Virus record (IMG/VR): IMGVR_UViG_3300020185_000003
Source of the DNA: a virus
Length of the DNA: 59,833 bases
Direction: 5' to 3' (one strand)
Below the pieces are notes generated by a model that was not told the origin of the DNA, searched no databases, and saw nothing but the letters and a program-made list of their open reading frames with translations. The position numbers and the translations under genes were made by a program. Positions 1 through 59,833 of the stretch are shown here, piece by piece (within the stretch, counting starts at the first letter, position 1; the number at the start of each line of letters is the position of its first letter).

Positions 1-127
1 GATGAAAGACTCAAGACAGACGTAGAGACTATTCCTAACGCTTTAGAGAAGGTTAATTCTCTTAGAGGCGTAACTTATACAAAAGACGGTGTTCGTGGCT
101 TAGGAGTCATTGCACAGGAAATTGAGA
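1..127. repeat. terminal overlap copy 1 (identical to 59707..59833)
   Basis: Base-by-base identity of the first and last 127 nt of the window. Confidence 0.95.
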
Positions 128-261
128 AGGTTATTCCTGAGGTTGTTATGGACGGAGAGGAATTTAAGTCAGTCGCTTATGGAAACATTGTGGGCGTATT
201 GATTGAGGCGATTAAAGAATTGACTGCTGAGGTTGAGTATTTAAAGAAACAAATAAAATAG
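1..261 (+). CDS. C-terminal end of the long tail fibre (the 5' part lies at 56524..59833; the gene crosses the circular junction): intramolecular-chaperone / peptidase S74-like autoprocessing domain
   Basis: Frame 1 is open from base 1 to TAG 259-261. It translates SDERLKTDVETIPNALEKVNSLRGVTYTKDGVRGLGVIAQEIEKVIPEVV...GVLIEAIKELTAEVEYLKKQIK, the classic pattern of endosialidase/tail-fibre C-terminal chaperone domains. Bases 1-127 are identical to 59707-59833. Confidence 0.85.
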   Translation, partial: DERLKTDVETIPNALEKVNSLRGVTYTKDGVRGLGVIAQEIEKVIPEVVMDGEEFKSVAYGNIVGVLIEAIKELTAEVEYLKKQIK

Positions 262-262
262 T

Positions 263-724
263 ATGGCAGTACCGAGTTCAGGAGCGATAACTATGTTGGG
301 CATTGCTCAAGAAAGAAAGTATGGCTCGTATGGTTTTGGAACTATAAGTTCTCCAATAACAATGTTTGACTTGCTTAACGGTGGGGGTGCTAATGCATTC
401 CCATCTTTAAATACTTGCCCACAACCAAACACTCCTTCATATAGTATGTCAGGATGGTATGGATACAATCAATCTGCATCTTGCTCAACGTGTTATGAAA
501 TATTCCTTTCATTTGGAGACGAAACGTTTCAGGCTTGCAATGGGGAATTTACCCAATACTTTACCTCAACAGAGCCTTTTCAACCACCTTGGATGTCCGG
601 GGCAGAGATATACACTGACCCTGCTTGCCAAATAAAGGCTCAAGATGGATATTATTCAAATGGTAGCGAGTATGGTTTTTATTTTAGAGGCGAATGGGGA
701 GAGATGGGCTTTTGCGGGTTTTAG
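263..724 (+). CDS. hypothetical virion-module protein, Cys-containing, with a C-terminal YTD..DGYY module
   Basis: 153-aa ORF starting 2 nt after the fibre stop. Its C-terminus EIYTDPACQIKAQDGYYSNG resembles modules in 17656..18846. Confidence 0.65.
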   Translation: MAVPSSGAITMLGIAQERKYGSYGFGTISSPITMFDLLNGGGANAFPSLNTCPQPNTPSYSMSGWYGYNQSASCSTCYEIFLSFGDETFQACNGEFTQYFTSTEPFQPPWMSGAEIYTDPACQIKAQDGYYSNGSEYGFYFRGEWGEMGFCGF

Positions 725-757
725 GCAGTCTTTTTAGTAATGATAAAATTTATTTCA

Positions 758-765
758 TATATTTG
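758..765 (+). promoter_or_regulatory. Bacteroidota-type -7 promoter box (TATATTTG)
   Basis: Matches TAnnTTTG and lies 26 nt upstream of ATG 792, in a 67-nt AT-rich gap. Confidence 0.5.
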
Positions 766-791
766 CATTTAAACAAATAAAATTTAATATA

Positions 792-1046
792 ATGGCACAA
801 TTGACAGAAGCAGAAAAGGAGAAAATCACAATGTTGGTTTCTCAATTCAACAACTACAAACTCCAACTTGGAGACACTTATCTTAATCAACAAAGTCTTT
901 TGAAAAAGATTGATGAGGTTAAGGCTGAGTACGCTTTAGTTGAGCAAGAACTTATGGAGACTTATGGGTCTGATGCGGTTATTAATGTAGAGACAGGAGA
1001 AGTTACAGAAAAGACGGAAGCCCCTGAAATGAAAGTAGAGAAATAA
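792..1046 (+). CDS. hypothetical protein (acidic, coiled-coil-like)
   Basis: 84-aa ORF behind the -7 box, with heptad-like E/K-rich sequence. Confidence 0.6.
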   Translation: MAQLTEAEKEKITMLVSQFNNYKLQLGDTYLNQQSLLKKIDEVKAEYALVEQELMETYGSDAVINVETGEVTEKTEAPEMKVEK

Positions 1047-1304
1047 ATGGGACAGATAAGCACATATGGTAATGCTTCTACGCCTACGATAGATGACAGG
1101 GTTATTGGTACAGACATTGAAAATGAAAATGTAACTAAGAACTTTGAAGTCTCTCAAATCCTTTCTTTATTAAATGAAGCAGTTATTGTATTGCCCATAT
1201 ATACTGATAATACTTCGGCTTTGGCAGGAGGTCTTGTTGCAGGGAATCTATACAGAACGGCAGGAGTAGCCGGAAGTTCAAGCGTTGTGTGCGTTGTCTA
1301 TTAA
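1047..1304 (+). CDS. hypothetical protein sharing an N-terminal ISTY..IGTD..TKNF module with 53590..54312
   Basis: The ATG directly abuts the previous TAA. MGQISTYGNASTPTIDDRVIGTD..TKNF aligns with MARISTYPIDSNVVGSDKWIGTD..TKNF. Confidence 0.6.
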   Translation: MGQISTYGNASTPTIDDRVIGTDIENENVTKNFEVSQILSLLNEAVIVLPIYTDNTSALAGGLVAGNLYRTAGVAGSSSVVCVVY

Positions 1305-1316
1305 GACACCACAAAA

Positions 1317-1547
1317 ATGGATATAAGAAAAATATCTATCGGACCTGATTATAAATCAGGAGCGATGCATTATATAGTAGGTCAAGAAGTGTTAGGTGGT
1401 AACTATGTTATTCACCTAATACGTTTTGATTCCAATATCGAATCAGTAAAGATTTGGATTGAGAAGTTAAAGGGGAGTGAGGTTTTTCTTTGGAAAGAAT
1501 TCACATCTACTATGCCTATATCCATTGAGTACAACATTAATTTCTAA
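1317..1547 (+). CDS. hypothetical protein
   Basis: 76-aa ORF in compact same-strand packing. Confidence 0.55.
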   Translation: MDIRKISIGPDYKSGAMHYIVGQEVLGGNYVIHLIRFDSNIESVKIWIEKLKGSEVFLWKEFTSTMPISIEYNINF

Positions 1548-1551
1548 CACT

Positions 1552-1734
1552 ATGACCGAGCAAGACTACATAGACATTTCATCAGAGATTGAATCTTTAA
1601 AAGCATCAAAGGCACTTACTTCTTCGTTTGAAGAGGAGATGGAATTTGCTGACAAGATTCATAACCTTCAAATGAAACTTGATGGTGTTAAACCACAGGA
1701 TACGTTTGTTGATTGCATTGGTTGTGGTTCATAA
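1552..1734 (+). CDS. hypothetical small acidic protein
   Basis: Internal ATG 1552 of track ORF 1477..1734 was chosen because it removes the overlap with 1317..1547 (MTEQDYIDISSE...). Confidence 0.5.
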   Translation: MTEQDYIDISSEIESLKASKALTSSFEEEMEFADKIHNLQMKLDGVKPQDTFVDCIGCGS

Positions 1735-1742
1735 AAAACCAT

Positions 1743-2306
1743 ATGAAATCCCCATTTGATTTTATCGTAAGACCATTAGACGGAAAACGCTATAATAATA
1801 TAAAAAAAATTGGCAGTATTGATTTGATTGTTAGCACTTCTGAAGAAGATGTTAAGGCTTCAAATAGATTTGCTGAAGTTGTTGAAACGCCTATTGGATA
1901 CAACGGTCCAATTAAAATTGGAGACATATTACTTGTTCACCACAATGTGTTCAAGTTTTACAATGATATGAAGGGTCGTCAGAGAAGTGGCAGAAGTTAC
2001 TTTAAAGACGACCTTTTCTTTGTTGATGCCGAACAGTTCTTTATGCACTATGATGGCACACAATGGAATGCTTATGATAGGTTTTGTTTTATAAAACCCG
2101 TCCCTGTTGTGGAATCATACATATATAAACCTTTTAGTGAAGAGCCACTCATTGGAGAGATGAAATATCCTAACGAGTATTTAAAAAGTAAAGGTGTTAA
2201 AGAAGGAGATTTAGTTACCTTTCTTCCTGAAACAGAATACGAGTTTAACATTGATGGTGAGAAACTATATAGGATGTATGACCATCACATAAGTATGGTG
2301 TTGTGA
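1743..2306 (+). CDS. hypothetical protein
   Basis: Track ORF 1713..2306. ATG 1743 (MKSPFDF...) avoids overlap with the previous gene. Confidence 0.6.
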   Translation: MKSPFDFIVRPLDGKRYNNIKKIGSIDLIVSTSEEDVKASNRFAEVVETPIGYNGPIKIGDILLVHHNVFKFYNDMKGRQRSGRSYFKDDLFFVDAEQFFMHYDGTQWNAYDRFCFIKPVPVVESYIYKPFSEEPLIGEMKYPNEYLKSKGVKEGDLVTFLPETEYEFNIDGEKLYRMYDHHISMVL

Positions 2307-2387
2307 GCAAAGACAAGTGGATTTTTTTTGAAGACAGTTGGAATGAACATAATGAGATTCCAATTAGAAAAGAAAAAAGAATAAGAA

Positions 2388-2669
2388 ATGAACTCAAAAG
2401 AAACAAAATTAAAAATAATCGAAGCGGGTCACAGGGCGGTGGAGCAACTAATTAAGGTTGCTAAGGAAGACATTATTAAGCACGACCCCGAAGATGAGTT
2501 GTCTGCAGACAGGTTAAAGAATGCTGCGGCAACAAAGAAGTTAGCAATATTCGATGCGTTTGAAATCTTAAACAGGATAGACGCAGAACAAGAAGCAATA
2601 GAGTCCTTAGAGAAAGGCGCAAGTAAAACAGATACAAAACAAGGTTTTGCAGAAAGAAGGTCAAGATAG
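2388..2669 (+). CDS. hypothetical protein; position compatible with a small terminase subunit
   Basis: 93-aa helical, charged ORF immediately upstream of and overlapping the large terminase gene. The function is positional inference only. Confidence 0.5.
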   Translation: MNSKETKLKIIEAGHRAVEQLIKVAKEDIIKHDPEDELSADRLKNAAATKKLAIFDAFEILNRIDAEQEAIESLEKGASKTDTKQGFAERRSR

Positions 2670-4899
2670 TACCCTGTATAGAGTTTTACATAATTATGTA
2701 CAACCAACCGTCCTCGCTAATAAAAACAAAGCGAAGAGTTGGACCTATGGCTATGATTTTAAAAATGACCTTATCGTAATATCTAAAGATGGAACCGTTG
2801 GTGAAGTTATTGAGATTGAAGGATTAAAAATAGGACTACCAATTGCTCCAAAGGAGTGTCTTCAAAGACACAAAAAAAAAGAGGAGCAGTATTGGGAACG
2901 TGTTGAAATCCCAAACGAGTTAAATAAAATTCAAACAATATTTCAATGGAACGAAAAGCCTTCTGAATTCAAGGACAGATGGGTGGACTATATTGAGGAA
3001 GAGTTTGACAGGAGGGAGAATGGGGTATGGTTTATGAATAATGGAACCCCAACATATATAACAGGGTCTCATTATATGTACCTTCAATGGACAAGCATTG
3101 ATGTTGGATACCCGGATTATCGTGAAGCCAATAGAATCCTGTATATACATTGGGAGGCTTGTAAGGCTGACAGTAGAAGTTTTGGACAGATATATCTAAA
3201 GATTAGACGTTCAGGATTTTCATTTATGTCTTCATCAGAGTGTGTAAACACAGGAACTCTTGCGAAAGATGCAAGGGTTGGCATCTTGTCAAAGACAGGT
3301 GCTGATGCTAAGAAGATGTTTACGGATAAGGTTGTTCCAATTAATAGCCGATTACCATTTTTCTTTAAACCGATTATGGATGGTATGGACAAACCTAAAA
3401 CTGAATTAGCGTTTAGGATTCCTGCGGCAAAAATTACAAAAAAGAATATGTACAATGCAGACAACAATGAGTTGTATGGATTGGATACCACTATAGATTG
3501 GAAGAATACAGACGACAACAGTTATGATGGTGAGAAGTTGTTGTTATTGGTTCACGATGAAAGTGGAAAGTGGATTAAACCAAATAACATTCAAAACAAT
3601 TGGCGAGTAACAAAAACTTGTTTGCGTTTAGGTAGTAAGATTATAGGTAAGTGTATGATGGGTTCCACCTCTAATGCGTTAGCAAAAGGTGGTGACAACT
3701 TTAAACAACTTTATGAGGACTCTAATGCGTTAAAGAGAAACTCAAATGGTCAAACCAAAAGCGGTATGTATTCTCTTTTCATTCCTATGGAATGGAATAT
3801 GGAAGGATTTATTGACAGGTATGGTATGCCCGTGATGCATAAGCCCACCAATAACCCCATAATTGGAGTTGATGGTGGGAATATCCATCAAGGTGCAGTT
3901 GACTATTGGGAGAACGAGGTTGAGTCTTTAAAGAACGATGCCGATGCACTTAATGAATTCTACCGTCAGTTTCCTCGCACAACGTCTCACGCTTTCCGTG
4001 ACGAAAGCAAGATGTCATTGTTCAATCTGACTAAGATATATCAGCAGATAGACTACAATGATTCATTAATAAAAGAACACCATATGACTCGTGGGTCTTT
4101 TTCTTGGAAGGATGGTATAAAAGATTCAAAGGTTATTTTTAGTCCAAACAATAACGGAAGGTTTTCGATTGGTTGGAATCCAAAAGCACATCTTCAGAAT
4201 AATATAATTATAAGGAATGGTATTAAGTACCCGGGGAATGAGCACATAGGTGCATTCGGATGTGACAGTTATGATATTTCGGGTGTTGTTGGCGGTGGGG
4301 GTTCTAATGGTGCTCTTCACGGATTAACTACATATCATATGGAAGAAGCACCTGTCAATACTTTTTTCTTAGAATATATTGCTCGTCCTCAAACCGCAGA
4401 GATATTTTACGAAGAGGTTCTTATGGCTTGTGTATTTTATGGTATGCCAATTCTAATCGAGAACAACAAACCTCGTTTGCTTTACCATTTTAAAAATAGA
4501 GGCTACAGAGGGTTCTGTATGAATAGACCTGATAAAGCATATACAAACCTGTCAAAAACAGAAAAAGAACTCGGAGGTATTCCGAATACGAGTGAAGATA
4601 TTAAACAGGCACACGCTGCTGCAATAGAATCTTATATTGAAAAATATGTTGGCTTAGACTTAGATGGAAGTTATAGAGATATGGGGGATATGGGAGATAT
4701 GATTTTTACCCGAACCTTGGAAGATTGGGCAAGGTTTGATATATCGAACAGAACCAAGCACGATGCCTCTATTAGTTCAGGGTTGGCTATTATGGCAACT
4801 CAGAAGGCTATGTATTTAAGCGAGAAAAAACAATCAAAAATAAAGATTAACTTTGCAAGGTATAGTAATAAAGGAACAATAAGCGAAATTATTAGATGA
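2647..4899 (+). CDS. terL: terminase large subunit
   Basis: 750 aa. It has a Walker-B-like LLLLVHDESGKW, a coupling-like MMGSTSN, and nuclease-like acidic motifs (GAFGCDSYD, ILIENN). It lies directly upstream of the portal-scaffold-capsid order. The Walker A motif is deviant (KIRRSGFS). Confidence 0.65.
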   Translation: MQKEGQDSTLYRVLHNYVQPTVLANKNKAKSWTYGYDFKNDLIVISKDGTVGEVIEIEGLKIGLPIAPKECLQRHKKKEEQYWERVEIPNELNKIQTIFQWNEKPSEFKDRWVDYIEEEFDRRENGVWFMNNGTPTYITGSHYMYLQWTSIDVGYPDYREANRILYIHWEACKADSRSFGQIYLKIRRSGFSFMSSSECVNTGTLAKDARVGILSKTGADAKKMFTDKVVPINSRLPFFFKPIMDGMDKPKTELAFRIPAAKITKKNMYNADNNELYGLDTTIDWKNTDDNSYDGEKLLLLVHDESGKWIKPNNIQNNWRVTKTCLRLGSKIIGKCMMGSTSNALAKGGDNFKQLYEDSNALKRNSNGQTKSGMYSLFIPMEWNMEGFIDRYGMPVMHKPTNNPIIGVDGGNIHQGAVDYWENEVESLKNDADALNEFYRQFPRTTSHAFRDESKMSLFNLTKIYQQIDYNDSLIKEHHMTRGSFSWKDGIKDSKVIFSPNNNGRFSIGWNPKAHLQNNIIIRNGIKYPGNEHIGAFGCDSYDISGVVGGGGSNGALHGLTTYHMEEAPVNTFFLEYIARPQTAEIFYEEVLMACVFYGMPILIENNKPRLLYHFKNRGYRGFCMNRPDKAYTNLSKTEKELGGIPNTSEDIKQAHAAAIESYIEKYVGLDLDGSYRDMGDMGDMIFTRTLEDWARFDISNRTKHDASISSGLAIMATQKAMYLSEKKQSKIKINFARYSNKGTISEIIR
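2856..2871. repeat. PAL16 copy A (GTGTCTTCAAAGACAC, exact)
   Basis: Lies inside the terminase CDS and is read as E-CLQRH. Confidence 0.95.
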
Positions 4900-7331
4900 A
4901 AGATGTTAAGATAAATATCACATCTGCAGGCTTCCCGAGTCAGTTTGTTTCAGACAAAGAAAAGGCTACGGAAGAATTCGGTTTACAGATTGGGCAAGCC
5001 ATTCAGTATGAGTGGTTTAGAAAAGATGGTAACGGGTGCAGATACTATGGTCAATGGAGAGACTTCCATAGACTTAGATTGTATGCTCGTGGAGAACAAT
5101 CAGTAGCAAAATACAAAAACGAATTAGCCGTTGATGGAGATTTATCTTATTTGAATATAGATTGGACTCCTGTTCCTGTTATACCAAAGTTTATTGACAT
5201 CGTTGTAAATGGAATGTCTGATAGACTTTTCAAAGTAAAGGCATACGCACAAGATGCTATGTCTCAAGAAAAAAGAAGTGCTTATCAAGATATGATTGAA
5301 GGACAGATGGTTGCTAAACCAATCCTTCAGACTATTATGGATAAAACAGGAGCCAATCCTTTTGTTACTGAACCTGAAGAACTTCCTAATAATGACGAAG
5401 AGTTAGCATTGTATATGCAACTCAACTACAAACCTGCAATTGAAATTGCGGAAGAGACTGCAATCAACACGATTTTTGATGCCAATCATTACGATGATAT
5501 CAGAAAACAACTTGATTATGATATGACTGTACTTGGTGTTGCTATGGCTAAACACGAATTTCTAAAAGGAGATGGTGTCAAGTTGTCGTATGTAGACCCT
5601 GCAAATGTGGTGTATAGTTACACAGAAAGCCCTTACTTCAAAGATTGTTTCTATTGGGGTGAGATTAAGACGGTTCCTATTATTGACCTAAAAAAAATTG
5701 ACCCATCACTAACCAATGAAGACTTAGAAGAGATATCTAAGTACAGTCAAAGTTGGTGGGACTATTTTAATGTAGCACAGTTTTATCAGAACGATATTTT
5801 CTATAGAGACACCGCTACGTTGATGTACTTCAACTATAAGACCACAAAAGAAATCGTATATAAGAAGAAGGTTTCTGATTCGGGTAATGTAAAAATGGTA
5901 GAGAAGGATGATTCATTCAACCCTCCTACCGAAATGATGCAAGAAGGAAACTTTGAAAGAGTTTCAAAAACTATTGACGTTTGGTATGAGGGTGTTATGG
6001 TTATGGGAACCAACTTCCTTTTAAAATGGGAGATGTCAAAGAATATGGTTCGACCTAAGTCTGCGACACAACACGCTATGCCTAATTACGTAGCCTGTGC
6101 TCCAAGAATGTATAAGGGTGTTATAGAATCGTTGACACGAAGAATGATTCCGTTTGCAGACTTAATTCAAATTACGCACTTAAAACTGCAACAAGTTATT
6201 TCTCGTGTGGTCCCTGATGGTGTCTTTATTGATGCTGACGGTCTAAACGAGGTGGACCTTGGTACAGGTCAAGCATATAATCCTGAAGACGCACTGAGAT
6301 TATACTTCCAAACGGGTAGTGTAATCGGTAGAAGTTTTACTCAGGACGGTGACTATAACAATGCAAGGGTTCCAATTACTCAACTAACTGCTAACTCAGG
6401 TGCTGCTAAAACACAAATGCTACTTGGAAACTATAACCACTATCTGAATCAAATCAGACAGGTTACAGGATTGAATGAAGCAAGAGATGCAAGTATGCCT
6501 GACCCTAACTCTTTGGTTGGTCTACAGAAGTTGGCTGCGTTAAACTCTAACACTGCTACACGACATATTCTTGATTCAAGTCTGTATATGTATAGAACAA
6601 TGGCTGAGTGTTTAACTTATAGAGTTGCAGATATTCTTGAGTACTCTGATTTTAGAGAAGAGTTTACTAATCAAATTGGTAAATACAACATTAATATCTT
6701 ACATAGTATTAATGACCTCTATATTTATGACTTTGGCATTTTTATTGAAGTCGCTCCTGATGAAGAGCAAAGAGCACAACTTGAGCAGAACATTCAAATG
6801 GCATTATCTAAGGGAGACATTAATCTCGAAGATGCTATTGATATCAGGGAGATTAAAAACATCAAACTTGCTAATCAATTACTGAAGGCTAAGCGTAAGG
6901 CTAAGCAAGACAGAGAAGAGAAAATGCAAATGCAGCAACAAGCAATGCAGCAGCAGGCTCAGGTTCAATCACAACAGATGGCTTCTGAAATGTCTATGCA
7001 AAAGTCTCAGATGGAACTTCAAGGTAAGATACAATTGAAGCAGGCTGAGATTGCTTTTGATATTGAGAAAATGAAGAACGAGGCTATGCTTAAATCTCAA
7101 TTAATGCAACAGGAGTTCGATTTGAATATGCAGTTAAAAGGAATTGAGGTTCAGGGATTAGCCCAAAGAGAAAAAGAAAGAGAGAAAGCGAAGGCTGATA
7201 GAATTGGTATTCAAAATACTCAGCAATCCAAATTGATAAACCAAAGGAAAAATAATTTACCTCCTTTGAACTTTGAATCTAATGAAGATAGTTTAGATGG
7301 CTTTGATTTTGCGGAATTTAACCCACGATAA
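4896..7331 (+). CDS. portal protein (probable)
   Basis: 811 aa, ATGA overlap with the terminase gene, followed by scaffold and capsid genes, with a Q-rich coiled-coil C-terminus. The call rests on size and synteny. Confidence 0.65.
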   Translation: MKDVKINITSAGFPSQFVSDKEKATEEFGLQIGQAIQYEWFRKDGNGCRYYGQWRDFHRLRLYARGEQSVAKYKNELAVDGDLSYLNIDWTPVPVIPKFIDIVVNGMSDRLFKVKAYAQDAMSQEKRSAYQDMIEGQMVAKPILQTIMDKTGANPFVTEPEELPNNDEELALYMQLNYKPAIEIAEETAINTIFDANHYDDIRKQLDYDMTVLGVAMAKHEFLKGDGVKLSYVDPANVVYSYTESPYFKDCFYWGEIKTVPIIDLKKIDPSLTNEDLEEISKYSQSWWDYFNVAQFYQNDIFYRDTATLMYFNYKTTKEIVYKKKVSDSGNVKMVEKDDSFNPPTEMMQEGNFERVSKTIDVWYEGVMVMGTNFLLKWEMSKNMVRPKSATQHAMPNYVACAPRMYKGVIESLTRRMIPFADLIQITHLKLQQVISRVVPDGVFIDADGLNEVDLGTGQAYNPEDALRLYFQTGSVIGRSFTQDGDYNNARVPITQLTANSGAAKTQMLLGNYNHYLNQIRQVTGLNEARDASMPDPNSLVGLQKLAALNSNTATRHILDSSLYMYRTMAECLTYRVADILEYSDFREEFTNQIGKYNINILHSINDLYIYDFGIFIEVAPDEEQRAQLEQNIQMALSKGDINLEDAIDIREIKNIKLANQLLKAKRKAKQDREEKMQMQQQAMQQQAQVQSQQMASEMSMQKSQMELQGKIQLKQAEIAFDIEKMKNEAMLKSQLMQQEFDLNMQLKGIEVQGLAQREKEREKAKADRIGIQNTQQSKLINQRKNNLPPLNFESNEDSLDGFDFAEFNPR

Positions 7332-7359
7332 ACGGTCTAAAACTATAACAATTTTTGAT

Positions 7360-7367
7360 TAACTTTG
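7360..7367 (+). promoter_or_regulatory. Bacteroidota-type -7 promoter box (TAACTTTG)
   Basis: Matches TAnnTTTG and lies 20 nt upstream of ATG 7388. Confidence 0.5.
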
Positions 7368-7387
7368 TAACTTAAATTAAATCTAAT

Positions 7388-8497
7388 ATGGAATTTACAG
7401 TAAAATCAGTAGGCGAAGCGAAAGAGAAATCGGTTCAAGAAGTAGAACAAGAACTGCTTGAAAAGCACGAGTCCTCTTTAAACGAGCCTAAAATAAAAGA
7501 AGAAGTAAACCCACAGGTTGACAATTCGCAAGAAGATGTAAACCTACAGGTTGACAAAGCAGAACCCTCAGAGTTAAGTGAGGAAGACGTTCTTTCATTT
7601 ATAGGAAAAAAATACGGTAAGCAAATTAATTCCCTTGAGGAGTTGACCCGTGAAAGAGAAGAGTCAGAACCTCTTCCTGAAGACGTGGCTGCTTACTTTA
7701 AGTATAAAAAAGAAACAGGAAGAAACATTGAAGACTTTATTAAACTTAATAGAGACCTTGATGAAGTAAATCCTGATAAGTTGCTTCGTGATTATCTTAC
7801 CGAGACAGAGAAAGGTCTTGACGAGGAGGATATTCAATCTTTAATGGAAGACTATTCATATGACGAAGAGTTAGATGATGAGTCAACTATTAAGAAAACG
7901 AAGTTGGCTAAAAAGAAAATGGTCGCAAAAGCCAAAGAGTATTTTGAATCCCAAAAGGAAAAATACAGAATCCCTGCAGAGTCTGCAGGTAGTTCTATTT
8001 CCAAAGAAGATTCAGAAGCCTTGGAGGATTATAGACAATATGTTCAAGAGTCAGTGTCATTAAGTGAGCAACTCCAAAAACGAGAGCAGTGGTTTAAAGA
8101 CAAGACAGGTGAAGTATTCGGTAGTGAGTTCAAAGGTTTTGAGTTTGCGTTAGACGATAAAAAACTTGTTTATGTTCCCGGAGATGGACAGGAAATGTTG
8201 AAAGTACATCAAGACCCTACAAACTTTACGAGAAAGTTTATTGGGGAGGATGGTCTTCTAACAGACCCTGTTGGTTATCACAAAGCATTGGCGGTTGCAA
8301 TGAATCCTGAAAAATTTGCTAAGTTCTTTTATGAGCAAGGCAAGTCGGAGGCGGTTGATGATGTTATGAGAAAGACAAAAAATATTGATATGTCTACTCG
8401 TAATGTCCCACAAAACCTCAACACAGGAGGAACAACCATTCGAGCAGTAAGCCAAGACTCAGGTCGAGGTTTACGAATTAAAAGTAACAAAAACTAA
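7388..8497 (+). CDS. scaffolding protein (probable)
   Basis: 369 aa, very acidic and E/K-rich, located between the portal and major capsid genes. Confidence 0.55.
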   Translation: MEFTVKSVGEAKEKSVQEVEQELLEKHESSLNEPKIKEEVNPQVDNSQEDVNLQVDKAEPSELSEEDVLSFIGKKYGKQINSLEELTREREESEPLPEDVAAYFKYKKETGRNIEDFIKLNRDLDEVNPDKLLRDYLTETEKGLDEEDIQSLMEDYSYDEELDDESTIKKTKLAKKKMVAKAKEYFESQKEKYRIPAESAGSSISKEDSEALEDYRQYVQESVSLSEQLQKREQWFKDKTGEVFGSEFKGFEFALDDKKLVYVPGDGQEMLKVHQDPTNFTRKFIGEDGLLTDPVGYHKALAVAMNPEKFAKFFYEQGKSEAVDDVMRKTKNIDMSTRNVPQNLNTGGTTIRAVSQDSGRGLRIKSNKN

Positions 8498-8515
8498 AAC
8501 TAAAAAACAAAAAAA

Positions 8516-9949
8516 ATGGCAGTTCAATCCGTTCCGGGATATCAGTTGCAGCCGAGTGCACAACAGGTCCCTTTAAAATCAAACTACATTACCAACTTTG
8601 ATTTCTTGAATCAGTATCTTCCTGATACCTATGAGAAAGAATTCGAGCGTTACGGTAATCGTACAGTTGCATCTTTCCTACGTATGGTAGGAGCAGAGAT
8701 GCCTTCTAATTCTGACCTTATCAAATGGGCAGAGCAAGGTCGTCTTCATACTAAGTATGTTGATTGTACCACTACAGTTCTTGCAGGTTCTGCAGTAGCA
8801 ACTTTCACTGTTAATGATGTCTTGATTCCTGCATTTGTAAATGCTGCTTCAGGTTCTATCGCTATCCGTGTAGGGCAGACGCTTATGATTACCGCTAATG
8901 CAGGTGGTGCAAACCACAAAGCAATCGTTACTGCAGTTGATACTGCTCTTAAAACGTTTGACGTAGCGTTCTACGATGCTGCAGGTATCACTAATGCTTC
9001 TGCTGCTGACAAGTGGACAGTATTTATCTATGGTTCTGAATTCAAAAAAGGAACTAATGGAATGATTGGTTCTTTGGAGTCTGACGATGAAATCTTCGAG
9101 AACTCTCCTATCATCATCAAAGACAAGTACGCAGTATCAGGTTCTGATATGGCTCAAATCGGATGGGTAGAAGTAACCACTGAGAATGGTGCTTCAGGTT
9201 ACCTTTGGTATTTGAAGTCAGAGCACGAGACTCGTCTTCGTTTTGATGACTACTTGGAGACTTCTATGATTGAAGCAGTTCCTGCTGAAACAGGTTCAGG
9301 TGCAGCATCTGCAGCCGGAGACGTTGGTAACAAAGGTTCACAAGGTATCTTCTACGTTGTTAACTTGCGTGGTAACGTATGGGGCGGTGGTTATCCTGTA
9401 ACTCTTGCCGACTTTGATACTATCGTATCTCGTTTGGACAAGCAAGGTTCTATCGAAGAGAACGTAATCTTTGTTGACAGAAACTTTAGTTTCTCTATTG
9501 ACGATATGTTGGCTGCTCAAAACTCTTACGGTGCGGGTGGTTCTTCTTATGGTCTTTTTGAAAACGATAAGGATATGGCTCTTAACTTGGGCTTCACCGG
9601 ATTCCGTAGAGGTTATGATTTCTACAAGTCTGATTGGAAATACTTGAACGACCCAACTATGCGTGGAGGTCTTCCTTCTGTTGCAGGTTCAGGTAAAGTA
9701 AGCGGTTTGTTGGTTCCTGCGGGTTCTACTACTGTATATGACCAAATCCTTGGTAAGAACGCTAAGCGTCCTTTCCTACACGTGCGTTACCGTGCTTCAG
9801 AAACTGAAGACAGACGTTACAAAACTTGGATTACAGGTTCTGCAGGTGGTGCTGAAACTTCTGACCTTGACGCAATGGAGGTTAACTTCTTGTCTGAAAG
9901 AGCAGTATGTACTTTAGGTGCTAACAACTTCTTCTTGTTCCAAAACTAA
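8516..9949 (+). CDS. major capsid protein (probable)
   Basis: 477 aa. The position after the scaffold gene, strongly biased codon use and a strong terminator immediately downstream support the call. Confidence 0.7.
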   Translation: MAVQSVPGYQLQPSAQQVPLKSNYITNFDFLNQYLPDTYEKEFERYGNRTVASFLRMVGAEMPSNSDLIKWAEQGRLHTKYVDCTTTVLAGSAVATFTVNDVLIPAFVNAASGSIAIRVGQTLMITANAGGANHKAIVTAVDTALKTFDVAFYDAAGITNASAADKWTVFIYGSEFKKGTNGMIGSLESDDEIFENSPIIIKDKYAVSGSDMAQIGWVEVTTENGASGYLWYLKSEHETRLRFDDYLETSMIEAVPAETGSGAASAAGDVGNKGSQGIFYVVNLRGNVWGGGYPVTLADFDTIVSRLDKQGSIEENVIFVDRNFSFSIDDMLAAQNSYGAGGSSYGLFENDKDMALNLGFTGFRRGYDFYKSDWKYLNDPTMRGGLPSVAGSGKVSGLLVPAGSTTVYDQILGKNAKRPFLHVRYRASETEDRRYKTWITGSAGGAETSDLDAMEVNFLSERAVCTLGANNFFLFQN

Positions 9950-9964
9950 GAGGAAAACAAAATC

Positions 9965-9999
9965 GGGGGGGTGTCTTCAAAGACACTCTCCCTTTTTTT
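9965..9999 (+). terminator. rho-independent terminator built on PAL16 copy B
   Basis: GGGGGG-GTGTCTTCAAAGACAC-TCTCCC extended stem followed by T7, 16 nt after the capsid stop. Confidence 0.8.
9971..9986. repeat. PAL16 copy B (GTGTCTTCAAAGACAC, exact)
   Basis: Intergenic; forms the apex of the capsid terminator. Confidence 0.95.
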
Positions 10000-10037
10000 C
10001 TTAATAAATCTAATTCTAATTCTAATTATATCTAAAA

Positions 10038-10784
10038 ATGAAAAACAAAGTAAACGTAGCAACCGATAAGGTCTACAAACTCGTAAAAGATTCGGCTCCA
10101 TTGTCTTATATGCTGCCGACACGACACACTGCACAATTCCCTTTATTGTATTTTGATGAAGAAGCCGGGGTAAACCGTGCCCTTCGTTATGCACGAAACC
10201 AAAAATCACCTTTCGAGGATGAGCAAGATGGGAACGTGGTATTGGAACCAATCATCTTTGAAGATGGATTCCTTAGTGTTCCAAGAACAAATCCTGTACT
10301 CCAACAATTCCTTTTCTACCATCCATCTAATGGTATGGCATTTCAAGAGGTTAACGAGGAACGTGATGCAACTGCTGAAGTCGACAGACTTAATGCTGAG
10401 GTTGATGCGTTACTTGCAGCCCGTGACTTGAAAGTAGAACAAGTTGAAATGATTTCACGAGTACTATTCAATAGAGATGTTACTAAGATTTCGACATCTG
10501 AATTACGCAGAGATATATTGGTTTATGCTAAGAATCGACCTGCTGAATTTCTTGATATCGTTAATGACCCTACATTAAAATTACAAGCAACCGTTTCCTT
10601 GTTATTTGAAAAAGGCTTTTTAGCATTTAGAAAAAACCAAAAAGAAGTTTGGTTTAACACAAACACAAATAAAACCAAGATGCTAAATGTCCCTTATGGA
10701 GAAGACCCAATGTTTATTGTTTCGTCTTTTCTACAGTCGGACGAGGGCATAGAAAACTATAAATTACTTGAGAAACTCTTGTAA
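10038..10784 (+). CDS. hypothetical head/connector-module protein
   Basis: 248-aa ORF between two terminators. No motif was recognised. Confidence 0.65.
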   Translation: MKNKVNVATDKVYKLVKDSAPLSYMLPTRHTAQFPLLYFDEEAGVNRALRYARNQKSPFEDEQDGNVVLEPIIFEDGFLSVPRTNPVLQQFLFYHPSNGMAFQEVNEERDATAEVDRLNAEVDALLAARDLKVEQVEMISRVLFNRDVTKISTSELRRDILVYAKNRPAEFLDIVNDPTLKLQATVSLLFEKGFLAFRKNQKEVWFNTNTNKTKMLNVPYGEDPMFIVSSFLQSDEGIENYKLLEKLL

Positions 10785-10791
10785 CCCTAAG

Positions 10792-10825
10792 ACCCCTTCC
10801 CGAAAAGAAGGGGTTCTTTTTTTTT
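10792..10825 (+). terminator. rho-independent terminator
   Basis: ACCCCTTC-CCGAAAA-GAAGGGGT hairpin followed by a T9 run. Confidence 0.8.
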
Positions 10826-10827
10826 AT

Positions 10828-10835
10828 TATCTTTG
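10828..10835 (+). promoter_or_regulatory. -7 promoter box, TTATCTTTGTAAAA family
   Basis: TATCTTTG lies 15 nt upstream of ATG 10851. Confidence 0.65.
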
Positions 10836-10850
10836 TAAAAAGGTTTACAG

Positions 10851-11834
10851 ATGATTAACTCAGTTAGAAACACGGTTCTGTCTGTACTGAATAAAAATAA
10901 TTACGGATATATTTCGCCTTCTGATTTCAATTTATTTGCAAAGCAGGCACAGTTAGATTTATTTGAGACTTATTTCTATCAGTACAATTATCAGATAAAT
11001 AAAGAAAATGCCCGCCAATCAGGTACGGGCTATGCCGACATTAGAAAGGCAATGGAGGAGTTGATTGAGGTATTCTCTGTTTACAATCCATTATCAAGAA
11101 CTACTGTACCACCAACGGTATCAAATATATACAGTCTTCCATCACCTACAACTACAGGAGATGATTACTATTTATTGAATAAAGTATTAGTGTTCCCTGA
11201 AATAGTTACAAGCGGAACAACTACAGGTACTGTAGGTAGTGGTCAAAACATTATAGATTCTAACGCTACATTTATTACTGATAGTGTTTCGGCAGGAGAT
11301 GTTGTTGGATTTGTTAGCAGTGGAATCACTCAATACGTAACTGTTATTAGCGTAAACAGTCAGACAAGTATTACGACTACACAAAGTGTTGTGTCTTCGA
11401 ACCCTTGGAATGCAATCGGAATTTCTTATGTAATCTACGATTCAAAACAAGAAGAGGCTGAGAAGGTATCTCATAGTAAAATAACTATGTTAAACAACTC
11501 GCTTTTAACTAAACCGAATTTAACCTTCCCTGCTTATACGCAAGAAGGCAATACGTTGTTTGCTTACCCTAATACCATTACCAATGTAGGGCAGGTATCA
11601 TCTCAGTACATCAGGTATCCCAAAGACCCTAAGTGGACATTTATCACTTTGGTTAGTGGAGAACCTGCATTTGACCAATCACAACCTGATTATCAGGATT
11701 TTGAATTGCCACTTGATTGTGAATCTGATTTGATTAATAAGATACTTCAGTACGCAGGTATGTCTATACGTGAGATTGCTGCGGTTCAGTTTGGACAGGG
11801 TCTTGAACAAATGGATAACCAACAACAACAATAA
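10851..11834 (+). CDS. hypothetical structural protein
   Basis: 327-aa ORF in the late module. Confidence 0.7.
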   Translation: MINSVRNTVLSVLNKNNYGYISPSDFNLFAKQAQLDLFETYFYQYNYQINKENARQSGTGYADIRKAMEELIEVFSVYNPLSRTTVPPTVSNIYSLPSPTTTGDDYYLLNKVLVFPEIVTSGTTTGTVGSGQNIIDSNATFITDSVSAGDVVGFVSSGITQYVTVISVNSQTSITTTQSVVSSNPWNAIGISYVIYDSKQEEAEKVSHSKITMLNNSLLTKPNLTFPAYTQEGNTLFAYPNTITNVGQVSSQYIRYPKDPKWTFITLVSGEPAFDQSQPDYQDFELPLDCESDLINKILQYAGMSIREIAAVQFGQGLEQMDNQQQQ

Positions 11835-11840
11835 TAGGCA

Positions 11841-12764
11841 ATGGCATATATATCTCAATATCAGTATTACGAAAACGGAGGGAATCCCCCTCAAGACGCT
11901 AATTGGGGTTCGTACCAATATGTATCTCTATACGACATCGTTAACAATTTTATGTTAATGTATGCGGGAAATCATAGTCTAATCAATAACGAAGAAAGGT
12001 TTAAGGTTTTGTTTCACGCAAAACGTGCTATTCAAGAACTAAACTATGATGCGTTTAAAGAGATTAAAGTTTTAGAACTTAGTGTGGATGACCAACTAAG
12101 ATATATCCTTCCCTCAGACTACGTCAATTGGGTTCGTATATCTATACAAAGAGATGGCATACTATACCCTTTAAGTGAAAACATTCAAACCAATTGGTCT
12201 TCTGCTTATCTTCAAGATAATACAGGGCAGATTTTGTTTGACCAAGACGGAAACGCTTTGTCTCCTCAATACTCTGAATTAGACTACAGAAGAATATTTT
12301 CTATACAACCAACCATCTATCTAAATTCCCTATCTCCTTTCAACGGAAGTATGGGGTATAATGATGATGGGAATTGGTATTTCACAAGAGGTGTAGGGGC
12401 GAGGTTTGGTTTAAATACCGAAACCGCAAACGCAAATCCTACGTTTAAGATTAATTCAAAGGGCGGAGTAATTAATTTTAGTTCAGGAATACAAGATGAA
12501 TTGGTAGTTCTTGAATATGTGTCGGACGGTATGGAAAACGGCAATGACAGTTACGTAACTGTCAACAAACTATTTGAAGACTATGTTTACGCAGCCATTG
12601 AATTTGCTATTTTAAACTCTAAGTTCGGAGTACAAGAGTACGTTGTTAATAGAGCAAGAAAGAGAAAATCCGCTTTGCTTAGGAACGCAAAGATTAGGAT
12701 TAGTAATATTCATCCGGGAAGATTATTGATGAATCTAAGAGGACAAAACAAGTGGCTCAAGTAA
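11841..12764 (+). CDS. hypothetical structural protein
   Basis: 307-aa ORF in the late module. Confidence 0.7.
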   Translation: MAYISQYQYYENGGNPPQDANWGSYQYVSLYDIVNNFMLMYAGNHSLINNEERFKVLFHAKRAIQELNYDAFKEIKVLELSVDDQLRYILPSDYVNWVRISIQRDGILYPLSENIQTNWSSAYLQDNTGQILFDQDGNALSPQYSELDYRRIFSIQPTIYLNSLSPFNGSMGYNDDGNWYFTRGVGARFGLNTETANANPTFKINSKGGVINFSSGIQDELVVLEYVSDGMENGNDSYVTVNKLFEDYVYAAIEFAILNSKFGVQEYVVNRARKRKSALLRNAKIRISNIHPGRLLMNLRGQNKWLK

Positions 12765-12765
12765 T

Positions 12766-15700
12766 ATGGCAAACCTGACAAGAAATTTTATCGCAGGGAG
12801 AATGAACAAAACCGTTGATGAACGGATTGTTCCCAATGGTGAGTACATTGATGCTCTCAACATTCGTATGGGTTCTACTGAAAACTCTGAGGTAGGTGTT
12901 ATTGAAAACGCAAAAGGAAATATTCGGCTTACTACATTGTCTTACAATGGTGTCCCATTAAGCCCTAATGCTAAATGTATTGGAGCATTTGAAGACGGCT
13001 CAGAGGAAACTATTTATTGGTTTGTACACGATGACAACTACCCAACTTCTCCTACAGGAAAGATAGATTTAGTGGTTTCGTATGACGACAACTCTAATAC
13101 GACTACATACCATTTGATTAGCATCAGAGAAGGTGCTACCGCAAATACCACCCTGAATTTTGATTACAAGTATTTAATCACGGGGGTGAATAAAAAAGAA
13201 GATTTATTATTTTGGACTGACAATTACAATCAGCCAAGATTTATTAATGTAACAAGAAACTATCCTAACCCTGTGGCAAACGCTGACGGGTTTAGTGCTG
13301 AGTCTATTCTTGTTATTAAGCAGCCTCCCTTAGCGGCTCCTAACGTGACTCCAACTCCAACCTCTTCTCAAGATAATTTTTTAGAAGAAAGGTTTATTTG
13401 TTTTGCTTATAGATACAGATACGCTGATGGTGAATACTCTGCAACTTCTCAGTGGAGTAAACCTGCTTTCTTGCCAAACACTTTTAGATACGATTTTTCA
13501 ACTGCACTAAATAGTGGTATGATAGGGTCTGCAAATATGGCAGTCATATCTTATAACTCAGGCGGACCACTTGTAAAATCTGTAGAGTTGTTGTTTAAGG
13601 AAATGGAACTCCCTACCATTAGAGTTATTGAAAAAATAAACAAGTCTAATCAGGGTCTTGCAGACAATACCAATTACACATATGAATTTCAGAATAGCCA
13701 AATCTTTACGATTCTTGCAGACACTGAAATATTAAGACTATACGATAACGTACCAAGACTTGCTAAAGCCCAAACAATGATGGGTAATAGACTTATGTTT
13801 GGAAACTATGTAGATGGATACGATATGGAAGACTTAGCAGGTAGCCCTGTGAGGTTGGAATATAGTGTCACTGCACAGTCAACTGACGTTGGTGCTACTG
13901 ACTTGGAAAGTAGACTTGATGATGGACTATACTCTTTTGGAGGAAACAACACAATTGCACAGGCAGTAAGTTATGTTGACTTTACAGATGTAGACTTAGT
14001 TGCAGGTGCATTGTTAACTATGGACATTAGGTATGCGTATACTGCCTATAGTGGAGATACACCATATCCTACAGACGAACAGGCAGCGACTACCATTTCA
14101 TTTACATACGTACTTCAGCAGCCATTTAATAGTGTTTACGACCTATCAGTTGATACTGATTTCTTAGAGAAAATTGGAACCGCACTTCCTTCGGGAACTA
14201 TTGAGACTGTAGCAAATTCTTGTAGCGGGACAACATTTACGGATGTGTTTAACTGTTCTGTTGAACAAACTCTTGAGGCTCCGGGAGGTATTACCCTTTA
14301 TAAATATGAGAGTGGTATCTCCGGGGCAGGTCAGCCTATAAATGTTATTTCATCTCCGGCTTCAAGTGAGATAGGGTTTCAGTTCCCAACGATGAGGTAT
14401 GTAGACGACCCTACGTTTGTAACTATTACGCAAAACGTATACGCCTACTATAAGATTGAAGCCAATGCCGTAACATACGCAGAGATTGGAAACCCAACAA
14501 GTTTGCATAGTAACCGTGGGTATGAGGTTGGTATTGTATATATGGATGAATTTAACAGAGCGTCAACTTCTTTAGTTAGTCCATTTAACTCTCTACATAT
14601 TCCTTGTGGTGCTTCTGAATTACAGAATAAAATTCAGGTAACTATACCAACAGGACAACGAGCACCTTATTGGGCAAAGAAATATAAGTTCTGTGTTAAA
14701 GCAGACAAAGACACATACGAAACTATATACTCAAGTTTCTTTTTTAGAGACCCAACATCAGGTGCTGATTTCTTTTTGTTAGATGGTCAAAACTCACAAA
14801 AGGTAGAGGTTGGTGATGAGTTAATTGTTAAGACTGACACATCAGGACCGAGCAGTAATTGTGTGTATACAACAGTATTAGAAAAGGAAACACAACCTGC
14901 AAAATTCTTAGACCCTGCTCCTGTTGATGACGCAGGGAATGACATTGCAGTTCCTCAAGGAGTTTATATGAAACTCAGAGCGAACAATTTTAGTACGACT
15001 ACAGATATAGGAGATGGATTGCCTCAAACTTGGACTGAAGGAGAGAAGAAAAACAACTCTAAAAGTTCCTCATATAATTGTGCTCCTATTGCTTATCAAG
15101 TAAACGTTGAAGACCCCGCAAACCCGGGGACATATGTTGACCTTCCTATTCCTGCAGGTAGTCGTATTTTAATTAAATATGAAAGTTATAGAATAGGTCG
15201 TTCTTGTAATTTAGAAAAGAGACTGTATAGATATGAGAATAACTTTACATCTTCTCAAGACTATACGAGTTTTTATGAGTGGTGGATTGGAGATAACGTA
15301 GCGGGAACGCTTAACGCTTCTTTTGTTCAAAGAGAATCTGAGTGTGGTCAAGGAGAACCCGAGGCTACTTTTTCCCCGGGGATTTCAACCTTTTATAATT
15401 TACCGTGTACTCTTGATGTCGGAATTCAATTTACTCAAGCATCTGCTACGTCAAAACAATATTTAATATACAATGGTATCAAAGGCTACTCAGGAAGAAG
15501 AGCAAGAACTAATAATACATTAGAGATTGTTATTCAGCGTAGCAATAGTCTTGTTGTGTTTGAAACAAAACCACTTGATGCTGCTCCTAATTTATGGTAT
15601 GAGTCTTCTGAGGTTTATGATATCAACGCACAAGGTGAGCACCAAGGTAACGTTCAAAACCAAGTTACTGCGTCTAATACTCCTGCAATTATTCTTACCG

Positions 15701-17634
15701 ACTTTTACAACTGTTACTCATTTGGTAATGGTGTAGAAAGTTATAAGGTTCAGGATGCTATTGACGGAAAAAAGTTGCAACTTGGCAATAGAGCATTTAT
15801 TACTACTACTACAGAGTATAGAGAAAGCAGAAGATTTGCTGATATTACTTACAGTGGTGTATACAACGAAGAGTCAAACATCAATAAACTTAACGAGTTC
15901 AATCTTGGGCTTTTAAACTTTAAGTCTTGTGAGCAGTCTTTTGGACCAATCCAAAGATTAGTGTCAAGACAACGAGATATTTTGAACCTACAGGAGGATA
16001 GAATTTCTTACGTTCTAACGGACGTAAATCTTTTATCTGATGCTGCGGGTGGTCAAGGAGTTGTTGTGTCAATACCGAAGGTCTTAGGAACTCAGGTGGC
16101 TCGTGCTGAAGAGTTTGGTATCTCAAACAATCCTGAAAGTTTTGTTCAATGGGGTACTGATAAATACTTTACAGATGCTAAGCGTGGTGCGCTCATTCAA
16201 TTAAAAGGACAGGAAGCGGAAAACTTAACTGCTATTTCTCAGCAAGGTATGAGAACTTGGTTTAGGGATTTGTTTAACACCTCGTTTAATACCCAAAAAA
16301 TTGGAGGGTATGACCCGTATATGAACGAGTATGTATTAACAAGTAATGATACTCTTTTACCTGCACCTGTTATTTGTGATGAGTGTGGTATTACTACATC
16401 TATTCAAGTTGAAGGAAGAAGCGGTTATACTAATTGCTACGAACTTGGAGACTTAGTTGGTGATGTTCAAGTAGATTTTATAGTTACGGCAGTAACAGGA
16501 ACTTTTACCATTACTGCTACTTATAACGGCAACACTACAGTGGTTGGACCAACGAGCACAAGTGGTTCTCTTACGTTTGCTAAAAACGTTGTTAATATTG
16601 ATACGGCAGTTATAGAGATTAATACCACAGGTTATGTTTCATTAGACCTGACTGTAAATTGTCCTGCTGCAGAATCAATCACAATATTCTTAGTGACGGT
16701 AACAAGTGCTAACGAGGCAGGGTTGTTTACCACTAACCAATACAGATGGAATGATGGGGCTTTCTTGTCTCCTCTTCACACTCAAGGAATAGAGTTTCAA
16801 TCAGGCGGAGGTGTCAATCCTATTGTGTCTCAATATCAATCTATAACAGGTCCTCAGGGAGGTGGTGTAATACCATCTAACAATGCGACTGTTACGATGT
16901 TCAACAACACTATTGTTCCTGATGATTTTGTTTTTGAGATTGGTTCTGATGACTTTAAATATCTAAGAACCAATACTCTTTATCAAAACAACACCGTAGA
17001 CATTCAGGGGTTGTTGGCTGCGTCAACTATGGCTACACCAATTAACCCACCTGTAAGCGGAAACACTGCTTTTTACGCACAGTTCCCTATGCCTTCTACA
17101 GGTCAATACTTGTATTTGGTTTGGGATTACAGAAACAGTACGCCTATTGATTTGTGTTACGATGCAGAGTCTCCAACAATCGCTTGTTGTGACTGTGAAG
17201 GTGGCGGTGGTGTTCCAATTGCATCCACTTATGTTATTCGTGACTGCGCTACAGGGTTTGATTATGTGGCTGATGTTGAGTCTTACTCATTTAATGTTGG
17301 ACAAGTAATTCACTACAAGGTTGGAATCAATGGAGGTTATGGTGTAACACTTTGTGCTACTATTCAATCTATAGGTCAAGCAACTGCTAACGCAAGTATT
17401 CAAGATGCAGGTACATATAACTGTAATAGTGAGGAAGACTGCTTCCAATGTTATTCGTATCAAGTATCAACGTACAGTCCTTCGGGTATAGGATATAGTT
17501 ATATTGATTGTGACGGTCTTGAAGCAGGAGGTGTTATTGGTGGCGTAAGCGGATATGACTCTGACACATTCTGTGCTAAACGAGGAAGTGTAAACGCTTC
17601 AGGATTAACCTTAATCGAATATGGACCTTGTTAA
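12766..17634 (+). CDS. large virion protein (tail/adhesin-like) with a Cys-rich C-terminal region
   Basis: 1622-aa uninterrupted ORF. The C-terminal ~170 aa are rich in Cys (IACCDCEGGGG...DCATGFDY...EEDCFQCYSY...). Confidence 0.8.
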   Translation: MANLTRNFIAGRMNKTVDERIVPNGEYIDALNIRMGSTENSEVGVIENAKGNIRLTTLSYNGVPLSPNAKCIGAFEDGSEETIYWFVHDDNYPTSPTGKIDLVVSYDDNSNTTTYHLISIREGATANTTLNFDYKYLITGVNKKEDLLFWTDNYNQPRFINVTRNYPNPVANADGFSAESILVIKQPPLAAPNVTPTPTSSQDNFLEERFICFAYRYRYADGEYSATSQWSKPAFLPNTFRYDFSTALNSGMIGSANMAVISYNSGGPLVKSVELLFKEMELPTIRVIEKINKSNQGLADNTNYTYEFQNSQIFTILADTEILRLYDNVPRLAKAQTMMGNRLMFGNYVDGYDMEDLAGSPVRLEYSVTAQSTDVGATDLESRLDDGLYSFGGNNTIAQAVSYVDFTDVDLVAGALLTMDIRYAYTAYSGDTPYPTDEQAATTISFTYVLQQPFNSVYDLSVDTDFLEKIGTALPSGTIETVANSCSGTTFTDVFNCSVEQTLEAPGGITLYKYESGISGAGQPINVISSPASSEIGFQFPTMRYVDDPTFVTITQNVYAYYKIEANAVTYAEIGNPTSLHSNRGYEVGIVYMDEFNRASTSLVSPFNSLHIPCGASELQNKIQVTIPTGQRAPYWAKKYKFCVKADKDTYETIYSSFFFRDPTSGADFFLLDGQNSQKVEVGDELIVKTDTSGPSSNCVYTTVLEKETQPAKFLDPAPVDDAGNDIAVPQGVYMKLRANNFSTTTDIGDGLPQTWTEGEKKNNSKSSSYNCAPIAYQVNVEDPANPGTYVDLPIPAGSRILIKYESYRIGRSCNLEKRLYRYENNFTSSQDYTSFYEWWIGDNVAGTLNASFVQRESECGQGEPEATFSPGISTFYNLPCTLDVGIQFTQASATSKQYLIYNGIKGYSGRRARTNNTLEIVIQRSNSLVVFETKPLDAAPNLWYESSEVYDINAQGEHQGNVQNQVTASNTPAIILTDFYNCYSFGNGVESYKVQDAIDGKKLQLGNRAFITTTTEYRESRRFADITYSGVYNEESNINKLNEFNLGLLNFKSCEQSFGPIQRLVSRQRDILNLQEDRISYVLTDVNLLSDAAGGQGVVVSIPKVLGTQVARAEEFGISNNPESFVQWGTDKYFTDAKRGALIQLKGQEAENLTAISQQGMRTWFRDLFNTSFNTQKIGGYDPYMNEYVLTSNDTLLPAPVICDECGITTSIQVEGRSGYTNCYELGDLVGDVQVDFIVTAVTGTFTITATYNGNTTVVGPTSTSGSLTFAKNVVNIDTAVIEINTTGYVSLDLTVNCPAAESITIFLVTVTSANEAGLFTTNQYRWNDGAFLSPLHTQGIEFQSGGGVNPIVSQYQSITGPQGGGVIPSNNATVTMFNNTIVPDDFVFEIGSDDFKYLRTNTLYQNNTVDIQGLLAASTMATPINPPVSGNTAFYAQFPMPSTGQYLYLVWDYRNSTPIDLCYDAESPTIACCDCEGGGGVPIASTYVIRDCATGFDYVADVESYSFNVGQVIHYKVGINGGYGVTLCATIQSIGQATANASIQDAGTYNCNSEEDCFQCYSYQVSTYSPSGIGYSYIDCDGLEAGGVIGGVSGYDSDTFCAKRGSVNASGLTLIEYGPC

Positions 17635-17655
17635 CTATAAATAAAATATAATAAA

Positions 17656-18846
17656 ATGCCACAAACATATTACATAGACGGGTCAACACTACTCAACTCT
17701 ACGGCAGTTTACACTGACGCAGGGTTGACTACTTGTGCCCCCGATGGTTTTTATTCTGATGGAATAAACTCAAGAGAATTGGTAGGGTGTATATTGCTTC
17801 CTGCTCAGGCTTGCGGTAGTTGTGCCACCCCTTGCGGGCAGCCTATTGCAGCAAATGGAGGTCAAGGAATCTATAAGGTCGACTTAGACGCAGGAAACTC
17901 TATTGGTGCTATGATTGTAAAATACAATCCTGCAAGCGTTCCCGATGGAATAAGAGTACTTTATAACGGTGGCGTTTACAATCAACTAAGTTCTCCTGTT
18001 GATGGATACCACGCAAGTACAGACCCTAATGGTTACACATATATTGGAGCGACTACTGCTGATTGTGGAATATCAGGAACTACATATCCTGCACTTGTAG
18101 AATATGTTTATAATGGTGCTTCATTTGTTGCTTCAGGAAATACGGTATCTGTTTTTGTCGCTGCGGGTGATGTCTCTTTGGGGGCAGCACCGGGGTGGTG
18201 TGTTATGGTTATACCTAAAATAAGTGCGACTCCAAGTTTAATTCAAGTTGAAGCGGTTGGTCCTTGTAGTGGTACTGCTTGGAATTTAGATATCGCTTGT
18301 CCTGTAGCACTAACAGGTTACAGTTCAACAACCCGACACCCTGCTTGCACCGAAGCGTGTGGACATCCCTTAACTGAAACATATTATAATGCTCCTGTTA
18401 CAGGAACTGCAGGCTCACCTGCTTTGTATGATTGGGTATTTAGTGATGCTAACGGTCAGTTTGTTTTAACTGATGGTTTTTATGGATTTACAGGAGGTAA
18501 GTGTATGACTGTTCAAAACGGAATTATAGTGGCAATAAGCACTTGCAGCAGCCCCCCTCCACCTACTGAATATATATACTTGTCTACGGTAACTGTTACT
18601 TGTGATGATTTTTGTGGCGGACAAAACTACAATATTGTTACTCAAAAAACTACAGTACAAAACCATAGTTTTATAAATATCACTCTTGGAGATGATATAT
18701 TTGGGTCTGTCATTAGTGATGGATACTATGCATATGCTGCTTCCATAACGGATACTTCAACGGGAGTATATAGAATTATGGAGGTCGTAAACAATGAGGT
18801 TGTAAGTATATTGGCGTGTTCGAGTGGGCAATGTGTGCCGTTGTAA
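17656..18846 (+). CDS. Cys-rich virion protein with repeated DG[FY]Y modules
   Basis: 396 aa. It contains AVYTDAGLTTCAPDGFYSDG, LTDGFYGFTGGKC and ISDGYYAYAAS, and many Cys residues. Confidence 0.75.
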   Translation: MPQTYYIDGSTLLNSTAVYTDAGLTTCAPDGFYSDGINSRELVGCILLPAQACGSCATPCGQPIAANGGQGIYKVDLDAGNSIGAMIVKYNPASVPDGIRVLYNGGVYNQLSSPVDGYHASTDPNGYTYIGATTADCGISGTTYPALVEYVYNGASFVASGNTVSVFVAAGDVSLGAAPGWCVMVIPKISATPSLIQVEAVGPCSGTAWNLDIACPVALTGYSSTTRHPACTEACGHPLTETYYNAPVTGTAGSPALYDWVFSDANGQFVLTDGFYGFTGGKCMTVQNGIIVAISTCSSPPPPTEYIYLSTVTVTCDDFCGGQNYNIVTQKTTVQNHSFINITLGDDIFGSVISDGYYAYAASITDTSTGVYRIMEVVNNEVVSILACSSGQCVPL

Positions 18847-18854
18847 AAAAAAGC

Positions 18855-18870
18855 GTGTCTTTGAAGACAC
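18855..18870. repeat. PAL16 copy C (GTGTCTTTGAAGACAC, exact)
   Basis: Intergenic, 9 nt after stop 18846 and preceded by A8. No T-run follows. Confidence 0.95.
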
Positions 18871-18885
18871 TAATAAAAATATAAT

Positions 18886-19713
18886 ATGCAAAACTATACA
18901 TTAACATATGACGAAGGAGTTCAAGGCTTTCCGTCCTTTTACTCTTACTATCCCGATTTTATGATTGGGATGAATAATTACTTCTATACGTTTAACGGGG
19001 GTAATCTTTACCGTCATAATGTAAATTCTGTTAGGAATAACTTTTATGGTGTACAGTATACATCAAAAGTTCAAAGTGTGTTTAATGACCTTCCATTAGA
19101 GAATAAATTGTTCAAGACCCTAAACTTAGAGGGAGACGATTCTTGGGAGGCTTATATGCGTACAGATATTCAAGACTCAGGATATATTGATGACGATTGG
19201 TTTGAAAAGAAAGAAGGGGCTTGGTTTGCCTTTGTTAGAAACTTAGGCAATGTTCCTGCAGGTGTAGGAGAGTATGCCTTGCGCTCATTGAATGGTATTG
19301 GTAAAAGTTCTGTTGTTACAATTGGAGCAGGTATAGCCACTATTGACTTCCCGTTAACTGTAAACGTAGGTAATATATTAAGTGTTGGCGATATGTTCTA
19401 CTTTGGTTTACCACCTGCGTATAGTAATCCTCAACTTGCAGGACAGGTTACGCAAGTGAACATTAATCTAAGAGCAGGAATCAATCAGGTCGTAATCAAT
19501 ACAGTAGGTTCTACTTTTATACCTACTATTGTTCCGTCACCTGTAACAGTTCCTATTCCTATACAGGATGCTTACTTTTTGTATATCAAGAACGCCATTT
19601 CTGAGTCTCACGGAGTGCTTGGTCACTACTGTGTTTTTGATATTGAAAACGGCAATACTAATAAAACAGAACTGTTTGCAGTTGAGTCGGAAGTAATGAA
19701 ATCCTTCCCATAA
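18886..19713 (+). CDS. hypothetical structural protein
   Basis: 275-aa ORF. Confidence 0.7.
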   Translation: MQNYTLTYDEGVQGFPSFYSYYPDFMIGMNNYFYTFNGGNLYRHNVNSVRNNFYGVQYTSKVQSVFNDLPLENKLFKTLNLEGDDSWEAYMRTDIQDSGYIDDDWFEKKEGAWFAFVRNLGNVPAGVGEYALRSLNGIGKSSVVTIGAGIATIDFPLTVNVGNILSVGDMFYFGLPPAYSNPQLAGQVTQVNINLRAGINQVVINTVGSTFIPTIVPSPVTVPIPIQDAYFLYIKNAISESHGVLGHYCVFDIENGNTNKTELFAVESEVMKSFP

Positions 19714-19719
19714 AATTAT

Positions 19720-19727
19720 TATCTTTG
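19720..19727 (+). promoter_or_regulatory. -7 promoter box, TTATCTTTGTA family
   Basis: TATCTTTG lies 8 nt upstream of ATG 19736. Confidence 0.6.
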
Positions 19728-19735
19728 TATAATGT

Positions 19736-20260
19736 ATGAGTATATTAAGTTTATTTAAGAAAAAGCAAAAGTCTGCTGAACATTTTCTCGAGTTAATTGA
19801 TGTTAACCGGGGACTTCTATGGGAGGCAATTGCTGATTTTAAAGAAAACTTGCAAGCCATTAACGGGACCGTGACTCATCATACTGATGAGATGCAAGAA
19901 GTGTTCCCTGTAACACACCACCTAAAAGATGGTTTATATACACGGGAATTGTTTATGCCAAAGGATTCATTAGTGGTAAGTTTTATACACTTGACAAATC
20001 ATCCTTCCTTTTTTATGAAGGGCGAGATGTCCATACTGATGGATAACGGAGAAATAAAAAGAATCAAAGCACCTATGGTAGTACAAACGGAAGTAGGAAC
20101 ACAAAGAGTTGCATATATGCACGAGGATTGTGTTTGGGCTTGCGTCTATAGGACTGATAAAAAAACAGTAGAAGAGGCAGAGAAAGATGTTTACACAGAA
20201 AACTATATGGATTTGCCTGAACACATTATTTTAAATAAACAATTACTATGTCAGGATTAA
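19736..20260 (+). CDS. hypothetical protein
   Basis: 174-aa ORF with its own -7 box. Confidence 0.65.
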   Translation: MSILSLFKKKQKSAEHFLELIDVNRGLLWEAIADFKENLQAINGTVTHHTDEMQEVFPVTHHLKDGLYTRELFMPKDSLVVSFIHLTNHPSFFMKGEMSILMDNGEIKRIKAPMVVQTEVGTQRVAYMHEDCVWACVYRTDKKTVEEAEKDVYTENYMDLPEHIILNKQLLCQD

Positions 20261-21075
20261 TAGTAGGTATTGCGGGTCTCGCCATTTCAGCAGGGACAAC
20301 GGCTGTTTCCTTTATACAGGCGGGCAAATCAAAGAGAAAGCAACAGGAATACGAGGCTGAAGCAGATAAGGCTATGGCTGAGGCACGTAGACAATTGCAG
20401 GTTAATTATGCTAAGCAGATGTCCATTAAAAAAGAACCGTATGCTCAAGAGCGTTTGGCTATGCTTAGTCAAGGTCAGCAGGTTGTTAATGCAGCCTCTG
20501 AAAGTGATAGAGGCGCAGCATCTGCAGCAGGACAGGTCTTAATGGGACAACAAGCAGGACAGGCAGATATCACAAATCGTCAAGTAACCGACCTTCAGAA
20601 TATAGAGAACGCAATCTTAGAAGAGGAGTCTCGATTGAGAGATATCAATGTCGACTTGGATATGCAAGAGGTTGAAGGACAAATGGCAGCAGCAGCAGAT
20701 ATGAGAACACGGGCTGCACAACAGACACAACAAGGAATTCAAGGAATCGCAAACACTGCTCAGGCAGGACTTAGTATGATTCCATTATACTCACAAAATA
20801 CGGCAGCACAAAAGCAGGCTCTCAGTGGTGTTAGCCTGTCTTCAGACCAATTTCAACAAATTGGAAACGTTGGTGGTGATGCAGGGAGCAAGATTATGGG
20901 TGCTGCAGGAACAGATGGGTTTACAAATCTTGATTTAGGTGCGGTTGGAAACTTAACGAATCGACAGTTTAGACAACTCAAAAGAGAGTTGACACCACTA
21001 CAACGTCAAATGTTATTTCAGAACCCTCAGTATACTGCCAATTATCAAAATGTATTTAATCCAATAATCAGATAA
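20248..21075 (+). CDS. hypothetical virion protein with an N-terminal hydrophobic segment, Q/A-rich
   Basis: 275 aa, starting MSGLIVGIAGLAISAGTTAVSFIQAG. Confidence 0.65.
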   Translation: MSGLIVGIAGLAISAGTTAVSFIQAGKSKRKQQEYEAEADKAMAEARRQLQVNYAKQMSIKKEPYAQERLAMLSQGQQVVNAASESDRGAASAAGQVLMGQQAGQADITNRQVTDLQNIENAILEEESRLRDINVDLDMQEVEGQMAAAADMRTRAAQQTQQGIQGIANTAQAGLSMIPLYSQNTAAQKQALSGVSLSSDQFQQIGNVGGDAGSKIMGAAGTDGFTNLDLGAVGNLTNRQFRQLKRELTPLQRQMLFQNPQYTANYQNVFNPIIR

Positions 21076-21076
21076 G

Positions 21077-23038
21077 ATGGCAACAAAAGTTGGATACATA
21101 AGACAAGACCCTACTGAAGCAATTAATTGGGCTGAAGTAGGCGCAAACTTTTCGGGCATTCTAAAAGAAGAGGCTCGTGTAAGAGAGGAAAAAAAAGCAG
21201 AGATAGATAGAGCAACTCGTGAGATGGAACGGGTGCTACAGGATTCTCCTATGGGGGATTCCAAGAATATGAATGAGTGGTCTTTGAAGTACGCTTCTGA
21301 CGCTCAACAACAATTGCTAATGGTTAATACGCTTTTAAAAAGCGGTCAACTAAAACCAAAAGACTATACTGTTATTCGTCAGAACTTGGCTGACGGTACA
21401 GACCAAGCATTTACATTGGTTCAGGAATACCAAAATGAATACTCCGACAAGATGGCTCGAATGAAGGCTAAGTTTGGAGATGTTGGTCCTGATGGTAAAC
21501 CTATCGTTCCGTCTCAAGAATTAGAACAGTTCCTTATGGGTACTGCTGAAGGGTTTGGAAACTTTAATGCATCTGAACTTGTTATTAATCCAACATCAGG
21601 GAATGTGATGGTTGGATTCCGTAATGAGAACGGAGAAATTGAGTCTGACCCAAACAAGTTAGTTGGTATCAATAACCTACGAAACAGAATAAAAGGGAAG
21701 TTTGACCTGTATGATATGCAGGGGGCAATCACAAAAGCCAAGGCAGAAACCTTTGGACAGTTTCAACAGATTGATGCTAAGTTAGGAAGCCTATATCAAA
21801 AAGGATTGATTTCCACTATGAGTGGTCCTGCTTTTAGAAGCCCCTCAAATATTGCTGATATGGTATCAAAGGGATATATTACTGCAGAGGAAGGCAAGTT
21901 GATTGGTATGCAAGCCAAGACTGAGGACCTTTGGGCAGAAAGCCAATTATCAAACACTTATAATGTTACGTCTTTATTGACAAATAATTTAGGCGGAATT
22001 GCCCCTAATGGTCAACCATATAAATTCACATTTAAAGCGGATGAAGAGGACGATAACACCATTCTACTACAACAGGTAGATGGCGCAGTCGTTCCTAACT
22101 TTGATAGTGCAGTAGGTAAGGTGCATAAGCAAACTGCTAAAGACGGATTACTTGCAGCAACAAGAGGTGCATTAGACGTTACAGTTGCAGGTCAAGCGAT
22201 TAGTGGCACAACACCACCGCAACAACAACAATGGCAAGCAGCGAGAGGAGATGAGAAGAAGAAAGAAGCATCACTTGTAAGCACTTGGAATGAGATAGGT
22301 ATGAACCCTGATGTTACGGTTAAGAGAGCAAAACTACAGTCGCTTTTAGGTGACGAAAGAGTTAAGCAAAGCGGCTTGTTTGAAATAACTATGTCCGAAC
22401 CTGCTGCTGATGGCTCATTTACGGTTGATTTCGTATACCCTAATAACCCTGAAAGAAATAGACTCGGCATTGTTGTGGATGAAAATATGACGCTTGAAGA
22501 ATGGGCAGGTCTTGGTTCTGAAGTTCACGGAATCTCCGACCCTAAAGAAGCACTAAGAATTGGTGGTGGCGGTCAAGGAACTGACAAGATAAATGCTGCA
22601 GGATTCAAGGGTGGAGTTCAAGATAAAAGAGGAAACGTAGATTACACTTCTGCATTTACTAATTATTTAGATAAGTTTGCTCCGGCAGGAACAGATGATA
22701 GTGGTTATAGATATGCTACTTCGAGTAAGATTAACCTTTACCACGGACCTGATATAGTAATTCCTCAAATAAAGAAGGCATTCCCTGACTTAAATTTGGT
22801 TGTTACTAAGTATTCGAGTGATGAAATTGAAGTAAAAATACCCGGTTCAAAGGCTTCTTCTTTAATATTAGAAGTAGACCTTTATAAAACTGCAAATCAA
22901 GGGGCGGCTATATCTGCTCTTATGGACTATATTCGACAAAACACACCTAAGAGTTTGGTAGATGAGATTGGAAAGAAAAAAGGTTGGAAGTCTACAACAA
23001 GTAGCGGAAGCGGAAGTGGTGGCTCTGCTCCAAGATAA
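21077..23038 (+). CDS. hypothetical virion protein
   Basis: 653-aa ORF whose start is adjacent to the previous stop. Confidence 0.7.
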   Translation: MATKVGYIRQDPTEAINWAEVGANFSGILKEEARVREEKKAEIDRATREMERVLQDSPMGDSKNMNEWSLKYASDAQQQLLMVNTLLKSGQLKPKDYTVIRQNLADGTDQAFTLVQEYQNEYSDKMARMKAKFGDVGPDGKPIVPSQELEQFLMGTAEGFGNFNASELVINPTSGNVMVGFRNENGEIESDPNKLVGINNLRNRIKGKFDLYDMQGAITKAKAETFGQFQQIDAKLGSLYQKGLISTMSGPAFRSPSNIADMVSKGYITAEEGKLIGMQAKTEDLWAESQLSNTYNVTSLLTNNLGGIAPNGQPYKFTFKADEEDDNTILLQQVDGAVVPNFDSAVGKVHKQTAKDGLLAATRGALDVTVAGQAISGTTPPQQQQWQAARGDEKKKEASLVSTWNEIGMNPDVTVKRAKLQSLLGDERVKQSGLFEITMSEPAADGSFTVDFVYPNNPERNRLGIVVDENMTLEEWAGLGSEVHGISDPKEALRIGGGGQGTDKINAAGFKGGVQDKRGNVDYTSAFTNYLDKFAPAGTDDSGYRYATSSKINLYHGPDIVIPQIKKAFPDLNLVVTKYSSDEIEVKIPGSKASSLILEVDLYKTANQGAAISALMDYIRQNTPKSLVDEIGKKKGWKSTTSSGSGSGGSAPR

Positions 23039-23058
23039 CAATACTTATAAAATTCAAT

Positions 23059-26000
23059 ATGAACGAAGAGTACTTAAATAAGTTATATCAATGGGTATCC
23101 TCTATGGACAATACGTTTCAGGAGGATATGTCTATAGATATGTTTATGCAAAGAATGGCAGACCCTAACTATGCATCTAATATGTATAATTGGATTTCCT
23201 CAAAAGACGAAACATTCCAAACAGATATGCCGTTGGAAAACTTTATGAATAGAATCTCTAATGCTGATTCTATCGCACCACCAACTACATTAAAAAAAAA
23301 AGAAGATGGGACTTCGACATCTTTGGATACCACGTTACAATCAAACTTTCAGCAACCGACTGAAGAAGATTATTTTACAGGAGGATTTGGTGATTTCCTA
23401 AGAGGTATGGATGAAGTGATTCCTCTTGGAATCGGTGACTTTATTGATGACTTATCACGCTCTGTAGCGAGTGGATATCGCCAAGGTCAGTTATCTGAAA
23501 ACGCATCTGACTTATTGTTGCGTGGTTCTATGGCTACTGATGAAGACCTTCAAAGTTTTATTGCCGCAAATAAAGAGGCTCAAATGTTAGGTCCATCAGA
23601 TGAGATGATGGACTATCAGAAGACTTACGAAGAGAACGGCAAAGGAATCTTAGGCGTAATATTAGGCATTGCTAAAAACCCAACAGTCATTCCTGAACTT
23701 ATACTTAGTTCAATGACGGGTATGGCTACAAACACAGATGCATTAGCAGCAGGTGGGGCAGCCATTACGACAGGCGCAGGATATGGAGCAGCGACAGGTT
23801 TAGCAGCAGGTGGTGTAGGAGCAGCCCCGGGTGCTTTAGCAGGTGCGGCAGCCGCAATTCCTTATGCATTTGCAGCAGCAGGAACTGCAGTTGAAATGGG
23901 GGCAACCTTTGCTGAACTTTTACAGGAAGAGGTAGGAGACCAAGAACTAACTGCAGAGAATATCCGAGAGGTTCTTAACAACGAAGAGAAGTACACGAGG
24001 ATTAGAAATAAAGCATTGGCTCGTGGTATAACTATCGGTGCAATTGATGCGTTCACAGGTAAAGTTGGCGGTAAGGTTGCGAGTAAAATTCTCACCAAGG
24101 GTGGTAAGCAAGCAGCAAAGGAAGCCACTAAAGCAACTGTTGCTAAGTCTGTAGCCGCAGCATCAGGTATTGAGGCAGTGGGTGGCTCTGTTGGAGAGGC
24201 TACTGCAAGAGGGGTAATTGGTCAAGATATGGACGTATCAGAGATTGCTCTTGAAGGTATTGCAGAACTTCCCGGTGGTGTGAAAGATTTTGTTTCAGCA
24301 AGATTCAGCAGCCCAAAGTACAAGGTAAATGGAAGCAATGTAGACGCTGCATTTATTGACAACCTTATTGAAACGATGACGCTTGAAGAAATTCAGGCGA
24401 CTAAAATACAGATTGATAACGACTATGATGGAAGAGCAGGTAAACTGCAGGATAGAATTGTAGAGTTGTCTATTAAAGATGAGTTGATAAAAGCAAACCC
24501 CGAACTAAATACTACTACACTAAACGAGTTGACTAAACTTCAAATAGAGTTAGATAAGTTAGAGGGAAATAAAACTGAGGTTGGAAAGGCAAAGGCTGCA
24601 GACCTCAGAGAAAAAATTAAAGACCTTCAGGAAAACCAACTTGAAGAAGAGGTGGTGGCTGAGGTTGAAGAAGCCGTGGTGTCAGGAGTCCCTGAGTTTA
24701 ATGCACAAGAAGAGTTTAACCTTCTTGCTGACGAAGAGAAGGCATCCTACTTAGAGGCAGCAGGTGGAGACCAAGAGGTTGCAATACAATCTTTTGCTGA
24801 CGATGTGGCTTCATTGGAGCAAGACTTAGAATCTGAAAGCAGATTTAGTTTGACCGAAGAAGGCGATGGTTTGTTGCAAGCAGACGAACAAGATGTCGAT
24901 GCTATTGCAGAGGAAATGAATTTAATGGATGCTGATGAGGTAAACTTTGTTGCTCCTGAAGGTGAGACAGTTGTTGTTAACCCAATAGAGGAAAGCAATT
25001 CTTTAGAGACATTAACTGATGAGGACGTAAGAGAGTTAGGATTCGAAAGCACCGATGAAATGGTACAACCATTAGAGTCTTTTGAAGGTATACCAATGAT
25101 TACAGGTATTAGTGATATTGCTGCAGGGGGGACTATTTCTGATGCAACAGGTCAGCCTATGAATGCTAAGGGTGGTGTTATGTTTAATGCATTGGCTAAG
25201 GTTAAGGCTGCTTGGGCAGGTGTAGAGCGTTCAAAGTCAGAGACTCAATATAAAAAAGCAGTAGAACTATACAATAAAAACAAAGGTTTATTTGAAAGAC
25301 TTTGGGAGGAAGGAAGAATCCCTAACGGTCACGTACCTATGGCGATTGTCCGTATGTCTGATGACGCAGTAAACTCTAACGAGATTGTATTTAGATACTT
25401 ATCTCCTGAAGTAAAGGCTCAGCCCGAGGCAAATCAAAAGGCAGCGTTAAATGATGTCGTATCCAATCTGAAAAATAAAAAGGCTCCACAAAATAAACGC
25501 CTATTAGATTTCATAGCAAGGAAAGACATCTCCACATTGGGGCAGTTGCTTGACGCTATTGTTCAGGATGCAAATCTTCGTGCAAAAGGCGATGTTAAAA
25601 GCACACTTACATTAGACGAAAGAGCAGCAATGTTCTCGGAACTATCCACTGCTCCGGGTGTAAAGACTCCTAACAAGGCGTACTTAAAATCACTTTATGA
25701 AGGTGCGCCTAAAAATAACTCAACACTTTTTACTGCTGACAATATTTACAACGCCATTGGAGAACCTTCAATGATGAAGACTAAGAAGGGAGACATTGTT
25801 TCTATCGTTGGTATTGATGTAATAAATGGAGGAGTGATTGATATCGACCACCAAAACTATGGTACAGGACCAAAGGGTAGATTAATTGCCTTAGTGAAAA
25901 ATCCAACTAATGGTATAAATGTATTCCCCACTTGGAGGGCTAAGGCAAGCAGGGTATTTAAACCGAATAAAGCGGGCAAACGACCAAGTGATTTACAAGT

Positions 26001-29000
26001 TTCGGGTCAGACTATGGGTACTGCTGCATCAGACTTGGCGTTCCAAGGAGATAGACCAACTACAGTGATGACAGACTTTCAAATCTTGTTAGGCAAGTTG
26101 AAGTTTGCATTCCCTGATGTTGCCGTTGCAACTTCTATTGAAGAGTTCAATGATATCCTTCAGCAGCCCGGTGTAAGAACAAAGGTTTCTGAGGGCAAGG
26201 TTATTCTTGGTATGACCAAGGACGGAAAGATATTCTTAAACCCTGAGAGAGAATCATTGGCTACTCCTATTCACGAGTATGGTCACATTTGGATTGACTA
26301 CTTGCGTTCTAAAGCAAGCGGGGAAAAGGGAACTGCTTTATTAGAGAGAGGCTTGAAGTTGGTTGAGAATACTCAAGCACTGAAAGATGCCATTGCAAAA
26401 TACGGAGACACTAAACTTGCACGAGAAGAGGCATTGGTAGAACTTATGGCTACCAAGGGAAATACAATTATTGAAGCATCCAAGAAGTCTCAATTCAAAG
26501 AGTGGATGAACGCCACCTTTAAATACATTAAAGAGAAGTTCACTACATCTGATGAGTTGGCTACAGATGCTATTAAGAAAATGTCTCTTGATGAATTTAT
26601 CAATACAGGACTTGCCGACCTATTCAAGGGCAAAGCGGTAAGCACAAAATTCGATGCCGCTAAAGAGTCCAAGGGAATGATGCCGAGGTTTGAACTTGGG
26701 GACGATGTCGCTGCGTTTATTAAACAAGCAAGAGGTCAGGGAATATCAGAGGCTGCAATTAAAACTGCACTAAGAAGAAGAGGTGTTGATGTGGATGTGA
26801 TTGCATCAGCCATAGAAAAAACCAAGGGCAAGGCTGCAGTTCGTACTAAGGTTAGCGAGGAGTTTGCTCAAGGGTATGACCGTGTAATGAAAGAGATTGA
26901 CGGTATCATTGAAAAATCTAAGAAGCGTGGACGTACATATTCTCAGATTCCTAAGAATGTAATTGCATACTTAGAGGGAACAAAGTTATATGAGAACGCA
27001 ACCGATGTTCAGAGAGAGCGAATGATTAGAGATATCAGAAAGAAGTTTGGTATCAAAGAGAAGTCGGCTCCATCTGTTGGAAGAATACTTGGTACTATCA
27101 AGGATATCAAGAAGATTACCATTGCTGAAAAAGAATTATATATGCTTCGCTTAAAGGCTCTTAACGAGGGAGCGAAGAATGTAATTACGGCTATGTCTAA
27201 AGCATCTAAGTTGTTGAACGAGGAGATAAATGACTTAGTAAAAAGCGGACAGATTAGTACGCAACAAATGGCTAATGTTCTTTCTCGATTCAGTAAGGTT
27301 AATCTACTGAGCGATGTATCTATCGAAAGGTTTGTTGACTATATGTCAAAGGTATTTGCTAATGCAGAGTACGCTGAAATTATATCACAAGCAAATCAGA
27401 AACGTAAAGTTGCTAAAGCGAATGCTGCTACTAAGATTGGTATTGCTCAGGCTTTAAGTCCTCAGTTGCAGCGATTGTTTTCTATCAACCCAACTCTTAT
27501 CCCTGATGCGGTATTAGATAAGTACGTATCACTTGTTGAGATGTTTGGCAAGAGAGAGCGAGTCTTGACGCTACCTTCTATTGAAGAGGTGACTCAACTT
27601 ACAGAAGATGTACTGACTGCTATCAATGAAGAGCAATCATTGGTTCCTGAATTACAGGAAAGATATAACGACTACGGTAAGGTAATGAATGATGAGGGCA
27701 AGGTAGACTACGCAGCCACCATTAAGTCGATGCTAAAGGACGATGTCATCACGGATGAGGAGTACGAACTTATGAAGAAATATAAGTCCTCTATCGTCCC
27801 TAAAAAGGCTGCTGCCCCAATGTCAGAAGCCGAGATTGAAGAGAGAAGACAAGATATTATAAACGAAGTAAACCAAACTGAACTTGAATTCAGTGAGTTG
27901 CCGAGTAGAGAAGAGCGTGATTTAGCCGCAAAGTTAAAGCGTTTAATCCGAAGCGGTGCAATTGATGGTCTATCCCTTCCTGATTTGCAAAACCTTTCAA
28001 AGGTTATAGACAACATCAACAACGGATACCTTCCTCATTTTGCTGAGGTAATGGTAGAGAAGTTGAATGCGGTCAATGACGGAAAGAACCTTGCTTCTGC
28101 AATCAATAGGTCTAAGCCTTTGCCACTTACTAAGATTTATGCAAAACTAAAATCATTAGTGACTCGAAAGGATTCTATTGTTGAGATGATAAGACGTAAT
28201 CCGTTGTTCAATATCGACCAAGTCTTTGGGGATTTTAAAACCAAGGATATTTTTGAATCGGTATTTGGTGCTGCGTCAAGGGCGGTAGCAAAGTATACTA
28301 ATGAGTACAGTGTTATTCAAGGCAAAATTGAGAAGGCACAGAATGCGGTACAGAAATCTCTTGGAAGAGACTCTCTGAAATATACTATGTCAAAGTATAA
28401 GCAGATGGCTTACCTGATTCAGCAAGAGTTCTTGAGCAACCCGCAAAGCCCACAAGTAAATTCCGTTACAGGATTCCTTAAAGCAACTATAAAAAGGATT
28501 GACGATGGGACTACTCAGTTTAGTGAGCGTGACGCTGAAATGCTTCAATCTATCTTAAATGATTTTACTGATGCTGATGGTAATTTTGATAACGATGCTT
28601 TGTTTGATTCGTTTAATAATGCCGAAAAGGAATCTATCAAAACAATCCAAGAGATTAATAGTGGTCTCGGTTCTAAAGCAGAGTTCACTTCGTCTGTGAT
28701 TCGTGGAGATAAATTTAATCCACTAAATAACTATGTGCATTTGAATGTAATGCACGAGACTCAGCCAAGTGATATGATGAACGGACCTTCTTTTGTGGAG
28801 TCGTTTAACAATTCATTAAGACCAAGTACAAGAGCGAAGAATTTAATCGAGAGAACGGGTAAGGTATCCGCTTTGAACTTTGACGTTTATGCTTCGGTGT
28901 TGAAGGGTTCTAAGCAAACGCTTATGGACTTCCATCTTACTGAGCCAATCAGAACTGCAAGACGCACAATGAATCAGGCTGAGAAGAACCTTCAGGCTGA

Positions 29001-30771
29001 CGGAGAAAGAATGTCTTCAAGTAAGCGTAAAACTTTTAACGCAATCAAGTCTGCGTTTGAGGAGACTGTAGAAAACTTATTGACTAATTCATATGCTGAG
29101 AACACAGTGTTGGATGAGGCATTAGAGTTCTTGAAGAAGACGGGATACAGAACTATTCTTGCAGGAAGCGGAAGGTTCGTTGCAGAATTAACTTCTAACG
29201 TGAGTTTTGCGTTGCTCGTTGACCCTGTTGGATTTACTAATGGAACTAAAATAGTTCGCAAGATTAGTAACGACCAAGGACCAAGCATCCTAAGCAATCT
29301 AAACAGTGGTCAGACCACACGAATGTATAGCGATGGTCTTAGCGGAAGGATGGTAGACACCAATATTCTAAGCCAAGCAACAGGCACGAAGACACGTGGT
29401 GCTTCAACTAAAGCAGCGAACTTCCTTCGTAAGTATTGGGACAAGACAGGTCAGAGATATGTCAAGGGGGTTGAGTTTGTTGCTGATGCGATGATATCCA
29501 CACCTGATAAAATGGTGATGAGACCTATTTGGTTTGGAACCTTTGACTCTAAGTTCAAAGAGATTACAGGCAAGTCTCCCGACTTTGATAAGATAGCAGC
29601 GAATGATGAGGCTTATATGTCAAAGTATAAGGAAGCATTAAGTGCTTCTACAAAACACGCAGACAACCGTTCTGTATTAGCAGGTGCAACAGACAACGCT
29701 TTTATGGGTATCCTTAAAGGAACGTCTAAGCCAAATCAAAGCGCAATGCTAAAAGGTTTCAATGCTTTTAATGGCTTTATGACACGCTTCTTAATATTTG
29801 AATACGTGACTGCACGTACAGGTATTATGAATATGATTGGCAAAGGAGAACTGAATAAGAGACAGGGAGCAGCATTGATTGCCGGGGTTACATCTCGTAT
29901 GGTTCTGTATACCTTGATTGGTCAATACCTTTCACACGCACTTACAGACTTGTTTGATGATGAACCAATCGCAAGGTTGGCGGGAGAATCTAAGGAAGAC
30001 GAGATGAAGTCTTTTGACAAGGCTTTGGGTCAAGCATTTGCTTCAACGTTTACATCTCTTCTTTTTGGTCGTGACTTTGGTAATGCTACCAAGTCAATCC
30101 TAAACTCAGGCATCGAAGAGTTTAATAAAGAGCATTTAGATTTTCTTAGAGAAGGAGATTACGATGCGTACAGGGATGCTATACAATATACTGTTACTCC
30201 AAAATCAAAGGATGGAGGAGGCTCAGGCTTGGGTGACTACCTTATGAAGATGGGTGCTGCCTATGGTCCAATCTTAAAGACGACAGACTTGGTTATCAAA
30301 AAGATTACAGAGCCTGCCAAGAAAGAGGCTGATGCAATCAAGAGAAGCGAAGACGAGATGTACTACAGAGTACCTATGGAGATTCTTGGTAACCTTGGAT
30401 TCATTCCTTTGTATAAAGATGTTCGTAAGGTTGTGTTAGACCAAATCTATAGTGACCTTAGAAAAGCACAGGCAGACCTGAAGAACGCTAAGAAGACTAA
30501 AGAGGAAATGCTTCAGGGATACGATAGTGAAGGTGATATGAAGCGTTACGACTACAGGTTGTGGGAGAACACATTCGGTCCAAATTCACCTGACTATGAT
30601 GTTAGAGAAGCAGAAAAGAAACTAAAGGCTGCTGAGAGAAAGTTGAAGCAACAAATGAAAGATGAGTTGTACGACTATACGCCTCCGTCAAAAGGCGGAT
30701 GGAAAGAAGAGAAGTGGGATGATAATTTTGATTCAGATTGGGATGATAAAGAGTGGTCTAATGAATGGTAA
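23059..30771 (+). CDS. giant virion protein (ejection/internal or tape-measure-like) with an HExxH motif
   Basis: 2570-aa uninterrupted ORF. It has a tandem N-terminal duplication (LYQWVSSMDNTFQEDMSIDMFMQRM / MYNWISSKDETFQTDMPLENFMNRI), a Gly/Ala-rich hydrophobic stretch, HEYGH at 26272..26286, and a long helical charged remainder. Confidence 0.8.
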   Translation: MNEEYLNKLYQWVSSMDNTFQEDMSIDMFMQRMADPNYASNMYNWISSKDETFQTDMPLENFMNRISNADSIAPPTTLKKKEDGTSTSLDTTLQSNFQQPTEEDYFTGGFGDFLRGMDEVIPLGIGDFIDDLSRSVASGYRQGQLSENASDLLLRGSMATDEDLQSFIAANKEAQMLGPSDEMMDYQKTYEENGKGILGVILGIAKNPTVIPELILSSMTGMATNTDALAAGGAAITTGAGYGAATGLAAGGVGAAPGALAGAAAAIPYAFAAAGTAVEMGATFAELLQEEVGDQELTAENIREVLNNEEKYTRIRNKALARGITIGAIDAFTGKVGGKVASKILTKGGKQAAKEATKATVAKSVAAASGIEAVGGSVGEATARGVIGQDMDVSEIALEGIAELPGGVKDFVSARFSSPKYKVNGSNVDAAFIDNLIETMTLEEIQATKIQIDNDYDGRAGKLQDRIVELSIKDELIKANPELNTTTLNELTKLQIELDKLEGNKTEVGKAKAADLREKIKDLQENQLEEEVVAEVEEAVVSGVPEFNAQEEFNLLADEEKASYLEAAGGDQEVAIQSFADDVASLEQDLESESRFSLTEEGDGLLQADEQDVDAIAEEMNLMDADEVNFVAPEGETVVVNPIEESNSLETLTDEDVRELGFESTDEMVQPLESFEGIPMITGISDIAAGGTISDATGQPMNAKGGVMFNALAKVKAAWAGVERSKSETQYKKAVELYNKNKGLFERLWEEGRIPNGHVPMAIVRMSDDAVNSNEIVFRYLSPEVKAQPEANQKAALNDVVSNLKNKKAPQNKRLLDFIARKDISTLGQLLDAIVQDANLRAKGDVKSTLTLDERAAMFSELSTAPGVKTPNKAYLKSLYEGAPKNNSTLFTADNIYNAIGEPSMMKTKKGDIVSIVGIDVINGGVIDIDHQNYGTGPKGRLIALVKNPTNGINVFPTWRAKASRVFKPNKAGKRPSDLQVSGQTMGTAASDLAFQGDRPTTVMTDFQILLGKLKFAFPDVAVATSIEEFNDILQQPGVRTKVSEGKVILGMTKDGKIFLNPERESLATPIHEYGHIWIDYLRSKASGEKGTALLERGLKLVENTQALKDAIAKYGDTKLAREEALVELMATKGNTIIEASKKSQFKEWMNATFKYIKEKFTTSDELATDAIKKMSLDEFINTGLADLFKGKAVSTKFDAAKESKGMMPRFELGDDVAAFIKQARGQGISEAAIKTALRRRGVDVDVIASAIEKTKGKAAVRTKVSEEFAQGYDRVMKEIDGIIEKSKKRGRTYSQIPKNVIAYLEGTKLYENATDVQRERMIRDIRKKFGIKEKSAPSVGRILGTIKDIKKITIAEKELYMLRLKALNEGAKNVITAMSKASKLLNEEINDLVKSGQISTQQMANVLSRFSKVNLLSDVSIERFVDYMSKVFANAEYAEIISQANQKRKVAKANAATKIGIAQALSPQLQRLFSINPTLIPDAVLDKYVSLVEMFGKRERVLTLPSIEEVTQLTEDVLTAINEEQSLVPELQERYNDYGKVMNDEGKVDYAATIKSMLKDDVITDEEYELMKKYKSSIVPKKAAAPMSEAEIEERRQDIINEVNQTELEFSELPSREERDLAAKLKRLIRSGAIDGLSLPDLQNLSKVIDNINNGYLPHFAEVMVEKLNAVNDGKNLASAINRSKPLPLTKIYAKLKSLVTRKDSIVEMIRRNPLFNIDQVFGDFKTKDIFESVFGAASRAVAKYTNEYSVIQGKIEKAQNAVQKSLGRDSLKYTMSKYKQMAYLIQQEFLSNPQSPQVNSVTGFLKATIKRIDDGTTQFSERDAEMLQSILNDFTDADGNFDNDALFDSFNNAEKESIKTIQEINSGLGSKAEFTSSVIRGDKFNPLNNYVHLNVMHETQPSDMMNGPSFVESFNNSLRPSTRAKNLIERTGKVSALNFDVYASVLKGSKQTLMDFHLTEPIRTARRTMNQAEKNLQADGERMSSSKRKTFNAIKSAFEETVENLLTNSYAENTVLDEALEFLKKTGYRTILAGSGRFVAELTSNVSFALLVDPVGFTNGTKIVRKISNDQGPSILSNLNSGQTTRMYSDGLSGRMVDTNILSQATGTKTRGASTKAANFLRKYWDKTGQRYVKGVEFVADAMISTPDKMVMRPIWFGTFDSKFKEITGKSPDFDKIAANDEAYMSKYKEALSASTKHADNRSVLAGATDNAFMGILKGTSKPNQSAMLKGFNAFNGFMTRFLIFEYVTARTGIMNMIGKGELNKRQGAALIAGVTSRMVLYTLIGQYLSHALTDLFDDEPIARLAGESKEDEMKSFDKALGQAFASTFTSLLFGRDFGNATKSILNSGIEEFNKEHLDFLREGDYDAYRDAIQYTVTPKSKDGGGSGLGDYLMKMGAAYGPILKTTDLVIKKITEPAKKEADAIKRSEDEMYYRVPMEILGNLGFIPLYKDVRKVVLDQIYSDLRKAQADLKNAKKTKEEMLQGYDSEGDMKRYDYRLWENTFGPNSPDYDVREAEKKLKAAERKLKQQMKDELYDYTPPSKGGWKEEKWDDNFDSDWDDKEWSNEW

Positions 30772-30782
30772 AATAAAAAACT

Positions 30783-30944
30783 ATGCCCTTTAAAAGTGAA
30801 GCACAAAGGAGGTTTATGTACAAGAACCATCCTGAGATAGCAAAGAAGTGGGAGCAGGAAGAGAAGTGGGATAAGGCAACGAAGAGTCTACCCGAGCGTC
30901 TTGCTCCCAAAGGATATTGGAAGAGAAGAGATAGGAAAAGATAG
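30783..30944 (+). CDS. small basic protein (53 aa)
   Basis: Hand-translated as MPFKSEAQRRFMYKNHPEIAKKWEQEEKWDKATKSLPERLAPKGYWKRRDRKR. It is below the ORF-track cutoff. Its TAG overlaps the first base of PAL16 copy D. Confidence 0.45.
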   Translation: MPFKSEAQRRFMYKNHPEIAKKWEQEEKWDKATKSLPERLAPKGYWKRRDRKR

Positions 30945-30961
30945 TGTCTTCAAGGACACTA
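30942..30961. terminator. bidirectional stem-loop between the convergent late and early blocks
   Basis: TAG-TGTCTTCAAGGACA-CTA: both convergent stop codons are part of the palindrome. Confidence 0.45.
30944..30959. repeat. PAL16 copy D (GTGTCTTCAAGGACAC, one mismatch)
   Basis: Located at the convergence point of the two transcription blocks. Confidence 0.9.
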
Positions 30962-31360
30962 CTTCTTTACCTTAGATGTGAGTTCTATACCTGAGGCTAA
31001 CGTTAGGTATCCTATTTTCTTTTCGATAAATGTATTGTCTGAGAAGTCTGTATGCTTTGGCAACAGTTTGTTCTGCCAAGTTATTCTGATGTTGGCAATA
31101 TAGAAAGCCCACACACCGTTAGGAGTAGAGTTCACGTACACAGGTATTGTTCCGTGTTCTTTACTCCTAAGCATTAAAGCATCGTATTTTTTCTTTTCGA
31201 TTATTAAATCAGAATAGTGTGTGCGTCTGCACTTGAGTTCTATATCCAAGTTATACTCCTTAGAGAAGCAGTCATAACGAGAGGTTCTTTTCTCTGATTC
31301 TTTTAGGTCTTTAATGAAATTTTTTTTAATCCAATTATATAATTCATTTTCAGTAATCAT
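30959..31360 (-). CDS. PD-(D/E)XK-like nuclease (probable)
   Basis: 133 aa. YDCFSKEYNLDIELKCRR gives a D..E-x-K arrangement. Confidence 0.5.
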   Translation of the reverse strand: MITENELYNWIKKNFIKDLKESEKRTSRYDCFSKEYNLDIELKCRRTHYSDLIIEKKKYDALMLRSKEHGTIPVYVNSTPNGVWAFYIANIRITWQNKLLPKHTDFSDNTFIEKKIGYLTLASGIELTSKVKK

Positions 31361-31541
31361 CCTCGGTACTTTCTTTTATGTCCCTGAGTGTTGACATAAT
31401 TTGAATTATTTCTTTATTAAGAGCGTCAAAGTCTCGGTCTATTAAGTTTTCATATATTGAATTTAGAGAGTCGTGTAGTCCGTCCATCAGTTGGTTGATG
31501 TAAGCAAGTCGCTCAGTGTCGTATGCGGACGGTTTCGGCAT
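31350..31541 (-). CDS. hypothetical protein
   Basis: 63-aa ORF. Confidence 0.5.
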   Translation of the reverse strand: MPKPSAYDTERLAYINQLMDGLHDSLNSIYENLIDRDFDALNKEIIQIMSTLRDIKESTEDDY

Positions 31542-31544
31542 TGG

Positions 31545-31832
31545 CTATTCTTTTTTATCTATGGTTGCAAGAAATGCATTGCCCATAGGTGGGTCTATTT
31601 TTTTTATTAATGTATAGATTCTTTTAGAGTTTCTTTTAACCTGCTCTCTTTCTTTGTTGGTGGAGTCCTTGCCGAGATTACAATACATAAAGCAATCAAT
31701 CTTCAGCAGTTCATCGGTCTTCTGCTTGGTAGTCCAAGTTTTGAATTCCGCAATCTTATCTATGTCGTTGATGTTATAGCCCATTGTACATTCGATTAAT
31801 TGCCCATTTAACTTCTTCTTCAGTTCCGACAT
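31545..31832 (-). CDS. hypothetical protein
   Basis: 95-aa ORF. It overlaps the upstream gene by 59 nt, and an alternative ATG at 31784 is possible. Confidence 0.5.
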   Translation of the reverse strand: MSELKKKLNGQLIECTMGYNINDIDKIAEFKTWTTKQKTDELLKIDCFMYCNLGKDSTNKEREQVKRNSKRIYTLIKKIDPPMGNAFLATIDKKE

Positions 31833-32328
31833 TGGTTCTTTGTTCTACTATCTTATAGATTTCACCAAGTCTTTGTCTGTTAGAGATGACGGATTTTAAT
31901 TGTCCTTCAATTTCTATAATTTTCAAAGATAGCGATTTGTTTTCTTTACGCAAAAGAATTAGTTCTTTTTTTAGTTCATCTTCTGACAAATATAATTGGT
32001 CAGTTATATCTCCATCGAATGAGTTCTTGATTTCAGTATAAGACCTGCGTAGTTCAGGGTCAGACATCAGGTAGTTGTCAAAGTTTTTTACGTAATGTAT
32101 TATAGTTGCGTGATGTTTTACCATAGCCCTGCCAATACTACTATAACCCCAACCTCCCTTATGTAGGATGTGAGCGTATATCATACGGGCGTTTACTATG
32201 TGTCTGCGTCTCGACTTTGCGGTTTTTACGTCAACACCTAACACTACTCTGATTATATCACGAAGGTGTTGTGTTGGATTCAATACTGTTTCGTCCATTT
32301 CTATATTGTTTGATTGTATTTGATTCAT
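31774..32328 (-). CDS. DnaA domain-IV-like HTH DNA-binding protein
   Basis: KSRRRHIVNARMIYAHILHKGGWGYSSIGRAMVKHHATIIHYVKNF follows the DnaA C-terminal pattern (SR..IV.AR....YL......IG......H.T..H). Confidence 0.65.
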   Translation of the reverse strand: MNQIQSNNIEMDETVLNPTQHLRDIIRVVLGVDVKTAKSRRRHIVNARMIYAHILHKGGWGYSSIGRAMVKHHATIIHYVKNFDNYLMSDPELRRSYTEIKNSFDGDITDQLYLSEDELKKELILLRKENKSLSLKIIEIEGQLKSVISNRQRLGEIYKIVEQRTNVGTEEEVKWAINRMYNGL

Positions 32329-32647
32329 TTATTAAGTCTAAGTATTGGTCGCAGTCTATCTCCAAGATGTTCACTAAGTCTATCATAGGAGTATCTGTGT
32401 ATGCGGTTAACGGGTCGTTATAGTATTCAATAACAAAGAAGAAAGGTTCATTAACAAGAGACACTCCGCCAACATAATAAGTCTCATCATCCAATGATAC
32501 TGTCATCCATTCCAACACACTTGAGAGTTGCTTCATTATGTCCACACGTATATCCCAATCAAATGTGTGAAGGGTGAAATGAAAGTCTTGTGTTAGCGAA
32601 ACACCTACATTGCTACTCTCCTCTGTATACCTCTGTTTTGAATCCAT
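32258..32647 (-). CDS. hypothetical protein
   Basis: 129-aa ORF. It overlaps both neighbours, so the start is uncertain. Confidence 0.5.
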   Translation of the reverse strand: MDSKQRYTEESSNVGVSLTQDFHFTLHTFDWDIRVDIMKQLSSVLEWMTVSLDDETYYVGGVSLVNEPFFFVIEYYNDPLTAYTDTPMIDLVNILEIDCDQYLDLINESNTIKQYRNGRNSIESNTTPS

Positions 32648-32858
32648 ATTGTTCTAATTCTTTTAGTCTATACTCCTGTAATGGAGAGACCTTTCCCTTT
32701 AATGTCTTAACCTCGCTGAAGATTACATTAGAGTTTGGCGGGATAGCAATGATATCAGGGATACCATTCTTATTGGTCTTGATTAGTTTGATTACATAGT
32801 AACCCTGAGCCTCAAGTTCCTTTATCCTTTTAGTCTGTATCTGTTGTTCTGTAGCCAT
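32613..32858 (-). CDS. VRR-NUC domain nuclease
   Basis: 81 aa with GIPDIIAI...IFSEVKTLKGKVSPLQ...LEQYG, which matches the G.PD...E.K...S..Q signature. Confidence 0.75.
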   Translation of the reverse strand: MATEQQIQTKRIKELEAQGYYVIKLIKTNKNGIPDIIAIPPNSNVIFSEVKTLKGKVSPLQEYRLKELEQYGFKTEVYRGE

Positions 32859-34316
32859 TTACAAAGTTAGCAAATCCTTTTTAAAGTGATTCAGAGTATA
32901 GTCTTTCTTGTCTGATACCGCTTTATATATTTCTTTTTCTATGCCCCCTTTAGCAAACACCCAATAAACATCTGACTCCAATCTTTCCTTGGTTGTCATT
33001 CGGTCTCTGCTCTGCCAATAACTTGTAGCACTGAAGTCTATGTTGTAATACACAAGAGCATCTGCTTTTCGTAAGGATATACCCTCACGTCCTGATACAA
33101 TTTGTAAGGCTATAGACTTACTTGTGTCTTCAAAGACACTAAGTTCTGTACATAATTGGTCTCCATATACCTGCTTCAGTGCGTTATACTCTTCCTTGAA
33201 TTTGTAGAAGATTCCAATCTTAGCATCGCCAAAGTTGTCGTGGATATATCTTGCTTTCGACAAGTCAATAATGGTTGAGTTGCCTGACTCAAACTTGATA
33301 GTTCCTGAATACAATTGGTGAAGTTTCATCATTAGTTTAACGGGAGTATCAGCCAATATCGTTTCTTCCTTTCCTTCAACGACCAAGTTCTTTTTTAATT
33401 GAGCCGCAATCTTATATGTAATTGGCTCAAGTTCTACCTCAAGTATATGTTCCCTTGTTTCTACTTTAAACCCTGCCTCCTTCTGTGTGTAGTTGATGGT
33501 GTATGGTTTCATTGCATCAAGTATCGTTGGAAGACCATTCGTATAATCGTTTATGTATAGAGAATTGATTTTTCTTTGCGTAACATTAACGAAGTCTTTA
33601 GAAAACTTATAAAAGTTTACATATTGATTGAATGGATTTGTACGTATACCGTAAACCTGATGATACATCTGAGAGTAAGACTCGGGAGTTGGTGTACCTG
33701 ATAAAAGAATTACCATTGGATTGTGCTTCTTTATAATTGCACTGACTTGCTTCGCTCTGTTGTTTGGTTTAGGGAATGCACCCATACCGTGTGCCTCATC
33801 GCAAATTAAAACATCAAGACTTTCTATCTCAACCTTGTGCAAACTTTCATAGTTGACTACTGTTAGTTCGTAGTTAGGGTTCAGCATAGCATAGTCGGAC
33901 TCTATGCTACTTATGGCTTTCTTCTTTGTCAAGAACAAAACTTTTTTTGCATCGAGTTCTCTACAGATACCGAGACTTGTAAGGGTCTTTCCTGTACGCA
34001 CCTCCATTGCTAAGTATACGAAGTTCTTCTTCTTCAGCACATCAGTGCCTTTCTCTATAATTTCTTTTTGATAATCTCTAAATTCTATTGTCGGATTTTC
34101 CATTTGATATTTATAATAATCAACGCTTCGATTGATTCGGTCTATTGTTTCCTTTGGAGTATTGTGCTTATACTCCTCTACTATTTTTACACCCTTTCCT
34201 CTACCGACTTTAATTTCCTTCTTTGCGTTAACTACTGATGCCAATATCATACACTGCTTGTGCATCATCTTGTTACTGTACCCCGGGATTCTCGGTAGTA
34301 TATCTGTGTCTGTCAT
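32859..34316 (-). CDS. SNF2/DEAD-like superfamily II DNA helicase
   Basis: Motif I MEVRTGKTLTS, motif II VLICDEAHG and motif III LLSGTPTPES are present. Confidence 0.85.
   Translation of the reverse strand: MTDTDILPRIPGYSNKMMHKQCMILASVVNAKKEIKVGRGKGVKIVEEYKHNTPKETIDRINRSVDYYKYQMENPTIEFRDYQKEIIEKGTDVLKKKNFVYLAMEVRTGKTLTSLGICRELDAKKVLFLTKKKAISSIESDYAMLNPNYELTVVNYESLHKVEIESLDVLICDEAHGMGAFPKPNNRAKQVSAIIKKHNPMVILLSGTPTPESYSQMYHQVYGIRTNPFNQYVNFYKFSKDFVNVTQRKINSLYINDYTNGLPTILDAMKPYTINYTQKEAGFKVETREHILEVELEPITYKIAAQLKKNLVVEGKEETILADTPVKLMMKLHQLYSGTIKFESGNSTIIDLSKARYIHDNFGDAKIGIFYKFKEEYNALKQVYGDQLCTELSVFEDTSKSIALQIVSGREGISLRKADALVYYNIDFSATSYWQSRDRMTTKERLESDVYWVFAKGGIEKEIYKAVSDKKDYTLNHFKKDLLTL
33124..33139. 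repeat. PAL16 copy E (GTGTCTTCAAAGACAC, exact)
   Basis: Lies inside the helicase CDS; the sense strand reads S-VFEDT-SK. Confidence 0.95.
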
Positions 34317-34480
34317 TTAGTTGCTTGAATAATTAAGTTTCTTACTGATACATTATCAATCAAACGCTGAGCAAATCTTTGTGCGTCAAGTTTGCTATTA
34401 AATATTTTCGACCTCTGTTCCCACTCTGCCGACTTGTTCAGTGCTTGATTGAAATAATTGTATGTTACTTGGTACTTCAC
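34313..34480 (-). CDS. small hypothetical protein (55 aa, GTG start)
   Basis: Hand-translated as MKYQVTYNYFNQALNKSAEWEQRSKIFNSKLDAQRFAQRLIDNVSVRNLIIQATK. Its stop forms an ATGA overlap with the helicase start, and its GTG overlaps the upstream TGA. Confidence 0.4.
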   Translation of the reverse strand: MKYQVTYNYFNQALNKSAEWEQRSKIFNSKLDAQRFAQRLIDNVSVRNLIIQATK

Positions 34481-34590
34481 GGATTAATTCCTTTTTTGTT
34501 AACGAATCTAATCCACATCTTGGCAGCAATTGCTCTGCGTTGTGGTTTGAACGAGTAGGTGCTACGCAACCTTGCCATAGCAATCCTCAT
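34477..34590 (-). CDS. small basic hypothetical protein (37 aa)
   Basis: Hand-translated as MRIAMARLRSTYSFKPQRRAIAAKMWIRFVNKKGINP. It has a GTGA stop/start overlap with the next ORF. Confidence 0.3.
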   Translation of the reverse strand: MRIAMARLRSTYSFKPQRRAIAAKMWIRFVNKKGINP

Positions 34591-34601
34591 AAATTGTTCT
34601 C

Positions 34602-34829
34602 TCATAGGTTGAATGTCAAGTCATTTTCGCTCATTGCTTCTCGTAACATCTCTCGGCATTTCTCATAGACCTCCATCTCACATTCGGTAGCCTCTCGGTT
34701 TCCGATGTATCCGTGTTTTACTATCCCTCGTAACTCTTGGTCAAGGCTCCACGCTGCATTATACCAAGCCCCTGCTTTCAATGCTTGGACTGCGTCTTGT
34801 TCGTTGTCAAACTCTATTATTACTTTCAT
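34602..34829 (-). CDS. hypothetical protein
   Basis: Track ORF 34602..34898. The internal ATG 34829 (MKVIIEFDNEQ...) is preferred because it minimises the overlap. Confidence 0.55.
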   Translation of the reverse strand: MKVIIEFDNEQDAVQALKAGAWYNAAWSLDQELRGIVKHGYIGNREATECEMEVYEKCREMLREAMSENDLTFNL

Positions 34830-35013
34830 CTTGTTCTGATTTAAAGGTTTGTTCACTTGAGGTCGCAATTTGCGACCAATAAAAATCACACTCTCCATCC
34901 TTAATTGGAGGGCTAAAGAAAAACGATTGGTACATTCCTGACGGTGCAGTGAAGCGGTAGCAGGTTTCTTTAAGGGCGCATCCCTCTCCTGTGCATTTTG
35001 ATATGTCTGCCAT
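34807..35013 (-). CDS. small Cys-rich protein
   Basis: 68 aa, starting MADISKCTGEGCALKETCYRF..GECDFY. Confidence 0.55.
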   Translation of the reverse strand: MADISKCTGEGCALKETCYRFTAPSGMYQSFFFSPPIKDGECDFYWSQIATSSEQTFKSEQDESNNRV

Positions 35014-35024
35014 TCTATTTGATG

Positions 35025-35420
35025 TTAAAGATTATTAAGTTCTTGTATCATTGAGTAGGGTAAAAGGTCGTTAAACTCTTCTCTGCCTCTTTTAATCCAT
35101 TGTGAAAGTTTTTCTCTGCGTCTTTCTCTGATTAAATATTCTCGCTCTTCGTGTCCTGCATATCGAATTTTTTGAAAAACGCAACCTGATTCATTTTCAA
35201 TTTCTCCGTATGTTGCAATTAATCCTTCGTCTTGAATGTTCGACACAATAGCCGTAAGCGTTTGGTGAGCCATACTAAGGTCTTTTCTTAACTCATCAAT
35301 GGTTGTGAAGCCTTTGCCTTTAAAGGTGCGCTTATGAATCTCATAGATGACTCTTGTAGTCTTGCTCTTTATTTCTCCGTTGTTGAGTTGATTGAGCCAA
35401 TTTTTAACTTTTACTTTCAT
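35025..35420 (-). CDS. winged-helix-like DNA-binding protein (probable)
   Basis: 131 aa. TIDELRKDLSMAHQTLTAIVSNIQDEGLI is HTH-like. Confidence 0.5.
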   Translation of the reverse strand: MKVKVKNWLNQLNNGEIKSKTTRVIYEIHKRTFKGKGFTTIDELRKDLSMAHQTLTAIVSNIQDEGLIATYGEIENESGCVFQKIRYAGHEEREYLIRERRREKLSQWIKRGREEFNDLLPYSMIQELNNL

Positions 35421-35426
35421 TTGATA

Positions 35427-37838
35427 TTATAGATTTAAATTTTGTTGTTGATTTAATTTTGGTTTAATACGCATCCACTTTCCTGCTGCATCTCTTCCCT
35501 CTTCAGGTTGTTGCTGAGTTTTGTATACTGCGTAAGCAACCAACCACTGATAGAATCTCATACGGCTTATGCTCATACGTGACTTTGGTGCATAGTCAGG
35601 ATACTCTGCAATGAATTCATAGTACCTGTCTTGTTGGTGAATCTTAATTCCTATCTCAAGACTTGGGTTCTCACGCATATCTCCAATCAATCCACACCAT
35701 TCGATAAAATCGTGTGATGTTTCTGCAGATAGTTGTCTCACTCCTAAGTTTACAAATGAAGACTTGATTAGCCCTTGGCTTAGGTACATCTGAAGACACG
35801 ACACCATATAGTTATCAAACTGACACCACTCATCATCATCCCAATCAGCAAAGAAGTGTTTGCCAAATTCATCTAACGGTGTATAGTTCTTATTGTAGTG
35901 CTGATGAAGTTCAACCTCCCACTTACGTCTTGCAAAAGAGTTACCGCTTCCTTTGATAGCATAGTTGGTAGTGATAGCAATCTTAGGTGACTTAGCAAAT
36001 GGAATCTTGATAGCATCTTTATTCTTCTTCTCCAACGTAAGACCCTCTGTAACCACAGAGAATAAACGCTCGAAGTCAAAGTGCTTCTTGACATCATCAA
36101 AGCAAAGCACCTGCGTATCTGCTGATACAAGTTGGTAAGGAAATGATTTCTCAAAAGCAAATGCCTTACCGTCAATCACCACTAACTTTTTCATTTGGTT
36201 CAGGGCATTCATAAATAATCCCTTTCCCGTACCACCTTCAGGGTTGTCACTTATAACCTCATCATTAAGTATTACCGCAGGACAGTATGATAAGTTCTTG
36301 TATCCGTGCATTAAGAATCCAATTGTAGACTCCATTGTTTGTACACGTGACTCGTTGTCCGCACAGATGCGAGAGATGAAAGTTTTGTAGTCGCACAAGT
36401 CATCATCGCACAGGTTAAACTTTCTGTCAATCACGTGTTCCTTCCAAACGTAACCACCCAAGTCTAAGTAGTCAATAGGTTCTATGTTGTTCTCCGTTAT
36501 CTTGACCGCACAGTTCTTGTAGTACAGGTAAGAAGTATCCTTGGAATCTTCGATGAAGTAAATATCAATCGTAGATAGCAGGGTTAAAAATTCCTCTCTA
36601 AAGAATCTTGTTTGGTCAGCGAAGTAGTTGTATATACTTAGGTCATCTATGTTCTGTAGATATCCCAATATAAAATCCTTAATCTCCTTCTCTGATGTGT
36701 GGTCTATCAAGTTGTTAGTGACCTTAACGAACACATAGTTTCTACTTCCTTCAGGGCAAAACTTGTAGAACCCATTGTCCTCAAGAAATTCTTTGAACAA
36801 GTAGTGTACTATCTTGATAGTTCCCTTTTCATTCTTTGTCCAAAAGGTATGGTTGGTTGCCTCATCTTCAATTCTGTTTAGTACTGAATCAATTACATCG
36901 CCATCAATACGAGACTCTTCTAACTGATGACGGATTTCCTTTTTTGATACGCCTCTCTTTAATTTAGTTCTGATTTGATTGATGCGCTCCTCATCCTCGT
37001 AGTACTTAGTTCCGAAGTTTCTTGTCTGTGAATATGCCGAGTCTATCGTTCTGTTGATTTCAGTTAAGGTGAAGTCCGCAGTTTGATATTGGCTTAGCAC
37101 ATAACCTGCAAGACTCTTACTGATACCATAGTCATTGAATGCCATCGCAAGAACATACACGTTCTGATTACGCTGACCTTCAACCATTGGATATTTCTTT
37201 AACCACCACTTGATAAGGATATCAACGACTTTGTTCTCATCTGTGATTGGAATAGTTGGTGCATCTCTATTCTTGTTAACCTCTACGTACTCAGGTTCAA
37301 CAATCTTATCCCATACTGATGAGTTCATATTGATGTATGTCAAAGGGTCATAAGACTCATAGCATACACGAGATACGTTCTTAACTACCTTGTCAAAGTT
37401 GGGAGAGTTGAAGTGTTCCTGTAAAGAGTTGAAGTAGTTCACGTGATTATCTACATCAGCAGGTATTTTAACCAACACCTTGAGACCATCACCTGATGGA
37501 GAGATGAATACGCTCATCACGTACTTGTCTTTGCATAGGTTCTCTTTATCCTGAAGAAGTTCTTTTGTCTTGGTGTAACCATCAAAGTCCAAACAAATCA
37601 ATCCACTGTGATTCTGTAGGGCATTGTCATTACGCTTGTGAAATACTCCGCTAAAACAAATAGCGGGTAGAAGTTTCTTTAGTTCGTTACGCTCCGACTT
37701 TACTTTCTCTTGTCGGATACGCTTAACTAAATCCTTTGTCGCTCCATCCTTTATTCTTTTAAGGACAAGTTGTACATCTCTATGGAACGGAGCCTCAGTT
37801 TCCTTGATGTTTTTGAATATTGTTACAGTGTGTGTCAT
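35427..37838 (-). CDS. DNA primase / SF3-type helicase (VirE-N-like N-terminus, P-loop C-terminal half)
   Basis: 803 aa with PAICFSGVF...LICLDFDG in the N-terminal domain, Walker A NPEGGTGKG and Walker B VLCFDDV. Confidence 0.8.
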   Translation of the reverse strand: MTHTVTIFKNIKETEAPFHRDVQLVLKRIKDGATKDLVKRIRQEKVKSERNELKKLLPAICFSGVFHKRNDNALQNHSGLICLDFDGYTKTKELLQDKENLCKDKYVMSVFISPSGDGLKVLVKIPADVDNHVNYFNSLQEHFNSPNFDKVVKNVSRVCYESYDPLTYINMNSSVWDKIVEPEYVEVNKNRDAPTIPITDENKVVDILIKWWLKKYPMVEGQRNQNVYVLAMAFNDYGISKSLAGYVLSQYQTADFTLTEINRTIDSAYSQTRNFGTKYYEDEERINQIRTKLKRGVSKKEIRHQLEESRIDGDVIDSVLNRIEDEATNHTFWTKNEKGTIKIVHYLFKEFLEDNGFYKFCPEGSRNYVFVKVTNNLIDHTSEKEIKDFILGYLQNIDDLSIYNYFADQTRFFREEFLTLLSTIDIYFIEDSKDTSYLYYKNCAVKITENNIEPIDYLDLGGYVWKEHVIDRKFNLCDDDLCDYKTFISRICADNESRVQTMESTIGFLMHGYKNLSYCPAVILNDEVISDNPEGGTGKGLFMNALNQMKKLVVIDGKAFAFEKSFPYQLVSADTQVLCFDDVKKHFDFERLFSVVTEGLTLEKKNKDAIKIPFAKSPKIAITTNYAIKGSGNSFARRKWEVELHQHYNKNYTPLDEFGKHFFADWDDDEWCQFDNYMVSCLQMYLSQGLIKSSFVNLGVRQLSAETSHDFIEWCGLIGDMRENPSLEIGIKIHQQDRYYEFIAEYPDYAPKSRMSISRMRFYQWLVAYAVYKTQQQPEEGRDAAGKWMRIKPKLNQQQNLNL

Positions 37839-37871
37839 TGATATGTTGATTTGATGTTGATTTGATTACTC

Positions 37872-37908
37872 TAACTACTTGATTATCAGACTCAGTGTTG
37901 AAAATGTT
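37872..37908 (-). promoter_or_regulatory. conserved 37-nt upstream element, copy 1 (paired with 47861..47897)
   Basis: 30/37 identity with 47861..47897. It lies 33 nt upstream of the primase ATG. Confidence 0.5.
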
Positions 37909-38012
37909 AATTTTATTATACATATATAAGAAATAAAAGTAATTATATATATCTATAGTAGTAGTGGTGGTGCTTTTATTTTTCGCATTCAGCACACTAT
38001 TAGAGATAGAAA

Positions 38013-38030
38013 AGGGGAGTCTCCTCCCCT
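38013..38030 (-). terminator. stem-loop, probable terminator after the SSB gene
   Basis: The minus RNA reads AGGGGAG-GAGA-CUCCCCU followed by UUUC. Confidence 0.5.
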
Positions 38031-38053
38031 TAACTATTTCTAATTGGTTTAGG

Positions 38054-38338
38054 TTAAAACGGCAGGTCATCATCCTCTTTCGCTACCGCAGGAGCAGGAG
38101 CAGGTTTAGGTGACGCTGACTTTCCTTGTGGCTTGGCTTCCCAAGTATCGAGTTCACAATAGTAGTTCCCGTTCTTGGCTTGTTTGATATCCAAGTTAAC
38201 CCAACCATTCTTGGCGTGTTGTGAAAGGAAAGCAATTGCTTCATCCACTTTAATTGATTGCCGACCCACTACGAAGTCGGGGGCATTCTCTCTGCGCTTA
38301 AAAGAGAATCCGTCTGCGAAAATTTTTTCGTCTGTCAT
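38054..38338 (-). CDS. ssb: single-stranded DNA-binding protein (short, non-canonical core)
   Basis: 94 aa with a Pro/Ala linker and the C-terminal acidic tip EDDDLPF (compare bacterial SSB DDDIPF). Confidence 0.65.
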   Translation of the reverse strand: MTDEKIFADGFSFKRRENAPDFVVGRQSIKVDEAIAFLSQHAKNGWVNLDIKQAKNGNYYCELDTWEAKPQGKSASPKPAPAPAVAKEDDDLPF

Positions 38339-38459
38339 TTTGTTTTGATTTTAATTTTACGCTCCAATAGTTTAGTTGTTGAGAGGATAACATTTTGTTT
38401 TTCCTCGGGGCTTTGGCATCTGATTGGAACACGCAGACACATCCACCCATTTTCTTTTT

Positions 38460-38475
38460 GTGTCTTTGAAGACAC
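38460..38475. repeat. PAL16 copy F (GTGTCTTTGAAGACAC, exact)
   Basis: Intergenic, 16 nt downstream of the exonuclease stop on the minus strand. Confidence 0.95.
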
Positions 38476-38491
38476 TGCTTCTGTTAATCTT

Positions 38492-39226
38492 TTAAAGAAG
38501 TTCATCTATGTAATAGTACTCGATGTTTTCAGTCGGATTGTCTCCAAAGAATTTTCTATAAACCTCAATGGCACGGATTACTTTTTCCTCACCACGCTTT
38601 ACAAATTCTTCTGTTGGTCTGTAGATGCCAAGCATACCGTTGGTCTTATCCACCACATAGAATGTTAGCGGAAGTCCAAACAGTTCCTGATATATGTAGC
38701 ACTGACTGTCATAATTATACTTTCGAGCCGACCACTTAAAATCAGAAATGTTACTTGTTGTTTTCAGGTCAATGAGTTTGTCCTTGCAAACGATGTCTGC
38801 CTTACCCTTCCACATCATACCGTGAATTTCCTTGACTGCAGGAACCTCATACTGATTCCCCTCCTCACGTATGCCTTCATAGAAAGCAAGGTTTTGAATC
38901 ATATTGTCCACGCACCCACGAATCTCTTCGCCCTCCTTCTCTAACATTGCAAAGGGAATCTTATTCTCTGCGATGTATTCCTTGTATGCTTTAGTAGTTC
39001 GAGTTGACACATCAACAAACTTTGTATGCACTGCCTTCTCAGGTTCAAGGATGAGTTGATGAAAGTATCTACCCTTGGCATAGTTCACGTTGTCCTCAGA
39101 AGACTTTCCAAATTCTTTTGGGTTACCAAGTAACGCTCCTATGTCTGAGTTGCTAAGGAATTGTTTTCCAAATGCTCCGTAATAATCCTCGTCATTACGT
39201 AAGCGGTCTAATGTTTCTTTGTTCAT
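38492..39226 (-). CDS. PD-(D/E)XK exonuclease (RecB/Cas4/YqaJ-like)
   Basis: 244 aa with GKADIVCKDKLIDLKTT (D..D-x-K). It is paired with an annealase gene. Confidence 0.65.
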   Translation of the reverse strand: MNKETLDRLRNDEDYYGAFGKQFLSNSDIGALLGNPKEFGKSSEDNVNYAKGRYFHQLILEPEKAVHTKFVDVSTRTTKAYKEYIAENKIPFAMLEKEGEEIRGCVDNMIQNLAFYEGIREEGNQYEVPAVKEIHGMMWKGKADIVCKDKLIDLKTTSNISDFKWSARKYNYDSQCYIYQELFGLPLTFYVVDKTNGMLGIYRPTEEFVKRGEEKVIRAIEVYRKFFGDNPTENIEYYYIDELL

Positions 39227-39876
39227 TTTCCTGTTACGATTTTAGTTAGATTATTCTTAACCAAGTTGGTGATGGTGTACTTGATAGACAATGCATCGAC
39301 AATCTTCTTGATGCCTATCTCTTTGTTCTCAGTCACGTACTTAACAACCTTATCCCAATTCTCATCACCAACCTTTAACGAAAGTTTTCCGTCTGCCGTT
39401 TTAGTTTGTGCGGGAGTCGATGGTGCGGGAGTTGGTGTTACAGTTTCTGATTCAGGCAAGTCTTCACCTGCATAGATGTAGATTCCCAATCCAAACATAG
39501 CCAAGTTCTTAACCAAGCAACGCATTAATGTTTTGTTGATGTCAAAAGTTGTTGCTGCTTCACATACCTTAGTACCGTAACGAGTTGTATACTCATACGA
39601 TTCCTTGCGCATTGATTTGTTTGCTCCATCCATAACAGGTAGCCACATCTCTAAAGATTCTCCTTCTATGGTCACTGACGTGTGACACATAAAGCCGAGT
39701 TGTTCGTCATACTCTGTCATTCCGATTTGATATGTCGCATCAGGACATACCTTCTTAGTTTCTGACCAAGCCCAAGCCCAAGATAAATACGTTAGGTTTG
39801 ATTTCTTTTCCACCTTGTCATTGACGTTGATGGCTGACAGTTTTTCAAATGTCGTTAGTTGTTTTGTGTTCTCCAT
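39223..39876 (-). CDS. Rad52-like single-strand annealing protein (Sak3/DUF1071-type)
   Basis: 217 aa with the NLTYLSWAWAW signature, as I recall it for this family. It forms an ATGA overlap with the exonuclease. Confidence 0.6.
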   Translation of the reverse strand: MENTKQLTTFEKLSAINVNDKVEKKSNLTYLSWAWAWSETKKVCPDATYQIGMTEYDEQLGFMCHTSVTIEGESLEMWLPVMDGANKSMRKESYEYTTRYGTKVCEAATTFDINKTLMRCLVKNLAMFGLGIYIYAGEDLPESETVTPTPAPSTPAQTKTADGKLSLKVGDENWDKVVKYVTENKEIGIKKIVDALSIKYTITNLVKNNLTKIVTGK

Positions 39877-40294
39877 TTTGATTTGATTTTAATTTATTTA
39901 ATTTAATTGTCATCTCTGTGTACTTCTCAAGGATATTTTGCCTTGTGGATTGGTAATAATCGAGTTGCTTCTGAGATGGGTTCGGCTTCTCGTTGACGTG
40001 CTTCTTAATCTGTCGCTCAATTCTGTCGAGTTTTGCACGATAGTTAGACAAAGATATAACATATATTCCATATCTCCAACCACCATCGTGAAATAAATTT
40101 ATATGTTCCTGATTTAGAGAGTGATAAAAATCTCCCGACTTCGCAGTATTCAACAGTTGTATTTGAGAGGTCTCGTTGTCTTTGACAATCTTTATCCCGT
40201 ACAAAAGATAGGACTCGTATCCATTCCCGTGAAGAGGAGATGAAGATGAGTCGTCAGATGCCTGAATAAAGATGTCGTTTAAACTGTAACGCAC
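39845..40294 (-). CDS. hypothetical protein
   Basis: 149-aa ORF. Confidence 0.55.
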   Translation of the reverse strand: MRYSLNDIFIQASDDSSSSPLHGNGYESYLLYGIKIVKDNETSQIQLLNTAKSGDFYHSLNQEHINLFHDGGWRYGIYVISLSNYRAKLDRIERQIKKHVNEKPNPSQKQLDYYQSTRQNILEKYTEMTIKLNKLKSNQNGEHKTTNDI

Positions 40295-40581
40295 GACTTC
40301 ATTTGTTTAATAGTTTTCCTATAGTCTCCGTCTACCTGCAAACGTTCTTTCACCTGATTGATTCCGTAGATAATAGATGAATGGTTAATGAGATACCCCT
40401 TGCTAAACATATACTCTTGGATATAAACGATTCGCATTGGTCGTTCACTGCACATATAGTATAGAAGGTAACGTGCGTCTACAATGTCTCTTCGTTTACT
40501 CTTAGTGAAAAGTAGTTCTTCGCTGATACCGAACAGGTCGGCACATTGAGTTGCGTATTCATTGAAAATATTTAGTTTCAT
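40279..40581 (-). CDS. DnaA domain-IV-like HTH DNA-binding protein (second paralogue)
   Basis: FTKSKRRDIVDARYLLYYMCSERPMRIVYIQEYM...NHSSIIYGINQVKERL. Confidence 0.6.
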   Translation of the reverse strand: MKLNIFNEYATQCADLFGISEELLFTKSKRRDIVDARYLLYYMCSERPMRIVYIQEYMFSKGYLINHSSIIYGINQVKERLQVDGDYRKTIKQMKSCVTV

Positions 40582-40796
40582 TTGATTTGATTTTTTGCTT
40601 CGTAGTCTTTGAATATTTCACCAAAGTACCCGAATAGTTCTTTTAAAATTTCTACTGAAGAGTTGTCTGCTACCCGTGTCTTTGAAGACACTCGCTCTCT
40701 TGATTGAAATTCCCTGAAGTGATACTCATCATCAAGGAATTCGTCTTGGATTTCTTGCTCACGAATTTCGGTGAACATCTGTTTTGATTTTGACAT
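40578..40796 (-). CDS. hypothetical protein
   Basis: 72-aa ORF that contains PAL16 copy G. Confidence 0.55.
   Translation of the reverse strand: MSKSKQMFTEIREQEIQDEFLDDEYHFREFQSRERVSSKTRVADNSSVEILKELFGYFGEIFKDYEAKNQIK
40676..40691. repeat. PAL16 copy G (GTGTCTTTGAAGACAC, exact)
   Basis: Lies inside a CDS; the sense strand reads R-VSSKT-R. Confidence 0.95.
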
Positions 40797-40833
40797 ATGA
40801 TTTGATTTTAGATTGTGTAAATATAATTATAGT

Positions 40834-41106
40834 TTATTTCTCGTGCAAATTTTCTTTAGCAATAATTAAAAGAATTAAGTACCCGCACAAGTCAAACAAG
40901 GTATCTTCTGTTTCATCGTTCAGCCCTCTGTTTTTTATTCGGGCTAACTTGTCGTCTATCCTTGCTTGTAAAGATTCAACGGCATCTCCCTTAGAGAATA
41001 TGTTGATTGGTTCAAGGGCTGAGTTCCCGTATGCCTCATTCTTTTCTGCAAGCATACGGTATACTCTCCCTGTCACATCTTTTATCTGCTCCTTGCTACT
41101 TGACAT
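40834..41106 (-). CDS. all-alpha MazG-like / DUF1599-like NTP pyrophosphohydrolase (tentative)
   Basis: 90 aa with EKNEAYGNSALEP...RIDDKLARIKN...EDTLFDLCGYLIL. Confidence 0.45.
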   Translation of the reverse strand: MSSSKEQIKDVTGRVYRMLAEKNEAYGNSALEPINIFSKGDAVESLQARIDDKLARIKNRGLNDETEDTLFDLCGYLILLIIAKENLHEK

Positions 41107-41452
41107 TGATTCCCATTAGGTGATTGAACAATGCTTCCTCTACAACCTCTATCTTCTTTGACCGCTTTGACTTCACTGTTGGATAGTCAAACAAATAGAA
41201 GCCGTTGCTTAGCATTTGAATGTAGTTCTTACCAATGTAAGTCATCACATCTTTGCACTTGGTGTCTAACGCAGGTGGATTGCGATACGATTTCTCGAAA
41301 GACTCTCGTGTCATAATCATCCCTGTTTCAGTCAGGTCTTTAATGGATAGTTCTTCATCTATCTTCTGTTGCATCTTCTGAATTACCTTCAGGTTCGGTA
41401 CGTCCTTGAGTTTCTCCTCAAGGATAAGTTGTTTGAATAAATGTTTCATCAT
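41096..41452 (-). CDS. hypothetical protein
   Basis: 118-aa ORF. Confidence 0.55.
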   Translation of the reverse strand: MMKHLFKQLILEEKLKDVPNLKVIQKMQQKIDEELSIKDLTETGMIMTRESFEKSYRNPPALDTKCKDVMTYIGKNYIQMLSNGFYLFDYPTVKSKRSKKIEVVEEALFNHLMGINVK

Positions 41453-41454
41453 AT

Positions 41455-41697
41455 TTAATTTATTTCACTGCTCTGTGCGTAAATGACTTCCCCCACGATT
41501 GGATGTCCATACAGTTCAGTTGCTTGTTGATTTAGTGGGAGTCCGAAAAGGTTCCCCTCTTCATTAATAATTAAACACTTTCCCTCGGGCAGGTATACGA
41601 TTTCAATGTAACCGCCAACGAGTTCTTGCATTGCTTTTAGAGTTGAGATGTCCACATCTTCTACTCGCTTACCATTTGATTTTAATAGTGTTGCCAT
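41455..41697 (-). CDS. hypothetical protein (DUF3846-like pattern)
   Basis: 80 aa with LKAMQELVGGYIEIVYLPEG..INEEGNLFGLPLN. Confidence 0.55.
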   Translation of the reverse strand: MATLLKSNGKRVEDVDISTLKAMQELVGGYIEIVYLPEGKCLIINEEGNLFGLPLNQQATELYGHPIVGEVIYAQSSEIN

Positions 41698-41729
41698 TTG
41701 ATTTGATTTTATTTGGTATAACTTATGTT

Positions 41730-41737
41730 CAAATATA
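41730..41737 (-). promoter_or_regulatory. -7 promoter box (sense ACTATATTTGAAC)
   Basis: The complement is TATATTTG, 32 nt upstream of ATG 41697. The box and its flanks are nearly identical to the 46851 box. Confidence 0.55.
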
Positions 41738-41748
41738 GTATTAATATT

Positions 41749-42102
41749 TTAACCACGCAAGATATCTGCGTATTTTCCGTACCAATATCCGTTAATTAGC
41801 ACCTTGTCTACTGATGTCCACTTCACTTCTTGCTTGGCGGGAATGTGTCCTCCTTCGATAACGATTCTTGCTCCGTCTTTGATTGCTCTGCGAATGTGGT
41901 AGACCGTGTCCATAAGTTCTTCTGCGACTCCGTCCCAAGCAAATACGTCAAGGTCTGTGTTGTTGAAGATGAGTTCTGCTTGGTCGGTGATGTCAACGAA
42001 TACGAAATTGTCAGGTTGGGTAATGATAAGTCTGTTGTCCATAATTGATTTTGTTTTTTTGATTTCATTTTTATTAGGTTTTATTTTAACAATGTCCTCC
42101 AA
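41749..42102 (-). CDS. hypothetical protein
   Basis: 117-aa ORF. Confidence 0.55.
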   Translation of the reverse strand: MEDIVKIKPNKNEIKKTKSIMDNRLIITQPDNFVFVDITDQAELIFNNTDLDVFAWDGVAEELMDTVYHIRRAIKDGARIVIEGGHIPAKQEVKWTSVDKVLINGYWYGKYADILRG

Positions 42103-42361
42103 AGGAAAAAGTTCCGTCAGGGTTTACTACATCGTAACGTGTCTCTGAGTCTGACGAGTCGTCATCCATTCCGTCTCCAAGTCCACGTCCAAATTCATAT
42201 GATGCGTCAGATAGTTTGTCATCGAGTTCATCAATAAAGAAATGCTCGTTGTCCCACAACCAATCTTTTACGTTCTCATCTTCTACGTGTGAAGGAACGT
42301 TTACTTCAACCGATACCATCTTATGGTATACCGCACGTGTTGTTACTTTTACTTTTTTCAT
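42086..42361 (-). CDS. hypothetical acidic protein
   Basis: 91-aa ORF. Confidence 0.55.
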   Translation of the reverse strand: MKKVKVTTRAVYHKMVSVEVNVPSHVEDENVKDWLWDNEHFFIDELDDKLSDASYEFGRGLGDGMDDDSSDSETRYDVVNPDGTFSFGGHC

Positions 42362-42367
42362 TTTGAT

Positions 42368-42664
42368 TTATATTACGTCTATTAATTTGCCGTCCCATTC
42401 TTTGTCGTTCAGATACCAATTGAAATTCTTTTGATGTATTCGCACGTTAGGAATTCCATTCAACCTTTCTTTTGTTGTATTACTAAGCCACCCTGCATTG
42501 GTGATGGACAAAGTTCTCTCAGGGTTATTGTATCGGTAGGCAATTTCGTTACCGAATAGTTTTAAAATGGTAACGTTGTCTAATACCGTCACCTCTGTGT
42601 TGTCTTTGTGGAAAGGTCTTGCATTCATAAATGCATCAACCGATTCTATTGTGATTTTTCTCAT
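42368..42664 (-). CDS. hypothetical protein
   Basis: 98-aa ORF. Confidence 0.55.
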   Translation of the reverse strand: MRKITIESVDAFMNARPFHKDNTEVTVLDNVTILKLFGNEIAYRYNNPERTLSITNAGWLSNTTKERLNGIPNVRIHQKNFNWYLNDKEWDGKLIDVI

Positions 42665-42681
42665 TTTGATTTGATTTTAAA

Positions 42682-43761
42682 TTAGTTAAACAATGCTACT
42701 TCGTTATCTGTGAACCAACCGCCACACGCACTGCAGTGGTAGTGGTTAAACCCATCGTACTCCAAGTCAGAGAAACAATCAATGCAGGATGGCTTCTCTA
42801 CATAAACCTCTTCCCTCTCATTAAAGACCTCATCGAAATAAGAAAGTTGTGTGCATTCTTTTTGTGTCTTTGAAGACACTGTCTTGGACTTGGATAGTGT
42901 AAAAGATTTTGGAATGGGCTTCTGAAGAAATGTCTTGTGCATTACCTCCCCACTTCTGATTTGTTTTGGGTTAAAGTATATCCACGCAGTAACTTCTTTA
43001 CCCTGTATGACAACCTGAATCTGCTCACGCTTGTACCATCTCGGATGACCCTCAAGGATATCTAACTTCGCTAAGGTAGAGTCACTTACTTTGAATACGT
43101 CTACCGCCACGTTGTGTCCCACTCCCTTTTGATTTACCAAGAAAGGTAAACCGTTAACGATTAACGGATACTTATCCTTAGTCTTGCCTGAGCCAACAAA
43201 GTCAGAGTTGTAAAGGTGACCGTAGTAGTTGCTATAACCTTTCTTCAATGTTCCGTACACTGCAACCACGTTGTCAAGTAGGACGTTGTCTTTTGAGAAC
43301 CACACGCCATCTCTGTTGGTGTACAGGTGACGATTGTATATCTGATACGATTTGGTCTTGGTGTTGACGCTAACAAACCTGCACTCATACTTCTCAAGTT
43401 CAGTTTTCCATTGGTCTCTTGGCATATCACCTAACATCTCAGCAAGTACCTTGCTATCTGTCTTGTTGTCGTTGCCCAACCCTTTGATGGTTCCGTTCAT
43501 CATCAGCAGTTCGTCTGTGTTCTTACCGCACACAAATGGATGTGTGTTCGCTCGGTTAATCTTACCGACAGTTGCGTATCTGAAATGCGCAATGTATGGT
43601 CGGTCAGTTAATAGTTTCTTGTACTCTTTAGAGTCGTGATAGGTTACCTCAAAGGTGTCCAACCAAACAATGCCCAACCCATCAGGATTGACAGTTGATG
43701 ATTTCTTTAGGACTTCTTGCGATACCTTGCGACCTCTTTGTTTAATGATGATTACACACAT
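42682..43761 (-). CDS. fusion protein: class-II (Ntn, Cys2) glutamine-amidotransferase-like amidohydrolase + AIG2/GGACT-like gamma-glutamyl(amine) cyclotransferase + C-terminal Zn-ribbon
   Basis: N-terminus: MCVIII..NPDGLGIVW..AHFRYATVGKINRANTHPFV..LMMNGTI (YafJ/EgtC-like pattern with the Cys2 nucleophile). Middle: VAVYGTLKKGYSNY...LDILEGHPRWYKRE (AIG2/GGCT pattern). C-terminus: CIDCFSDLEYDGFNHYHCSACGGWF. Confidence 0.75.
   Translation of the reverse strand: MCVIIIKQRGRKVSQEVLKKSSTVNPDGLGIVWLDTFEVTYHDSKEYKKLLTDRPYIAHFRYATVGKINRANTHPFVCGKNTDELLMMNGTIKGLGNDNKTDSKVLAEMLGDMPRDQWKTELEKYECRFVSVNTKTKSYQIYNRHLYTNRDGVWFSKDNVLLDNVVAVYGTLKKGYSNYYGHLYNSDFVGSGKTKDKYPLIVNGLPFLVNQKGVGHNVAVDVFKVSDSTLAKLDILEGHPRWYKREQIQVVIQGKEVTAWIYFNPKQIRSGEVMHKTFLQKPIPKSFTLSKSKTVSSKTQKECTQLSYFDEVFNEREEVYVEKPSCIDCFSDLEYDGFNHYHCSACGGWFTDNEVALFN
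42864..42879. repeat. PAL16 copy H (GTGTCTTTGAAGACAC, exact)
   Basis: Lies inside the GATase-GGCT CDS linker; the sense strand reads T-VSSKT-Q. Confidence 0.95.
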
Positions 43762-43789
43762 AATGATTATATTTTGTTTAATTATTGTA

Positions 43790-43797
43790 CAAAGATA
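43790..43797 (-). promoter_or_regulatory. -7 promoter box (sense AACTATCTTTGTAC)
   Basis: The complement is TATCTTTG, 28 nt upstream of ATG 43761. Confidence 0.6.
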
Positions 43798-43803
43798 GTT
43801 TAA

Positions 43804-44316
43804 TTATTTTAGACTACCAAATTTATTTTTTACTCGTTCCCAATACACTTCAGTTGATTGCTTCTTGTGACCTCGTCCTCCGCCATTCCATTTACGGGCA
43901 ACCACCTCAAAGAATTCTTCCTGAGTCAATCCCTCGCAACACTCAACCTGCTCCGCCATAATCTCAAACATCTCGATAGACTTTTCTCTGTTCCATCTGT
44001 CGTCCAAGGTGTATCGGAATGGGGCGTTCCACTTTTTTAGTTTGCGGTTAACCTCACGCACCATAATAGGACGTATCTGTAGGCAACCTGCCGCTTTCTC
44101 TTTTTCGTTGTATGCAGAATCATTCCCGCTACTCTCTACTTGGATTACTGCTTCAACAAATAATTCCCAATCGGTTTGTGTCTTTGAAGACACAATCTCG
44201 GGTGAGATTGTATCTTCTATAACACATTGTTCTGAATCTGTAGTTGGCTTGTCGTATGATGCAAACCCAAGCACGGATACCGTGACTACTCCTGCTAAAA
44301 TTTTAATCTGTCTCAT
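43804..44316 (-). CDS. lytic transglycosylase (SLT domain) with an N-terminal membrane anchor/signal
   Basis: MRQIKILAGVVTVSVLGF...; AVIQVESSGNDSAYNEKEKAAGCLQIRP matches the E-S..N...G.(L)MQI pattern. Confidence 0.7.
   Translation of the reverse strand: MRQIKILAGVVTVSVLGFASYDKPTTDSEQCVIEDTISPEIVSSKTQTDWELFVEAVIQVESSGNDSAYNEKEKAAGCLQIRPIMVREVNRKLKKWNAPFRYTLDDRWNREKSIEMFEIMAEQVECCEGLTQEEFFEVVARKWNGGGRGHKKQSTEVYWERVKNKFGSLK
44178..44193. repeat. PAL16 copy I (GTGTCTTTGAAGACAC, exact)
   Basis: Lies inside the SLT CDS; the sense strand reads I-VSSKT-Q. Confidence 0.95.
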
Positions 44317-44317
44317 C

Positions 44318-44644
44318 TTAAATAGTTGTTTGTGTTATATACTTCTGTGCTTGTGTCTTACTGACAAAGTATAGTTTGTTCTTATCAAATAATTCCTCGC
44401 TTATGTCATCCCAACAAGACATCACTACCTCGTTGTTTTCTATCGTGTAGTACGTGTCTCCCTCATTGAATGGGAATCCTGAATCGTACCAACACTCGTC
44501 AAGGAGATATCCCTTGGTTCGGTGCATATGCGCAATAAAATTGTCGCAGTGGCGTAGGTCGTTGAACTCTTTTGTTAGTGTCCATAAACTCTTTCCTTTA
44601 TAGGATGGTTTACAGGTTTCGAATTGTAGTGTTACTTTATACAT
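44318..44644 (-). CDS. hypothetical protein
   Basis: 108-aa ORF. Confidence 0.6.
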   Translation of the reverse strand: MYKVTLQFETCKPSYKGKSLWTLTKEFNDLRHCDNFIAHMHRTKGYLLDECWYDSGFPFNEGDTYYTIENNEVVMSCWDDISEELFDKNKLYFVSKTQAQKYITQTTI

Positions 44645-44655
44645 AATGATTTAAT

Positions 44656-44817
44656 TTATCGTGTTAATACTGCGGTTAATTTCTGACGTACTATCCAAGG
44701 ATACCTTGATATGTTGTCGTTGAACACTCGGTCAATGGCTTCCCATTTTGAATGTGCAGAGATATTGCAGATATCTTTACCTGCATATCTCACCTTGTAG
44801 TACTGCTTACTTTCCAT
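44656..44817 (-). CDS. small hypothetical protein (53 aa)
   Basis: Hand-translated as MESKQYYKVRYAGKDICNISAHSKWEAIDRVFNDNISRYPWIVRQKLTAVLTR. It fills an otherwise empty 160-nt gap, and its start overlaps the upstream stop by 11 nt. Confidence 0.5.
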   Translation of the reverse strand: MESKQYYKVRYAGKDICNISAHSKWEAIDRVFNDNISRYPWIVRQKLTAVLTR

Positions 44818-45001
44818 CTTTTGCGAACATTAGAACTCCTGCTAAATACAACAGGGTTAAGGTGAACAAACTCACAATACACGTTGAAATAAAATGTGGT
44901 ACGGAACTTACGTCTTGGAATAACGCCAAGATGAAACGACCTGCGTTGAATGTTACTACTGCCAACATTAACGCCATTAAAACTTTGCTTACTTTTTTCA
45001 T
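44807..45001 (-). CDS. small two-TM membrane protein
   Basis: 64 aa with two hydrophobic helices (VLMALMLAVVTF, IVSLFTLTLLYLAGVLMF). It is the first gene downstream of the hammerhead. Confidence 0.6.
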   Translation of the reverse strand: MKKVSKVLMALMLAVVTFNAGRFILALFQDVSSVPHFISTCIVSLFTLTLLYLAGVLMFAKDGK

Positions 45002-45022
45002 TTTGATTTTATTTTATTAGTT

Positions 45023-45075
45023 TCCTGTTTCGTCCTTTGGGACTCATCAGCACAGGCACTCACCTGTGGACAGGA
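45023..45075 (-). ncRNA. hammerhead self-cleaving ribozyme, stem III open (type III)
   Basis: The minus RNA reads UCCUGUC|CACAGG-UGAGUG-CCUGUG-CUGAUGA-GUCC-CAAA-GGAC-GAA-ACAGGA. The complete invariant core is present, along with a GUC cleavage triplet, the A15.1:U16.1 and G10.1:C11.1 pairs, and three perfectly paired stems. Confidence 0.85.
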
Positions 45076-45080
45076 GGATA

Positions 45081-45096
45081 GTGTCCTTGAAGACAC
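45081..45096. repeat. PAL16 copy J (GTGTCCTTGAAGACAC, one mismatch; sense strand same variant as copy D)
   Basis: Intergenic. The stem extends to 12 bp (45076..45101) and directly abuts the hammerhead. Confidence 0.9.
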
Positions 45097-45109
45097 TACC
45101 CTGCTTTTT

Positions 45110-46024
45110 TTAATATCTCCTTGGCGCAGGAGTCTCGGTGAATCCTAACCACCCTTTGATATCCTCGGTCACCTTGCCTGTCTTGATATACTTTTGGAAT
45201 GATACTGCCAAGGTCATTATCTCGTTCACCTTGTCTTGGTTTCTGTCGTACATCGCCATCAGGATTGGTTCTGCCTTCTTCAAGAAAGTCTTGAAATTTC
45301 CGTTTGGATTGTTTACGCTGAAATCAACCAATTCATACATCATCTCGTATCTGCGCATCATCTGTTTTACTGATTGGAATCGGGCAGGAAGACGAAATTC
45401 AATCACGCTACCTTTGTTTAAGCATACGTGATACTTGTTTGAATTGCCTACAGGTAATCCTGCCCAATCTTCTCTATTCTCCTGCATACGGATATTGAAA
45501 CGGCAGTAAGGATTTTGCAATCTGTGACGATACATTGCGTACAGGATGCCTGAATTTTTGCGTACTAAATTCATCAATTCACTACCATCCATCCCTTCTA
45601 CGGCAAGAGAAATGTGTCCGCCACATCGCTTGTCTGATGGGCTATTGGCATCCTCAATAATTCTCTTTGCTTTGTGCATCATATCGTAGACCTTGTTGCG
45701 CCATACTGATGCAGGTAGCAAAGGTAGGATGTTGGTCACTGCTTCGTATCCGCAAGAACCATCACGCTCAAATCCGCAAAGCAATTCGTATTCTCTTACT
45801 GCTCCACGAGATAATTGGTTTTTCTCAATCTCCATTCCGATTGTGAAACGTGAATTGAAATCCGAACCTACCTGCACCAAATTGCGCTTATCAGAATTTT
45901 TCAATTGGGCAATGTCCGAAGATTTTGCACCTTTCTGCATCTCACGAAATTCAGGTTTTCTGTGGTAGTGTTGAACTACTGCTCTGTCTGAGCGATTTTC
46001 GATTTTGTAGATGATACCTTCCAT
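45110..46024 (-). CDS. amidoligase (glutamine-synthetase-like fold, Amidoligase_2-type)
   Basis: TIGMEIEKN, GFERDGSCGYEAVTNILP, CGGHISLAVEG, NPYCRFN and GSVIEFRLPA follow the family motif order as I recall it. Confidence 0.7.
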   Translation of the reverse strand: MEGIIYKIENRSDRAVVQHYHRKPEFREMQKGAKSSDIAQLKNSDKRNLVQVGSDFNSRFTIGMEIEKNQLSRGAVREYELLCGFERDGSCGYEAVTNILPLLPASVWRNKVYDMMHKAKRIIEDANSPSDKRCGGHISLAVEGMDGSELMNLVRKNSGILYAMYRHRLQNPYCRFNIRMQENREDWAGLPVGNSNKYHVCLNKGSVIEFRLPARFQSVKQMMRRYEMMYELVDFSVNNPNGNFKTFLKKAEPILMAMYDRNQDKVNEIMTLAVSFQKYIKTGKVTEDIKGWLGFTETPAPRRY

Positions 46025-46057
46025 TTTATTTAATTTTAGTGTTTATGATTTTTTTAG

Positions 46058-46103
46058 TGGGCAGTAAGGATTCGAACCTTATGTGTCACCGACTGACCTA
46101 CCC
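46058..46103 (-). ncRNA. tRNA-like element (acceptor stem + D-like arm + T arm, no anticodon arm)
   Basis: The minus RNA reads GGGUAG-GUC-AGUCGGU-GAC-ACA-UAAGG-UUCGAAU-CCUUA-CUGCCC-A. It has a 6-bp acceptor stem (one G.U pair), a canonical T arm and loop, and a D-like loop with GG. Confidence 0.6.
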
Positions 46104-46105
46104 TT

Positions 46106-46121
46106 GTGTCTTTGAAGACAC
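46106..46121. repeat. PAL16 copy K (GTGTCTTTGAAGACAC, exact)
   Basis: Intergenic, 3 nt after stop 46125 and 2 nt before the tRNA-like element (minus sense). Confidence 0.95.
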
Positions 46122-46124
46122 TTT

Positions 46125-46769
46125 TTACATTCCCATTGATGATTGAAGAAACGCAATTGCTTGAGCAATTTCTGAAGCATCGTTTCGGGTAATCAATTCG
46201 CCATTGGCATTGATGCGGACTGCAATGTTTCGTCCTTCGGGATTCTTCATTGACATTGTGAAGATTGTCTCAACACGTTCCTGTACTTCTGCTGACTCAA
46301 TTGCTTCCTCAGAAATCTCCTCTTCTCCTGTCTCCTCGTTGATGATTGTTTCAACGTCATTGAAATCCTGTGCGAATTTCAACAGACCTGCTAAACTTCT
46401 GTCAACGTCTTTGCCTTGGGCATCTGCTTCGTCACATTTGGTATTGAATGCATCGACAATTTGCTCTGACAATTTCCCTGCTTTAAGTACTTTGTAGAAG
46501 AAAGACTTCTGCCATCCGAAGACCTTTTGACCGAATTCCTCTTTGCTCCACGATAATCCTGCATCCTGCATTTTGAATTTACCTTCCTCAGAAGTGAACC
46601 ATTGTTCTGCTTTTACGACCAATTTTGCCATATTCAAAGTATGACCGAATTTGCTCTTGTGAGCATTGGTAATTTGTCTTTGAATGCGTTTGATGTCATT
46701 CAAGTTTAATGCATTCTTGATTTCTGATTGTGAAAGGAATGCCGTTTCGATTGATAAAAGATTGCTCAT
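46125..46769 (-). CDS. hypothetical early protein (first gene of the leftward block)
   Basis: 214-aa ORF. No motif was recognised. Confidence 0.65.
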   Translation of the reverse strand: MSNLLSIETAFLSQSEIKNALNLNDIKRIQRQITNAHKSKFGHTLNMAKLVVKAEQWFTSEEGKFKMQDAGLSWSKEEFGQKVFGWQKSFFYKVLKAGKLSEQIVDAFNTKCDEADAQGKDVDRSLAGLLKFAQDFNDVETIINEETGEEEISEEAIESAEVQERVETIFTMSMKNPEGRNIAVRINANGELITRNDASEIAQAIAFLQSSMGM

Positions 46770-46850
46770 TTTTACTTGATTTTAGTGTTAATTAATTGAT
46801 TTTCAGTTAGTTACGTTAATTTTCTGTGTATTTCTTGTCGTTCTATGGTT

Positions 46851-46858
46851 CAAATATA
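46851..46858 (-). promoter_or_regulatory. -7 promoter box (sense ACTATATTTGAAC), probable leftward early promoter
   Basis: The complement is TATATTTG, 81 nt upstream of ATG 46769. Confidence 0.55.
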
Positions 46859-46911
46859 GTCTAATTTACTTAATATACAATAGGTGTGTTCATTTTTTTT
46901 TCAATTCCCTG

Positions 46912-46923
46912 CGAAATATTTCG
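46912..46923. repeat. perfect 12-bp palindrome CGAAATATTTCG
   Basis: Read directly from the sequence. It lies in the divergent control region. Confidence 0.8.
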
Positions 46924-46963
46924 ACTACCGAAAATGGGTACAGGGGTAACCTTCTCTCTCTTT

Positions 46964-46979
46964 GTGTCTTCAAAGACAC
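46964..46979. repeat. PAL16 copy L (GTGTCTTCAAAGACAC, exact)
   Basis: Lies between the divergent promoter boxes (46851 minus, 47336 plus), apparently outside both transcription units. Confidence 0.95.
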
Positions 46980-46995
46980 TTTTGTTTTGATTGTG

Positions 46996-47035
46996 GACAG
47001 GAACGCACACAGGAAGACAGGAACGCACACAGGAA
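46996..47035. repeat. perfect tandem 20-mer x2 (GACAGGAACGCACACAGGAA)
   Basis: 46996..47015 equals 47016..47035. Confidence 0.95.
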
Positions 47036-47036
47036 C

Positions 47037-47054
47037 GAATGCTTTGCCGCATTC
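47037..47054. repeat. inverted repeat GAATGC-TTTGCC-GCATTC
   Basis: Read directly from the sequence. Confidence 0.7.
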
Positions 47055-47080
47055 ATTCTCTGTTGCTCTTTGATTGCGTA

Positions 47081-47189
47081 CGGGAACGGGAACGGGGACA
47101 GGCGGAACGGGAACGGGAACAGGGGAACAGGGGACACAGGACGCAGGACGGATGCAGGCAGGACGCAGGACGCAGGCAGGCAGGTAGGT
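47081..47189. repeat. GC-rich, almost T-free tract of degenerate short tandem repeats (CGGGAA, CAGGGGAA, CGCAGGA, CAGG) with many G3-4 runs
   Basis: Only two T in about 109 nt of the plus strand. The composition contrasts sharply with the AT-rich genome. Confidence 0.9.
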
Positions 47190-47236
47190 GCTACAGGAAA
47201 TCGCCAAAAAATCCGACAGGGGACGGCAAAACTGCA

Positions 47237-47245
47237 CCCCCCCCC
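47237..47245. repeat. C9 homopolymer
   Basis: Read directly from the sequence. Confidence 0.9.
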
Positions 47246-47335
47246 TCGAAAAACAAATCGGTTTCGGTTGGGGGTCGGCTCGCCTGTGCCCGCATATTAC
47301 CCAAACACTACGGGTATCTGATAATTTTTTTTTAC

Positions 47336-47343
47336 TATCTTTG
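47336..47343 (+). promoter_or_regulatory. -7 promoter box (ACTATCTTTGTATT), probable rightward promoter
   Basis: TATCTTTG lies only 4 nt before ATG 47348, which implies a leaderless or near-leaderless mRNA. Confidence 0.55.
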
Positions 47344-47347
47344 TATT

Positions 47348-47503
47348 ATGGATAAGGAATGGGAAATCGAAATACAGAATAGAATCCCTACGGGACTTGT
47401 ATTAGGTTTTTCCATATATCCTCCTGACGAGGAATTTGAAGACGGAGAGATTATCCTTTATTTAATTATAATTAGTATACACTATAAATGGAGATACGTA
47501 TGA
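47348..47503 (+). CDS. small hypothetical protein (51 aa), possibly leaderless
   Basis: An in-frame ATG inside artefactual track ORF 46991..47503, positioned at the predicted transcription start. Confidence 0.35.
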   Translation: MDKEWEIEIQNRIPTGLVLGFSIYPPDEEFEDGEIILYLIIISIHYKWRYV

Positions 47504-47703
47504 AAGGTTTTAAATTTAAAAGTATGGGTGGGTTGGAAGTTAAGAACGGAAGACTTGTTAACGACAGACCTGTTGGACAGACGGGTATTGCACAGGCTGC
47601 TATGATTAAGCAGGCTATTAAGAGAGAGAACAAAGTATCTATGATTGCTGACGGTATTATGCGTGCAGAATTAAGAGAGCAGATGTTCGGTATGAAAGAT
47701 TAA
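47488..47703 (+). CDS. small hypothetical protein
   Basis: 71-aa ORF (alternative ATG at 47500 gives MKGFKFKS...). It is followed by a strong terminator. Confidence 0.55.
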   Translation: MEIRMKGFKFKSMGGLEVKNGRLVNDRPVGQTGIAQAAMIKQAIKRENKVSMIADGIMRAELREQMFGMKD

Positions 47704-47725
47704 TTGATTTGATTTTGATTTGGAA

Positions 47726-47758
47726 GGGGGGGACTATTCGCAGGTCCCCCCTTTTTTT
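47726..47758 (+). terminator. rho-independent terminator
   Basis: GGGGGGAC-TATTCGCAG-GTCCCCCC hairpin followed by T7. Confidence 0.85.
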
Positions 47759-47759
47759 G

Positions 47760-47833
47760 TACTCCCTATAGGATTCGAACCTATAACCTATACATTAGAA
47801 GTGTATTGCACTATCCTATTGTGCTAAGGGAGT
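47760..47833 (-). tRNA. tRNA-Arg: tRNA-Arg (anticodon UCU)
   Basis: The complement folds as a canonical 74-nt cloverleaf: acceptor ACTCCCT/AGGGAGT, D arm GCAC-AATAGGATA-GTGC, anticodon arm ATACA-CTTCTAA-TGTAT, variable AGGTT, T arm ATAGG-TTCGAAT-CCTAT, discriminator A. CCA is not encoded. Confidence 0.9.
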
Positions 47834-47860
47834 GTTGTTTTTATGTTGATATTTAATACT

Positions 47861-47897
47861 TAACTAATTGATAATCAGTAGTAGTGTTAAAAATGTT
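47861..47897 (-). promoter_or_regulatory. conserved 37-nt upstream element, copy 2 (paired with 37872..37908)
   Basis: 30/37 identity with the element upstream of the primase gene. It lies 27 nt upstream of the tRNA 5' end. Confidence 0.5.
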
Positions 47898-47908
47898 GAA
47901 ATGAAAGT

Positions 47909-47916
47909 CAAAAGTA
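47909..47916 (-). promoter_or_regulatory. possible -7 box (complement TACTTTTG)
   Basis: Matches TAnnTTTG and lies 75 nt upstream of the tRNA 5' end. Confidence 0.35.
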
Positions 47917-48010
47917 CTTATATAAAAAAAAGTAAAATACATATTTTCTATAGAGAGAGTAGGGAAGGAGAGATATAACACATACGACATTAAACTTGAA
48001 TTAGACTTGT

Positions 48011-48038
48011 TGTAGACATTATACCCTTTTGCATATAA
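48011..48038. repeat. direct repeat copy 1 upstream of the groEL promoter (TGTAGACATTATACCCTTTTGCATATAA)
   Basis: The near-identical copy is at 48051..48079. Confidence 0.8.
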
Positions 48039-48050
48039 TTAATAGACAAA

Positions 48051-48079
48051 TGTAGTTCATTATACCCTTCCGCATATAA
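48051..48079. repeat. direct repeat copy 2 (TGTAGTTCATTATACCCTTCCGCATATAA)
   Basis: It ends 8 nt before the -7 box at 48088. Confidence 0.8.
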
Positions 48080-48087
48080 AAAAAGTT

Positions 48088-48095
48088 TATCTTTG
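48088..48095 (+). promoter_or_regulatory. -7 promoter box, TTATCTTTGTAAAA family
   Basis: TATCTTTG lies 18 nt upstream of ATG 48114. Confidence 0.65.
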
Positions 48096-48113
48096 TAAAA
48101 AATCTAATGTATT

Positions 48114-49715
48114 ATGTCTGAATTAGGATTCACTCCAAAGAACCTCACCTTTGATGACAAGGGTAGAAAAAAATTATTTAAAGGGATAGAGGCTATTGCC
48201 TCAGCAGTAAAGTCAACTCTCGGACCTTCCGGTCAGACGGTTCTTATCGAATCACCACATCACACGCACGGCATCACAGTAACCAAGGACGGTGTTACGG
48301 TTGCCAAGGCGGTAGACCTATTAGACCCTGTCGAGAACCTTGCGGTTCGGATGATGAAGGAAGCGGCAGACCGCACGGCATCGCAAGCAGGTGATGGAAC
48401 GACCACGGCTATTGTACTTACAGAGGCTATTGTAAAAGCAGGATTTGAGGACATCGTTGATGGTGTAAATAAAACTCAAGTACTAAGAGACCTTGTTACG
48501 GAAACCAATAAGGTAGTTAAGTCACTAAAAAAACATTCACGCAAAGTGTCAGGGCGCACCCTTCGGGATGTAGCCATCATCTCAACAAACAACGACCCGC
48601 AACTCGGAACAACAATTGCTAACGTATACAACCGTGTTGGTAAGAATGGTATAGTTACCATCTCCAAGTCTCAAACATCAGACACTTACTTTGAGACAAC
48701 AAATGGATTGAAAGTAGAACGAGGATATACCTCACCACTATTCATCAACGACCATAAGAAAGATGAGTGTGTCTTTGAAGACACTTACATCCTTGTGAGT
48801 GATGCAGAGATTAGCAACCTACTATCTATCGAGAACGTATTGAAACCAATCATTAATGACGGCAAGAAGTTGCTTGTCATTGCACCGTGTTCTCAAAACG
48901 TAATCAACACATTGGCTGCTAACGTAATGAAAAACAATCTAAAGTTCTGTGCTATCACTCCGCCAAACTTCGGATATAAACAACACGAACTAATGCAAGA
49001 CATTGCTCTTGCGGTTGGGGCTACCTACTTCTCCGAGAAGACAGGAGACGACCTCAGCATTATGACATTCGATGACTTGGGTCACGCTGCCAAGGTGATA
49101 GTTGGTCGTGACTCTACCGTCATCGTTAAAGACTCAGATGAAATATCTGAACAAGTTAAAGAGCGAGTAGAGCAATTGTGGGATGCCCACGCTAACACTC
49201 CAAAGAAAGTAGACAAGGAATTTATCTTGTCAAGAATCGCCTCCCTCACAGGGGGAGTTGGGGTTATCTATGTAGGTGGCAACACAGACCTTGAGCAGAA
49301 GGAATTGTATGACCGTGTCGATGATGCGGTGTGTGCAGTTCGCTCAGCACTCGAAGAAGGTATCCTACCGGGGGGAGGCATCGCATTATTTAAGGAATCG
49401 TTGGTAGGGTTTTTTGACCAACCTGACGAGGAGAACATTGCTCGAAAGATATTGTTCAAAGCACTACGTGCTCCTCTTATGCAAATTTGGCATAATGCAG
49501 GTATTGAGGAAAGTAAAGACGGGCTTGAGTCTCACTACGATTTTGGATACAATGTCAAAACACAGGAGTGGGGAGATATGTATAAGATGGGAGTTATCGA
49601 CCCATTGAAGGTTACCAAGTCTGCTCTTCAGAATGCAGTGTCTGTTGCGGTAACTATTCTTTCGACTAATGCTATCATAACAATGGCTCGAACTTATGAG
49701 GACCAAAATTCTTGA
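48114..49715 (+). CDS. groL: GroEL-type chaperonin (Cpn60)
   Basis: 533 aa with TLGPSGQTVLIE, VTKDGVTVAK, AGDGTTTAIVL, GYTSPLFIN and ILPGGGIAL. It is collinear with bacterial GroEL. The C-terminus lacks the GGM tail. Confidence 0.9.
   Translation: MSELGFTPKNLTFDDKGRKKLFKGIEAIASAVKSTLGPSGQTVLIESPHHTHGITVTKDGVTVAKAVDLLDPVENLAVRMMKEAADRTASQAGDGTTTAIVLTEAIVKAGFEDIVDGVNKTQVLRDLVTETNKVVKSLKKHSRKVSGRTLRDVAIISTNNDPQLGTTIANVYNRVGKNGIVTISKSQTSDTYFETTNGLKVERGYTSPLFINDHKKDECVFEDTYILVSDAEISNLLSIENVLKPIINDGKKLLVIAPCSQNVINTLAANVMKNNLKFCAITPPNFGYKQHELMQDIALAVGATYFSEKTGDDLSIMTFDDLGHAAKVIVGRDSTVIVKDSDEISEQVKERVEQLWDAHANTPKKVDKEFILSRIASLTGGVGVIYVGGNTDLEQKELYDRVDDAVCAVRSALEEGILPGGGIALFKESLVGFFDQPDEENIARKILFKALRAPLMQIWHNAGIEESKDGLESHYDFGYNVKTQEWGDMYKMGVIDPLKVTKSALQNAVSVAVTILSTNAIITMARTYEDQNS
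48769..48784. repeat. PAL16 copy M (GTGTCTTTGAAGACAC, exact)
   Basis: Lies inside the GroEL CDS and is read as C-VFEDT-Y, at the position equivalent to E. coli GAVELESPF. Confidence 0.95.
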
Positions 49716-49956
49716 TATAATCCTTAACAACTATCCTGAAGAAGGATTCCTCAAAGCAGATGGCTTTGATGATGCTATCATTGGTATTAATAGCAAAGGG
49801 AACAAACTTGTTTACTCAGTTAGCAAGTGTCTCAATATCCTTATGAAGGAGGGGATGGATTTTGAAGATGCATATGAACACTTCTACTACAATATAGAAG
49901 CAGCATATGTTGGAGAGAATACGCCTATATGGGTAAACGACATATTTGAACTTTAA
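49696..49956 (+). CDS. hypothetical protein
   Basis: 86-aa ORF between groEL and groES. It overlaps the groEL end by 20 nt. Confidence 0.6.
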   Translation: MRTKILDIILNNYPEEGFLKADGFDDAIIGINSKGNKLVYSVSKCLNILMKEGMDFEDAYEHFYYNIEAAYVGENTPIWVNDIFEL

Positions 49957-49965
49957 TAAAAAATT

Positions 49966-50223
49966 ATGAAACCAATCGGAAAATATATTTTAATCAAAGC
50001 AATAGAGGAAGAGATTAAACACTCTTCAGGTTTAATATTATCTCAAGAAGATTCAAACCAATTGCGCTACAAGAAAGCAACAGTTGTTACTCCGGGAACA
50101 GATGTTGAGCAAATTAAAAGTAATGATTCAATCTATTACGACTCAAGGTCAGGGACCACTATGATAATCAATGGTGAGACCTACACCATTATTGTCGAGA
50201 GAGATGTCGTTGTTGTTTTATAA
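49966..50223 (+). CDS. groS: GroES-like co-chaperonin (Cpn10)
   Basis: 85 aa. MKPIGKYILIKAIEEE..SGLIL....KATVVTPG......ND.IYY....GTTMIINGETYTIIVERDVVVV follows the Cpn10 pattern. Confidence 0.7.
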   Translation: MKPIGKYILIKAIEEEIKHSSGLILSQEDSNQLRYKKATVVTPGTDVEQIKSNDSIYYDSRSGTTMIINGETYTIIVERDVVVVL

Positions 50224-50644
50224 AAGCATTCATTTCTTTTATCATATTTCGGTAGACCTTGTCTTGGTATGAGGCTCCTGCCAAAAACATTGGATTGGTG
50301 GACTTGCCTTCGGGTATTAGTCCACCATTTAATTTATCATACATACTACCTATCATTCGTCTTCCTTTATACGATATCTCGTATAATGCTTTGGTCTTAC
50401 CTGAACGTTTACGGAAGACGACTATCCATCCATCTCTAAGGAGTCTATCAAAACGATTCTCTTCCCACGAGAGTAGTTCGTCAAACTCGTTAAACTTATC
50501 CTTGCTAAAGTAAGTTTCCGAATAAAGGAATAATAGCAGGTCGAGGTCAGAAGTCCCTATTCCATACTTTGCTTTTATAAAATATCTGACCACCCTCCAA
50601 TACTTGAGGTAGTCCCTTGACGGCTCGAACTGTGAAAAACCCAT
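50189..50644 (-). CDS. winged-helix-like regulator (probable); the only minus-strand protein gene inside the rightward block
   Basis: 151 aa with LLRDGWIVVFRKRSGKTKALYEISYKGRRM (wing-like). It has its own -7 box, and its 3' end overlaps groES by 35 nt. Confidence 0.55.
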   Translation of the reverse strand: MGFSQFEPSRDYLKYWRVVRYFIKAKYGIGTSDLDLLLFLYSETYFSKDKFNEFDELLSWEENRFDRLLRDGWIVVFRKRSGKTKALYEISYKGRRMIGSMYDKLNGGLIPEGKSTNPMFLAGASYQDKVYRNMIKEMNAFIKQQRHLSRQ

Positions 50645-50657
50645 AATAAAATTTGAT

Positions 50658-50665
50658 TATATTTG
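50658..50665 (+). promoter_or_regulatory. -7 promoter box (TATATTTG) for the small basic protein cluster
   Basis: Lies 23 nt upstream of ATG 50689. Confidence 0.55.
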
Positions 50666-50672
50666 TACTATA

Positions 50673-50680
50673 CAAAAATA
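50673..50680 (-). promoter_or_regulatory. -7 promoter box (complement TATTTTTG) for 50189..50644
   Basis: Lies 28 nt upstream of ATG 50644. It interdigitates with the plus-strand box 8 nt away. Confidence 0.5.
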
Positions 50681-50688
50681 CATTTTTT

Positions 50689-50916
50689 ATGGCAACTGAT
50701 TCTAAAGGTTCCGGAAAGGAAAAAAAACAATATACTAAAGGAGAGGCTCTTGCAAACACAGTAGCAGACTTGAATGCAGCCAATTTTAAAAACAAAGATG
50801 TTCAGAAATGGTCAGAGATTAAAAGTAATCAAGACAGACCCGCACACGCCAAACTTAGAGGCTTAGCGTCTTTGAATCAAAAAACCAAGTTACCACGTTA
50901 TAACAAAAAGAAATAG
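50689..50916 (+). CDS. small Lys-rich protein
   Basis: Track ORF 50653..50916. ATG 50689 (MATDSKGSGKEKK...) fits the promoter spacing. Confidence 0.6.
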   Translation: MATDSKGSGKEKKQYTKGEALANTVADLNAANFKNKDVQKWSEIKSNQDRPAHAKLRGLASLNQKTKLPRYNKKK

Positions 50917-51053
50917 TGGCAGCAAAAGTAAATACGGCTACGTTTAAATCAAAGCCGCACATTAAAAGACCGGGCGTACACGCAAAGAGTAAATCATCTT
51001 CTATGAAGAACTCTAAGAACTATGTCAAAAAATATAAAGGACAAGGAAAATGA
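50916..51053 (+). CDS. small very basic protein (45 aa, GTG start)
   Basis: Hand-translated as (M)AAKVNTATFKSKPHIKRPGVHAKSKSSSMKNSKNYVKKYKGQGK. It has a TAGTG overlap upstream and an ATGA overlap downstream. Confidence 0.4.
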   Translation: MAAKVNTATFKSKPHIKRPGVHAKSKSSSMKNSKNYVKKYKGQGK

Positions 51054-51181
51054 AAAAAGTAGCAAAGCCATATTTCGCAGCAGCAATTGCTAAAAACGGA
51101 AAGAACGTAGAGAAGTGGTCAGGACAGATGTCTGAAAAGGCAATCAAGAATTCAGCATACGCTAAGTGCGGTAAGAAGTAA
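51050..51181 (+). CDS. small basic protein (43 aa)
   Basis: Hand-translated as MKKVAKPYFAAAIAKNGKNVEKWSGQMSEKAIKNSAYAKCGKK. It has ATGA and TAATG overlaps with its neighbours. Confidence 0.5.
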   Translation: MKKVAKPYFAAAIAKNGKNVEKWSGQMSEKAIKNSAYAKCGKK

Positions 51182-51471
51182 TGGCAGACAAGAGCAAAAT
51201 GAAATGCAACACTCCGATGAAGTCGGACAGAGCAGGCAAGAAGAAGATGGTCAAGGCTTGTTCAGGCGGTCAGGAGAAACTGATTCATTTTGGTGCTACA
51301 GGATACGGTCACAATTATTCTACTGCTGCTCGTAAGTCATTCAGGGCACGTCATAAGTGTAGCGAAGCAACAAACAAAATGACTGCAAACCATTGGGCTT
51401 GTAAGAATCTTTGGGGTGGTCCGGGTAAGGATACGCAGTCTTCTCCTAAGAGTAGACGTGGGAAATACTAA
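51181..51471 (+). CDS. small basic Cys-containing protein
   Basis: 96 aa with KCNTPMKSDRAGKKKMVKACSGGQEKLIHFG...FRARHKC. Confidence 0.65.
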   Translation: MADKSKMKCNTPMKSDRAGKKKMVKACSGGQEKLIHFGATGYGHNYSTAARKSFRARHKCSEATNKMTANHWACKNLWGGPGKDTQSSPKSRRGKY

Positions 51472-51483
51472 TAAAAAAATAAT

Positions 51484-51491
51484 TATCTTTG
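51484..51491 (+). promoter_or_regulatory. -7 promoter box, TTATCTTTGTAAAA family
   Basis: TATCTTTG lies 23 nt upstream of ATG 51515. Confidence 0.65.
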
Positions 51492-51514
51492 TAAAACATA
51501 AAACATAAAAAATT

Positions 51515-51709
51515 ATGTCTAAGAAACCAAAGAGAGTGCGGAGAGCAGATACTCCCCTTGCCCCAACGAAGTACGATGGTCCTGTAGGAAGAAGCCTAAA
51601 GGAACTTGATAAATATAATGGACCACAAGGTCCGAACCGAAATAAGGTTACAATCATTAAATCACCTCAAGCAAAGGCGGCAAAAAAAGCGGCACGAAAG
51701 AATGGGTAA
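51515..51709 (+). CDS. small basic protein
   Basis: 64-aa K/R/P-rich ORF. Confidence 0.6.
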   Translation: MSKKPKRVRRADTPLAPTKYDGPVGRSLKELDKYNGPQGPNRNKVTIIKSPQAKAAKKAARKNG

Positions 51710-51842
51710 GTGGTTGATTAAAATAGGCAACGCCATTGTAGATTTTAATTTAAAATTAAAAACTCGTTGGAATAAGATGGTATCTAAACTTATGTTTTCA
51801 TCCGTTGATTGCGGATGCGATGACTGTACTTGTAAAAAATAA
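51702..51842 (+). CDS. small protein with a C-terminal Cys cluster (46 aa)
   Basis: Internal ATG 51702 of track ORF 51606..51842 (MGKWLIKIGNAIV...CGCDDCTCKK). Confidence 0.5.
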   Translation: MGKWLIKIGNAIVDFNLKLKTRWNKMVSKLMFSSVDCGCDDCTCKK

Positions 51843-51848
51843 ATAAAA

Positions 51849-52001
51849 ATGAAATCAAGAGGACTTGGCGACACAATCGAAAAGATTACAACCGCAACAG
51901 GAATTAAAAAAGTAGTAAACACATTAGCAACCGCAGCCAAGAAAGAATGTGGTTGCAATAAAAGACGGGACGCTTTGAATAAAATCCTCCCTTATAAATA
52001 A
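51849..52001 (+). CDS. small conserved-looking protein (50 aa)
   Basis: Hand-translated as MKSRGLGDTIEKITTATGIKKVVNTLATAAKKECGCNKRRDALNKILPYK. Confidence 0.5.
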   Translation: MKSRGLGDTIEKITTATGIKKVVNTLATAAKKECGCNKRRDALNKILPYK

Positions 52002-52007
52002 AAAATT

Positions 52008-52493
52008 ATGCAAACGACACCATTAGTAGCGGGAAAACGAGCAATCTATGTTTACCCATCAGACGTAACAGACATTCCTTTTCCACAAGAGGTAGTCTCA
52101 GGGGTTAGTCAAACTCCTACCGCATTTCAATTAGTAGATAGTTCCAAGACATTTGCAGAGGTAAAAGCCGGAGACATTGTATATAATTTAACAGGTTTAA
52201 GTTCAGCAACTGTAGTCCGTGTAGATGGACCCGGTGTAATTGTTTTAAATGCAGATATTTTTGCTTCAAACGCTCAGAACTATACTATCTATGCTTCTTC
52301 TAACGACACTGTAAACGAGGGATGTATCATCTACGTTGGAGGTCAAGGAAACAATGAAGATGTTAAAGTAACCACAATTGGCGGGGATGTTGTAGTCTTT
52401 CACAAAGCACCTCTTGGAAGTTATCTTCCTATTGTTGTGTCGAGAGTTTGGGCAACGGGTACATCGGCAACGAATCTTGTAGCAATTTGGTAA
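52008..52493 (+). CDS. hypothetical protein (beta-rich, possibly structural)
   Basis: 161-aa ORF. Confidence 0.65.
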   Translation: MQTTPLVAGKRAIYVYPSDVTDIPFPQEVVSGVSQTPTAFQLVDSSKTFAEVKAGDIVYNLTGLSSATVVRVDGPGVIVLNADIFASNAQNYTIYASSNDTVNEGCIIYVGGQGNNEDVKVTTIGGDVVVFHKAPLGSYLPIVVSRVWATGTSATNLVAIW

Positions 52494-52505
52494 CCTTTTA
52501 AGGAG

Positions 52506-52676
52506 ATGAGAACAATGACGGGAGATATCAAACTTTATTTTTTAAATGCCACAACATTTGCTTTGTCTCTTTCTGATATTGATATGATTTTAAAAATCCT
52601 TTTACTGTTGGTATCTATTGGATACACAATTGACAAGTGGATGAAAATAAATAAAAAGAATGAGGGAGATAAATGA
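52506..52676 (+). CDS. small one-TM membrane protein, holin candidate
   Basis: Hand-translated, 56 aa, with ILKILLLLVSIGYTI. It overlaps the amidase start by 17 nt. Confidence 0.45.
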   Translation: MRTMTGDIKLYFLNATTFALSLSDIDMILKILLLLVSIGYTIDKWMKINKKNEGDK

Positions 52677-53106
52677 AATTATCGTCCATTGTTCTGCAAC
52701 TCGTGAGGGTCAAGAGATAAGTGTTGACACGATTCGTCAGTGGCACATAAGAAGAGGGTGGAGTGATATTGGATATCACTTTGTAATATACCTTGACGGA
52801 AGTGTTCACGAAGGAAGACCCCTTGAAAGAATTGGTGCTCACACTATTGGGCACAACAGGAATAGCATTGGTGTTTGTTACATTGGTGGTATGAACAAAA
52901 AATATACAAAGGCAAAAGACACAAGGACTGCTGCTCAAAAAGAAAGTCTTAAAAATTTATTAATGTCCTATAAGAACAAATACAAGGACATAAAAATTTA
53001 TGGACATCGTGATTTTGCTAATAAGGCTTGTCCGAGTTTTGATGCCACATCAGAATATAAATGGATAAGCGATGGAAAAAACGAAACCCCCAAAGAAGAA
53101 GTTTAG
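52660..53106 (+). CDS. N-acetylmuramoyl-L-alanine amidase (PGRP / T7-lysozyme-like endolysin)
   Basis: IIVHCSAT...WH..RGWSDIGYHFVI...GAHT.GHN..SIGVCY.GG...GHRDF..KACPSF. Confidence 0.85.
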   Translation: MREINEIIVHCSATREGQEISVDTIRQWHIRRGWSDIGYHFVIYLDGSVHEGRPLERIGAHTIGHNRNSIGVCYIGGMNKKYTKAKDTRTAAQKESLKNLLMSYKNKYKDIKIYGHRDFANKACPSFDATSEYKWISDGKNETPKEEV

Positions 53107-53542
53107 AGAAACCAAATTAGGCATTTGGTTAAAGGAGAAGTCTCCTAAAATATTAGAGATAGCAGGAGACCTGCTTCCTGATGCGGGACTATTGGGTGCT
53201 ATTGGGAAACTAATAGAGAAGGACCCCGTTCTTACTCCTGAAGAAAAGACAGAAGCACACAATCAAATCAAGGAACTGTACCAATTAGAGGTAGCAGATA
53301 GAGATTCAGCACGTAAAAGAGAGGTCGGTATAGCACAAACAGGTAGGTTTGACCTTATGTTTAACCTAACAGGAGTAATCGGCTTAGGGGCTTTTGTGTT
53401 TATTATCTATGCTATAGTTTTTCTTGAGGTTCCGCCCGAGAATAAGGAGGTTTGGATACACCTAATAGGTATATGTGAGGGTGTTGTCTTGTCTATTTTC
53501 GGATACTTCTTTGGAAGTGCGGTGAAAAAAAATGTAAATTAA
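53072..53542 (+). CDS. membrane protein with two C-terminal TM helices (lysis-associated candidate)
   Basis: 156 aa. It overlaps the amidase end, and the TM segments are GVIGLGAFVFIIYAIVFL and IGICEGVVLSIFGYFFG. Confidence 0.6.
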   Translation: MEKTKPPKKKFRETKLGIWLKEKSPKILEIAGDLLPDAGLLGAIGKLIEKDPVLTPEEKTEAHNQIKELYQLEVADRDSARKREVGIAQTGRFDLMFNLTGVIGLGAFVFIIYAIVFLEVPPENKEVWIHLIGICEGVVLSIFGYFFGSAVKKNVN

Positions 53543-53548
53543 AAAGTT

Positions 53549-53556
53549 TATCTTTG
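53549..53556 (+). promoter_or_regulatory. -7 promoter box, TTATCTTTGTAA family
   Basis: TATCTTTG lies 33 nt upstream of ATG 53590. Confidence 0.6.
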
Positions 53557-53589
53557 TAAGCAATAAGGTAAGGTAAAAAGACAGTATAG

Positions 53590-54312
53590 ATGGCAAGAAT
53601 CAGCACATATCCTATTGACTCTAACGTTGTCGGTTCCGATAAATGGATTGGCACGGATAGTCAGGACAATAAAAAAACAAAAAACTTTACGGCTGATGGC
53701 GTTGCTGCTTTTTTTAACACAAAAGGCATTATTGAGTCACAGGCACTAAGGTATACATATCAAAATGTAGGTTTAGGCGACACAAGACTAAACGAAACAA
53801 TTTCTTTCTCAACTGAGTTAGGGAATAGTGTTTTGTTTTCAAGTATATCAAGTTGGATGATAAGCAAGTATGCTAAACCAAACAAATTGGTCGAAACATT
53901 CTACACTGCCCCTCTTGTTGGGAGGCAAATTTTAATTAGTAACGCAGCAAATCCTTCAGATTGGGCAATTTTTGATTGGGATTCATCCACTAAAAGCACA
54001 CTTGACCAAAATTTCTACGACATTGGGCTAACACTTATCAACTCTTCGGGAGAATTGGTGGATGGACAAGATTATTTTATTTCATTACTTGGAAATACTT
54101 CAGGCGGTGGAGGTGGTGACAAAAATTTTGTCTACAACCAACCAACACCTTCTTTAATATGGAATGTTGTACACAATCTTGACAAGTACCCTTCTGTTTC
54201 TGTTGTAGATTCTGCCGGAACCACTGTGTTCGGGAACGTACAATATATAAATGTAAACGAACTAACGATAACCTTTAATGGGGCGTTCTCCGGCAAGGCT
54301 TTTATTAATTAA
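53590..54312 (+). CDS. fibre/receptor-binding-module protein sharing its N-terminal module with 1047..1304
   Basis: 240 aa, starting MARISTYPIDSNVVGSDKWIGTD..TKNF, with a GGGGG linker. It lies directly upstream of the fibre genes. Confidence 0.6.
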   Translation: MARISTYPIDSNVVGSDKWIGTDSQDNKKTKNFTADGVAAFFNTKGIIESQALRYTYQNVGLGDTRLNETISFSTELGNSVLFSSISSWMISKYAKPNKLVETFYTAPLVGRQILISNAANPSDWAIFDWDSSTKSTLDQNFYDIGLTLINSSGELVDGQDYFISLLGNTSGGGGGDKNFVYNQPTPSLIWNVVHNLDKYPSVSVVDSAGTTVFGNVQYINVNELTITFNGAFSGKAFIN

Positions 54313-54340
54313 AAACAAAAACAAAAACAAAAACAAAAAC
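54311..54340. repeat. microsatellite (AAAAAC)x5
   Basis: Five perfect tandem copies in the 36-nt gap before ATG 54349. Confidence 0.95.
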
Positions 54341-54348
54341 AAACAATT

Positions 54349-56439
54349 ATGGCTATTAAATTTTTAGACAGTATTGACATTACGGGTGGAGAAATCCAAA
54401 ACGTATTAGTTCAAAACTTAGCGACTGACCCAACGGGGCTTGGGGCAGGGCAAATCTACTACAACACATCCTCGAATGCGTTGAAGTACTTCAATGGTTC
54501 TGCTTGGACAACCTTGGCAGCATCAGGTGTTGGTATTTCTTCTGTTTCAGGAGGACCCGGTATCACTGTTAACACAGTAGGTCAAGCGGCAACTGTTTCT
54601 CCTGATTACTTAGGTTCTGACAACATTATCCTTAGTTCTGCAGCCTATGGCGCAGGAGACATCTCAGGTTCAGACATTATTATGTTTAGCGATGCTACTG
54701 ATAGTAATGTTAAGAAGGCTTCTATCAGCCAATTACCGTTCACAAACAATGTTGGTACGGTAACAAGTGTTGGTACTGCTAACTCAACTTTCATTTCAGG
54801 TTCAGGAACTGTTACAAGTTCAGGAAACTTAACTTATAGTTTGAGTGCTACAGGAACTGCAAGTTCTTCTACTTACTTACGTGGTGATAATACTTGGGCT
54901 ACTGTTCCTGCAGGATACAATGGATTCACACTTCAAGGTGATTCAGGAACTGCTGATACTATCGCAAGTGGAGACACTGTCGACATTGCAGGTGGGGTAG
55001 GTCTTAGCAGTGCTATCGCAACTGTTGGAACGGTTTCTACTCTTACTGTAAACTTGGACAACACTGCGGTTACTGCAGGTGCTTACACCTCAGCGAACAT
55101 TACAGTTGATGCTCAAGGACGTATTACTTCTGCTGCCAACGGTGCTTCAGGAACTATGTCTTCATTTACAGTTGCTTCTGATTCAGGAACTTCTCAAAGC
55201 ATCACTAACGGAAATACTCTTACCATTTCAGGTGGAACGGGGCTATCAGGTGTTGCAAGTGCTACAGATACCATTACTATCAATCACGATAATAACGGTA
55301 CTGCAGGTACATACGCTTATCCTTCATCTATTACTACTAATGCTCAAGGTCACGTTACTGCAGTAGTTGCAGGTTCTGCTCCGGGCACAATGAGTTCTTG
55401 GACTCTTGCAGGTGATAGCGGTACTTCTCAAACTATTGCAGATGGCAACACTGTTGACATTGCGGGTGGCGAAGGTATTGTTACTGCAGCAAGCGCAACT
55501 GATACGTTGACAGTAACTCTTGACCTTACTGAGTTACCTGTAAGAACTGTGCCTATTGATTCTGCAGCCGACTATATTGTTGGATTGTTTGACAAGGGTG
55601 CTGACCAAAATAAAACGTTTGTAAGAGACTTTACTCTTAGTATGTGGAGTGCTCCAACGGCAGACCTTAGTATTGGCTCAAACAAACTTATCAATGTTAA
55701 TGACCCAACTTTGGCTCAAGATGCTGCAACTAAGAACTATGTGGACACTACATTCGCAGGTTCAGGTGCTCTTATCTTCCAAGGAGGATATGACGCAACA
55801 ACTGCTGCTCCATCTGTTGGTGTAAAACAAGGTTGGACATACGCAGTAACTGCTGCAGGTACAGGTCTTCCTGCAGGATATTGGAGTCCTGCATTGGAAG
55901 TTGGTGATTTGATTATCGCTAATGTAGATGCTCCTTCAACTGCTGCAGATTGGACTGAGGTTAACAAGAACATTGACGTTGCTACTGCAACCGTTCAAGG
56001 TATTGCGAACTTCCCAACTACAGGAGGTCTTAGTGTTTCTTCAGGTGCGGTTAGCCTTGCTAACGTAGGTACTGCGGTAACTAACTTAGGTAGCGCAAGC
56101 GAGTCTTTGAAGATTACGACTGATGCAAAAGGTAGAGTGTCTGCTGCTTCTAAACAAGCAATTGCAATCACCTCATCTCAGGTTACTAACTTTGCGACTT
56201 CTGTTTCAAGTATTGTTGCGGGCACTAAGTTTGTTGACAGTATTGGTGATGGAGTATCCGTTTCTTATCCTGTTAGCCACAACTTGAATAACATTAATGT
56301 TATGGTTCAGTGTTTCAATAACACGACAGGTGAAACTATTTATGCAACGGTAGTTCGTGTAGACCCCAACACTGTTCAGGTGGACTTTAGAACTCCTCCT
56401 GCAGTGAATGATATCAGTGTAATGGTTCTATCAATGTAA
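54349..56439 (+). CDS. tail fibre protein with three ~78-aa tandem repeats
   Basis: 696 aa, G/S/T/A-rich. It has repeats GDSGTADTIASGDTVDIAGG.. / SDSGTSQSITNGNTLTISGG.. / GDSGTSQTIADGNTVDIAGG.. (about 54937..55530). The N-terminus GQIYYNTSSNALKYFNGSAWTT is fibre-like. Confidence 0.8.
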   Translation: MAIKFLDSIDITGGEIQNVLVQNLATDPTGLGAGQIYYNTSSNALKYFNGSAWTTLAASGVGISSVSGGPGITVNTVGQAATVSPDYLGSDNIILSSAAYGAGDISGSDIIMFSDATDSNVKKASISQLPFTNNVGTVTSVGTANSTFISGSGTVTSSGNLTYSLSATGTASSSTYLRGDNTWATVPAGYNGFTLQGDSGTADTIASGDTVDIAGGVGLSSAIATVGTVSTLTVNLDNTAVTAGAYTSANITVDAQGRITSAANGASGTMSSFTVASDSGTSQSITNGNTLTISGGTGLSGVASATDTITINHDNNGTAGTYAYPSSITTNAQGHVTAVVAGSAPGTMSSWTLAGDSGTSQTIADGNTVDIAGGEGIVTAASATDTLTVTLDLTELPVRTVPIDSAADYIVGLFDKGADQNKTFVRDFTLSMWSAPTADLSIGSNKLINVNDPTLAQDAATKNYVDTTFAGSGALIFQGGYDATTAAPSVGVKQGWTYAVTAAGTGLPAGYWSPALEVGDLIIANVDAPSTAADWTEVNKNIDVATATVQGIANFPTTGGLSVSSGAVSLANVGTAVTNLGSASESLKITTDAKGRVSAASKQAIAITSSQVTNFATSVSSIVAGTKFVDSIGDGVSVSYPVSHNLNNINVMVQCFNNTTGETIYATVVRVDPNTVQVDFRTPPAVNDISVMVLSM

Positions 56440-56456
56440 TAATTAAACTATAAATA

Positions 56457-56484
56457 GGGGGAGTGTCTTCAAAGACACTCTCCC
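56457..56484 (+). terminator. extended stem-loop on PAL16 copy N (possible terminator; no T-run)
   Basis: GGGGGA-GTGTCTTCAAAGACAC-TCTCCC, 18 nt after stop 56439. Confidence 0.4.
56463..56478. repeat. PAL16 copy N (GTGTCTTCAAAGACAC, exact)
   Basis: Intergenic, between the two fibre genes. Confidence 0.95.
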
Positions 56485-56523
56485 ATATTTATAAAAAGAA
56501 ACTTAATTTAAAAAAAATCATAG

Positions 56524-59500
56524 ATGTCAATAACTATTTTAGACTCAACCACTGTTGACGGAACCTTACTGATTAGTTCAATATCAAATTCCGCAACTGA
56601 TACCGACAGATTTGTTGTGTCGGATGGGGGCGTGTTGAAATATCGGACAGGTGCTCAGGTTCGGTCTGATATAGGTGCGGGCACAGGCAACGGTACTGTA
56701 ACATCTGTAACCGTTTCTGCAGGAGCAGGTTTATCGGGAGGTGGCACAGTTACTACTTCGGGAACTATCTCACTTGCTTTAGACTTAGGCGAATTGGGAA
56801 TTGGTGGCACTTTAGTTGGCACTGATTACATTATTGCCGAAAACGGAGGAGTAGACAACAAACAGTTGGTGTCTTCAATCCCTCTTAGTATTTTTAATAA
56901 CAACTCAGGATGGACCTCAAATACGGGGACCGTCACTTCTGTTGCTACTTCTTTACCTTTAACAGGTGGAACTATTACAGGAGCAGGAACAATTGGAATC
57001 AATCAAGCAAGCGGGTCACAGGATGGATATCTATCTGCTGAAGATTGGACAACCTTTAATGGAAAAAGTAATACAGTTGGAACCGTAACCTCTGTAGGAG
57101 GAACAGGTACTGTCAGTGGACTGACTCTGTCAGGCACTGTAACAACTTCGGGCAATCTAACCCTTGGCGGAACACTTGCTTTGACAAGCGCAAACGTCAC
57201 AACTGCTTTAGGATATACTCCCTATAATTCAACTAACCCGTCAGGATACACTACCAATACAGGTACTGTAACTTCTGTTGCAGTTGCAGCAGGGACAGGT
57301 ATGTCGGGCGGAGGCACAGTAACTACTTCAGGCACTGTAACATTGACTAACTCCGATAGGGGTTCTTCTCAAAACATATTTAAAAATGTAGCGGTATCAG
57401 GTCAGAGTTCTATTGTTGCAGATAGCAATAATGACACATTGACATTTGCAGCAGGTAATAACATTACACTAAGCACAAATGCGACTACCGATACTCTAAC
57501 AATAACGGCTAATATTAATCCCGGTGACATTACAGGTGTTACTGCTTCTGCTCCTTTAACAGGTGGCGGAACTTCAGGCGATATTACTGTTGGAATATCA
57601 CAATCATCAGATGCCACAGATGGATATCTTTCATCTGCTGATTGGAGAACATTCAATAGCAAAACATCTAATACAGGTACTGTTACTTCCGTTGGAGGTA
57701 CAGGTACTGTTAGCGGTCTTACTTTGTCAGGCACTGTAACAGGCTCAGGCAATCTTACTTTAGGAGGAACCTTAGCACTAACAAGTGCCAATGTAACGGG
57801 GGCTTTAGGGTACACTCCTTATAATGCCGCCAACCCTTCGGGATATACCACTAACACAGGTACAGTTACAAGTGTTGGAATATCACACGCAGGAAATGCA
57901 TTTACTGCAGGAACTGCAGTTACAACTTCAGGCACACTTGCTATTACTATGGCGGGTACTGCTGCTCAATACATTAACGGTCAAGGTAACTTGGTCACTT
58001 TCCCCGCTATTCCTCAAGGTGATATCACTGCAGTTGTTGCGGGAACAGGTTTAAGTGGAGGCGGCACAAGCGGTTCTGTTACTCTAACTAACTCAGCCCC
58101 TAACGTAACTACAAACTTGTCTACTACTACTGCGGCAGATTCAGTTACAGTTGTAAGTTCTGATGGTACTGATGCCCTTATCGCTGCTGCAAGTGATACT
58201 GATGCGGGCGTAATGACCTCTGATGACAGGAGAAAGTTAGATGGAATTGCCGATGGAGCAACGAATGTAACTAACAACAATCAACTGACTAATGGTGCAG
58301 GGTATATTACAGACGGTAATACAGGATGGAATAATACCTATGGATTCATTACTGCGTCTTCTACAGACACTTTAACAAACAAGTCAGGGAATATTTCTCA
58401 ATGGACAAACGATAGCGGCTACACAACAAACGTAGGCGATATTACAGGAGTAACTGCAGGTTCAGGATTAAGCGGTGGTGGTACAAGTGGTACGGTGACT
58501 TTAACAAACAGTGCACCAAACGTAACTACAAACCTTTCCACTACTACTACTGCAACCACGTTGACTGTTGTTAGTTCTGACGGAACAAATGCTACATTGC
58601 CTGCAGCCACAACAACTGTTGCGGGTGTTATGACAGGTGCTGACAAGTCTAAATTAGATGGCATCGCTGCGGGGGCAACCAACGTAACCAATAACAACCA
58701 ACTAACTAATGGTGCGGGATATACAACAAACGTAGGTGACATTACAGGTGTTACTGCGGGGACAGGTATTAGTGGTGGCGGTACTTCGGGAACTGTCACA
58801 ATAACTAATAGTGACAGAGGTTCTTCACAGAATATCTTTAAGAACGTTGCAGTTTCGGGTCAGACTTCTATTGTTGCTGACAGTAATAACGACACTCTTA
58901 CATTTGCTGCGGGAAACAATATAACGCTTACTACAAATGCGACTACAGATACTTTAACAATTACTGCTAACATTAACCCCGGAGATATTACAGGGGTTAC
59001 TGCAGGAACAGGTTTGAGTGGTGGTGGTACAAGTGGAACAGTGACTTTAAGTATTGATAGTACTGTTGCTACTTTAACAGGTACTCAAACATTCACTAAC
59101 AAATCAGGTAACATATCTCAATGGACAAATGATAGTGGATACACTACTAATGCAGGTACAGTACAAGGTGTATTTGCCGGGGATGGATTAACAGGAGGTG
59201 TGGATTTTGGAACATCAACAGGCACTTTAACCAATAGCGATAAAGGTTCTTCACAGAACATCTTTAAGGATATTCAAGTAGATGGTGTAAGTGTATTTAC
59301 CGCAGGAAACAATAATGATAGACTAAACTTTAAAAGTAGTTCATCAATTAGAATTGTGGCTGACCCGGCTACAAATAGCATTCAAGTAGACAACCTTTCT
59401 CCTGATACAGGAACTCCCGCTATACTTTCAAATGGTTCTACTCCATCTTTGAATAGTGGAATTACTGCAGCAGAAATAAGAAGTCTTATTGGAGCAGGTA

Positions 59501-59833
59501 CATCTTCCACAACAGGTACAGTTACTTCAGTTGGAATTGTTGCAGGAACGGGTATGTCGGGAGGTGGGACTATTACAAGTTCAGGCTCTGTTACTCTTAA
59601 CTGTACAATAGATTCTCCATCTGAAGTTGGATTAGGTAACTTATCATCAAATGGTAATTCCTTATCAGGTAATTTTACTGCAACAGGAAACATTACTGCG
59701 TACTCTGATGAAAGACTCAAGACAGACGTAGAGACTATTCCTAACGCTTTAGAGAAGGTTAATTCTCTTAGAGGCGTAACTTATACAAAAGACGGTGTTC
59801 GTGGCTTAGGAGTCATTGCACAGGAAATTGAGA
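56524..59833 (+). CDS. long tail fibre (3' end runs off the window; continues as 128..261; about 1147 aa in total)
   Basis: Hand-translated with no stop from ATG 56524 to the window end, in frame with 1..261. It is G/T/S/N-rich, has internal repeat pairs 57349..57546/58807..59004 and 58018..58305/58435..58722, and carries AGVMT..DK.KLDGI fibre-repeat motifs. Confidence 0.85.
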   Translation, partial: MSITILDSTTVDGTLLISSISNSATDTDRFVVSDGGVLKYRTGAQVRSDIGAGTGNGTVTSVTVSAGAGLSGGGTVTTSGTISLALDLGELGIGGTLVGTDYIIAENGGVDNKQLVSSIPLSIFNNNSGWTSNTGTVTSVATSLPLTGGTITGAGTIGINQASGSQDGYLSAEDWTTFNGKSNTVGTVTSVGGTGTVSGLTLSGTVTTSGNLTLGGTLALTSANVTTALGYTPYNSTNPSGYTTNTGTVTSVAVAAGTGMSGGGTVTTSGTVTLTNSDRGSSQNIFKNVAVSGQSSIVADSNNDTLTFAAGNNITLSTNATTDTLTITANINPGDITGVTASAPLTGGGTSGDITVGISQSSDATDGYLSSADWRTFNSKTSNTGTVTSVGGTGTVSGLTLSGTVTGSGNLTLGGTLALTSANVTGALGYTPYNAANPSGYTTNTGTVTSVGISHAGNAFTAGTAVTTSGTLAITMAGTAAQYINGQGNLVTFPAIPQGDITAVVAGTGLSGGGTSGSVTLTNSAPNVTTNLSTTTAADSVTVVSSDGTDALIAAASDTDAGVMTSDDRRKLDGIADGATNVTNNNQLTNGAGYITDGNTGWNNTYGFITASSTDTLTNKSGNISQWTNDSGYTTNVGDITGVTAGSGLSGGGTSGTVTLTNSAPNVTTNLSTTTTATTLTVVSSDGTNATLPAATTTVAGVMTGADKSKLDGIAAGATNVTNNNQLTNGAGYTTNVGDITGVTAGTGISGGGTSGTVTITNSDRGSSQNIFKNVAVSGQTSIVADSNNDTLTFAAGNNITLTTNATTDTLTITANINPGDITGVTAGTGLSGGGTSGTVTLSIDSTVATLTGTQTFTNKSGNISQWTNDSGYTTNAGTVQGVFAGDGLTGGVDFGTSTGTLTNSDKGSSQNIFKDIQVDGVSVFTAGNNNDRLNFKSSSSIRIVADPATNSIQVDNLSPDTGTPAILSNGSTPSLNSGITAAEIRSLIGAGTSSTTGTVTSVGIVAGTGMSGGGTITSSGSVTLNCTIDSPSEVGLGNLSSNGNSLSGNFTATGNITAYSDERLKTDVETIPNALEKVNSLRGVTYTKDGVRGLGVIAQEIE
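59707..59833. repeat. terminal overlap copy 2 (identical to 1..127)
   Basis: Base-by-base identity with the window start. Confidence 0.95.

Follow-up and report, generated by a model that had tools for sequence, protein, structure and literature searches.

The window studied here, a 59,833-nt stretch of viral DNA (IMG/VR record IMGVR_UViG_3300020185_000003), raises the question of what function could maintain one 16-nt palindrome both between and inside its genes. A word search of both strands detected 12 exact copies of GTGTCTTCAAAGACAC and two copies with one mismatch, at 30944 and 45081, both of which read GTGTCTTCAAGGACAC on the CA strand. These are the same 14 sites as in the original prediction; eight of them, rather than the nine previously counted, lie within the 38.4- to 48.8-kb region. 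Dinucleotide-preserving shuffles contained a mean of 0.01 to 0.04 matches, and none of 100 shuffles reached 14. The 16-mer consists of 7-bp arms around an asymmetric CA/TG centre, and no other central dinucleotide occurs in the window. Folded as RNA, it gives a stem of 6 bp closed by a 4-nt loop (GUGUCU-UCAA-AGACAC), and the bare hairpin has a dG of only -5.6 kcal/mol.

The motif is characteristic of a very large podovirus family with genomes of ~60 kb and at least 591 relatives in IMG/VR; the hosts of the motif-bearing phages are probably Bacteroidota. The exact word was present in at least 120 IMG/VR loci, all but six of which could be aligned to the window by blastn, with nucleotide identities of roughly 66 to 77% apart from one near-identical contig. 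Syntenic copies were found at the terL site (43 loci), after the capsid gene (34 loci), in the SNF2 gene (10 loci) and at the 45081 site (13 loci). A host-wide repeat, which had been raised as a possible trivial source of the motif, was ruled out by a scan of 185,579 bacterial genomes, in which scattered single hits at about chance level and two phage-like MAG contigs were detected. The motif also does not behave as a CRISPR repeat or as a solitary repeat of an RNA anti-CRISPR, being irregularly spaced, lacking a conserved flank outside the 16 nt and being absent from host genomes. Literature searches with three motif sequences gave no match in the library of papers covered, and keyword searches found nothing on the motif or on a hairpin-hammerhead module.

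Intergenic copies were found at the following positions.

9971 to 9986, plus strand: 16-mer capping an intrinsic terminator downstream of the major capsid gene (GGGGGG-16mer-TCTCCC-T7, dG -21.2 kcal/mol).
18855 to 18870, minus strand: 16-mer in the gap separating late genes 17656..18846 and 18886..19713, with GCTTTTTTTT next to it on the minus strand.
30944 to 30959, plus strand: one-mismatch copy between convergent ORFs 30783..30944 and 30959..31360 (dG -15.7 kcal/mol, with a U.G wobble on the plus strand).
38460 to 38475, minus strand: early-operon 16-mer downstream of the exonuclease gene 38492..39226 and ahead of an A-rich leader; syntenic in 4 loci.
46964 to 46979, plus strand: 16-mer lying in the divergent control region; TTTTGTTTT comes next on the plus strand.
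56463 to 56478, plus strand: 16-mer at the apex of a long hairpin after the structural gene 54349..56439 (TAGGGGGA-16mer-TCTCCCATA, dG -24.9 kcal/mol).

The description of the 9971 copy as a genuine terminator was upheld, with a hairpin and T-run being present at the homologous site in all 58 relatives examined. The apex of this terminator belongs to the 16-mer family in 40 of the 58 and is a generic hairpin in the rest, which are lineages without the motif. The copy at 18855 has the features of an intrinsic terminator on the minus strand (GCT8) and, given the GCTTTTTTTT that follows it on this strand, therefore looks like a terminator of antisense transcription. Such features are weak for the 46964 copy, which is possibly a leader attenuator or a small-RNA terminator, and are absent from the other 11 copies, downstream of which the sequence is A-rich or coding. 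The 30944 copy does reach exactly from one convergent stop codon to the other, its first letter being the G of the TAG that closes ORF 30783..30944 and its last the C of the CTA stop of 30959..31360; as judged from the sequence, it marks the end of both the late and the early transcription units. When all copies were tested, at least four Watson-Crick flanking pairs were observed for 18 copies versus 6.6 expected, a modest enrichment due to the copies in terminators and beside hammerheads.

The second mismatched copy led into a different type of element on the minus strand.

45081 to 45096, minus strand: one-mismatch copy tipping an extended hairpin (GGGTA-16mer-TATCC, dG -18.8 kcal/mol), 4 nt upstream of the hammerhead; syntenic in 13 loci.
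45022 to 45076, minus strand: type III hammerhead ribozyme, CUCCUGUC^CACAGG-ugagug-CCUGUG-CUGAUGAG-UCCC-AAA-GGAC-GAAAC-AGGAA.

This predicted ribozyme has all of the core nucleotides (CUGAUGA...GAAA), a GUC cleavage triplet and the three stems expected for type III, with stems I and II closed and stem III open, and it is followed by an A-rich leader and then by the ATG of ORF 44807..45001. Its score against Rfam RF00008 was 47.1 bits (E of 3e-7 over the whole window), and it was missed in a scan at the gathering threshold because this threshold is 48.5 bits; with a family-specific covariance model it scored 75.9 bits. A whole-window E-value scan of the other Rfam families found no further ribozyme or RAGATH-type motif. 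In 37 relatives, which had been preselected for pairing, 13 of the 15 stem pairs changed on both sides and 97% of the cells were paired. Application of the family-specific model to 80 early loci of relatives detected 88 hammerheads in 34 loci, all on the sense strand and in the early operon. A hairpin abuts 87 of the 88, consisting of the 16-mer in 70 cases and of another strong hairpin in 17 (one has none), and the distance from the 16-mer to the start of the ribozyme model is usually within ~5 nt. The 17 generic hairpins have dG values of -9 to -23 kcal/mol, and several carry GAAA or UUCG loops. The 16-mers before hammerheads form extended stems with a median dG of -18.6 kcal/mol, versus -8.5 kcal/mol for other copies. 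No hammerheads were detected by this model in MW202828, which has 14 copies of the motif. To our knowledge, the role of bacterial and phage hammerheads in biology is still mostly unknown.

A further element was detected beside the 46106 copy.

46106 to 46121, minus strand: intergenic 16-mer; the stop codon of the first early gene (46125..46769) lies 3 nt before it.
46058 to 46103, minus strand: tRNA-like minihelix beginning 2 nt past the 46106 copy (z = -3.2).

The minihelix comprises an acceptor stem (GGGUAG/CUGCCC), a D-like arm and a T arm (AAGGUUCGAAUCCUU), lacks an anticodon arm and is not called in the window by ARAGORN or Rfam; it is presumed to be an RNase P-type processing site. Comparable minihelices lie downstream of the hairpin in three relatives (L200, L237 and L241), while ARAGORN rarely called tRNA-like elements over 60 relatives, one of the calls being an odd tRNA-Val 5 nt past a copy of the motif. 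The original prediction contained neither this element nor the hammerhead and hence missed key clues to the function of the motif.

In the early operon, hairpins are located 9 to 23 nt past a stop codon and 15 to 33 nt ahead of the next ATG, the latter distance growing by ~55 nt where a hammerhead intervenes; this spacing suggests that the operon is punctuated into units that each end in a hairpin. Of the three roles originally proposed, an RNA 3'-end stabiliser or processing hairpin fits this context best, an operator is a possibility, and a packaging or replication landmark gained no support. Most likely, therefore, the 16-mer, as a hairpin tip just before transcript end or cut points, marks the 3' ends of phage messages. 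It would be the standard apical module of hairpins that lie directly upstream of three types of RNA end or cut point. A U-tract would convert the hairpin into an intrinsic terminator (9971 and, on the minus strand, 18855), a type III hammerhead would self-cleave a few nucleotides past it (12 nt at 45081) and a tRNA-like minihelix would be expected to be cut by RNase P 2 nt past it (46106). The terminal hairpin should then shield the upstream cistron from 3'-to-5' decay. Both cleavage and protection at the hairpins are inferred from this arrangement. Overall, the evidence tips towards the 16-mer being an apical stem-loop, present in the transcript, by which mRNA 3' ends are tagged or protected in an operon that is punctuated and processed in part by ribozymes; a lineage-specific factor would probably read it.

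The position of the motif ahead of early genes also suggested an N4-like hairpin promoter for a virion-delivered RNA polymerase, the candidate being the 2570-aa virion protein (23059..30771), a giant protein without assigned function. A motif repeated exactly ~14 times ahead of early genes and varying from lineage to lineage does resemble the promoters of phage RNA polymerases. However, no RNA polymerase signature was detected in the 2570-aa protein or in a 1622-aa protein by Pfam, PHROGs and PDB sequence searches, tetraloop hairpins can substitute for the motif, and the motif forms the tip of terminators that close late genes. Hammerheads starting a few nucleotides past such a promoter would, moreover, be truncated. 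The stem extensions and the complete hammerheads, which usually start within ~5 nt of the motif, thus indicate that the hairpin lies inside the transcript, and a promoter function is very improbable.

Six of the 14 copies in the window are intragenic.

2856 to 2871, plus strand: 16-mer in terL, codons ~70 to 75, encoding CLQRH; sense orientation, syntenic in 43 motif-selected loci.
33124 to 33139, plus strand (gene on minus): 16-mer in the SNF2 helicase gene, encoding VFEDT; sense codons GT GTC TTT GAA GAC AC.
40676 to 40691, minus strand: 16-mer in small early ORF 40578..40796, encoding VSSKT, in a segment of ~12 aa missing from homologues.
42864 to 42879, minus strand: 16-mer in the GATase-GGCT fusion gene, encoding VSSKT, in a poorly conserved linker with the stop codon 182 nt downstream.
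44178 to 44193, minus strand: 16-mer in gene 43804..44316, encoding VSSKT, in a variable region ahead of a conserved domain.
48769 to 48784, minus strand (gene on plus): 16-mer in GroEL, encoding VFEDT; coding context checked in the window GroEL.

These contexts, read out as CLQRH in the terminase, SVFEDT in SNF2, CVFEDTY in GroEL and VSSKT in three early genes, agree with those reported before. Gene 43804..44316, previously called an SLT-like transglycosylase, gave no match in a family search. Two of the six, the coding VFEDT copies, are in the UUGA (TG) orientation because the reading frame forces it. At intergenic early positions, the loop on the sense strand was UCAA in 79 cases versus UUGA in 6, so that the reported preference for the CA form on the sense strand holds as a bias there; it is not strict, with both orientations occurring at one syntenic terminator site in relatives.

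The proposal that the motif is under selection at the nucleotide level was borne out by codon comparisons of the terminase and SNF2 genes, and the syntenic terminase, postcapsid and SNF2 copies are without synonymous variation. Among 66 terminase relatives gathered irrespective of the presence of the motif, ~24 carry G TGT CTT CAA AGA CAC without synonymous change while neighbouring codons vary; the site is a variable linker between IALP and EQYWE. In SNF2, the codons AGT GTC TTT GAA GAC AC are fixed in motif-bearing genomes, whereas motif-less genomes encode the same SVFEDT with other codons. One relative (L241) has the variant GTCTCTTTGAAGAGAC at this site, another (L248) has a flipped centre (E to K), and V-to-L and D-to-E changes occur in the lineage carrying a variant motif. 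The claim that the protein accommodates the DNA motif, and not the reverse, is likewise supported by these SNF2 residue changes and by the location of copies in variable linkers of TerL, the GATase-GGCT fusion, the SLT and orf72. GroEL copies are syntenic in four relatives (L209, L216, L218 and L219). A REP/BIME-type element was rejected on the basis of the intragenic copies and the lack of abundance in host chromosomes, and no transposase, including the RAYT type, was detected in partial family scans of the window genes.

In some sister lineages, every copy has switched in concert to a compensatory variant. These pairing-preserving variants include GTGTCGTTAACGACAC, present 14 times in MW202828, GTCTC..GAGAC, present 6 to 7 times in L241 and L267, GTGCC..GGCAC in L142, and GTGTCC..GGACAC. 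In the L252 and L228 lineages, GTGTCT/AGACAC is kept and the 4-nt centre is free. Positions 2 to 5 (TGTC/GACA) are the most constrained, and the commonest variants have the perfectly palindromic centres TA and CG. Single-mismatch variants at position 6/11 comprised 6 G.U and 10 C.A on the sense strand, with no clear preference for G.U. In MW202828, copies are confined to the early operon, and the repeat unit takes in the stop codon and leader (TAATCG-16mer-AAAAA).

Many of these features could also arise if the 16-mer were an operator in double-stranded DNA that is bound by a dimeric phage protein, such as a repressor shutting off the early operon or a "stoperator"-type roadblock to elongation. 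The sites would then have settled at the apexes of preexisting hairpin palindromes and in tolerant coding linkers, and the RNA hairpin context would be real but incidental to the function of the 16-mer. The letter-for-letter conservation, the concerted and symmetric half-site changes over all copies of a genome, the tight constraint at positions 2 to 5, the half-sites with a variable 4-bp spacer, the palindromic centres of the commonest variants, the intragenic copies in either orientation and the density of copies in the early operon (in MW202828, nowhere else) are all as expected for an operator. Several small helix-turn-helix proteins are also encoded, including 31774..32328 and the DnaA-C-like 40279..40581. 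The 79-to-6 intergenic orientation bias, however, argues against an operator, as does the finding that the motif is not independent of flanking complementarity and RNA neighbours, since it systematically tips longer complementary stems, abuts hammerheads and is replaced at those positions by generic hairpins, several with RNA-type tetraloops. Furthermore, helix-turn-helix candidates are as common in motif-less as in motif-bearing lineages, and no integrase was noticed in the part of the gene set scanned, though there is a "repressor protein" homologue at 50189..50644. An operator is consequently rather unlikely but has to be kept in view.

Several observations sit uneasily with the 3'-end reading itself. 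A 3'-end hairpin has no obvious use at the six intragenic copies, among them those in terL, SNF2 and GroEL, and -5.6 kcal/mol is weak for an exonuclease barrier. All 16 letters are conserved, including the loop, which is far beyond the needs of a structural hairpin. The half-sites with a free centre equally resemble sites for a dimeric DNA-binding protein, the 14 copies of MW202828 occur in a hammerhead-free genome, and mismatch variants show no clear preference for G.U on the sense strand.

Concerted switching of a 16-nt word over whole genomes would point to a sequence-specific reader, acting on either RNA or DNA. On the 3'-end reading, such a factor, probably phage encoded, would recognise the apical stem-loop; it is implied by the concerted switching together with the weakness of the bare hairpin. 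A phyletic profile of motif-bearing versus motif-less loci yielded no reader candidate. Motif-bearing loci were enriched for an amidoligase-like protein, the GATase-GGCT fusion and Kyano_Gp96, but these proteins were rejected as readers, being a modification module rather than nucleic acid binders and having an enrichment that is also confounded by phylogeny. The first early protein (46125..46769) was dropped as a lead; its AlphaFold model has a pLDDT of 83, but Foldseek found no PDB match at E < 0.7. No protein could be tied to the concerted variants.

We tentatively extend the 3'-end reading to a largely host-independent form of mRNA maturation, which may be possible but is not the expected outcome. 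Operons would be punctuated by a universal 16-nt tag with one of three elements behind it, namely a hammerhead, a tRNA-like site for RNase P or a terminator, and a putative lineage-specific phage protein would read the tag on RNA in an SLBP-like manner, protecting or routing the 3' ends. Tag and reader would coevolve, and this coevolution would yield the GTGTCGTTAACGACAC and GTCTC..GAGAC lineages.

The early genes are highly mosaic in content and the motif recurs at their junctions, features that could instead reflect an action on DNA as a hairpin, cruciform or recombination linker, whether as a priming or nicking signal or as a PeSL-like linker for Sak/RecE-type shuffling of early genes. Among the phage gene products are a Sak-like annealing protein, an exonuclease and a VRR-NUC nuclease, and the repeated unit of MW202828 spans stop codon and leader. 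The fraction of breakpoints was 0.745 at motif junctions versus 0.648 at others, a difference obtained with crude gene calling and not significant per junction (Mann-Whitney p = 0.12). Syntenic copies in core genes are conserved rather than shuffled, 16 bp is a very short homology, and the adjacency to hammerheads and the terminator context would be left unexplained. Such a linker is accordingly improbable.

A very abundant environmental phage family thus exhibits a rigid layout, in which a stop codon is followed by the conserved hairpin, then by a ribozyme or tRNA-like element, and lastly by an A-rich leader and the ATG; this turns "ribozyme-punctuated operons" into a directly testable idea. 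The motif is also a practical marker in metagenomes for this family and for the boundaries of its transcription units.

Intercistronic processing or stabiliser hairpins are known from the RNase III sites of the T7 early region and from REP/BIME elements such as that of malE-malF. The phage hairpins are similarly located between cistrons of a polycistronic mRNA, are repeated many times and have a recognisable consensus, and after a cut the hairpin is proposed to lie at the 3' end of the upstream message and to protect it. Unlike the T7 sites, cutting is predicted to be by a hammerhead, tRNA-like element or terminator rather than by RNase III acting inside the hairpin itself. The apical 16 nt, in contrast to both, are identical over hundreds of diverged genomes and occur also within coding sequence; unlike REP/BIME, host genomes lack the motif, and of the genes examined none was noticed to encode a RAYT-type transposase.

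Stoperators of cluster A mycobacteriophages (L5 gp71 sites) are asymmetric and are bound by the monomeric repressor of a temperate phage. Shared features are tens of copies of an exact 13- to 16-bp word over early and late operons, a location mostly in short gaps between genes, close to stop and start codons, an orientation biased to transcription and a consensus varying among related phages. The window motif differs in being an inverted repeat with compensatory variants, in tipping hairpins and in having ribozyme neighbours. PeSL (promoter-early stem-loop) cassettes of T4-type phages are stem-loop modules between small mosaic early ORFs and thus resemble the present motif as a repeated regulatory stem-loop among such ORFs, but no associated promoter consensus was found here, and some of the present copies belong to late genes or lie within core genes.

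The histone mRNA 3' stem-loop, which is bound by SLBP, has a 6-bp stem and a conserved 4-nt loop and precedes the 3' cleavage site of many mRNAs by a few nucleotides; the phage hairpin has the same stem and loop sizes and a conserved sequence. In mitochondrial "tRNA punctuation," tRNAs or tRNA-like elements act as cleavage signals between cistrons. For a bacterial virus, both are functional analogies only and imply no homology.

Prophage hammerheads have been found to flank genes, with several in intergenic regions of one phage operon, and were proposed to cut long transcripts into mRNAs for single genes (Perreault et al. 2011, PMC3088659). The passages of that paper on phages do not mention a family-wide apical sequence or an obligatory 5' hairpin, which was present for 87 of 88 hammerheads here. 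As in the phage operon they describe, several hammerheads occur per operon in this family, and the window ribozyme is of type III with a canonical core.

Pattern searches for the 16-mer in the window recovered exactly the same 14 sites as had been named in the original prediction. Twelve of these sites match GTGTCTTCAAAGACAC or its complement exactly, and the copies at 30944 and 45081 have one mismatch, both reading GTGTCTTCAAGGACAC on the CA strand. The word is an imperfect palindrome whose 7-nt arms enclose CA/TG, the sole centre that occurs in the window. Dinucleotide-preserving shuffles contained on average 0.01 to 0.04 matches and none of 100 came near 14. The coding contexts assigned to the intragenic copies and the stop-to-stop placement of the copy at 30944 were correct; the sole slip was a count of nine copies within 38.4 to 48.8 kb, where the actual number is eight.

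The window is an ~60-kb podovirus-type genome with genes for a P22-like portal, TerL, GroEL, GroES, a Sak-like annealing protein, a RecE-like exonuclease, an SNF2 helicase, a primase-helicase and a GATase-GGCT fusion. The nearest GenBank relative was MW202828.1, an uncultured podovirus (TerL identity, 75%), followed at 46% by elemo phages of Flavobacterium and podophages of Cellulophaga, which makes a host from the Bacteroidota probable. When IMG/VR was scanned for the exact word, at least 120 loci were detected; all but six of those listed could be aligned with the window by blastn (roughly 66 to 77% nucleotide identity), and one contig was near-identical to it. More than 590 relatives were found both when TerL and when the Sak-like protein was used as the query. 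A scan of 185,579 bacterial genomes found scattered single matches in unrelated taxa (about 280 matches being expected by chance in these 596 Gb), and the only multi-copy contigs were two phage-like ones binned into Cytophagales and Flavobacteriaceae MAGs, indicating that the 16-mer is a hallmark of a phage family and not a host repeat. The Cytophagales contig (WTJX01000555.1, 56 kb) has five copies and the Flavobacteriaceae contig two; their presence in Bacteroidota MAGs is a weak hint as to the host. The 16-mer is, in sum, real, strongly selected and common to a very large phage family.

Selection had been proposed to act at the nucleotide level, and this was supported by synteny and by fixed codons in terL and SNF2. 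Motif positions of relatives agreed when projected onto the window, with syntenic copies at the terL site (n = 43), the post-capsid site (n = 34), the SNF2 site (n = 10) and the 45081 site (n = 13), all of these counts coming from loci selected for carrying the motif. In a synteny-breakpoint test, junctions with the motif were breakpoints at a fraction of 0.745, versus 0.648 for other junctions (p = 0.12). A role as a recombination linker or a DNA hairpin is considered unlikely. For the terminase, 66 terL genes were fetched regardless of the motif. The motif site falls in a variable linker, flanked by IALP and EQYWE, in which ∼24 of the 66 genes had G TGT CTT CAA AGA CAC with zero synonymous changes, while the conserved codons adjoining it varied freely; other terminases encode CYKRS, VYKRS, IHSRS and others at this position. 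Similarly, AGT GTC TTT GAA GAC AC was fixed in the SNF2 genes of motif-bearing genomes, whereas motif-less genomes with the same SVFEDT peptide used GTG or GTA, TTC and further codons instead. The three lineage-specific early intragenic copies (VSSKT) lie in linkers of low conservation, and one is within an ∼12-amino-acid segment missing from homologues.

Relatives exhibited concerted changes in the word, with pairing of its arms maintained. No copy of the window's 16-mer was found in MW202828, which has 14 exact copies of GTGTCGTTAACGACAC (43745-55169), all in the early operon. In this form the outer GTGTC/GACAC is kept and the inner 6 nt are altered symmetrically; it includes an HpaI site. 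Most of these copies are in a repeat unit consisting of TAATCG, the 16-mer, an A-rich leader and ATG. Two other relatives (L241 and L267) each have 6 to 7 copies of a GTCTC..GAGAC form, a compensatory swap of positions 3 and 14, and none of the canonical form; the set in L241 includes the syntenic SNF2 intragenic copy, at the cost of V-to-L and D-to-E substitutions. GTGCC..GGCAC was present in terL of another relative (L142), and a GTGTCC..GGACAC variant was likewise detected. In two further lineages (L252 and L228), GTGTCT/AGACAC is kept and the 4-nt centre is free (GUGA, GUAA, GCAA, UUAU or UCAU). The centre alternates between CA, TA, TG and CG, even at one site in close relatives, and mismatches are least tolerated at positions 2 to 5. 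No clear preference emerged when G.U wobbles were used as a test of strand specificity. Switching of a whole genome to one variant, including a copy within a core gene, is hard to account for by common descent of the copies and implies a putative trans-acting, sequence-specific reader.

In a search for this reader, phyletic profiling over the loci highlighted only three genes:
45110-46024, - strand: amidoligase-like protein, with invariant ExE, CGGH and EFR motifs
42682-43761, - strand: GATase-GGCT fusion
42368-42664, - strand: Kyano_Gp96-family protein
Together they resemble a module for modifying peptides or metabolites. This module co-occurs with motif-bearing lineages, an enrichment confounded by phylogeny. 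The first early protein (46125..46769) has diverged between variant lineages and folds confidently, and no solved structure matched its predicted fold.

Two RNA elements were detected directly downstream of copies in the early operon:
45022-45076, - strand: complete type III hammerhead ribozyme, starting 4 nt after the 45081 copy, between early genes 45110..46024 and 44807..45001
46058-46103, - strand: tRNA-like minihelix, 2 nt after the 46106 copy, in the gap separating the first early gene from the second; it comprises an acceptor stem, a D-like arm and a T arm (GGUUCGAAUCC) and lacks an anticodon arm

Cleavage by the hammerhead is predicted after GUC at about 45068, 12 nt past the hairpin. 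Downstream of the ribozyme come an A-rich leader and then the start codon (ATG) of the following open reading frame. The ribozyme scored 47.1 bits (E = 3e-7 in a scan of the whole window), just below the Rfam gathering threshold of 48.5, and is hence missed by a default Rfam scan. In an alignment of 37 equal-length sequences from relatives, 13 of 15 stem pairs changed on both sides, with a covariation score of 0.74 versus 0.23 in shuffles; as these sequences were preselected for pairing, only the covariation counts as evidence for the stems. A covariance model built from this alignment detected hammerheads in 34 of the 80 early-region loci, 88 in total and each of them on the sense strand; it detected one in the window and none in MW202828. 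Flavobacterium phage elemoA (MT497017.1), a cultured distant relative lacking the 16-mer, had one weak hammerhead-like match to this model (19084-19138, - strand; 36.6 bits), located where its early operon begins, and could provide an experimental way in.

A hairpin of the 16-mer family was present upstream of 70 of the 88 hammerheads, usually ending no more than ∼5 nt from the start of the ribozyme model. Another strong hairpin (ΔG of -9 to -23 kcal/mol), in several cases with a GAAA or UUCG tetraloop, occupied the same place in 17, and only one had no upstream hairpin. The 16-mers preceding hammerheads are within extended stems, the median ΔG of the 40-nt context being -18.6 kcal/mol versus -8.5 kcal/mol for other copies. 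A promoter function for the 16-mer is very improbable, as the hairpin must lie inside the transcript, is interchangeable with hairpins carrying RNA-type tetraloops, and has no detectable phage RNA polymerase to serve it. No polymerase was found among the window proteins scanned, and no RNA polymerase signature was detected in the large virion protein:
23059-30771, + strand: 2570-amino-acid virion protein, whose only matches are to a functionally uncharacterised PHROG family and, weakly, to DUF3418
Homologues of this protein in elemoA and MW202828 have 3,700 to 3,860 amino acids.

The acceptor, D-like and T-arm arrangement of the minihelix is the classical shape of a minimal RNase P substrate, and the element is a presumed RNase P processing signal. 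It was called by neither ARAGORN nor Rfam. Differing minihelices trail the hairpin in several relatives, and in one (L217) ARAGORN called an odd tRNA 5 nt downstream of a copy. A tRNA-Arg(TCT) is located at 47759-47833 on the - strand, amid + strand genes. At the post-capsid site, a hairpin with a T-run was present in 58 of 58 relatives; the 16-mer tops it in 40, with generic hairpins in the rest, including MW202828 and elemoA. The copy at 18855-18870 is followed on the - strand by GCT8, resembling a terminator facing against the late operon, and may stop antisense transcription.

Early-operon layout was analyzed in 80 early loci with 213 copies, 118 of them between codirectional early genes. 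Most of these 118 copies were 9 to 23 nt past the upstream stop codon, and the distance to the next ATG was 15 to 33 nt, or 71 to 99 nt with a hammerhead in between. The sense-strand centre was TTCAAA in 79 cases versus TTTGAA in 6. Leaders (AATCAAATCAAA..ATG) are rich in A and have no Shine-Dalgarno sequence, in line with the translation initiation expected in Bacteroidota; AATCAAATCAAA is found 5 to 9 times in each early region, immediately ahead of start codons, in the window (e.g., 45002-45020, - strand) and in relatives (L200 to L261). The divergent control region (46990-47100, + strand) has direct repeats (CAGGAACGCACACAGGAA, in two copies, and GGGAACGGGAACGGGGAC), which could be iterons, operators or a replication origin.

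What stays constant is a hairpin directly 5′ to an RNA end or cut. Whether produced by hammerhead cleavage, RNase P cleavage or termination, the upstream RNA would carry this hairpin at its 3′ terminus, and the 16-mer would thus be the apical module of 3′-end hairpins in a punctuated, partly ribozyme-processed operon. This RNA 3′-end model is the most economical reading and is held to be somewhat probable, but it does not account for conservation of every letter, for the low stability of the hairpin on its own (-5.6 kcal/mol) or for the conserved copies within terL, SNF2 and GroEL. These features and the concerted variants point to a sequence-specific reader, which could bind RNA or duplex DNA. 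With duplex DNA as the target, the 16-mer would be an operator for a dimeric protein, its sites having evolved at the free apices of hairpin palindromes that already existed; this is possible but doubtful.

The T7 early RNase III sites and REP-type stabilisers come nearest in function, along with the stoperators of cluster A mycobacteriophages, the histone 3′ stem-loop with SLBP, and mitochondrial tRNA punctuation; none of these matches the 16-mer on every defining feature. Literature searches detected no paper with the motif sequences or a hairpin-hammerhead module. Hammerheads flank genes in prophages, and processing of long phage transcripts to mRNAs of gene length has been proposed for them (Perreault et al. 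2011, PMC3088659), but the passages on phage hammerheads in that paper name neither an obligatory 5′ hairpin nor a conserved apical word. The 16-mer is best classed among intercistronic or 3′-terminal RNA hairpins, from which it stands apart in its coupling to hammerhead ribozymes, with almost no exceptions, and in an exact-sequence conservation that switches in concert genome-wide, implying a putative reader.

Follow-up and report, generated by a model that had tools for sequence, protein, structure and literature searches.

Two leftward genes of an uncultured phage of about 60 kb, one encoding an amidoligase-like protein of 304 aa and the other a three-part fusion protein of 359 aa, plausibly constitute one module that makes and removes a γ-glutamyl-amine conjugate in the cytoplasm during early infection, a reading of moderate confidence. 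The window, i.e. the whole stretch of DNA analysed, is 59,833 nt long (IMG/VR record IMGVR_UViG_3300020185_000003). Both ORFs (45110..46024 and 42682..43761, minus strand) have exactly the coordinates given in the original prediction and contain every motif quoted there; they are genuine genes, chance ORFs being excluded. What the analysis shows is the identity of the domains, the conservation of their catalytic residues, their fold, the linkage of the two genes and their place in the operon. The host of the phage is probably a marine or freshwater member of Bacteroidota. The phage had been described as lytic-looking, and signs of lysogeny are indeed absent: no integrase was found among the 55 scanned ORFs of the window, and a search of 185,579 species genomes gave a single 12-kb MAG contig as the sole match.

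The amidoligase-like protein

The product of 45110..46024 (minus strand) is best described as a putative divergent Amidoligase_2-like carboxylate-amine ligase of the glutamine-synthetase (GS) fold. Its earlier assignment to Amidoligase_2 stands by profile-profile comparison, fold and motifs, but not by the hmmscan check that had been proposed, as the protein is matched by none of the models of Pfam, PHROG, NCBIfam and PADLOC, and none of 43 family members has a Pfam hit. Alignment of the family with true Amidoligase_2 by hhalign gave a probability of 94.9-97.7% (E 4e-8 to 1.4e-12). A COOH-NH2_lig identity was rejected, the hhalign probability being 3-8%. The protein comprises a core (about residues 55-240) followed by a helical C-terminal domain, and displays the motifs GMEIE (63-67), DGSCGYE (88-94), CGGHISL (134-140), NPYC (171-174) and IEFR (208-211). 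All 43 diverse relatives share residues G63, E65, E67, D88, S90, C91, G92, E94, C134, H137, R168, E209 and R211 without change, and with them the metal and phosphate motifs (ExE, D-S-E, GGH, R, ExR). Homologues fall into 692 clusters at 90% identity, and an exhaustive profile search extended the family to 757 clusters at 50% identity, many members bearing an N-terminal extension of 100-470 aa without a known domain.

The AF2 model (pLDDT 84) displays a GS-like fold; its PDB matches are all GS, GmaS, YbdK, Dop, PafA or GCL and, although consistent, are weak (best E 2.6e-4, TM about 0.3). Matches in BFVD are phage 'amidoligase enzyme' proteins. The protein represents a divergent sister clade of Amidoligase_2, outside the Pfam family as modelled. 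No biochemically characterised member of Amidoligase_2 or of the sister clade was found in the literature searched.

The fusion protein

The gene at 42682..43761 (minus strand) encodes an Ntn amidohydrolase domain, a GGACT domain and a zinc ribbon, and its homologues form 885 clusters at 90% identity. The claim that both usual partners of Amidoligase_2 are fused in one polypeptide is thus confirmed. Residues 1-160 (43282..43761) form the class-II (Ntn) glutamine-amidotransferase-like domain, with the motifs MCVIII (1-6), NPDGLG (25-30), HFRYATVG (59-66), NTHPF (72-76) and MNGTI (88-92). Cys2 is predicted to be the N-terminal nucleophile after removal of Met1; all homologues of the fusion start with Met-Cys, and the earliest possible start codon of the window ORF gives the same start. 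Homologues both near and remote keep M1, C2, R61, N72, H74, P75, N89, G90 and D102 without exception. Profile searches matched the domain with YafJ-like 3mdn (E 6.9e-6), GFAT-1 (1.9e-5), PurF and GlmS, with HxRxATxG, NxHP, NG and D lining up, and Foldseek matched it with GFAT-1 (E 7e-6); its fold likewise agrees with YafJ-like structures. Pfam GATase_4 scored 19.4 bits against the window protein, under the cut-off of 23, and PF13230 was found in several orthologues. These searches and the invariant residues uphold the predicted Cys2 class-II domain, which is of the standalone YafJ-like kind. R61 and D102 align with the substrate-holding Arg and Asp of GlmS, and N89-G90 with its oxyanion hole; the Arg and Asp of GlmS reportedly bind the α-carboxylate and α-amino group of the glutamyl substrate (Isupov 1996).

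The GGACT/AIG2-type γ-glutamyl(amine) cyclotransferase domain spans residues 164-266 (42964..43272), with the motifs YGTLKKG (169-175) and LDILEGHPRWYKR (233-245). Pfam (PF06094, E 5.1e-22, 79 bits), PHROG (phrog_2520, E 1.3e-21), profile and Foldseek searches agree on its identity. Its profile matches mouse and human GGACT (E 1.3e-13), E237 aligning to the Glu of FES/FED, and Foldseek places it on 1vkb and 3juc (E 1e-9, TM 0.71, rmsd 2.2 Å). The catalytic E237 is invariant, together with Y169, G170, T171, L172, Y243 and R245.

A disordered linker (residues 283-322, 42796..42915; pLDDT <50), variable in length and sequence across the alignment, precedes a CxxC-x13-CxxC zinc ribbon (residues 324-359 and stop codon, 42682..42792). 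No Pfam model matches the ribbon; its CxxC pairs at 326/329 and 343/346 are nevertheless invariant in 30 fusion orthologues, in support of the ribbon originally proposed. The cysteines are also kept in distant versions (L009, L010, L001) and are missing in phage C75C1, where the partner is a canonical Amidoligase_2. Signal peptides and membrane segments are absent from both the fusion and the 304-aa protein.

Gene linkage and genomic context

Survey of the gene neighbourhood confirmed the co-inheritance of the two genes, which occur on the same strand in 67 of 68 evaluable viral contigs. The full fusion lies 0.9-4.6 kb downstream of the ligase gene on the same strand at 67 of 80 IMG/VR loci, and a contig end truncates 12 of the remaining 13. 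Distant members (25-38% identity) occur on a lambda-like backbone with the two genes 57 bp apart, and in phage C75C1 the fusion is paired with a canonical Amidoligase_2 (E 3.5e-30). In a variant (L089) the ligase is kept with an Ntn and Zn-ribbon partner that lacks GGACT, so that the GGACT domain is not indispensable; this variant also has a RadC-type JAB peptidase beside a second ligase and Ntn pair. A neighbouring gene of 214 aa is as conserved as the pair (79 of 80 relatives).

An SLT domain is encoded between the two genes (PF01464, 25.3 bits; cut-off 21.3). The SLT gene and small membrane proteins had been counted as parts of the toolkit. However, only 12 of 80 relatives have the SLT gene, and it is absent from the distant pairs, whose genes are directly adjacent; the SLT and the small intervening ORFs are therefore placed outside the module. 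The hammerhead of the original prediction is retained as a type III candidate (45022..45076, minus strand), 34 nt past the amidoligase stop codon. Its score is near threshold (47.1 bits for RF00008, with a gathering score of 48.5; E=6e-9 when 1.2 kb was searched), and the whole-window search found no hammerhead at the gathering score. In 55 of 80 relatives the interval that separates the two genes contains a sense-strand hammerhead core, in 44 of them ≤200 nt from the amidoligase end. The candidate is operon punctuation associated with the genes and no part of the enzymes. The 16-nt palindrome (PAL16) is real, with 14 sites genome-wide against 0.04 expected, although five copies rather than three lie within 42.8-47.0 kb.

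The pair sits in an early replication-side operon. The promoter box predicted for the fusion gene is present as TATCTTTG (43790..43797, minus strand), a promoter-like -7 box of the Bacteroidota-type TAnnTTTG, 28 nt ahead of the start codon. One such match carries little weight by itself; boxes of this type stand upstream of 16 window genes against 4.7 ± 2.1 expected. The amidoligase-like gene has no box of its own, and a further box, TATATTTG (46851..46858, minus strand; 81 nt upstream of the 214-aa gene), likely starts the leftward early operon containing it.

Proposed mechanism and alternative readings

In the favoured reading, a lytic podovirus of Bacteroidota would transcribe both genes in its early leftward operon. 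The ligase would activate a carboxylate as an acyl phosphate using ATP, and then join it to an amine. By analogy with all characterised members of the fold (GS, GmaS, PuuA, GCL, PafA) this carboxylate would be the γ-carboxylate of glutamate, so that the product would be a γ-glutamyl-amine. The fusion would serve as a cytoplasmic eraser with two chemistries for the same bond: the Ntn domain (Cys1) would convert γ-Glu-NH-X to Glu and X-NH2 via a thioester, and the GGACT domain would release X-NH2 with 5-oxoproline. The flexible linker would tie both domains to the ribbon, which probably docks the enzyme to a partner or target. A cytoplasmic location of both enzymes is suggested by the lack of signal peptides and membrane segments and by the ATP requirement of the ligase. 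Some host molecule of the cytoplasm, with a polyamine or a peptidoglycan precursor as the leading candidates, would thus have a γ-glutamyl group put on and taken off one of its primary amines by the pair, or the amine would be protected and deprotected in this way. We infer the γ-glutamyl product of the ligase, the sharing of one conjugate by both genes and the identity of the amine. The earlier interpretation is on the whole partly supported; its cycle of tagging and untagging an amine would be reasonable chemistry. A ligase with two enzymes undoing its product looks futile unless they are separated in time, space or by an intervening step, and the module encodes no step acting between ligation and removal.

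Alternatively, the Ntn domain could act as a genuine glutaminase on free glutamine and supply ammonia to the ligase, which would then amidate a carboxylate (R-COOH to R-CONH2), e.g. the iso-glutamate of peptidoglycan precursors in a MurT/GatD-like manner, with GGACT as a separate clean-up enzyme. Pairing of a ligase with a glutaminase is frequent, the domain has lost none of the residues with which GlmS/PurF-type glutaminase domains bind glutamine and catalyse its hydrolysis, and long GFAT-like GATases adjoin the amidoligase in canonical phage cassettes. This reading is nonetheless unlikely. The glutaminase is fused to GGACT instead of the ligase, and in most relatives 0.9-4.6 kb separate the genes, an uncommon arrangement for ammonia channelling; the top sequence matches are standalone YafJ-like proteins (3mdn, 1te5) and not synthase-coupled domains, and the GGACT fusion is left unexplained.

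An equally doubtful reading is that unusual stem-peptide linkages are built or trimmed, altering the cell surface or lysis timing. For the homologous cassette, peptidoglycan modification or superinfection exclusion has been put forward as a hypothesis in the literature (PMC5498523, PMC6256558, PMC11945000, PMC10580990). The SLT lytic transglycosylase between the two genes fits such a role, but its rarity among relatives and absence from the distant pairs do not. Cytoplasmic enzymes could reach only peptidoglycan precursors, and the extra canonical ligases (ATP-grasp, COOH-NH2_lig) are missing from the window. Moreover, GGACT and Ntn domains both require a glutamyl group with a free α-amino group, and in stem peptides L-Ala acylates the amino group of D-iso-Glu.

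Less probable still is a Pup-like system, in which the ligase would put Glu or a C-terminal-Glu peptide on lysines of host or phage proteins. Removal of the tag, or recycling of ε-(γ-glutamyl)lysine remnants, by the Ntn peptidase and GGACT is given the same low weight. The known substrate of GGACT is ε-(γ-glutamyl)lysine (Oakley 2010, as cited in 10.1101/2025.02.15.638363). The fold matches of the ligase include PafA and Dop, the ribbon could serve as a protein-docking module, and a JAB peptidase adjoins the second pair of L089; RadC-JAB genes are, however, common in phages for unrelated reasons. GGACT works on free isopeptides and not on proteins, and a conserved tag-like small protein is absent next to the pair.

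That the two are independent auxiliary metabolic genes (AMGs), the fusion for example salvaging glutamate, 5-oxoproline or nitrogen and the other gene performing an unrelated ligation, is quite improbable. Such genes are treated as AMGs in some papers (PMC10580990), and synteny could explain co-occurrence within the close phage group, as illustrated by the 214-aa gene. Synteny alone does not account for a pair that stays together, even adjacent, on unrelated backbones, for the canonical Amidoligase_2 partner in C75C1, or for the co-occurrence of the three domain families across many unrelated phages.

Hypermodification of DNA bases or nucleotides with glutamyl- or polyamine-type adducts, for which the early replication-side operon and the original mention of a modified base precursor speak, is highly improbable, as Pfam searches of the 55 other ORFs found no hydroxymethylase, DNA glycosylase/transferase, kinase, methyltransferase or deazapurine gene, and the known thymidine hypermodification pathways rely on other enzyme families.

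Comparison with known systems

The window family shares with PF12224 (Amidoligase_2) a homologous core of about 175 columns, with aligned acidic, His and Arg motifs, and a GS-like fold, but differs in its own invariant DGSCG-E and CGGH, in its distinct helical C-terminal domain and in having no member that matches the Pfam model. Amidoligase_2 genes are described as neighbours of GATase-like thiol enzymes and AIG2-type cyclotransferases, as stated in the original prediction, and this neighbourhood is directly observed in C75C1 and in phage cassettes. The GGACT domain resembles human and mouse GGACT (3juc, 1vkb) in fold, YGTLK motif and catalytic Glu, although the identity is only 25-28% and the domain is internal in a three-part protein.

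The Ntn domain shares the Cys1 nucleophile, HxRxATxG, NxHP, NG and the lack of a synthase domain with YafJ-like proteins (3mdn, 1te5) and EgtC, whose domain is about 250 aa long as against about 160 aa in the window, where it is fused to GGACT. In ergothioneine synthesis EgtC strips the γ-glutamyl group put on earlier by the GS-fold ligase EgtA, the same add-then-remove logic, but the window lacks pathway enzymes between the two steps. Similar γ-glutamyl handles are used in the PuuA/PuuD (putrescine), GmaS (methylamine), BtrJ/BtrG (butirosin) and PafA/Dop (pupylation) pathways; in butirosin synthesis an AIG2-type cyclotransferase takes off the protective γ-Glu. There, as proposed for the window pair, an ATP-dependent ligase forms a γ-glutamyl amide that a dedicated enzyme later removes, and the window ligase has GmaS, PafA and Dop among its fold matches. 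These pathways differ in that they have a defined protein tag or contain steps acting on the intermediate once it is glutamylated, neither of which the window encodes, and none fuses a hydrolase to a cyclotransferase.

The closest parallel is the putative 'peptidoglycan modification' cassette of phiEco32-, LUZ24-, PaP3-, PA11-, RIO-1-, CW02- and PhiM6-like phages (Iyer et al. 2009; Hardies et al. 2013, as cited in PMC5498523, PMC6256558 and PMC11945000). It likewise links an Amidoligase_2-type ligase, a class-II GATase and AIG2/GGCT on the early replication side of lytic phages, upstream of primase/helicase, and is likewise experimentally uncharacterised. Parallel missense mutations arose in its amidoligase and GATase under directed evolution of a Pseudomonas phage (PMC11450229), an effect of the canonical cassette on phage fitness that counts in favour of the main reading. 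The canonical cassette comprises at least five separate genes, including an ATP-grasp (RimK-like) and a COOH-NH2 ligase, against two genes in the window, whose other 55 ORFs include no ATP-grasp, COOH-NH2_lig or further amidoligase. Its GATase is long and GFAT-like (480-630 aa) and its GGCT standalone (about 130 aa), whereas the window has an Ntn core of 160 aa fused to GGACT and ribbon, and the window ligase is too divergent for the Pfam model. The novelty originally claimed was overstated, as the underlying cassette has been known since 2009; the fused minimal form is new, and since cultured phages have separate genes together with the ATP-grasp and COOH-NH2 ligase, the window pair represents a new minimal fused variant.

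Conservation and identity of the ligase

The amidoligase-like gene (45110..46024, − strand, 304 aa) and the gene of the fusion protein (42682..43761, − strand, 359 aa) were read from the sequence as ORFs with exactly the positions of the original prediction, and all the motifs quoted in it were found. Homologues of the ligase form 692 clusters and those of the fusion 885 clusters in a 90%-identity collection; neither is a chance ORF. The feature is real, well conserved and was correctly read at the outset.

The ligase had been assigned to Amidoligase_2, with an hmmscan proposed as a check; this search returned no match to that family even at E ≤ 10. Forty-three diverse members of the ligase family likewise gave no match to PF12224 (Amidoligase_2) at E ≤ 0.01, in a test in which the positive control, the amidoligase of phage C75C1 (OQ984151), scored 106 bits. 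The ligase matched nothing in PHROGs, NCBIfam or PADLOC, and an assignment to a known defence or anti-defence family was rejected since PADLOC gave no match. Searches of PDB sequences with the single protein and then with a profile gave chance-level matches only, and none of 50,697 phage records was matched by the 5-kb region in megablast.

The homology to Amidoligase_2 is visible only when profile is compared with profile, hhalign against single canonical sequences giving weak scores. The profile of the window's family matched that of the C75C1 amidoligase relatives with 94.9% probability (E 4e-8), and a more diverse ligase profile matched the canonical Amidoligase_2 set with 97.7% probability (E 1.4e-12, 176 columns); the probability for COOH-NH2_lig, the other GS-like ligase of the phage cassettes, was only 3-8%. 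Residues invariant in 43 relatives down to 25% identity (G63, E65, E67, D88, S90, E94, H137, R168, E209 and R211) align with canonical G32, E34, E36, D77, S79, E87, H123, R158/159, E202 and R204, and the motif series GxExE, D.S...E, G.H, R and ExR comprises the residues that are invariant in both the ligase family and Amidoligase_2.

The AlphaFold (AF2) model of the ligase has a pLDDT of 84 and a pTM of 0.86. Its best 50 matches in the PDB are all GS, GmaS, YbdK, Dop, PafA or GCL, the best E being 2.6e-4 with a TM of only about 0.3. Outside its own family, the matches in BFVD are almost only phage 'amidoligase enzyme' proteins (E 1e-6 to 1e-4). Because the profile-profile comparison, the aligned motifs and the fold agree but the Pfam model fails, the ligase is treated as a divergent sister clade of Amidoligase_2, lying outside the Pfam family as modelled; the proposed kinship thus stands, but membership under the Pfam model does not. 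Conserved residues and the structural model together indicate a GS-type fold with a predicted intact active site.

An exhaustive profile search extended the ligase family to 757 clusters at 50% identity. N-terminal extensions of at least 100 aa were found on 52 distant amidoligase-like proteins (representatives P0121-P0269), and 38 of these extensions belong to one acidic, aromatic-rich cluster with no Pfam domain match.

Domain architecture of the fusion protein

The fusion had been described as a Cys2 Ntn domain, a GGACT domain and a CxxC zinc ribbon in one polypeptide, and all three parts are confirmed. Conservation was followed in 32 aligned homologues, the most distant at 41% identity, and in a second alignment that included the partners of the distant ligases, down to 28%. 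Both alignments show M1, C2, R61 (in HFRYATxG), N72, H74, P75, N89, G90 and D102 of the Ntn domain to be invariant. The earliest possible start of the ORF yields Met-Cys, and this M1-C2 pair is kept in homologues even at 28-30% identity.

The Pfam models GATase_4 and GATase_6 match residues 45-114 with 19.4 bits, below their gathering cut-offs of 23 and 27; PF13230 is carried by several fusion orthologues at 56-68% identity in a precomputed table. A profile of the first 160 residues matches YafJ-like 3mdn (E 6.9e-6), GFAT-1 (E 1.9e-5), PurF, GlmS and 1te5, with the Arg, Asn-Gly and Asp positions aligned to those of GFAT-1 and 3mdn, and Foldseek places the domain on the glutaminase domain of GFAT-1 (E 7e-6).

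PF06094 (GGACT) matches residues 166-266 with 79.1 bits against a cut-off of 22.8 (E 5.1e-22), and PHROGs concurs. The invariants of this domain are Y169, G170, T171, L172, E237 (in LEGHP), Y243 and R245. E237 aligns with the Glu of the human GGACT FES motif, which we take to be the residue mutated in the E82Q entry 3jud. Foldseek superimposes the domain on mouse and human GGACT (1vkb, 3juc) with E 1e-9, a TM of 0.71 and an rmsd of 2.2 Å.

In the AlphaFold model (pLDDT 79), the two folded domains are followed by a disordered stretch (283-322) and a small C-terminal beta unit. This unit carries a CxxC-x13-CxxC motif whose four cysteines (C326, C329, C343, C346) do not vary among 30 orthologues and are kept wherever the unit exists; short strands are predicted at 332-351 (pLDDT 67-79), and no Pfam model matches the unit. 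Two CxxC pairs about 13 residues apart in a beta-rich context are the features of a zinc ribbon, and a zinc site is predicted here. The zinc ribbon is present in seven of seven lineages with the divergent ligase, but absent in the one lineage with a canonical Amidoligase_2. Of the 50,697 phage records deposited, only 2, both from metagenomes, have the complete Ntn-GGACT-zinc-ribbon fusion, but it occurs in hundreds of metagenome clusters. The protein appears to be cytoplasmic, with two putatively intact active sites.

Co-inheritance of the two genes

Relatives at 88% identity keep the gene layout of the window. In a wider survey of 80 IMG/VR loci encoding the ligase at 48-59% identity, a full-length fusion gene lies downstream on the same strand in 67, at 870-4616 bp (median 1884). 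Twelve of the remaining 13 loci end at a contig edge within 2.6 kb, so that locus L089 is the only one surveyed that is genuinely without the fusion. Stronger evidence comes from distant homologues of the ligase, which share 25-38% identity and have long N-terminal extensions: each has a Cys2-Ntn/GGACT/zinc-ribbon gene immediately downstream, and in one case the contig also carries terminase and portal genes of lambda type. The two genes are also adjacent in Manatee Spring podovirus MW202828, and in phage C75C1 a few small ORFs separate a true Amidoligase_2 gene from the Ntn-GGACT fusion that lies downstream of it. The predicted co-inheritance is therefore borne out by the 67 linked loci and the adjacent distant pairs. 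The module is absent from the cultured relatives of the window phage.

L089 is a natural variant of the module. Its positions 7010-10891 hold, first, a second amidoligase paralogue of 402 aa; next come a Cys2-Ntn protein that has several CxxC ribbons and lacks GGACT, a 96-aa ORF and a RadC-type JAB protein (PF04002, E 4.5e-36), followed by the amidoligase orthologue and lastly by an HNH endonuclease. The second paralogue, which thus lies upstream of the ligase, is recognised by hhalign with 98% probability.

The lytic transglycosylase (SLT, 43804-44316, − strand) and small membrane ORFs between the two genes had been counted as members of the toolkit, a view that the survey does not sustain: the SLT is found in only 12 of 80 relatives, and with the 108-aa ORF the range is only 12-13 of 80, so both are regarded as passengers. 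The SLT protein, an accessory gene product, has an N-terminal hydrophobic segment (signal or anchor). The gene of a 214-aa protein (46125-46769, − strand) lies directly upstream of the amidoligase and heads the leftward operon; it is kept in 79 of 80 relatives and matches nothing in any family library. Despite this retention it was rejected as a module part, being unlike the N-terminal extensions of the distant ligases and without a family match.

Phage, host and operon context

The large terminase shares 46% identity with its counterparts in Flavobacterium, Cellulophaga, Tenacibaculum and Maribacter podoviruses, phages of about 60 kb. TAnnTTTG is the −7 promoter element of Bacteroidota, and 16 of 69 crude genes have such a box on their sense strand in the 120 nt before the gene, against 4.7 ± 2.1 expected. 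Matches to sigma-70-type promoters are fewer than in shuffled sequence (6 against 16.3 in 42.0-48.2 kb), and the window encodes a crAss-type muzzle protein domain. These three features fit a Bacteroidota host.

A TAnnTTTG box lies 28 nt before the ATG of the fusion gene and another 81 nt before the 214-aa gene; the ligase gene has none of its own and is probably co-transcribed with the 214-aa gene. The leftward operon runs on into Sak, a PD-(D/E)XK exonuclease, a primase-helicase and a helicase, and the module is therefore placed in the early, replication-side region. A Pfam scan of the other 55 ORFs (60-900 aa) revealed no integrase, ATP-grasp, COOH-NH2 ligase, methyltransferase or base-modification enzyme. 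The ligase-family profile found one MAG contig only among the contigs of 185,579 species genomes, a near-absence that fits a lytic lifestyle.

Divergent from the leftward operon, a GroEL-type chaperonin (Cpn60, E 1e-55) is encoded at 48114-49715 (+) and 49696-49956 (+), and relatives also encode Cpn10. The divergent intergenic region holds a tRNA-Arg (anticodon TCT; 47759-47833, − strand). Upstream of the leftward operon, a long intergenic region (46980-47240) has short G/C/T-rich repeats (cccgttcccgttcccg; gttcctgtgtgcgttcctgtcttcctgtgtgcgttcctgtcc) that produce spurious Pro/Val-rich ORFs on both strands.

Non-coding elements around the module

A candidate type III hammerhead ribozyme (45022-45076, − strand) follows the stop codon of the amidoligase, ahead of the next gene, and scores 47.1 bits with RF00008, under the gathering score of 48.5. 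The core recurs at the equivalent position in 44-55 of 80 related contigs, and with 114 core matches across 1.34 Mb of related loci, there seem to be several hammerheads per phage in this group.

The 16-nt palindrome GTGTCTTCAAAGACAC has 14 sites in the window against 0.04 expected (2856, 9971, 18855, 30944, 33124, 38460, 40676, 42864, 44178, 45081, 46106, 46964, 48769 and 56463). Some are intergenic, on either side of the amidoligase and 214-aa genes, and others lie within the coding regions of the terminase, the helicase, the fusion gene, the SLT and GroEL; in 64 of 80 relatives, a similar palindrome stands beside the amidoligase gene. The element may serve as an operator, as a terminator hairpin or as a nuclease/methylase site. 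Between the 214-aa gene and the amidoligase (46040-46100, − strand), a tRNA T-arm-like GGTTCGAATCC with flanking complementarity was seen; ARAGORN and Rfam made no call on it, and it may represent the remains of a tRNA or a signal for processing.

Proposed function and alternatives

To our knowledge, all GS-fold ligases characterised so far act by activating the gamma-carboxylate of glutamate, and for this reason the ligase would be expected to join this group to an amine in an ATP-dependent reaction, giving a gamma-glutamyl-amine. The fusion would then remove the gamma-glutamyl group from this product, and by family chemistry the Ntn domain would cleave the amide by hydrolysis and the GGACT domain by cyclisation to 5-oxoproline, both sites presumably acting on a gamma-glutamyl group with free alpha-amino and alpha-carboxylate. 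The simplest reading would be a write/erase or protect/deprotect pair.

In a less likely rival reading, the Ntn domain is a glutaminase feeding ammonia to the ligase. Modification of a cell-wall precursor is an idea taken from the literature on the related phage cassettes, in which no experimental characterisation was found and no member's action on peptidoglycan is demonstrated. Pup-like protein tagging has Dop and PafA among the fold matches of the ligase, together with GS, GmaS, YbdK and GCL. Two unrelated metabolic genes are a further rival, against which stands the linkage of the pair across distant lineages. DNA hypermodification was rejected, as partner enzymes are lacking among the other 55 ORFs.

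Beyond the write/erase pair, a broader joint reading is offered tentatively and is, as a whole, rather unlikely to hold: a self-contained gamma-glutamylation writer and eraser of a host amine would serve very abundant uncultured aquatic Bacteroidota phages as an early host-takeover or anti-defence device. The same doubtful reading would have the ligase found an enzyme family unrecognised by annotation libraries, and the zinc ribbon, co-evolved with the divergent ligase, dock the eraser on the writer or on a shared target.

Significance and comparison with known systems

The amidoligase/GATase/GGCT cassette is among the most widespread phage early-gene sets without a demonstrated function, and for about 15 years its label 'peptidoglycan modification' has come from bioinformatics alone. 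The closest approach to an experimental characterisation is an evolved Pseudomonas phage in which the amidoligase and the GATase acquired parallel mutations (PMC11450229). What is new here is the cassette cut to two genes, the Ntn-GGACT-zinc-ribbon fusion and the recognition of a hidden ligase family. More than 750 protein clusters labelled 'hypothetical' constitute an Amidoligase_2-like enzyme family, and hundreds of proteins annotated only as 'gamma-glutamyl cyclotransferase' prove to have three domains, a second catalytic one among them. Should the target be a polyamine, a cell-wall precursor or an immune component, the module would explain a common host-takeover step of aquatic Bacteroidota phages.

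In the canonical cassette of phiEco32-, LUZ24-, RIO-1- and CW02-like phages, an ATP-grasp enzyme and a COOH-NH2 ligase are also present (PMC5498523, PMC3890496, PMC6256558, PMC11945000, PMC10580990). Five separate cassette genes were confirmed in KBNP1711 and CW02, and the two additional enzymes in KBNP1711, CW02 and UFV-P2. In contrast to this set, where both accompany the amidoligase, GATase and GGCT, the window's module is without either. The two-gene version sheds the extra ligases, so that a single predicted ligation is left, together with a single, putatively bifunctional enzyme for the removal; no simpler system offers itself for identifying the substrate. The write/erase or protect/deprotect logic proposed for the window's pair resembles that of EgtA/EgtC, PuuA/PuuD and BtrJ/BtrG.

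Follow-up and report, generated by a model that had tools for sequence, protein, structure and literature searches.

The window analysed here is a 59,833-nt stretch of viral DNA (IMG/VR record IMGVR_UViG_3300020185_000003), whose minus strand carries a leftward operon beginning with three genes, A, B and C. The junctions between A and B (junction 1) and between B and C (junction 2) each hold a copy of a 16-nt hairpin, PAL16, followed by a candidate RNA-cleavage element. The relevant features, in the direction of transcription, are:

47759..47833, minus strand: genuine tRNA-Arg(UCU) gene upstream of the operon, CCA not encoded
46851..46881, minus strand: candidate promoter TTG-N19-TATATTTG, which we take to match the Bacteroidota-type consensus, ~80 nt upstream of gene A (motif scan)
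46125..46769, minus strand: gene A, 214-aa ORF, first gene of the operon, TAA stop at 46125-46127 (ORF list)
46106..46121, minus strand: PAL16 copy K, GTGTCTTCAAAGACAC (GUGUCU-UCAA-AGACAC; 6-bp stem, 4-nt loop; fold and motif search)
46058..46103, minus strand: mini tRNA mimic of type A, 46 nt (minimum-free-energy fold)
45110..46024, minus strand: gene B, 304-aa ORF between the two modules, ATG 46024, TAA 45110-45112
45076..45101, minus strand: extended 26-nt hairpin of 11-12 bp with PAL16 copy J as its core (45081-45096, GTGTCTTCAAGGACAC; fold)
45023..45075, minus strand: type III hammerhead (Rfam RF00008 and fold)
45070-45075 with 45023-45028, minus strand: hammerhead stem III
45069, minus strand: hammerhead C17, with predicted self-cleavage between C45069 and C45068
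45051-45068, 45044-45050, 45032-45043 and 45029-45031, minus strand: hammerhead stem I, CUGAUGA core, stem II and GAA
44807..45001, minus strand: gene C, 64-aa ORF, ATG 45001, hydrophobic by eye, heading the downstream cleavage product

Homologues of gene A occur at 29 loci (39-63% identity) and those of gene B at >50 loci (37-94% identity), while gene C is conserved in the related genomes L003, L047 and L054-56. Gene A is without a Pfam or PHROG family match. Gene B had been called an amidoligase in an earlier, sequence-only reading of this DNA, a label left without support by Pfam (E ≤ 10) and PHROGs, neither of which returned anything relevant. Among public contigs, the exact gene B protein is encoded only on those of ENA and JGI assembly collections, mostly ~60 kb and genome-length, which yielded no transcript ends; the family comprises phages of ~60 kb from freshwater and the sea, with Bacteroidota as their probable hosts. 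The ~35 larger ORFs of the window that were scanned matched structural, replication, recombination, lysis, chaperonin and GATase/GGACT proteins and two DnaA-C-like HTH domains; none of them was recognisable as an RNA-binding protein or gave a hit to an RNase, ligase or kinase. At the DNA level, the sole match of the window in the isolate-phage database is the tRNA-Arg gene, and the modules are absent from the inspected region of the distant GenBank relative MW202828.1.

Junction 2 reads, on the minus strand, TAA 45110-45112, hairpin, hammerhead and ATG 45001, with 0 nt between the copy J hairpin and hammerhead stem III. The minimum-free-energy fold of this junction (z = -4.59) contains all three hammerhead stems in the type III layout: loops close stems I and II, and stem III is open. 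Measured against the requirements for a hammerhead core (C3 U4 G5 A6 N7 G8 A9, G12 A13 A14, A15.1-U16.1 and H17), the catalytic core is fully consensus, with CUGAUGA ... GAA-A, U16.1 and C17 all present. The Rfam Hammerhead_3 model scores the element at 47.1 bits (E = 7e-9 locally and 3e-7 when the whole window is searched), which is 1.4 bits short of the gathering threshold of 48.5 because of the short loop 2. The sub-gathering score and the short loops (4 nt in loop 2) count against activity at cellular Mg2+. Self-cleavage is predicted at 45069/45068. The window contains exactly one such hammerhead. Within gene A, a weak match to Hammerhead_1 (46213-46256, 15 bits, E = 4.4) was put down to chance, its core being mismatched.

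Junction 1 follows the same plan: TAA 46125-46127, AAA, PAL16 copy K, AA, the mimic, a 33-nt leader and ATG 46024. The mimic, the only one in the window, thus occupies an mRNA boundary between the gene A stop and the gene B start. It comprises a 6-bp acceptor stem (GGGUAG/CUGCCC) with discriminator A, a D-like hairpin (GUCA-GUCGG-UGAC) and a 5-bp T stem with the loop UUCGAAU, and has no anticodon arm. Exactly this combination of acceptor, GUCA/UGAC and T stems is the RNAfold minimum-free-energy structure of the junction (z = -3.75). A canonical tRNA gene has a full cloverleaf with an anticodon arm, which this element does not form; ARAGORN made no call at 46058-46103, and the Rfam tRNA model RF00005 gave no hit at E ≤ 10 in a 1.4-kb search. 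The element is therefore not treated as a tRNA gene but as a structural mimic. Its stacked acceptor and T arm (6 + 5 bp, against the ~12 bp of t-elements and RNase P minihelices) and its canonical T loop correspond to what such minihelices present. An RNase P cut is accordingly predicted from the fold between A46104 and G46103, and an RNase Z cut after A46058 is possible; the 6-bp acceptor with its G.U pair, the A at -1 and the missing 3' CCA count against RNase P efficiency. The sequence following the discriminator A of tRNA-Arg (CAAAAAAA) resembles that following the discriminator of the mimic (CUAAAAAA). The order of stop codon, PAL16 and cleavage element that the sequence-only reading described was recovered in full at both junctions on the minus strand, and its two cut sites are the ones predicted here.

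PAL16 occurs 14 times in the window against 0.11 copies expected, J and K being the 10th and 11th. The other 12 copies start at 2856, 9971, 18855, 30944, 33124, 38460, 40676, 42864, 44178, 46964, 48769 and 56463 (span 2856..56478), and none has a cleavage device; a whole-window Rfam search (E ≤ 1) gave no other ribozyme class near them. For each of the two devices, the chance of starting ≤10 nt downstream of one of the 28 oriented PAL16 sites is ~0.0026, for a joint probability of ~7e-6. That figure speaks against the motifs being inactive relics or chance look-alikes in this phage, for which one could cite the hammerhead score below the gathering threshold, the failure of tRNA finders to report the mimic and a core-adjacent U10.1/U11.1 variant in the hammerheads of some relatives that, from its sequence, may be inactive. 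The core is moreover perfectly consensus, covariation is extensive and dozens of lineages conserve the placement, and we regard this explanation as very improbable.

The sequence-only reading had suggested searching related genomes for PAL16-like hairpins followed by ribozyme or tRNA-like folds, and such arrangements proved widespread, with 39 distinct type III hammerheads and ~22 distinct mini tRNA mimics. A perfect hairpin of ≥7 bp ends 3-11 nt before the cleavage site in 37 of the 39 hammerheads (3-7 nt in 33 of these), compared with 5.4% of random positions. The hammerhead-linked hairpin has the PAL16 core in 28 of the 37 cases; in the rest an unrelated G/C-rich hairpin takes the same place, from which it follows that a hairpin as such is required. 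The flanks of PAL16 vary between copies yet stay complementary (GGGA..UCCC, GGCG..UGCC, CU..AG), as expected if the helix forms, and the extended copy J hairpin is identical in L003 and L047.

No core position varies among the 39 hammerhead homologues. Pairing holds in 98% of cells, against 38-47% in slid-alignment controls, the high percentage being partly circular because pairing was a filter in selecting the set. The double-sided changes are free of that circularity: they affect 12 of 15 pairs (155 cells), a level reached by 0 of 500 shuffles. Loop nucleotides are conserved as well (U13 and G14 in loop 1, A's in loop 2). Only one of the relatives' hammerheads exceeds the Rfam gathering score, most lying just below it, so that routine annotation would overlook the system. 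Five further hammerheads are of type I, with a closed hairpin as stem III located 1 nt from the cut; at junction 1 of L022, this stem III is PAL16 itself.

The type I examples bear on an alternative in which cleavage is real and the hairpin serves as a folding insulator, shielding the ribozyme or mimic from upstream coding RNA or a terminating ribosome, or as a pause or termination signal, including an antisense terminator. The hairpin does lie 0-2 nt from stem III, with its 3' strand overlapping stem III in some copies (the distance-3 cases), and a ribosome terminating at the stop codon, just 3-16 nt before the hairpin, would reach it. Read antisense, J and K are each a hairpin with a T-run and were flagged as terminator-like. 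Type I hammerheads, however, would again leave the hairpin 3'-terminal after cleavage, which is expected of a cap and not of an upstream insulator, and hairpin-only junctions are common. We consider this alternative unlikely as a replacement for a 3' cap, with which an insulator role would in any case be compatible. In the sense direction, neither hairpin is an intrinsic terminator, which would combine a G/C-rich hairpin with a U-tract, as K is followed by AAGGG and J by the ribozyme; nor do stems of 6 bp (K) and 11-12 bp (J) resemble T7-type RNase III hairpins of ~20 bp or more.

The mimics of the relatives lie mostly 0-5 nt after a hairpin and are mostly 39-46 nt long, with one copy of 61 nt. 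In tRNA, the T and acceptor stems stack to 12 bp; a coaxial stack of 11-13 bp is present in 16 of the 17 mimics that were folded individually, and all ~22 retain a GG ~8-11 nt upstream of the T stem. A covariance model, R1, was built on type B mimics and misses the type A element of the window, so type A was analysed separately: its five homologues show 100% pairing, with compensatory changes at 5 of 15 pairs. R1 retrieved five further mimics chosen independently of PAL16, and a separate T-arm scan yielded the junction-2 mimic of L017; four of these six lie ≤4 nt after a hairpin.

The two cleavage elements also replace each other at orthologous positions. The junction after gene B carries hairpin and hammerhead in ~28 lineages and a tRNA mimic in L017, L048, L034, L046, L038 and L043, preceded by a hairpin wherever upstream sequence is shown. 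Junction 1 is empty in ~14 lineages (about half), holds PAL16 alone in ~10 and PAL16 with a mimic in nine, and has a hammerhead in L022 and L036. Relatives carry 2-4 modules at successive junctions, with mimics at junctions 0 to 3, and L037 has four mimics and no hammerhead within 3.4 kb. One observation counts against the scheme: at junction 2 of L037 the order is reversed, the mimic preceding PAL16, and the predicted RNase P cut would fall inside the UAG stop. As judged from these genomes, the phage family seems to use hammerhead and tRNA mimic interchangeably to cut operon transcripts. The earlier proposal that two unrelated cleavage signals occupy one place relative to one hairpin thus gains from comparison, since the fixed spacing, the covariation of the stems and the swaps at orthologous junctions make the arrangement systematic. 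Its further suggestion that the modules bracket gene B did not hold across the family, given the 2-4 successive modules of relatives and the many empty first junctions.

Whether the tRNA-like element acts in processing at all can be questioned: it might be a decaying tRNA, an attP-type fragment, a small RNA with a function of its own (for instance as a decoy to enzymes of defence or modification that bind tRNA) or an element in the translation of gene B. In favour of this, phages often carry tRNA remnants, the element keeps D-loop and T-loop sequences typical of tRNA, a genuine tRNA gene is found 1.7 kb upstream, and excision by RNase P and Z would free a 46-nt RNA able to act in trans. Such origins are hard to reconcile with compensatory changes that preserve both stems across lineages with only 58% gene B identity, with the constant 11-13-bp geometry and GG/T-loop elements in ~22 sequences, and with placement at gene junctions, mostly 0-5 nt behind a hairpin, in the stead of hammerheads. 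Against the att-core or shared tRNA fragment idea specifically, the 3' half of the mimic (T arm and acceptor strand) has 0 exact matches in 2.9 million viral contigs, and integrase is absent among the ~35 larger ORFs scanned. We judge a non-processing role to be improbable, and a processing signal remains our preferred reading of the element.

What PAL16 itself does is a separate matter. Most copies stand without a cutter (12 of 14 in the window, 65 of 93 in relatives), and at least 4 of the 14 (33124, 42864, 44178 and 48769) are inside ORFs, so capping a cleaved 3' end is not its sole role and perhaps not its main one. Two of those inside ORFs are antisense to the ORF, one copy adjoins iteron-like repeat arrays, some have U-tracts (9971; 46964 on the plus strand), and those at 9971 and 56463 sit in G/C-extended stems; the description of PAL16 as simply a post-stop hairpin was accordingly too narrow. 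A simple exonuclease block, moreover, needs no strict conservation of the PAL16 sequence, which counts against a cap role. The copies inside ORFs and beside repeat arrays make it probable, on sequence grounds, that PAL16 also has a sequence-specific binding partner.

This leads to a reading in which PAL16 is mainly a DNA-level site (an operator, or a replication or packaging site, bound by a dimeric protein) and the devices adjoin it only through a shared preference for intergenic positions. PAL16 is nearly a perfect palindrome, and variants with TTCGAA, TTTAAA and CCTCGAGG centres are perfect ones; besides its occurrence in both orientations, within and antisense to genes and against iteron-like repeats, the copy in the GroEL-like gene keeps its position, its synonymous sites being fixed, and the two DnaA-C-like HTH proteins are encoded nearby. 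Against a DNA site as the explanation of the junctions stand the fixed spacing between hairpin and cleavage site, flanks that lengthen the helix with covarying bases, unrelated hairpins in PAL16's spot before both hammerheads and mimics, and a type I hammerhead whose stem III is PAL16. The canonical orientation also follows the coding strand at 10 of the 14 window sites and, in relatives, at almost every site linked to a cutter. A DNA role could coexist with an RNA role; as the main account of these junctions, it has a low probability in our estimate.

The reading we favour, and hold to be somewhat more likely than not, is that the leftward operon transcript is cut at two marks of hairpin plus cutter into hairpin-capped mRNAs. 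Neither junction contains a promoter-like motif or a sense-strand terminator-like site in the motif and terminator scans, which supports the operon as one transcript, and the next promoter-like motif on the minus strand outside coding sequence is at 43797. Transcription of the ~3-kb operon (genes A, B and C, on to ~43804) would probably start at a promoter near 46858 and give a single RNA. At junction 2, the hammerhead would fold and cut itself after C45069, giving a gene B mRNA whose 3' end consists of the PAL16 hairpin of 11-12 bp, the 6-nt tail UCCUGU and C17 with a 2',3'-cyclic phosphate, and a gene C mRNA that starts with a 5'-OH and a compact ribozyme body. At junction 1, host RNase P would read the acceptor/T-arm minihelix (11 bp, UUCGAAU T-loop, D-loop-like GG) and cut 5' of G46103, so that the gene A mRNA would end in the PAL16 hairpin and AA-3'OH; the mimic would either stay at the 5' end of the gene B mRNA or be removed by RNase Z after A46058. 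In bacteria, the substrates of RNase P include operon mRNAs and phage RNAs (PMC11143913).

A hairpin-capped 3' end of the upstream product would follow from this anatomy at both junctions, and from the same anatomy we infer its consequences: the terminal hairpin would block 3'-to-5' exonucleases and could uncouple neighbouring cistrons in stability and thereby in expression level. The chemistry of the ends would differ, a hammerhead leaving a 2',3'-cyclic phosphate and a 5'-OH and RNase P a 3'-OH and a 5'-phosphate. The idea of mRNA punctuation put forward in the sequence-only reading is in this sense partly supported by anatomy and comparison.

A more far-reaching version would make the arrangement a modular mRNA 3'-end code, with PAL16 read by a putative dedicated factor and set beside interchangeable cutters, the mimics recruiting host RNase P. 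The cutters may then include the type III hammerhead, the type I hammerhead with PAL16 as stem III and a new class of anticodon-less mimics. We offer this version tentatively and would on balance not expect it to hold. If true, mitochondrial tRNA punctuation would have its first counterpart in a bacterial virus, a ribozyme and an RNA enzyme assisted by protein would replace each other at one site in nature, and the PAL16 factor would parallel SLBP on the histone stem-loop. We know of no binding protein for PAL16.

The metazoan histone mRNA also ends in a conserved 16-nt stem-loop with a 6-bp stem and a 4-nt loop, and is cut a few nucleotides downstream to give the mature 3' end. That system needs SLBP and the U7 snRNP, and the likeness to PAL16 is an analogy only. 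In early T7 mRNA, RNase III cuts at intergenic sites and a 3' stem-loop stabilises the upstream mRNA; the T7 hairpin is itself the substrate of RNase III, a host enzyme specific for double strands, whereas the hairpins described here have 6-12 bp and the cut would fall beside them, made by a ribozyme or, presumably, RNase P. The MALAT1 and MEN-beta transcripts carry a stabilising structure directly upstream of mascRNA, and RNase P cleavage makes this structure the 3' end. The logic is the same as that proposed here on the basis of sequence, but those RNAs are eukaryotic and nuclear, their structure is a triple helix instead of a stem-loop, and the sequences are unrelated.

Mitochondrial transcripts provide the tRNA punctuation model, in which, as proposed here, folds between coding regions are cis signals for RNase P and/or RNase Z and thereby set mRNA 5' and 3' ends. 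In plant mitochondria, t-elements, which resemble tRNAs, serve as such end markers (Forner et al. 2007, PMC1920247). The present case differs in belonging to a bacteriophage operon, with the host's RNA-based RNase P as the presumed enzyme. Compared with t-elements, the mimics are minimal acceptor/T-arm units (39-46 nt, one of 61 nt) devoid of an anticodon arm, are partnered by a presumably protective hairpin and alternate with a self-cleaving ribozyme. Missed by standard tRNA and Rfam searches, such minimal mimics would be a new kind of natural RNase P substrate, located in phage mRNAs.

The closest precedent is the proposal that hammerheads process the long transcripts of phages to mRNAs the size of one gene or one operon (Perreault et al. 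2011, PMC3088659), where clustered prophage hammerheads were found to cleave polycistronic RNAs in vitro. Both systems have several coding-strand hammerheads between genes of a phage transcription unit. Here, the type III ribozyme is fused at fixed spacing to an upstream hairpin, usually with the family-conserved 16-nt core, is exchangeable with a tRNA mimic and scores mostly just under the Rfam threshold; the consulted passages of PMC3088659 mention neither hairpin coupling nor a tRNA-like alternative. The novelty that the sequence-only reading supposed therefore has to be divided: hammerhead processing of phage transcripts was already proposed in 2011, but hairpin coupling and the tRNA-mimic swap appear undescribed, no account of either having come up in the full-text literature searched, with subscription-only papers outside its scope. 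The role of bacterial and phage genomic hammerheads has been an open question since 2011 (PMC3088659, PMC6765202). The occurrence of a hammerhead or a mimic at the same junction, always tied to a hairpin on the 3' side of the upstream product, suggests that both do one job, namely to define a hairpin-capped mRNA end, an idea that is directly testable.

Similar devices are also built by design. Synthetic parts such as RiboJ (a hammerhead with a hairpin), Csy4 sites and polycistronic tRNA-gRNA arrays place ribozymes, hairpin-specific cuts or tRNAs between cistrons, which separates them and standardises expression. Those insulators are engineered, while the phage junctions would be a natural system combining the same tricks, and they could supply compact cistron insulators for Bacteroidota and other bacteria, at ~80 nt for hairpin plus ribozyme and ~65 nt for hairpin plus mimic.

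Each of the two junctions that separate genes A, B and C of this minus-strand operon carries a stop codon, a hairpin built on the conserved 16-nt motif PAL16, and a putative cleavage device, which is a tRNA-like element lacking an anticodon arm (the mimic) at junction 1 and a hammerhead at junction 2. The positions of the junction elements proposed in the sequence-only reading were all matched on the minus strand of the window:

46125-46769, minus strand: gene A (214 aa), ending in TAA and then AAA
46106-46121, minus strand: PAL16 copy K, GTGTCTTCAAAGACAC, with AA between it and the mimic
46058-46103, minus strand: tRNA-like element of 46 nt, with a 33-nt A-rich leader between it and the gene B ATG
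45110-46024, minus strand: gene B (304 aa), TAA stop at 45110-45112
45076-45101, minus strand: 11-12-bp hairpin around PAL16 copy J (45081-45096), 8 nt past the gene B stop
45023-45075, minus strand: hammerhead, 0-nt spacer from the hairpin, 21 nt before the gene C ATG
44807-45001, minus strand: gene C, starting downstream of the hammerhead

Both structures are the RNAfold minimum-free-energy folds of their junctions (z = -3.75 for junction 1 and -4.59 for junction 2), and 0 of 200 shuffles folded equally well in either case. The hammerhead and the mimic each occur once in the window, and by our own arithmetic the chance of both starting no more than 10 nt past a PAL16 copy, on its downstream side, is ~7e-6. 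The label "amidoligase" for the 304-aa ORF found no support, as the ORF has no detectable family. A 359-aa ORF farther downstream (42682-43761) displays weak class-II glutamine amidotransferase matches and a clear GGACT/AIG2 gamma-glutamyl cyclotransferase domain.

The Rfam model Hammerhead_3 matches 45022-45076 over its full length with 47.1 bits, which is 1.4 short of the 48.5-bit gathering score (E = 7e-9 when searched locally, 3e-7 for the whole window). All catalytic positions agree with the consensus (CUGAUGA, GAA, A15.1-U16.1 and C17), stem III is open, making this a type III hammerhead, and the cleavage site is predicted between C45069 and C45068. The 46058-46103 element is called neither by ARAGORN nor by the Rfam tRNA model. 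It possesses a 6-bp acceptor stem (GGGUAG/CUGCCC, with one G.U pair), a 4-bp hairpin resembling a D arm (GUCA-GUCGG-UGAC), a 5-bp T stem with the canonical loop UUCGAAU, and a discriminator A; the anticodon arm is absent. The expected RNase P cut falls at A46104|G46103. The tRNA-Arg of the phage likewise has no encoded CCA, and its trailer past the discriminator A, CAAAAAAA, is similar to that of the mimic, CUAAAAAA.

Related loci were gathered by protein-based searches of IMG/VR (3 + 29 loci, mostly on 35-65 kb contigs, with 39-63% identity to the window in gene A and 45-83% in gene B) and by pattern searches, which added 5 viral and 14 metagenomic loci; these are referred to by handles such as L037. 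One further related contig is binned with a Cytophagales MAG, and the phage collection searched contained no cultured relative. At least 24 metagenome contigs, most of them ~60 kb long, encode a protein identical to that of gene B; the window therefore represents an almost complete genome.

Scanned for the core motif, most relatives show 2-4 hammerheads in each 6.6-kb locus, in every case on the coding strand and at gene junctions. Of the 39 different type III sequences, 37 are preceded by a perfectly paired hairpin (7 bp or longer) whose end lies 3-11 nt ahead of the cleavage site (3-7 nt in 33 of the 37); when positions in these loci are picked at random, only 5.4% have a comparable hairpin. 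The PAL16 core is present in 28 of the 37 hairpins, with flanking bases that vary between copies yet stay complementary; the others are unrelated G/C-rich stems, e.g., GGGAGGGCAAATTGCCCTCC and CCGGGGGCTTCGGCTCCCGG. Aligned, the 39 sequences share an invariant catalytic core and are paired in 98% of cells, a percentage that is partly circular given the pairing-requiring filter used to choose the set (slid controls: 38-47%). The compensatory changes and conserved loop nucleotides are free of this circularity: double-sided changes occur at 12 of 15 pairs (155 cells), a level reached by 0 of 500 shuffles. Only one match in 20 loci holding several dozen hammerheads passed the Hammerhead_3 gathering score; most fall just under it, and routine annotation would therefore miss nearly all of them. 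Five type I hammerheads were also found; 1 nt separates their closed stem III from the cut, so that it too would be 3'-terminal after cleavage; at junction 1 of L022, this stem III is itself PAL16.

Two further features accompany hammerheads in relatives. After the gene B homologue, four lineages (L006 at ~4745, L023, L025 and L041) carry a variant, CUGAUGA-UUCC...GGA-UGAAAC, with U in place of G10.1 and C11.1; the resulting core-adjacent mismatch may render it slow, regulated or inactive. Many relatives (e.g., L007 4606-4635, L005, L010, L011, L013 and L015) have a second conserved hairpin, AAACCGGAGGUUUGAAACCCUCC, after the hammerhead and ahead of the next start codon; the downstream product would then begin with a cap-like or structured 5' end, much as in the synthetic RiboJ design. 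This second hairpin is absent from the window.

Mimics were sought as PAL16 followed within 40 nt by GTTCGAWTC. All 19 loci retrieved place the T-loop in a T stem stacked on an acceptor stem, and inspection of the folds revealed no normal tRNA among them. Type A mimics (window, L051, L047, L042 and L049) contain the D-like hairpin, and type B mimics a single strand with a conserved (A/U)UGG. The T and acceptor stems of a tRNA together comprise 12 bp; in 16 of 17 individually folded mimics they comprise 11-13 bp. The alignment of the five type A sequences shows 100% pairing, with compensatory changes at 5 of 15 pairs (e.g., UAAGG/CCUUA to UUAGG/CCUAA and CAAAG/CUUUG, or GGGUAG/CUGCCC to AGGUAG/CUACCU) that span lineages with 58% gene B identity. 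A type B covariance model yielded 5 further mimics chosen independently of PAL16, and the junction-2 mimic of L017 came from a separate T-arm scan. Of these six, those at L017 4682, L048 386 and L046 2031 lie ~2 nt after non-PAL16 hairpins. The other three are in L037, which has 4 mimics within 3.4 kb and 0 hammerheads: the one at 2638 begins 4 nt after PAL16, that at 1900 lies 13 nt after a hairpin, and that at 3612 has no upstream hairpin and is followed by PAL16 instead. In this reversed arrangement (L037 3609-3680), the mimic begins at the G of the gene B homologue's UAG stop, and an RNase P cut at its 5' end would take away part of the stop codon.

The device varies across orthologous junctions. 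After gene B, ~28 lineages have a hairpin and a type III hammerhead, and L017, L048, L034, L046, L038 and L043 a tRNA mimic, with a hairpin upstream wherever upstream sequence was shown; L037 has the mimic and then PAL16. In L004 (4674-4740), PAL16 is followed by a long hairpin, UACCAACCUCCUGUC-AGAAAC-GGCAGGGGG-AU-UUGGUGGUA, which matches no Rfam family at gathering score and could be another device or a mere stabiliser. Between genes A and B, ~14 lineages have nothing, ~10 have PAL16 alone, 9 have PAL16 and a mimic (window, L051, L047, L042, L049, L017, L041, L048 and L037), and a hammerhead occupies the site in L022 (type I) and in L036 (type III). The layout of the window, with the mimic at junction 1 and the hammerhead at junction 2, recurs in L047, L042, L049 and L041. 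The modules thus constitute a family-wide toolkit that is not tied to gene B, and the proposal that they specifically bracket an amidoligase gene is not supported. Structures, conservation, spacing and interchangeability are direct observations on these loci.

A candidate promoter of the Bacteroidota type, the motif TTG-N19-TATATTTG, lies at ~46858, upstream of gene A. Neither junction contains a motif of this type, the next non-coding one on the same strand being at 43797, and a scan for sigma-70 promoters and terminators gave none on the sense strand of either junction. On the plus strand, PAL16 J (45079-45098) and K (46106-46121) were flagged as terminator-like, each a hairpin with a T-run, and might also stop antisense transcription. 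The leaders are A/C-rich and without Shine-Dalgarno sequences; this composition and the Cytophagales MAG match hint weakly at a Bacteroidota host.

On our best reading, genes A, B, C and those that follow would be co-transcribed and the transcript cut at the two modules; cleavage, the enzymes involved and the effect on mRNA stability are what we infer. Hammerhead self-cleavage would leave gene B mRNA with a 3' end of PAL16 hairpin, UCCUGU and C17 bearing a 2',3'-cyclic phosphate, and gene C mRNA beginning with a 5'-OH and the folded ribozyme. A cut by RNase P would give gene A mRNA a 3' end of PAL16 hairpin and AA-3'OH; gene B mRNA would keep the mimic at its 5' end if RNase Z did not take it off. 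Either cutter would make the hairpin the 3' terminus of the upstream mRNA, and in bacterial mRNA decay a 3'-terminal hairpin impedes 3'-to-5' exonucleases. The punctuation interpretation is partly supported: the comparative evidence strengthens its core, but not its gene-specific framing or part of its claim to novelty.

PAL16 is present in 14 copies in the window (0.11 expected), and a cleavage device follows only copies J and K. At least 4 copies lie within long ORFs, and others occur in further settings:

33124: in a helicase gene, antisense to the gene
42864: in the GATase/GGACT gene, in frame, after the GGACT domain
44178: in the SLT gene
48769-48784: in the GroEL-like ORF 48114-49715, antisense to the gene; encodes CVFEDT
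46964 (copy L): bordering GC-rich short tandem repeats (46964-47188), ~200-400 nt upstream of gene A
9971 and 56463: inside longer G/C stems, with a U-tract after 9971

The copies in ORFs, beside repeats and in G/C stems make PAL16 a multi-purpose element and not merely a post-stop hairpin. The chaperonin-gene copy keeps its position in relatives with ~50% protein identity (L004 728, L006 1049, L008 1036, L010 1079, L011 1073, L017 970, L023 1171 and L025 1288); 6 of 6 synonymous sites are fixed, flanking codons are variable, and the copy in L004 has the PAL16 variant characteristic of that genome (C at position 6). This pattern points to selection on the nucleotide motif within the coding sequence. 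Repeat units beside copy L include ACAGGAACGCAC, GGGAAC and CAGGACG, PAL16 and repeats are paired at the equivalent position in relatives too, and this stretch may function as an origin of replication or in regulation.

In an unbiased sample, 65 of 93 PAL16 copies have no cutter. Capping of mRNA ends leaves unexplained the strict conservation of the core, the in-ORF copies and this cutter-less majority, which together suggest that PAL16 has a sequence-specific partner. A scan of ~35 window ORFs gave no candidate protein for RNA binding or RNA processing. Two small ORFs (31774-32328 and 40279-40581) have DnaA C-terminal-like helix-turn-helix domains, both under the Pfam gathering score; no other candidate for sequence-specific DNA binding was seen in the early region.

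Related logic is known from the MALAT1/mascRNA 3' end, T7 RNase III sites, the histone stem-loop and synthetic insulators such as RiboJ. The literature searched, mostly outside subscription journals, contained no description of a fixed hairpin-hammerhead unit, of phage operons with a family of minimal tRNA mimics or of hammerhead/mimic substitution. RNase P cleaves some bacterial operon mRNAs and phage RNAs (PMC11143913), and tRNA-like t-elements set mRNA ends in plant mitochondria (PMC1920247). In Perreault et al. 2011 (PMC3088659), clustered hammerheads flank prophage genes, ~2-kb polycistronic transcripts are cleaved in vitro and their processing into single-gene mRNAs is proposed; a 2019 review still listed the function of such hammerheads as unresolved (PMC6765202). 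Within the literature searched, the claim that this combination was undescribed for a phage operon appears to hold for the hairpin-hammerhead unit, the mimic family and the swap between devices, with the processing of transcripts by hammerheads already proposed in 2011.
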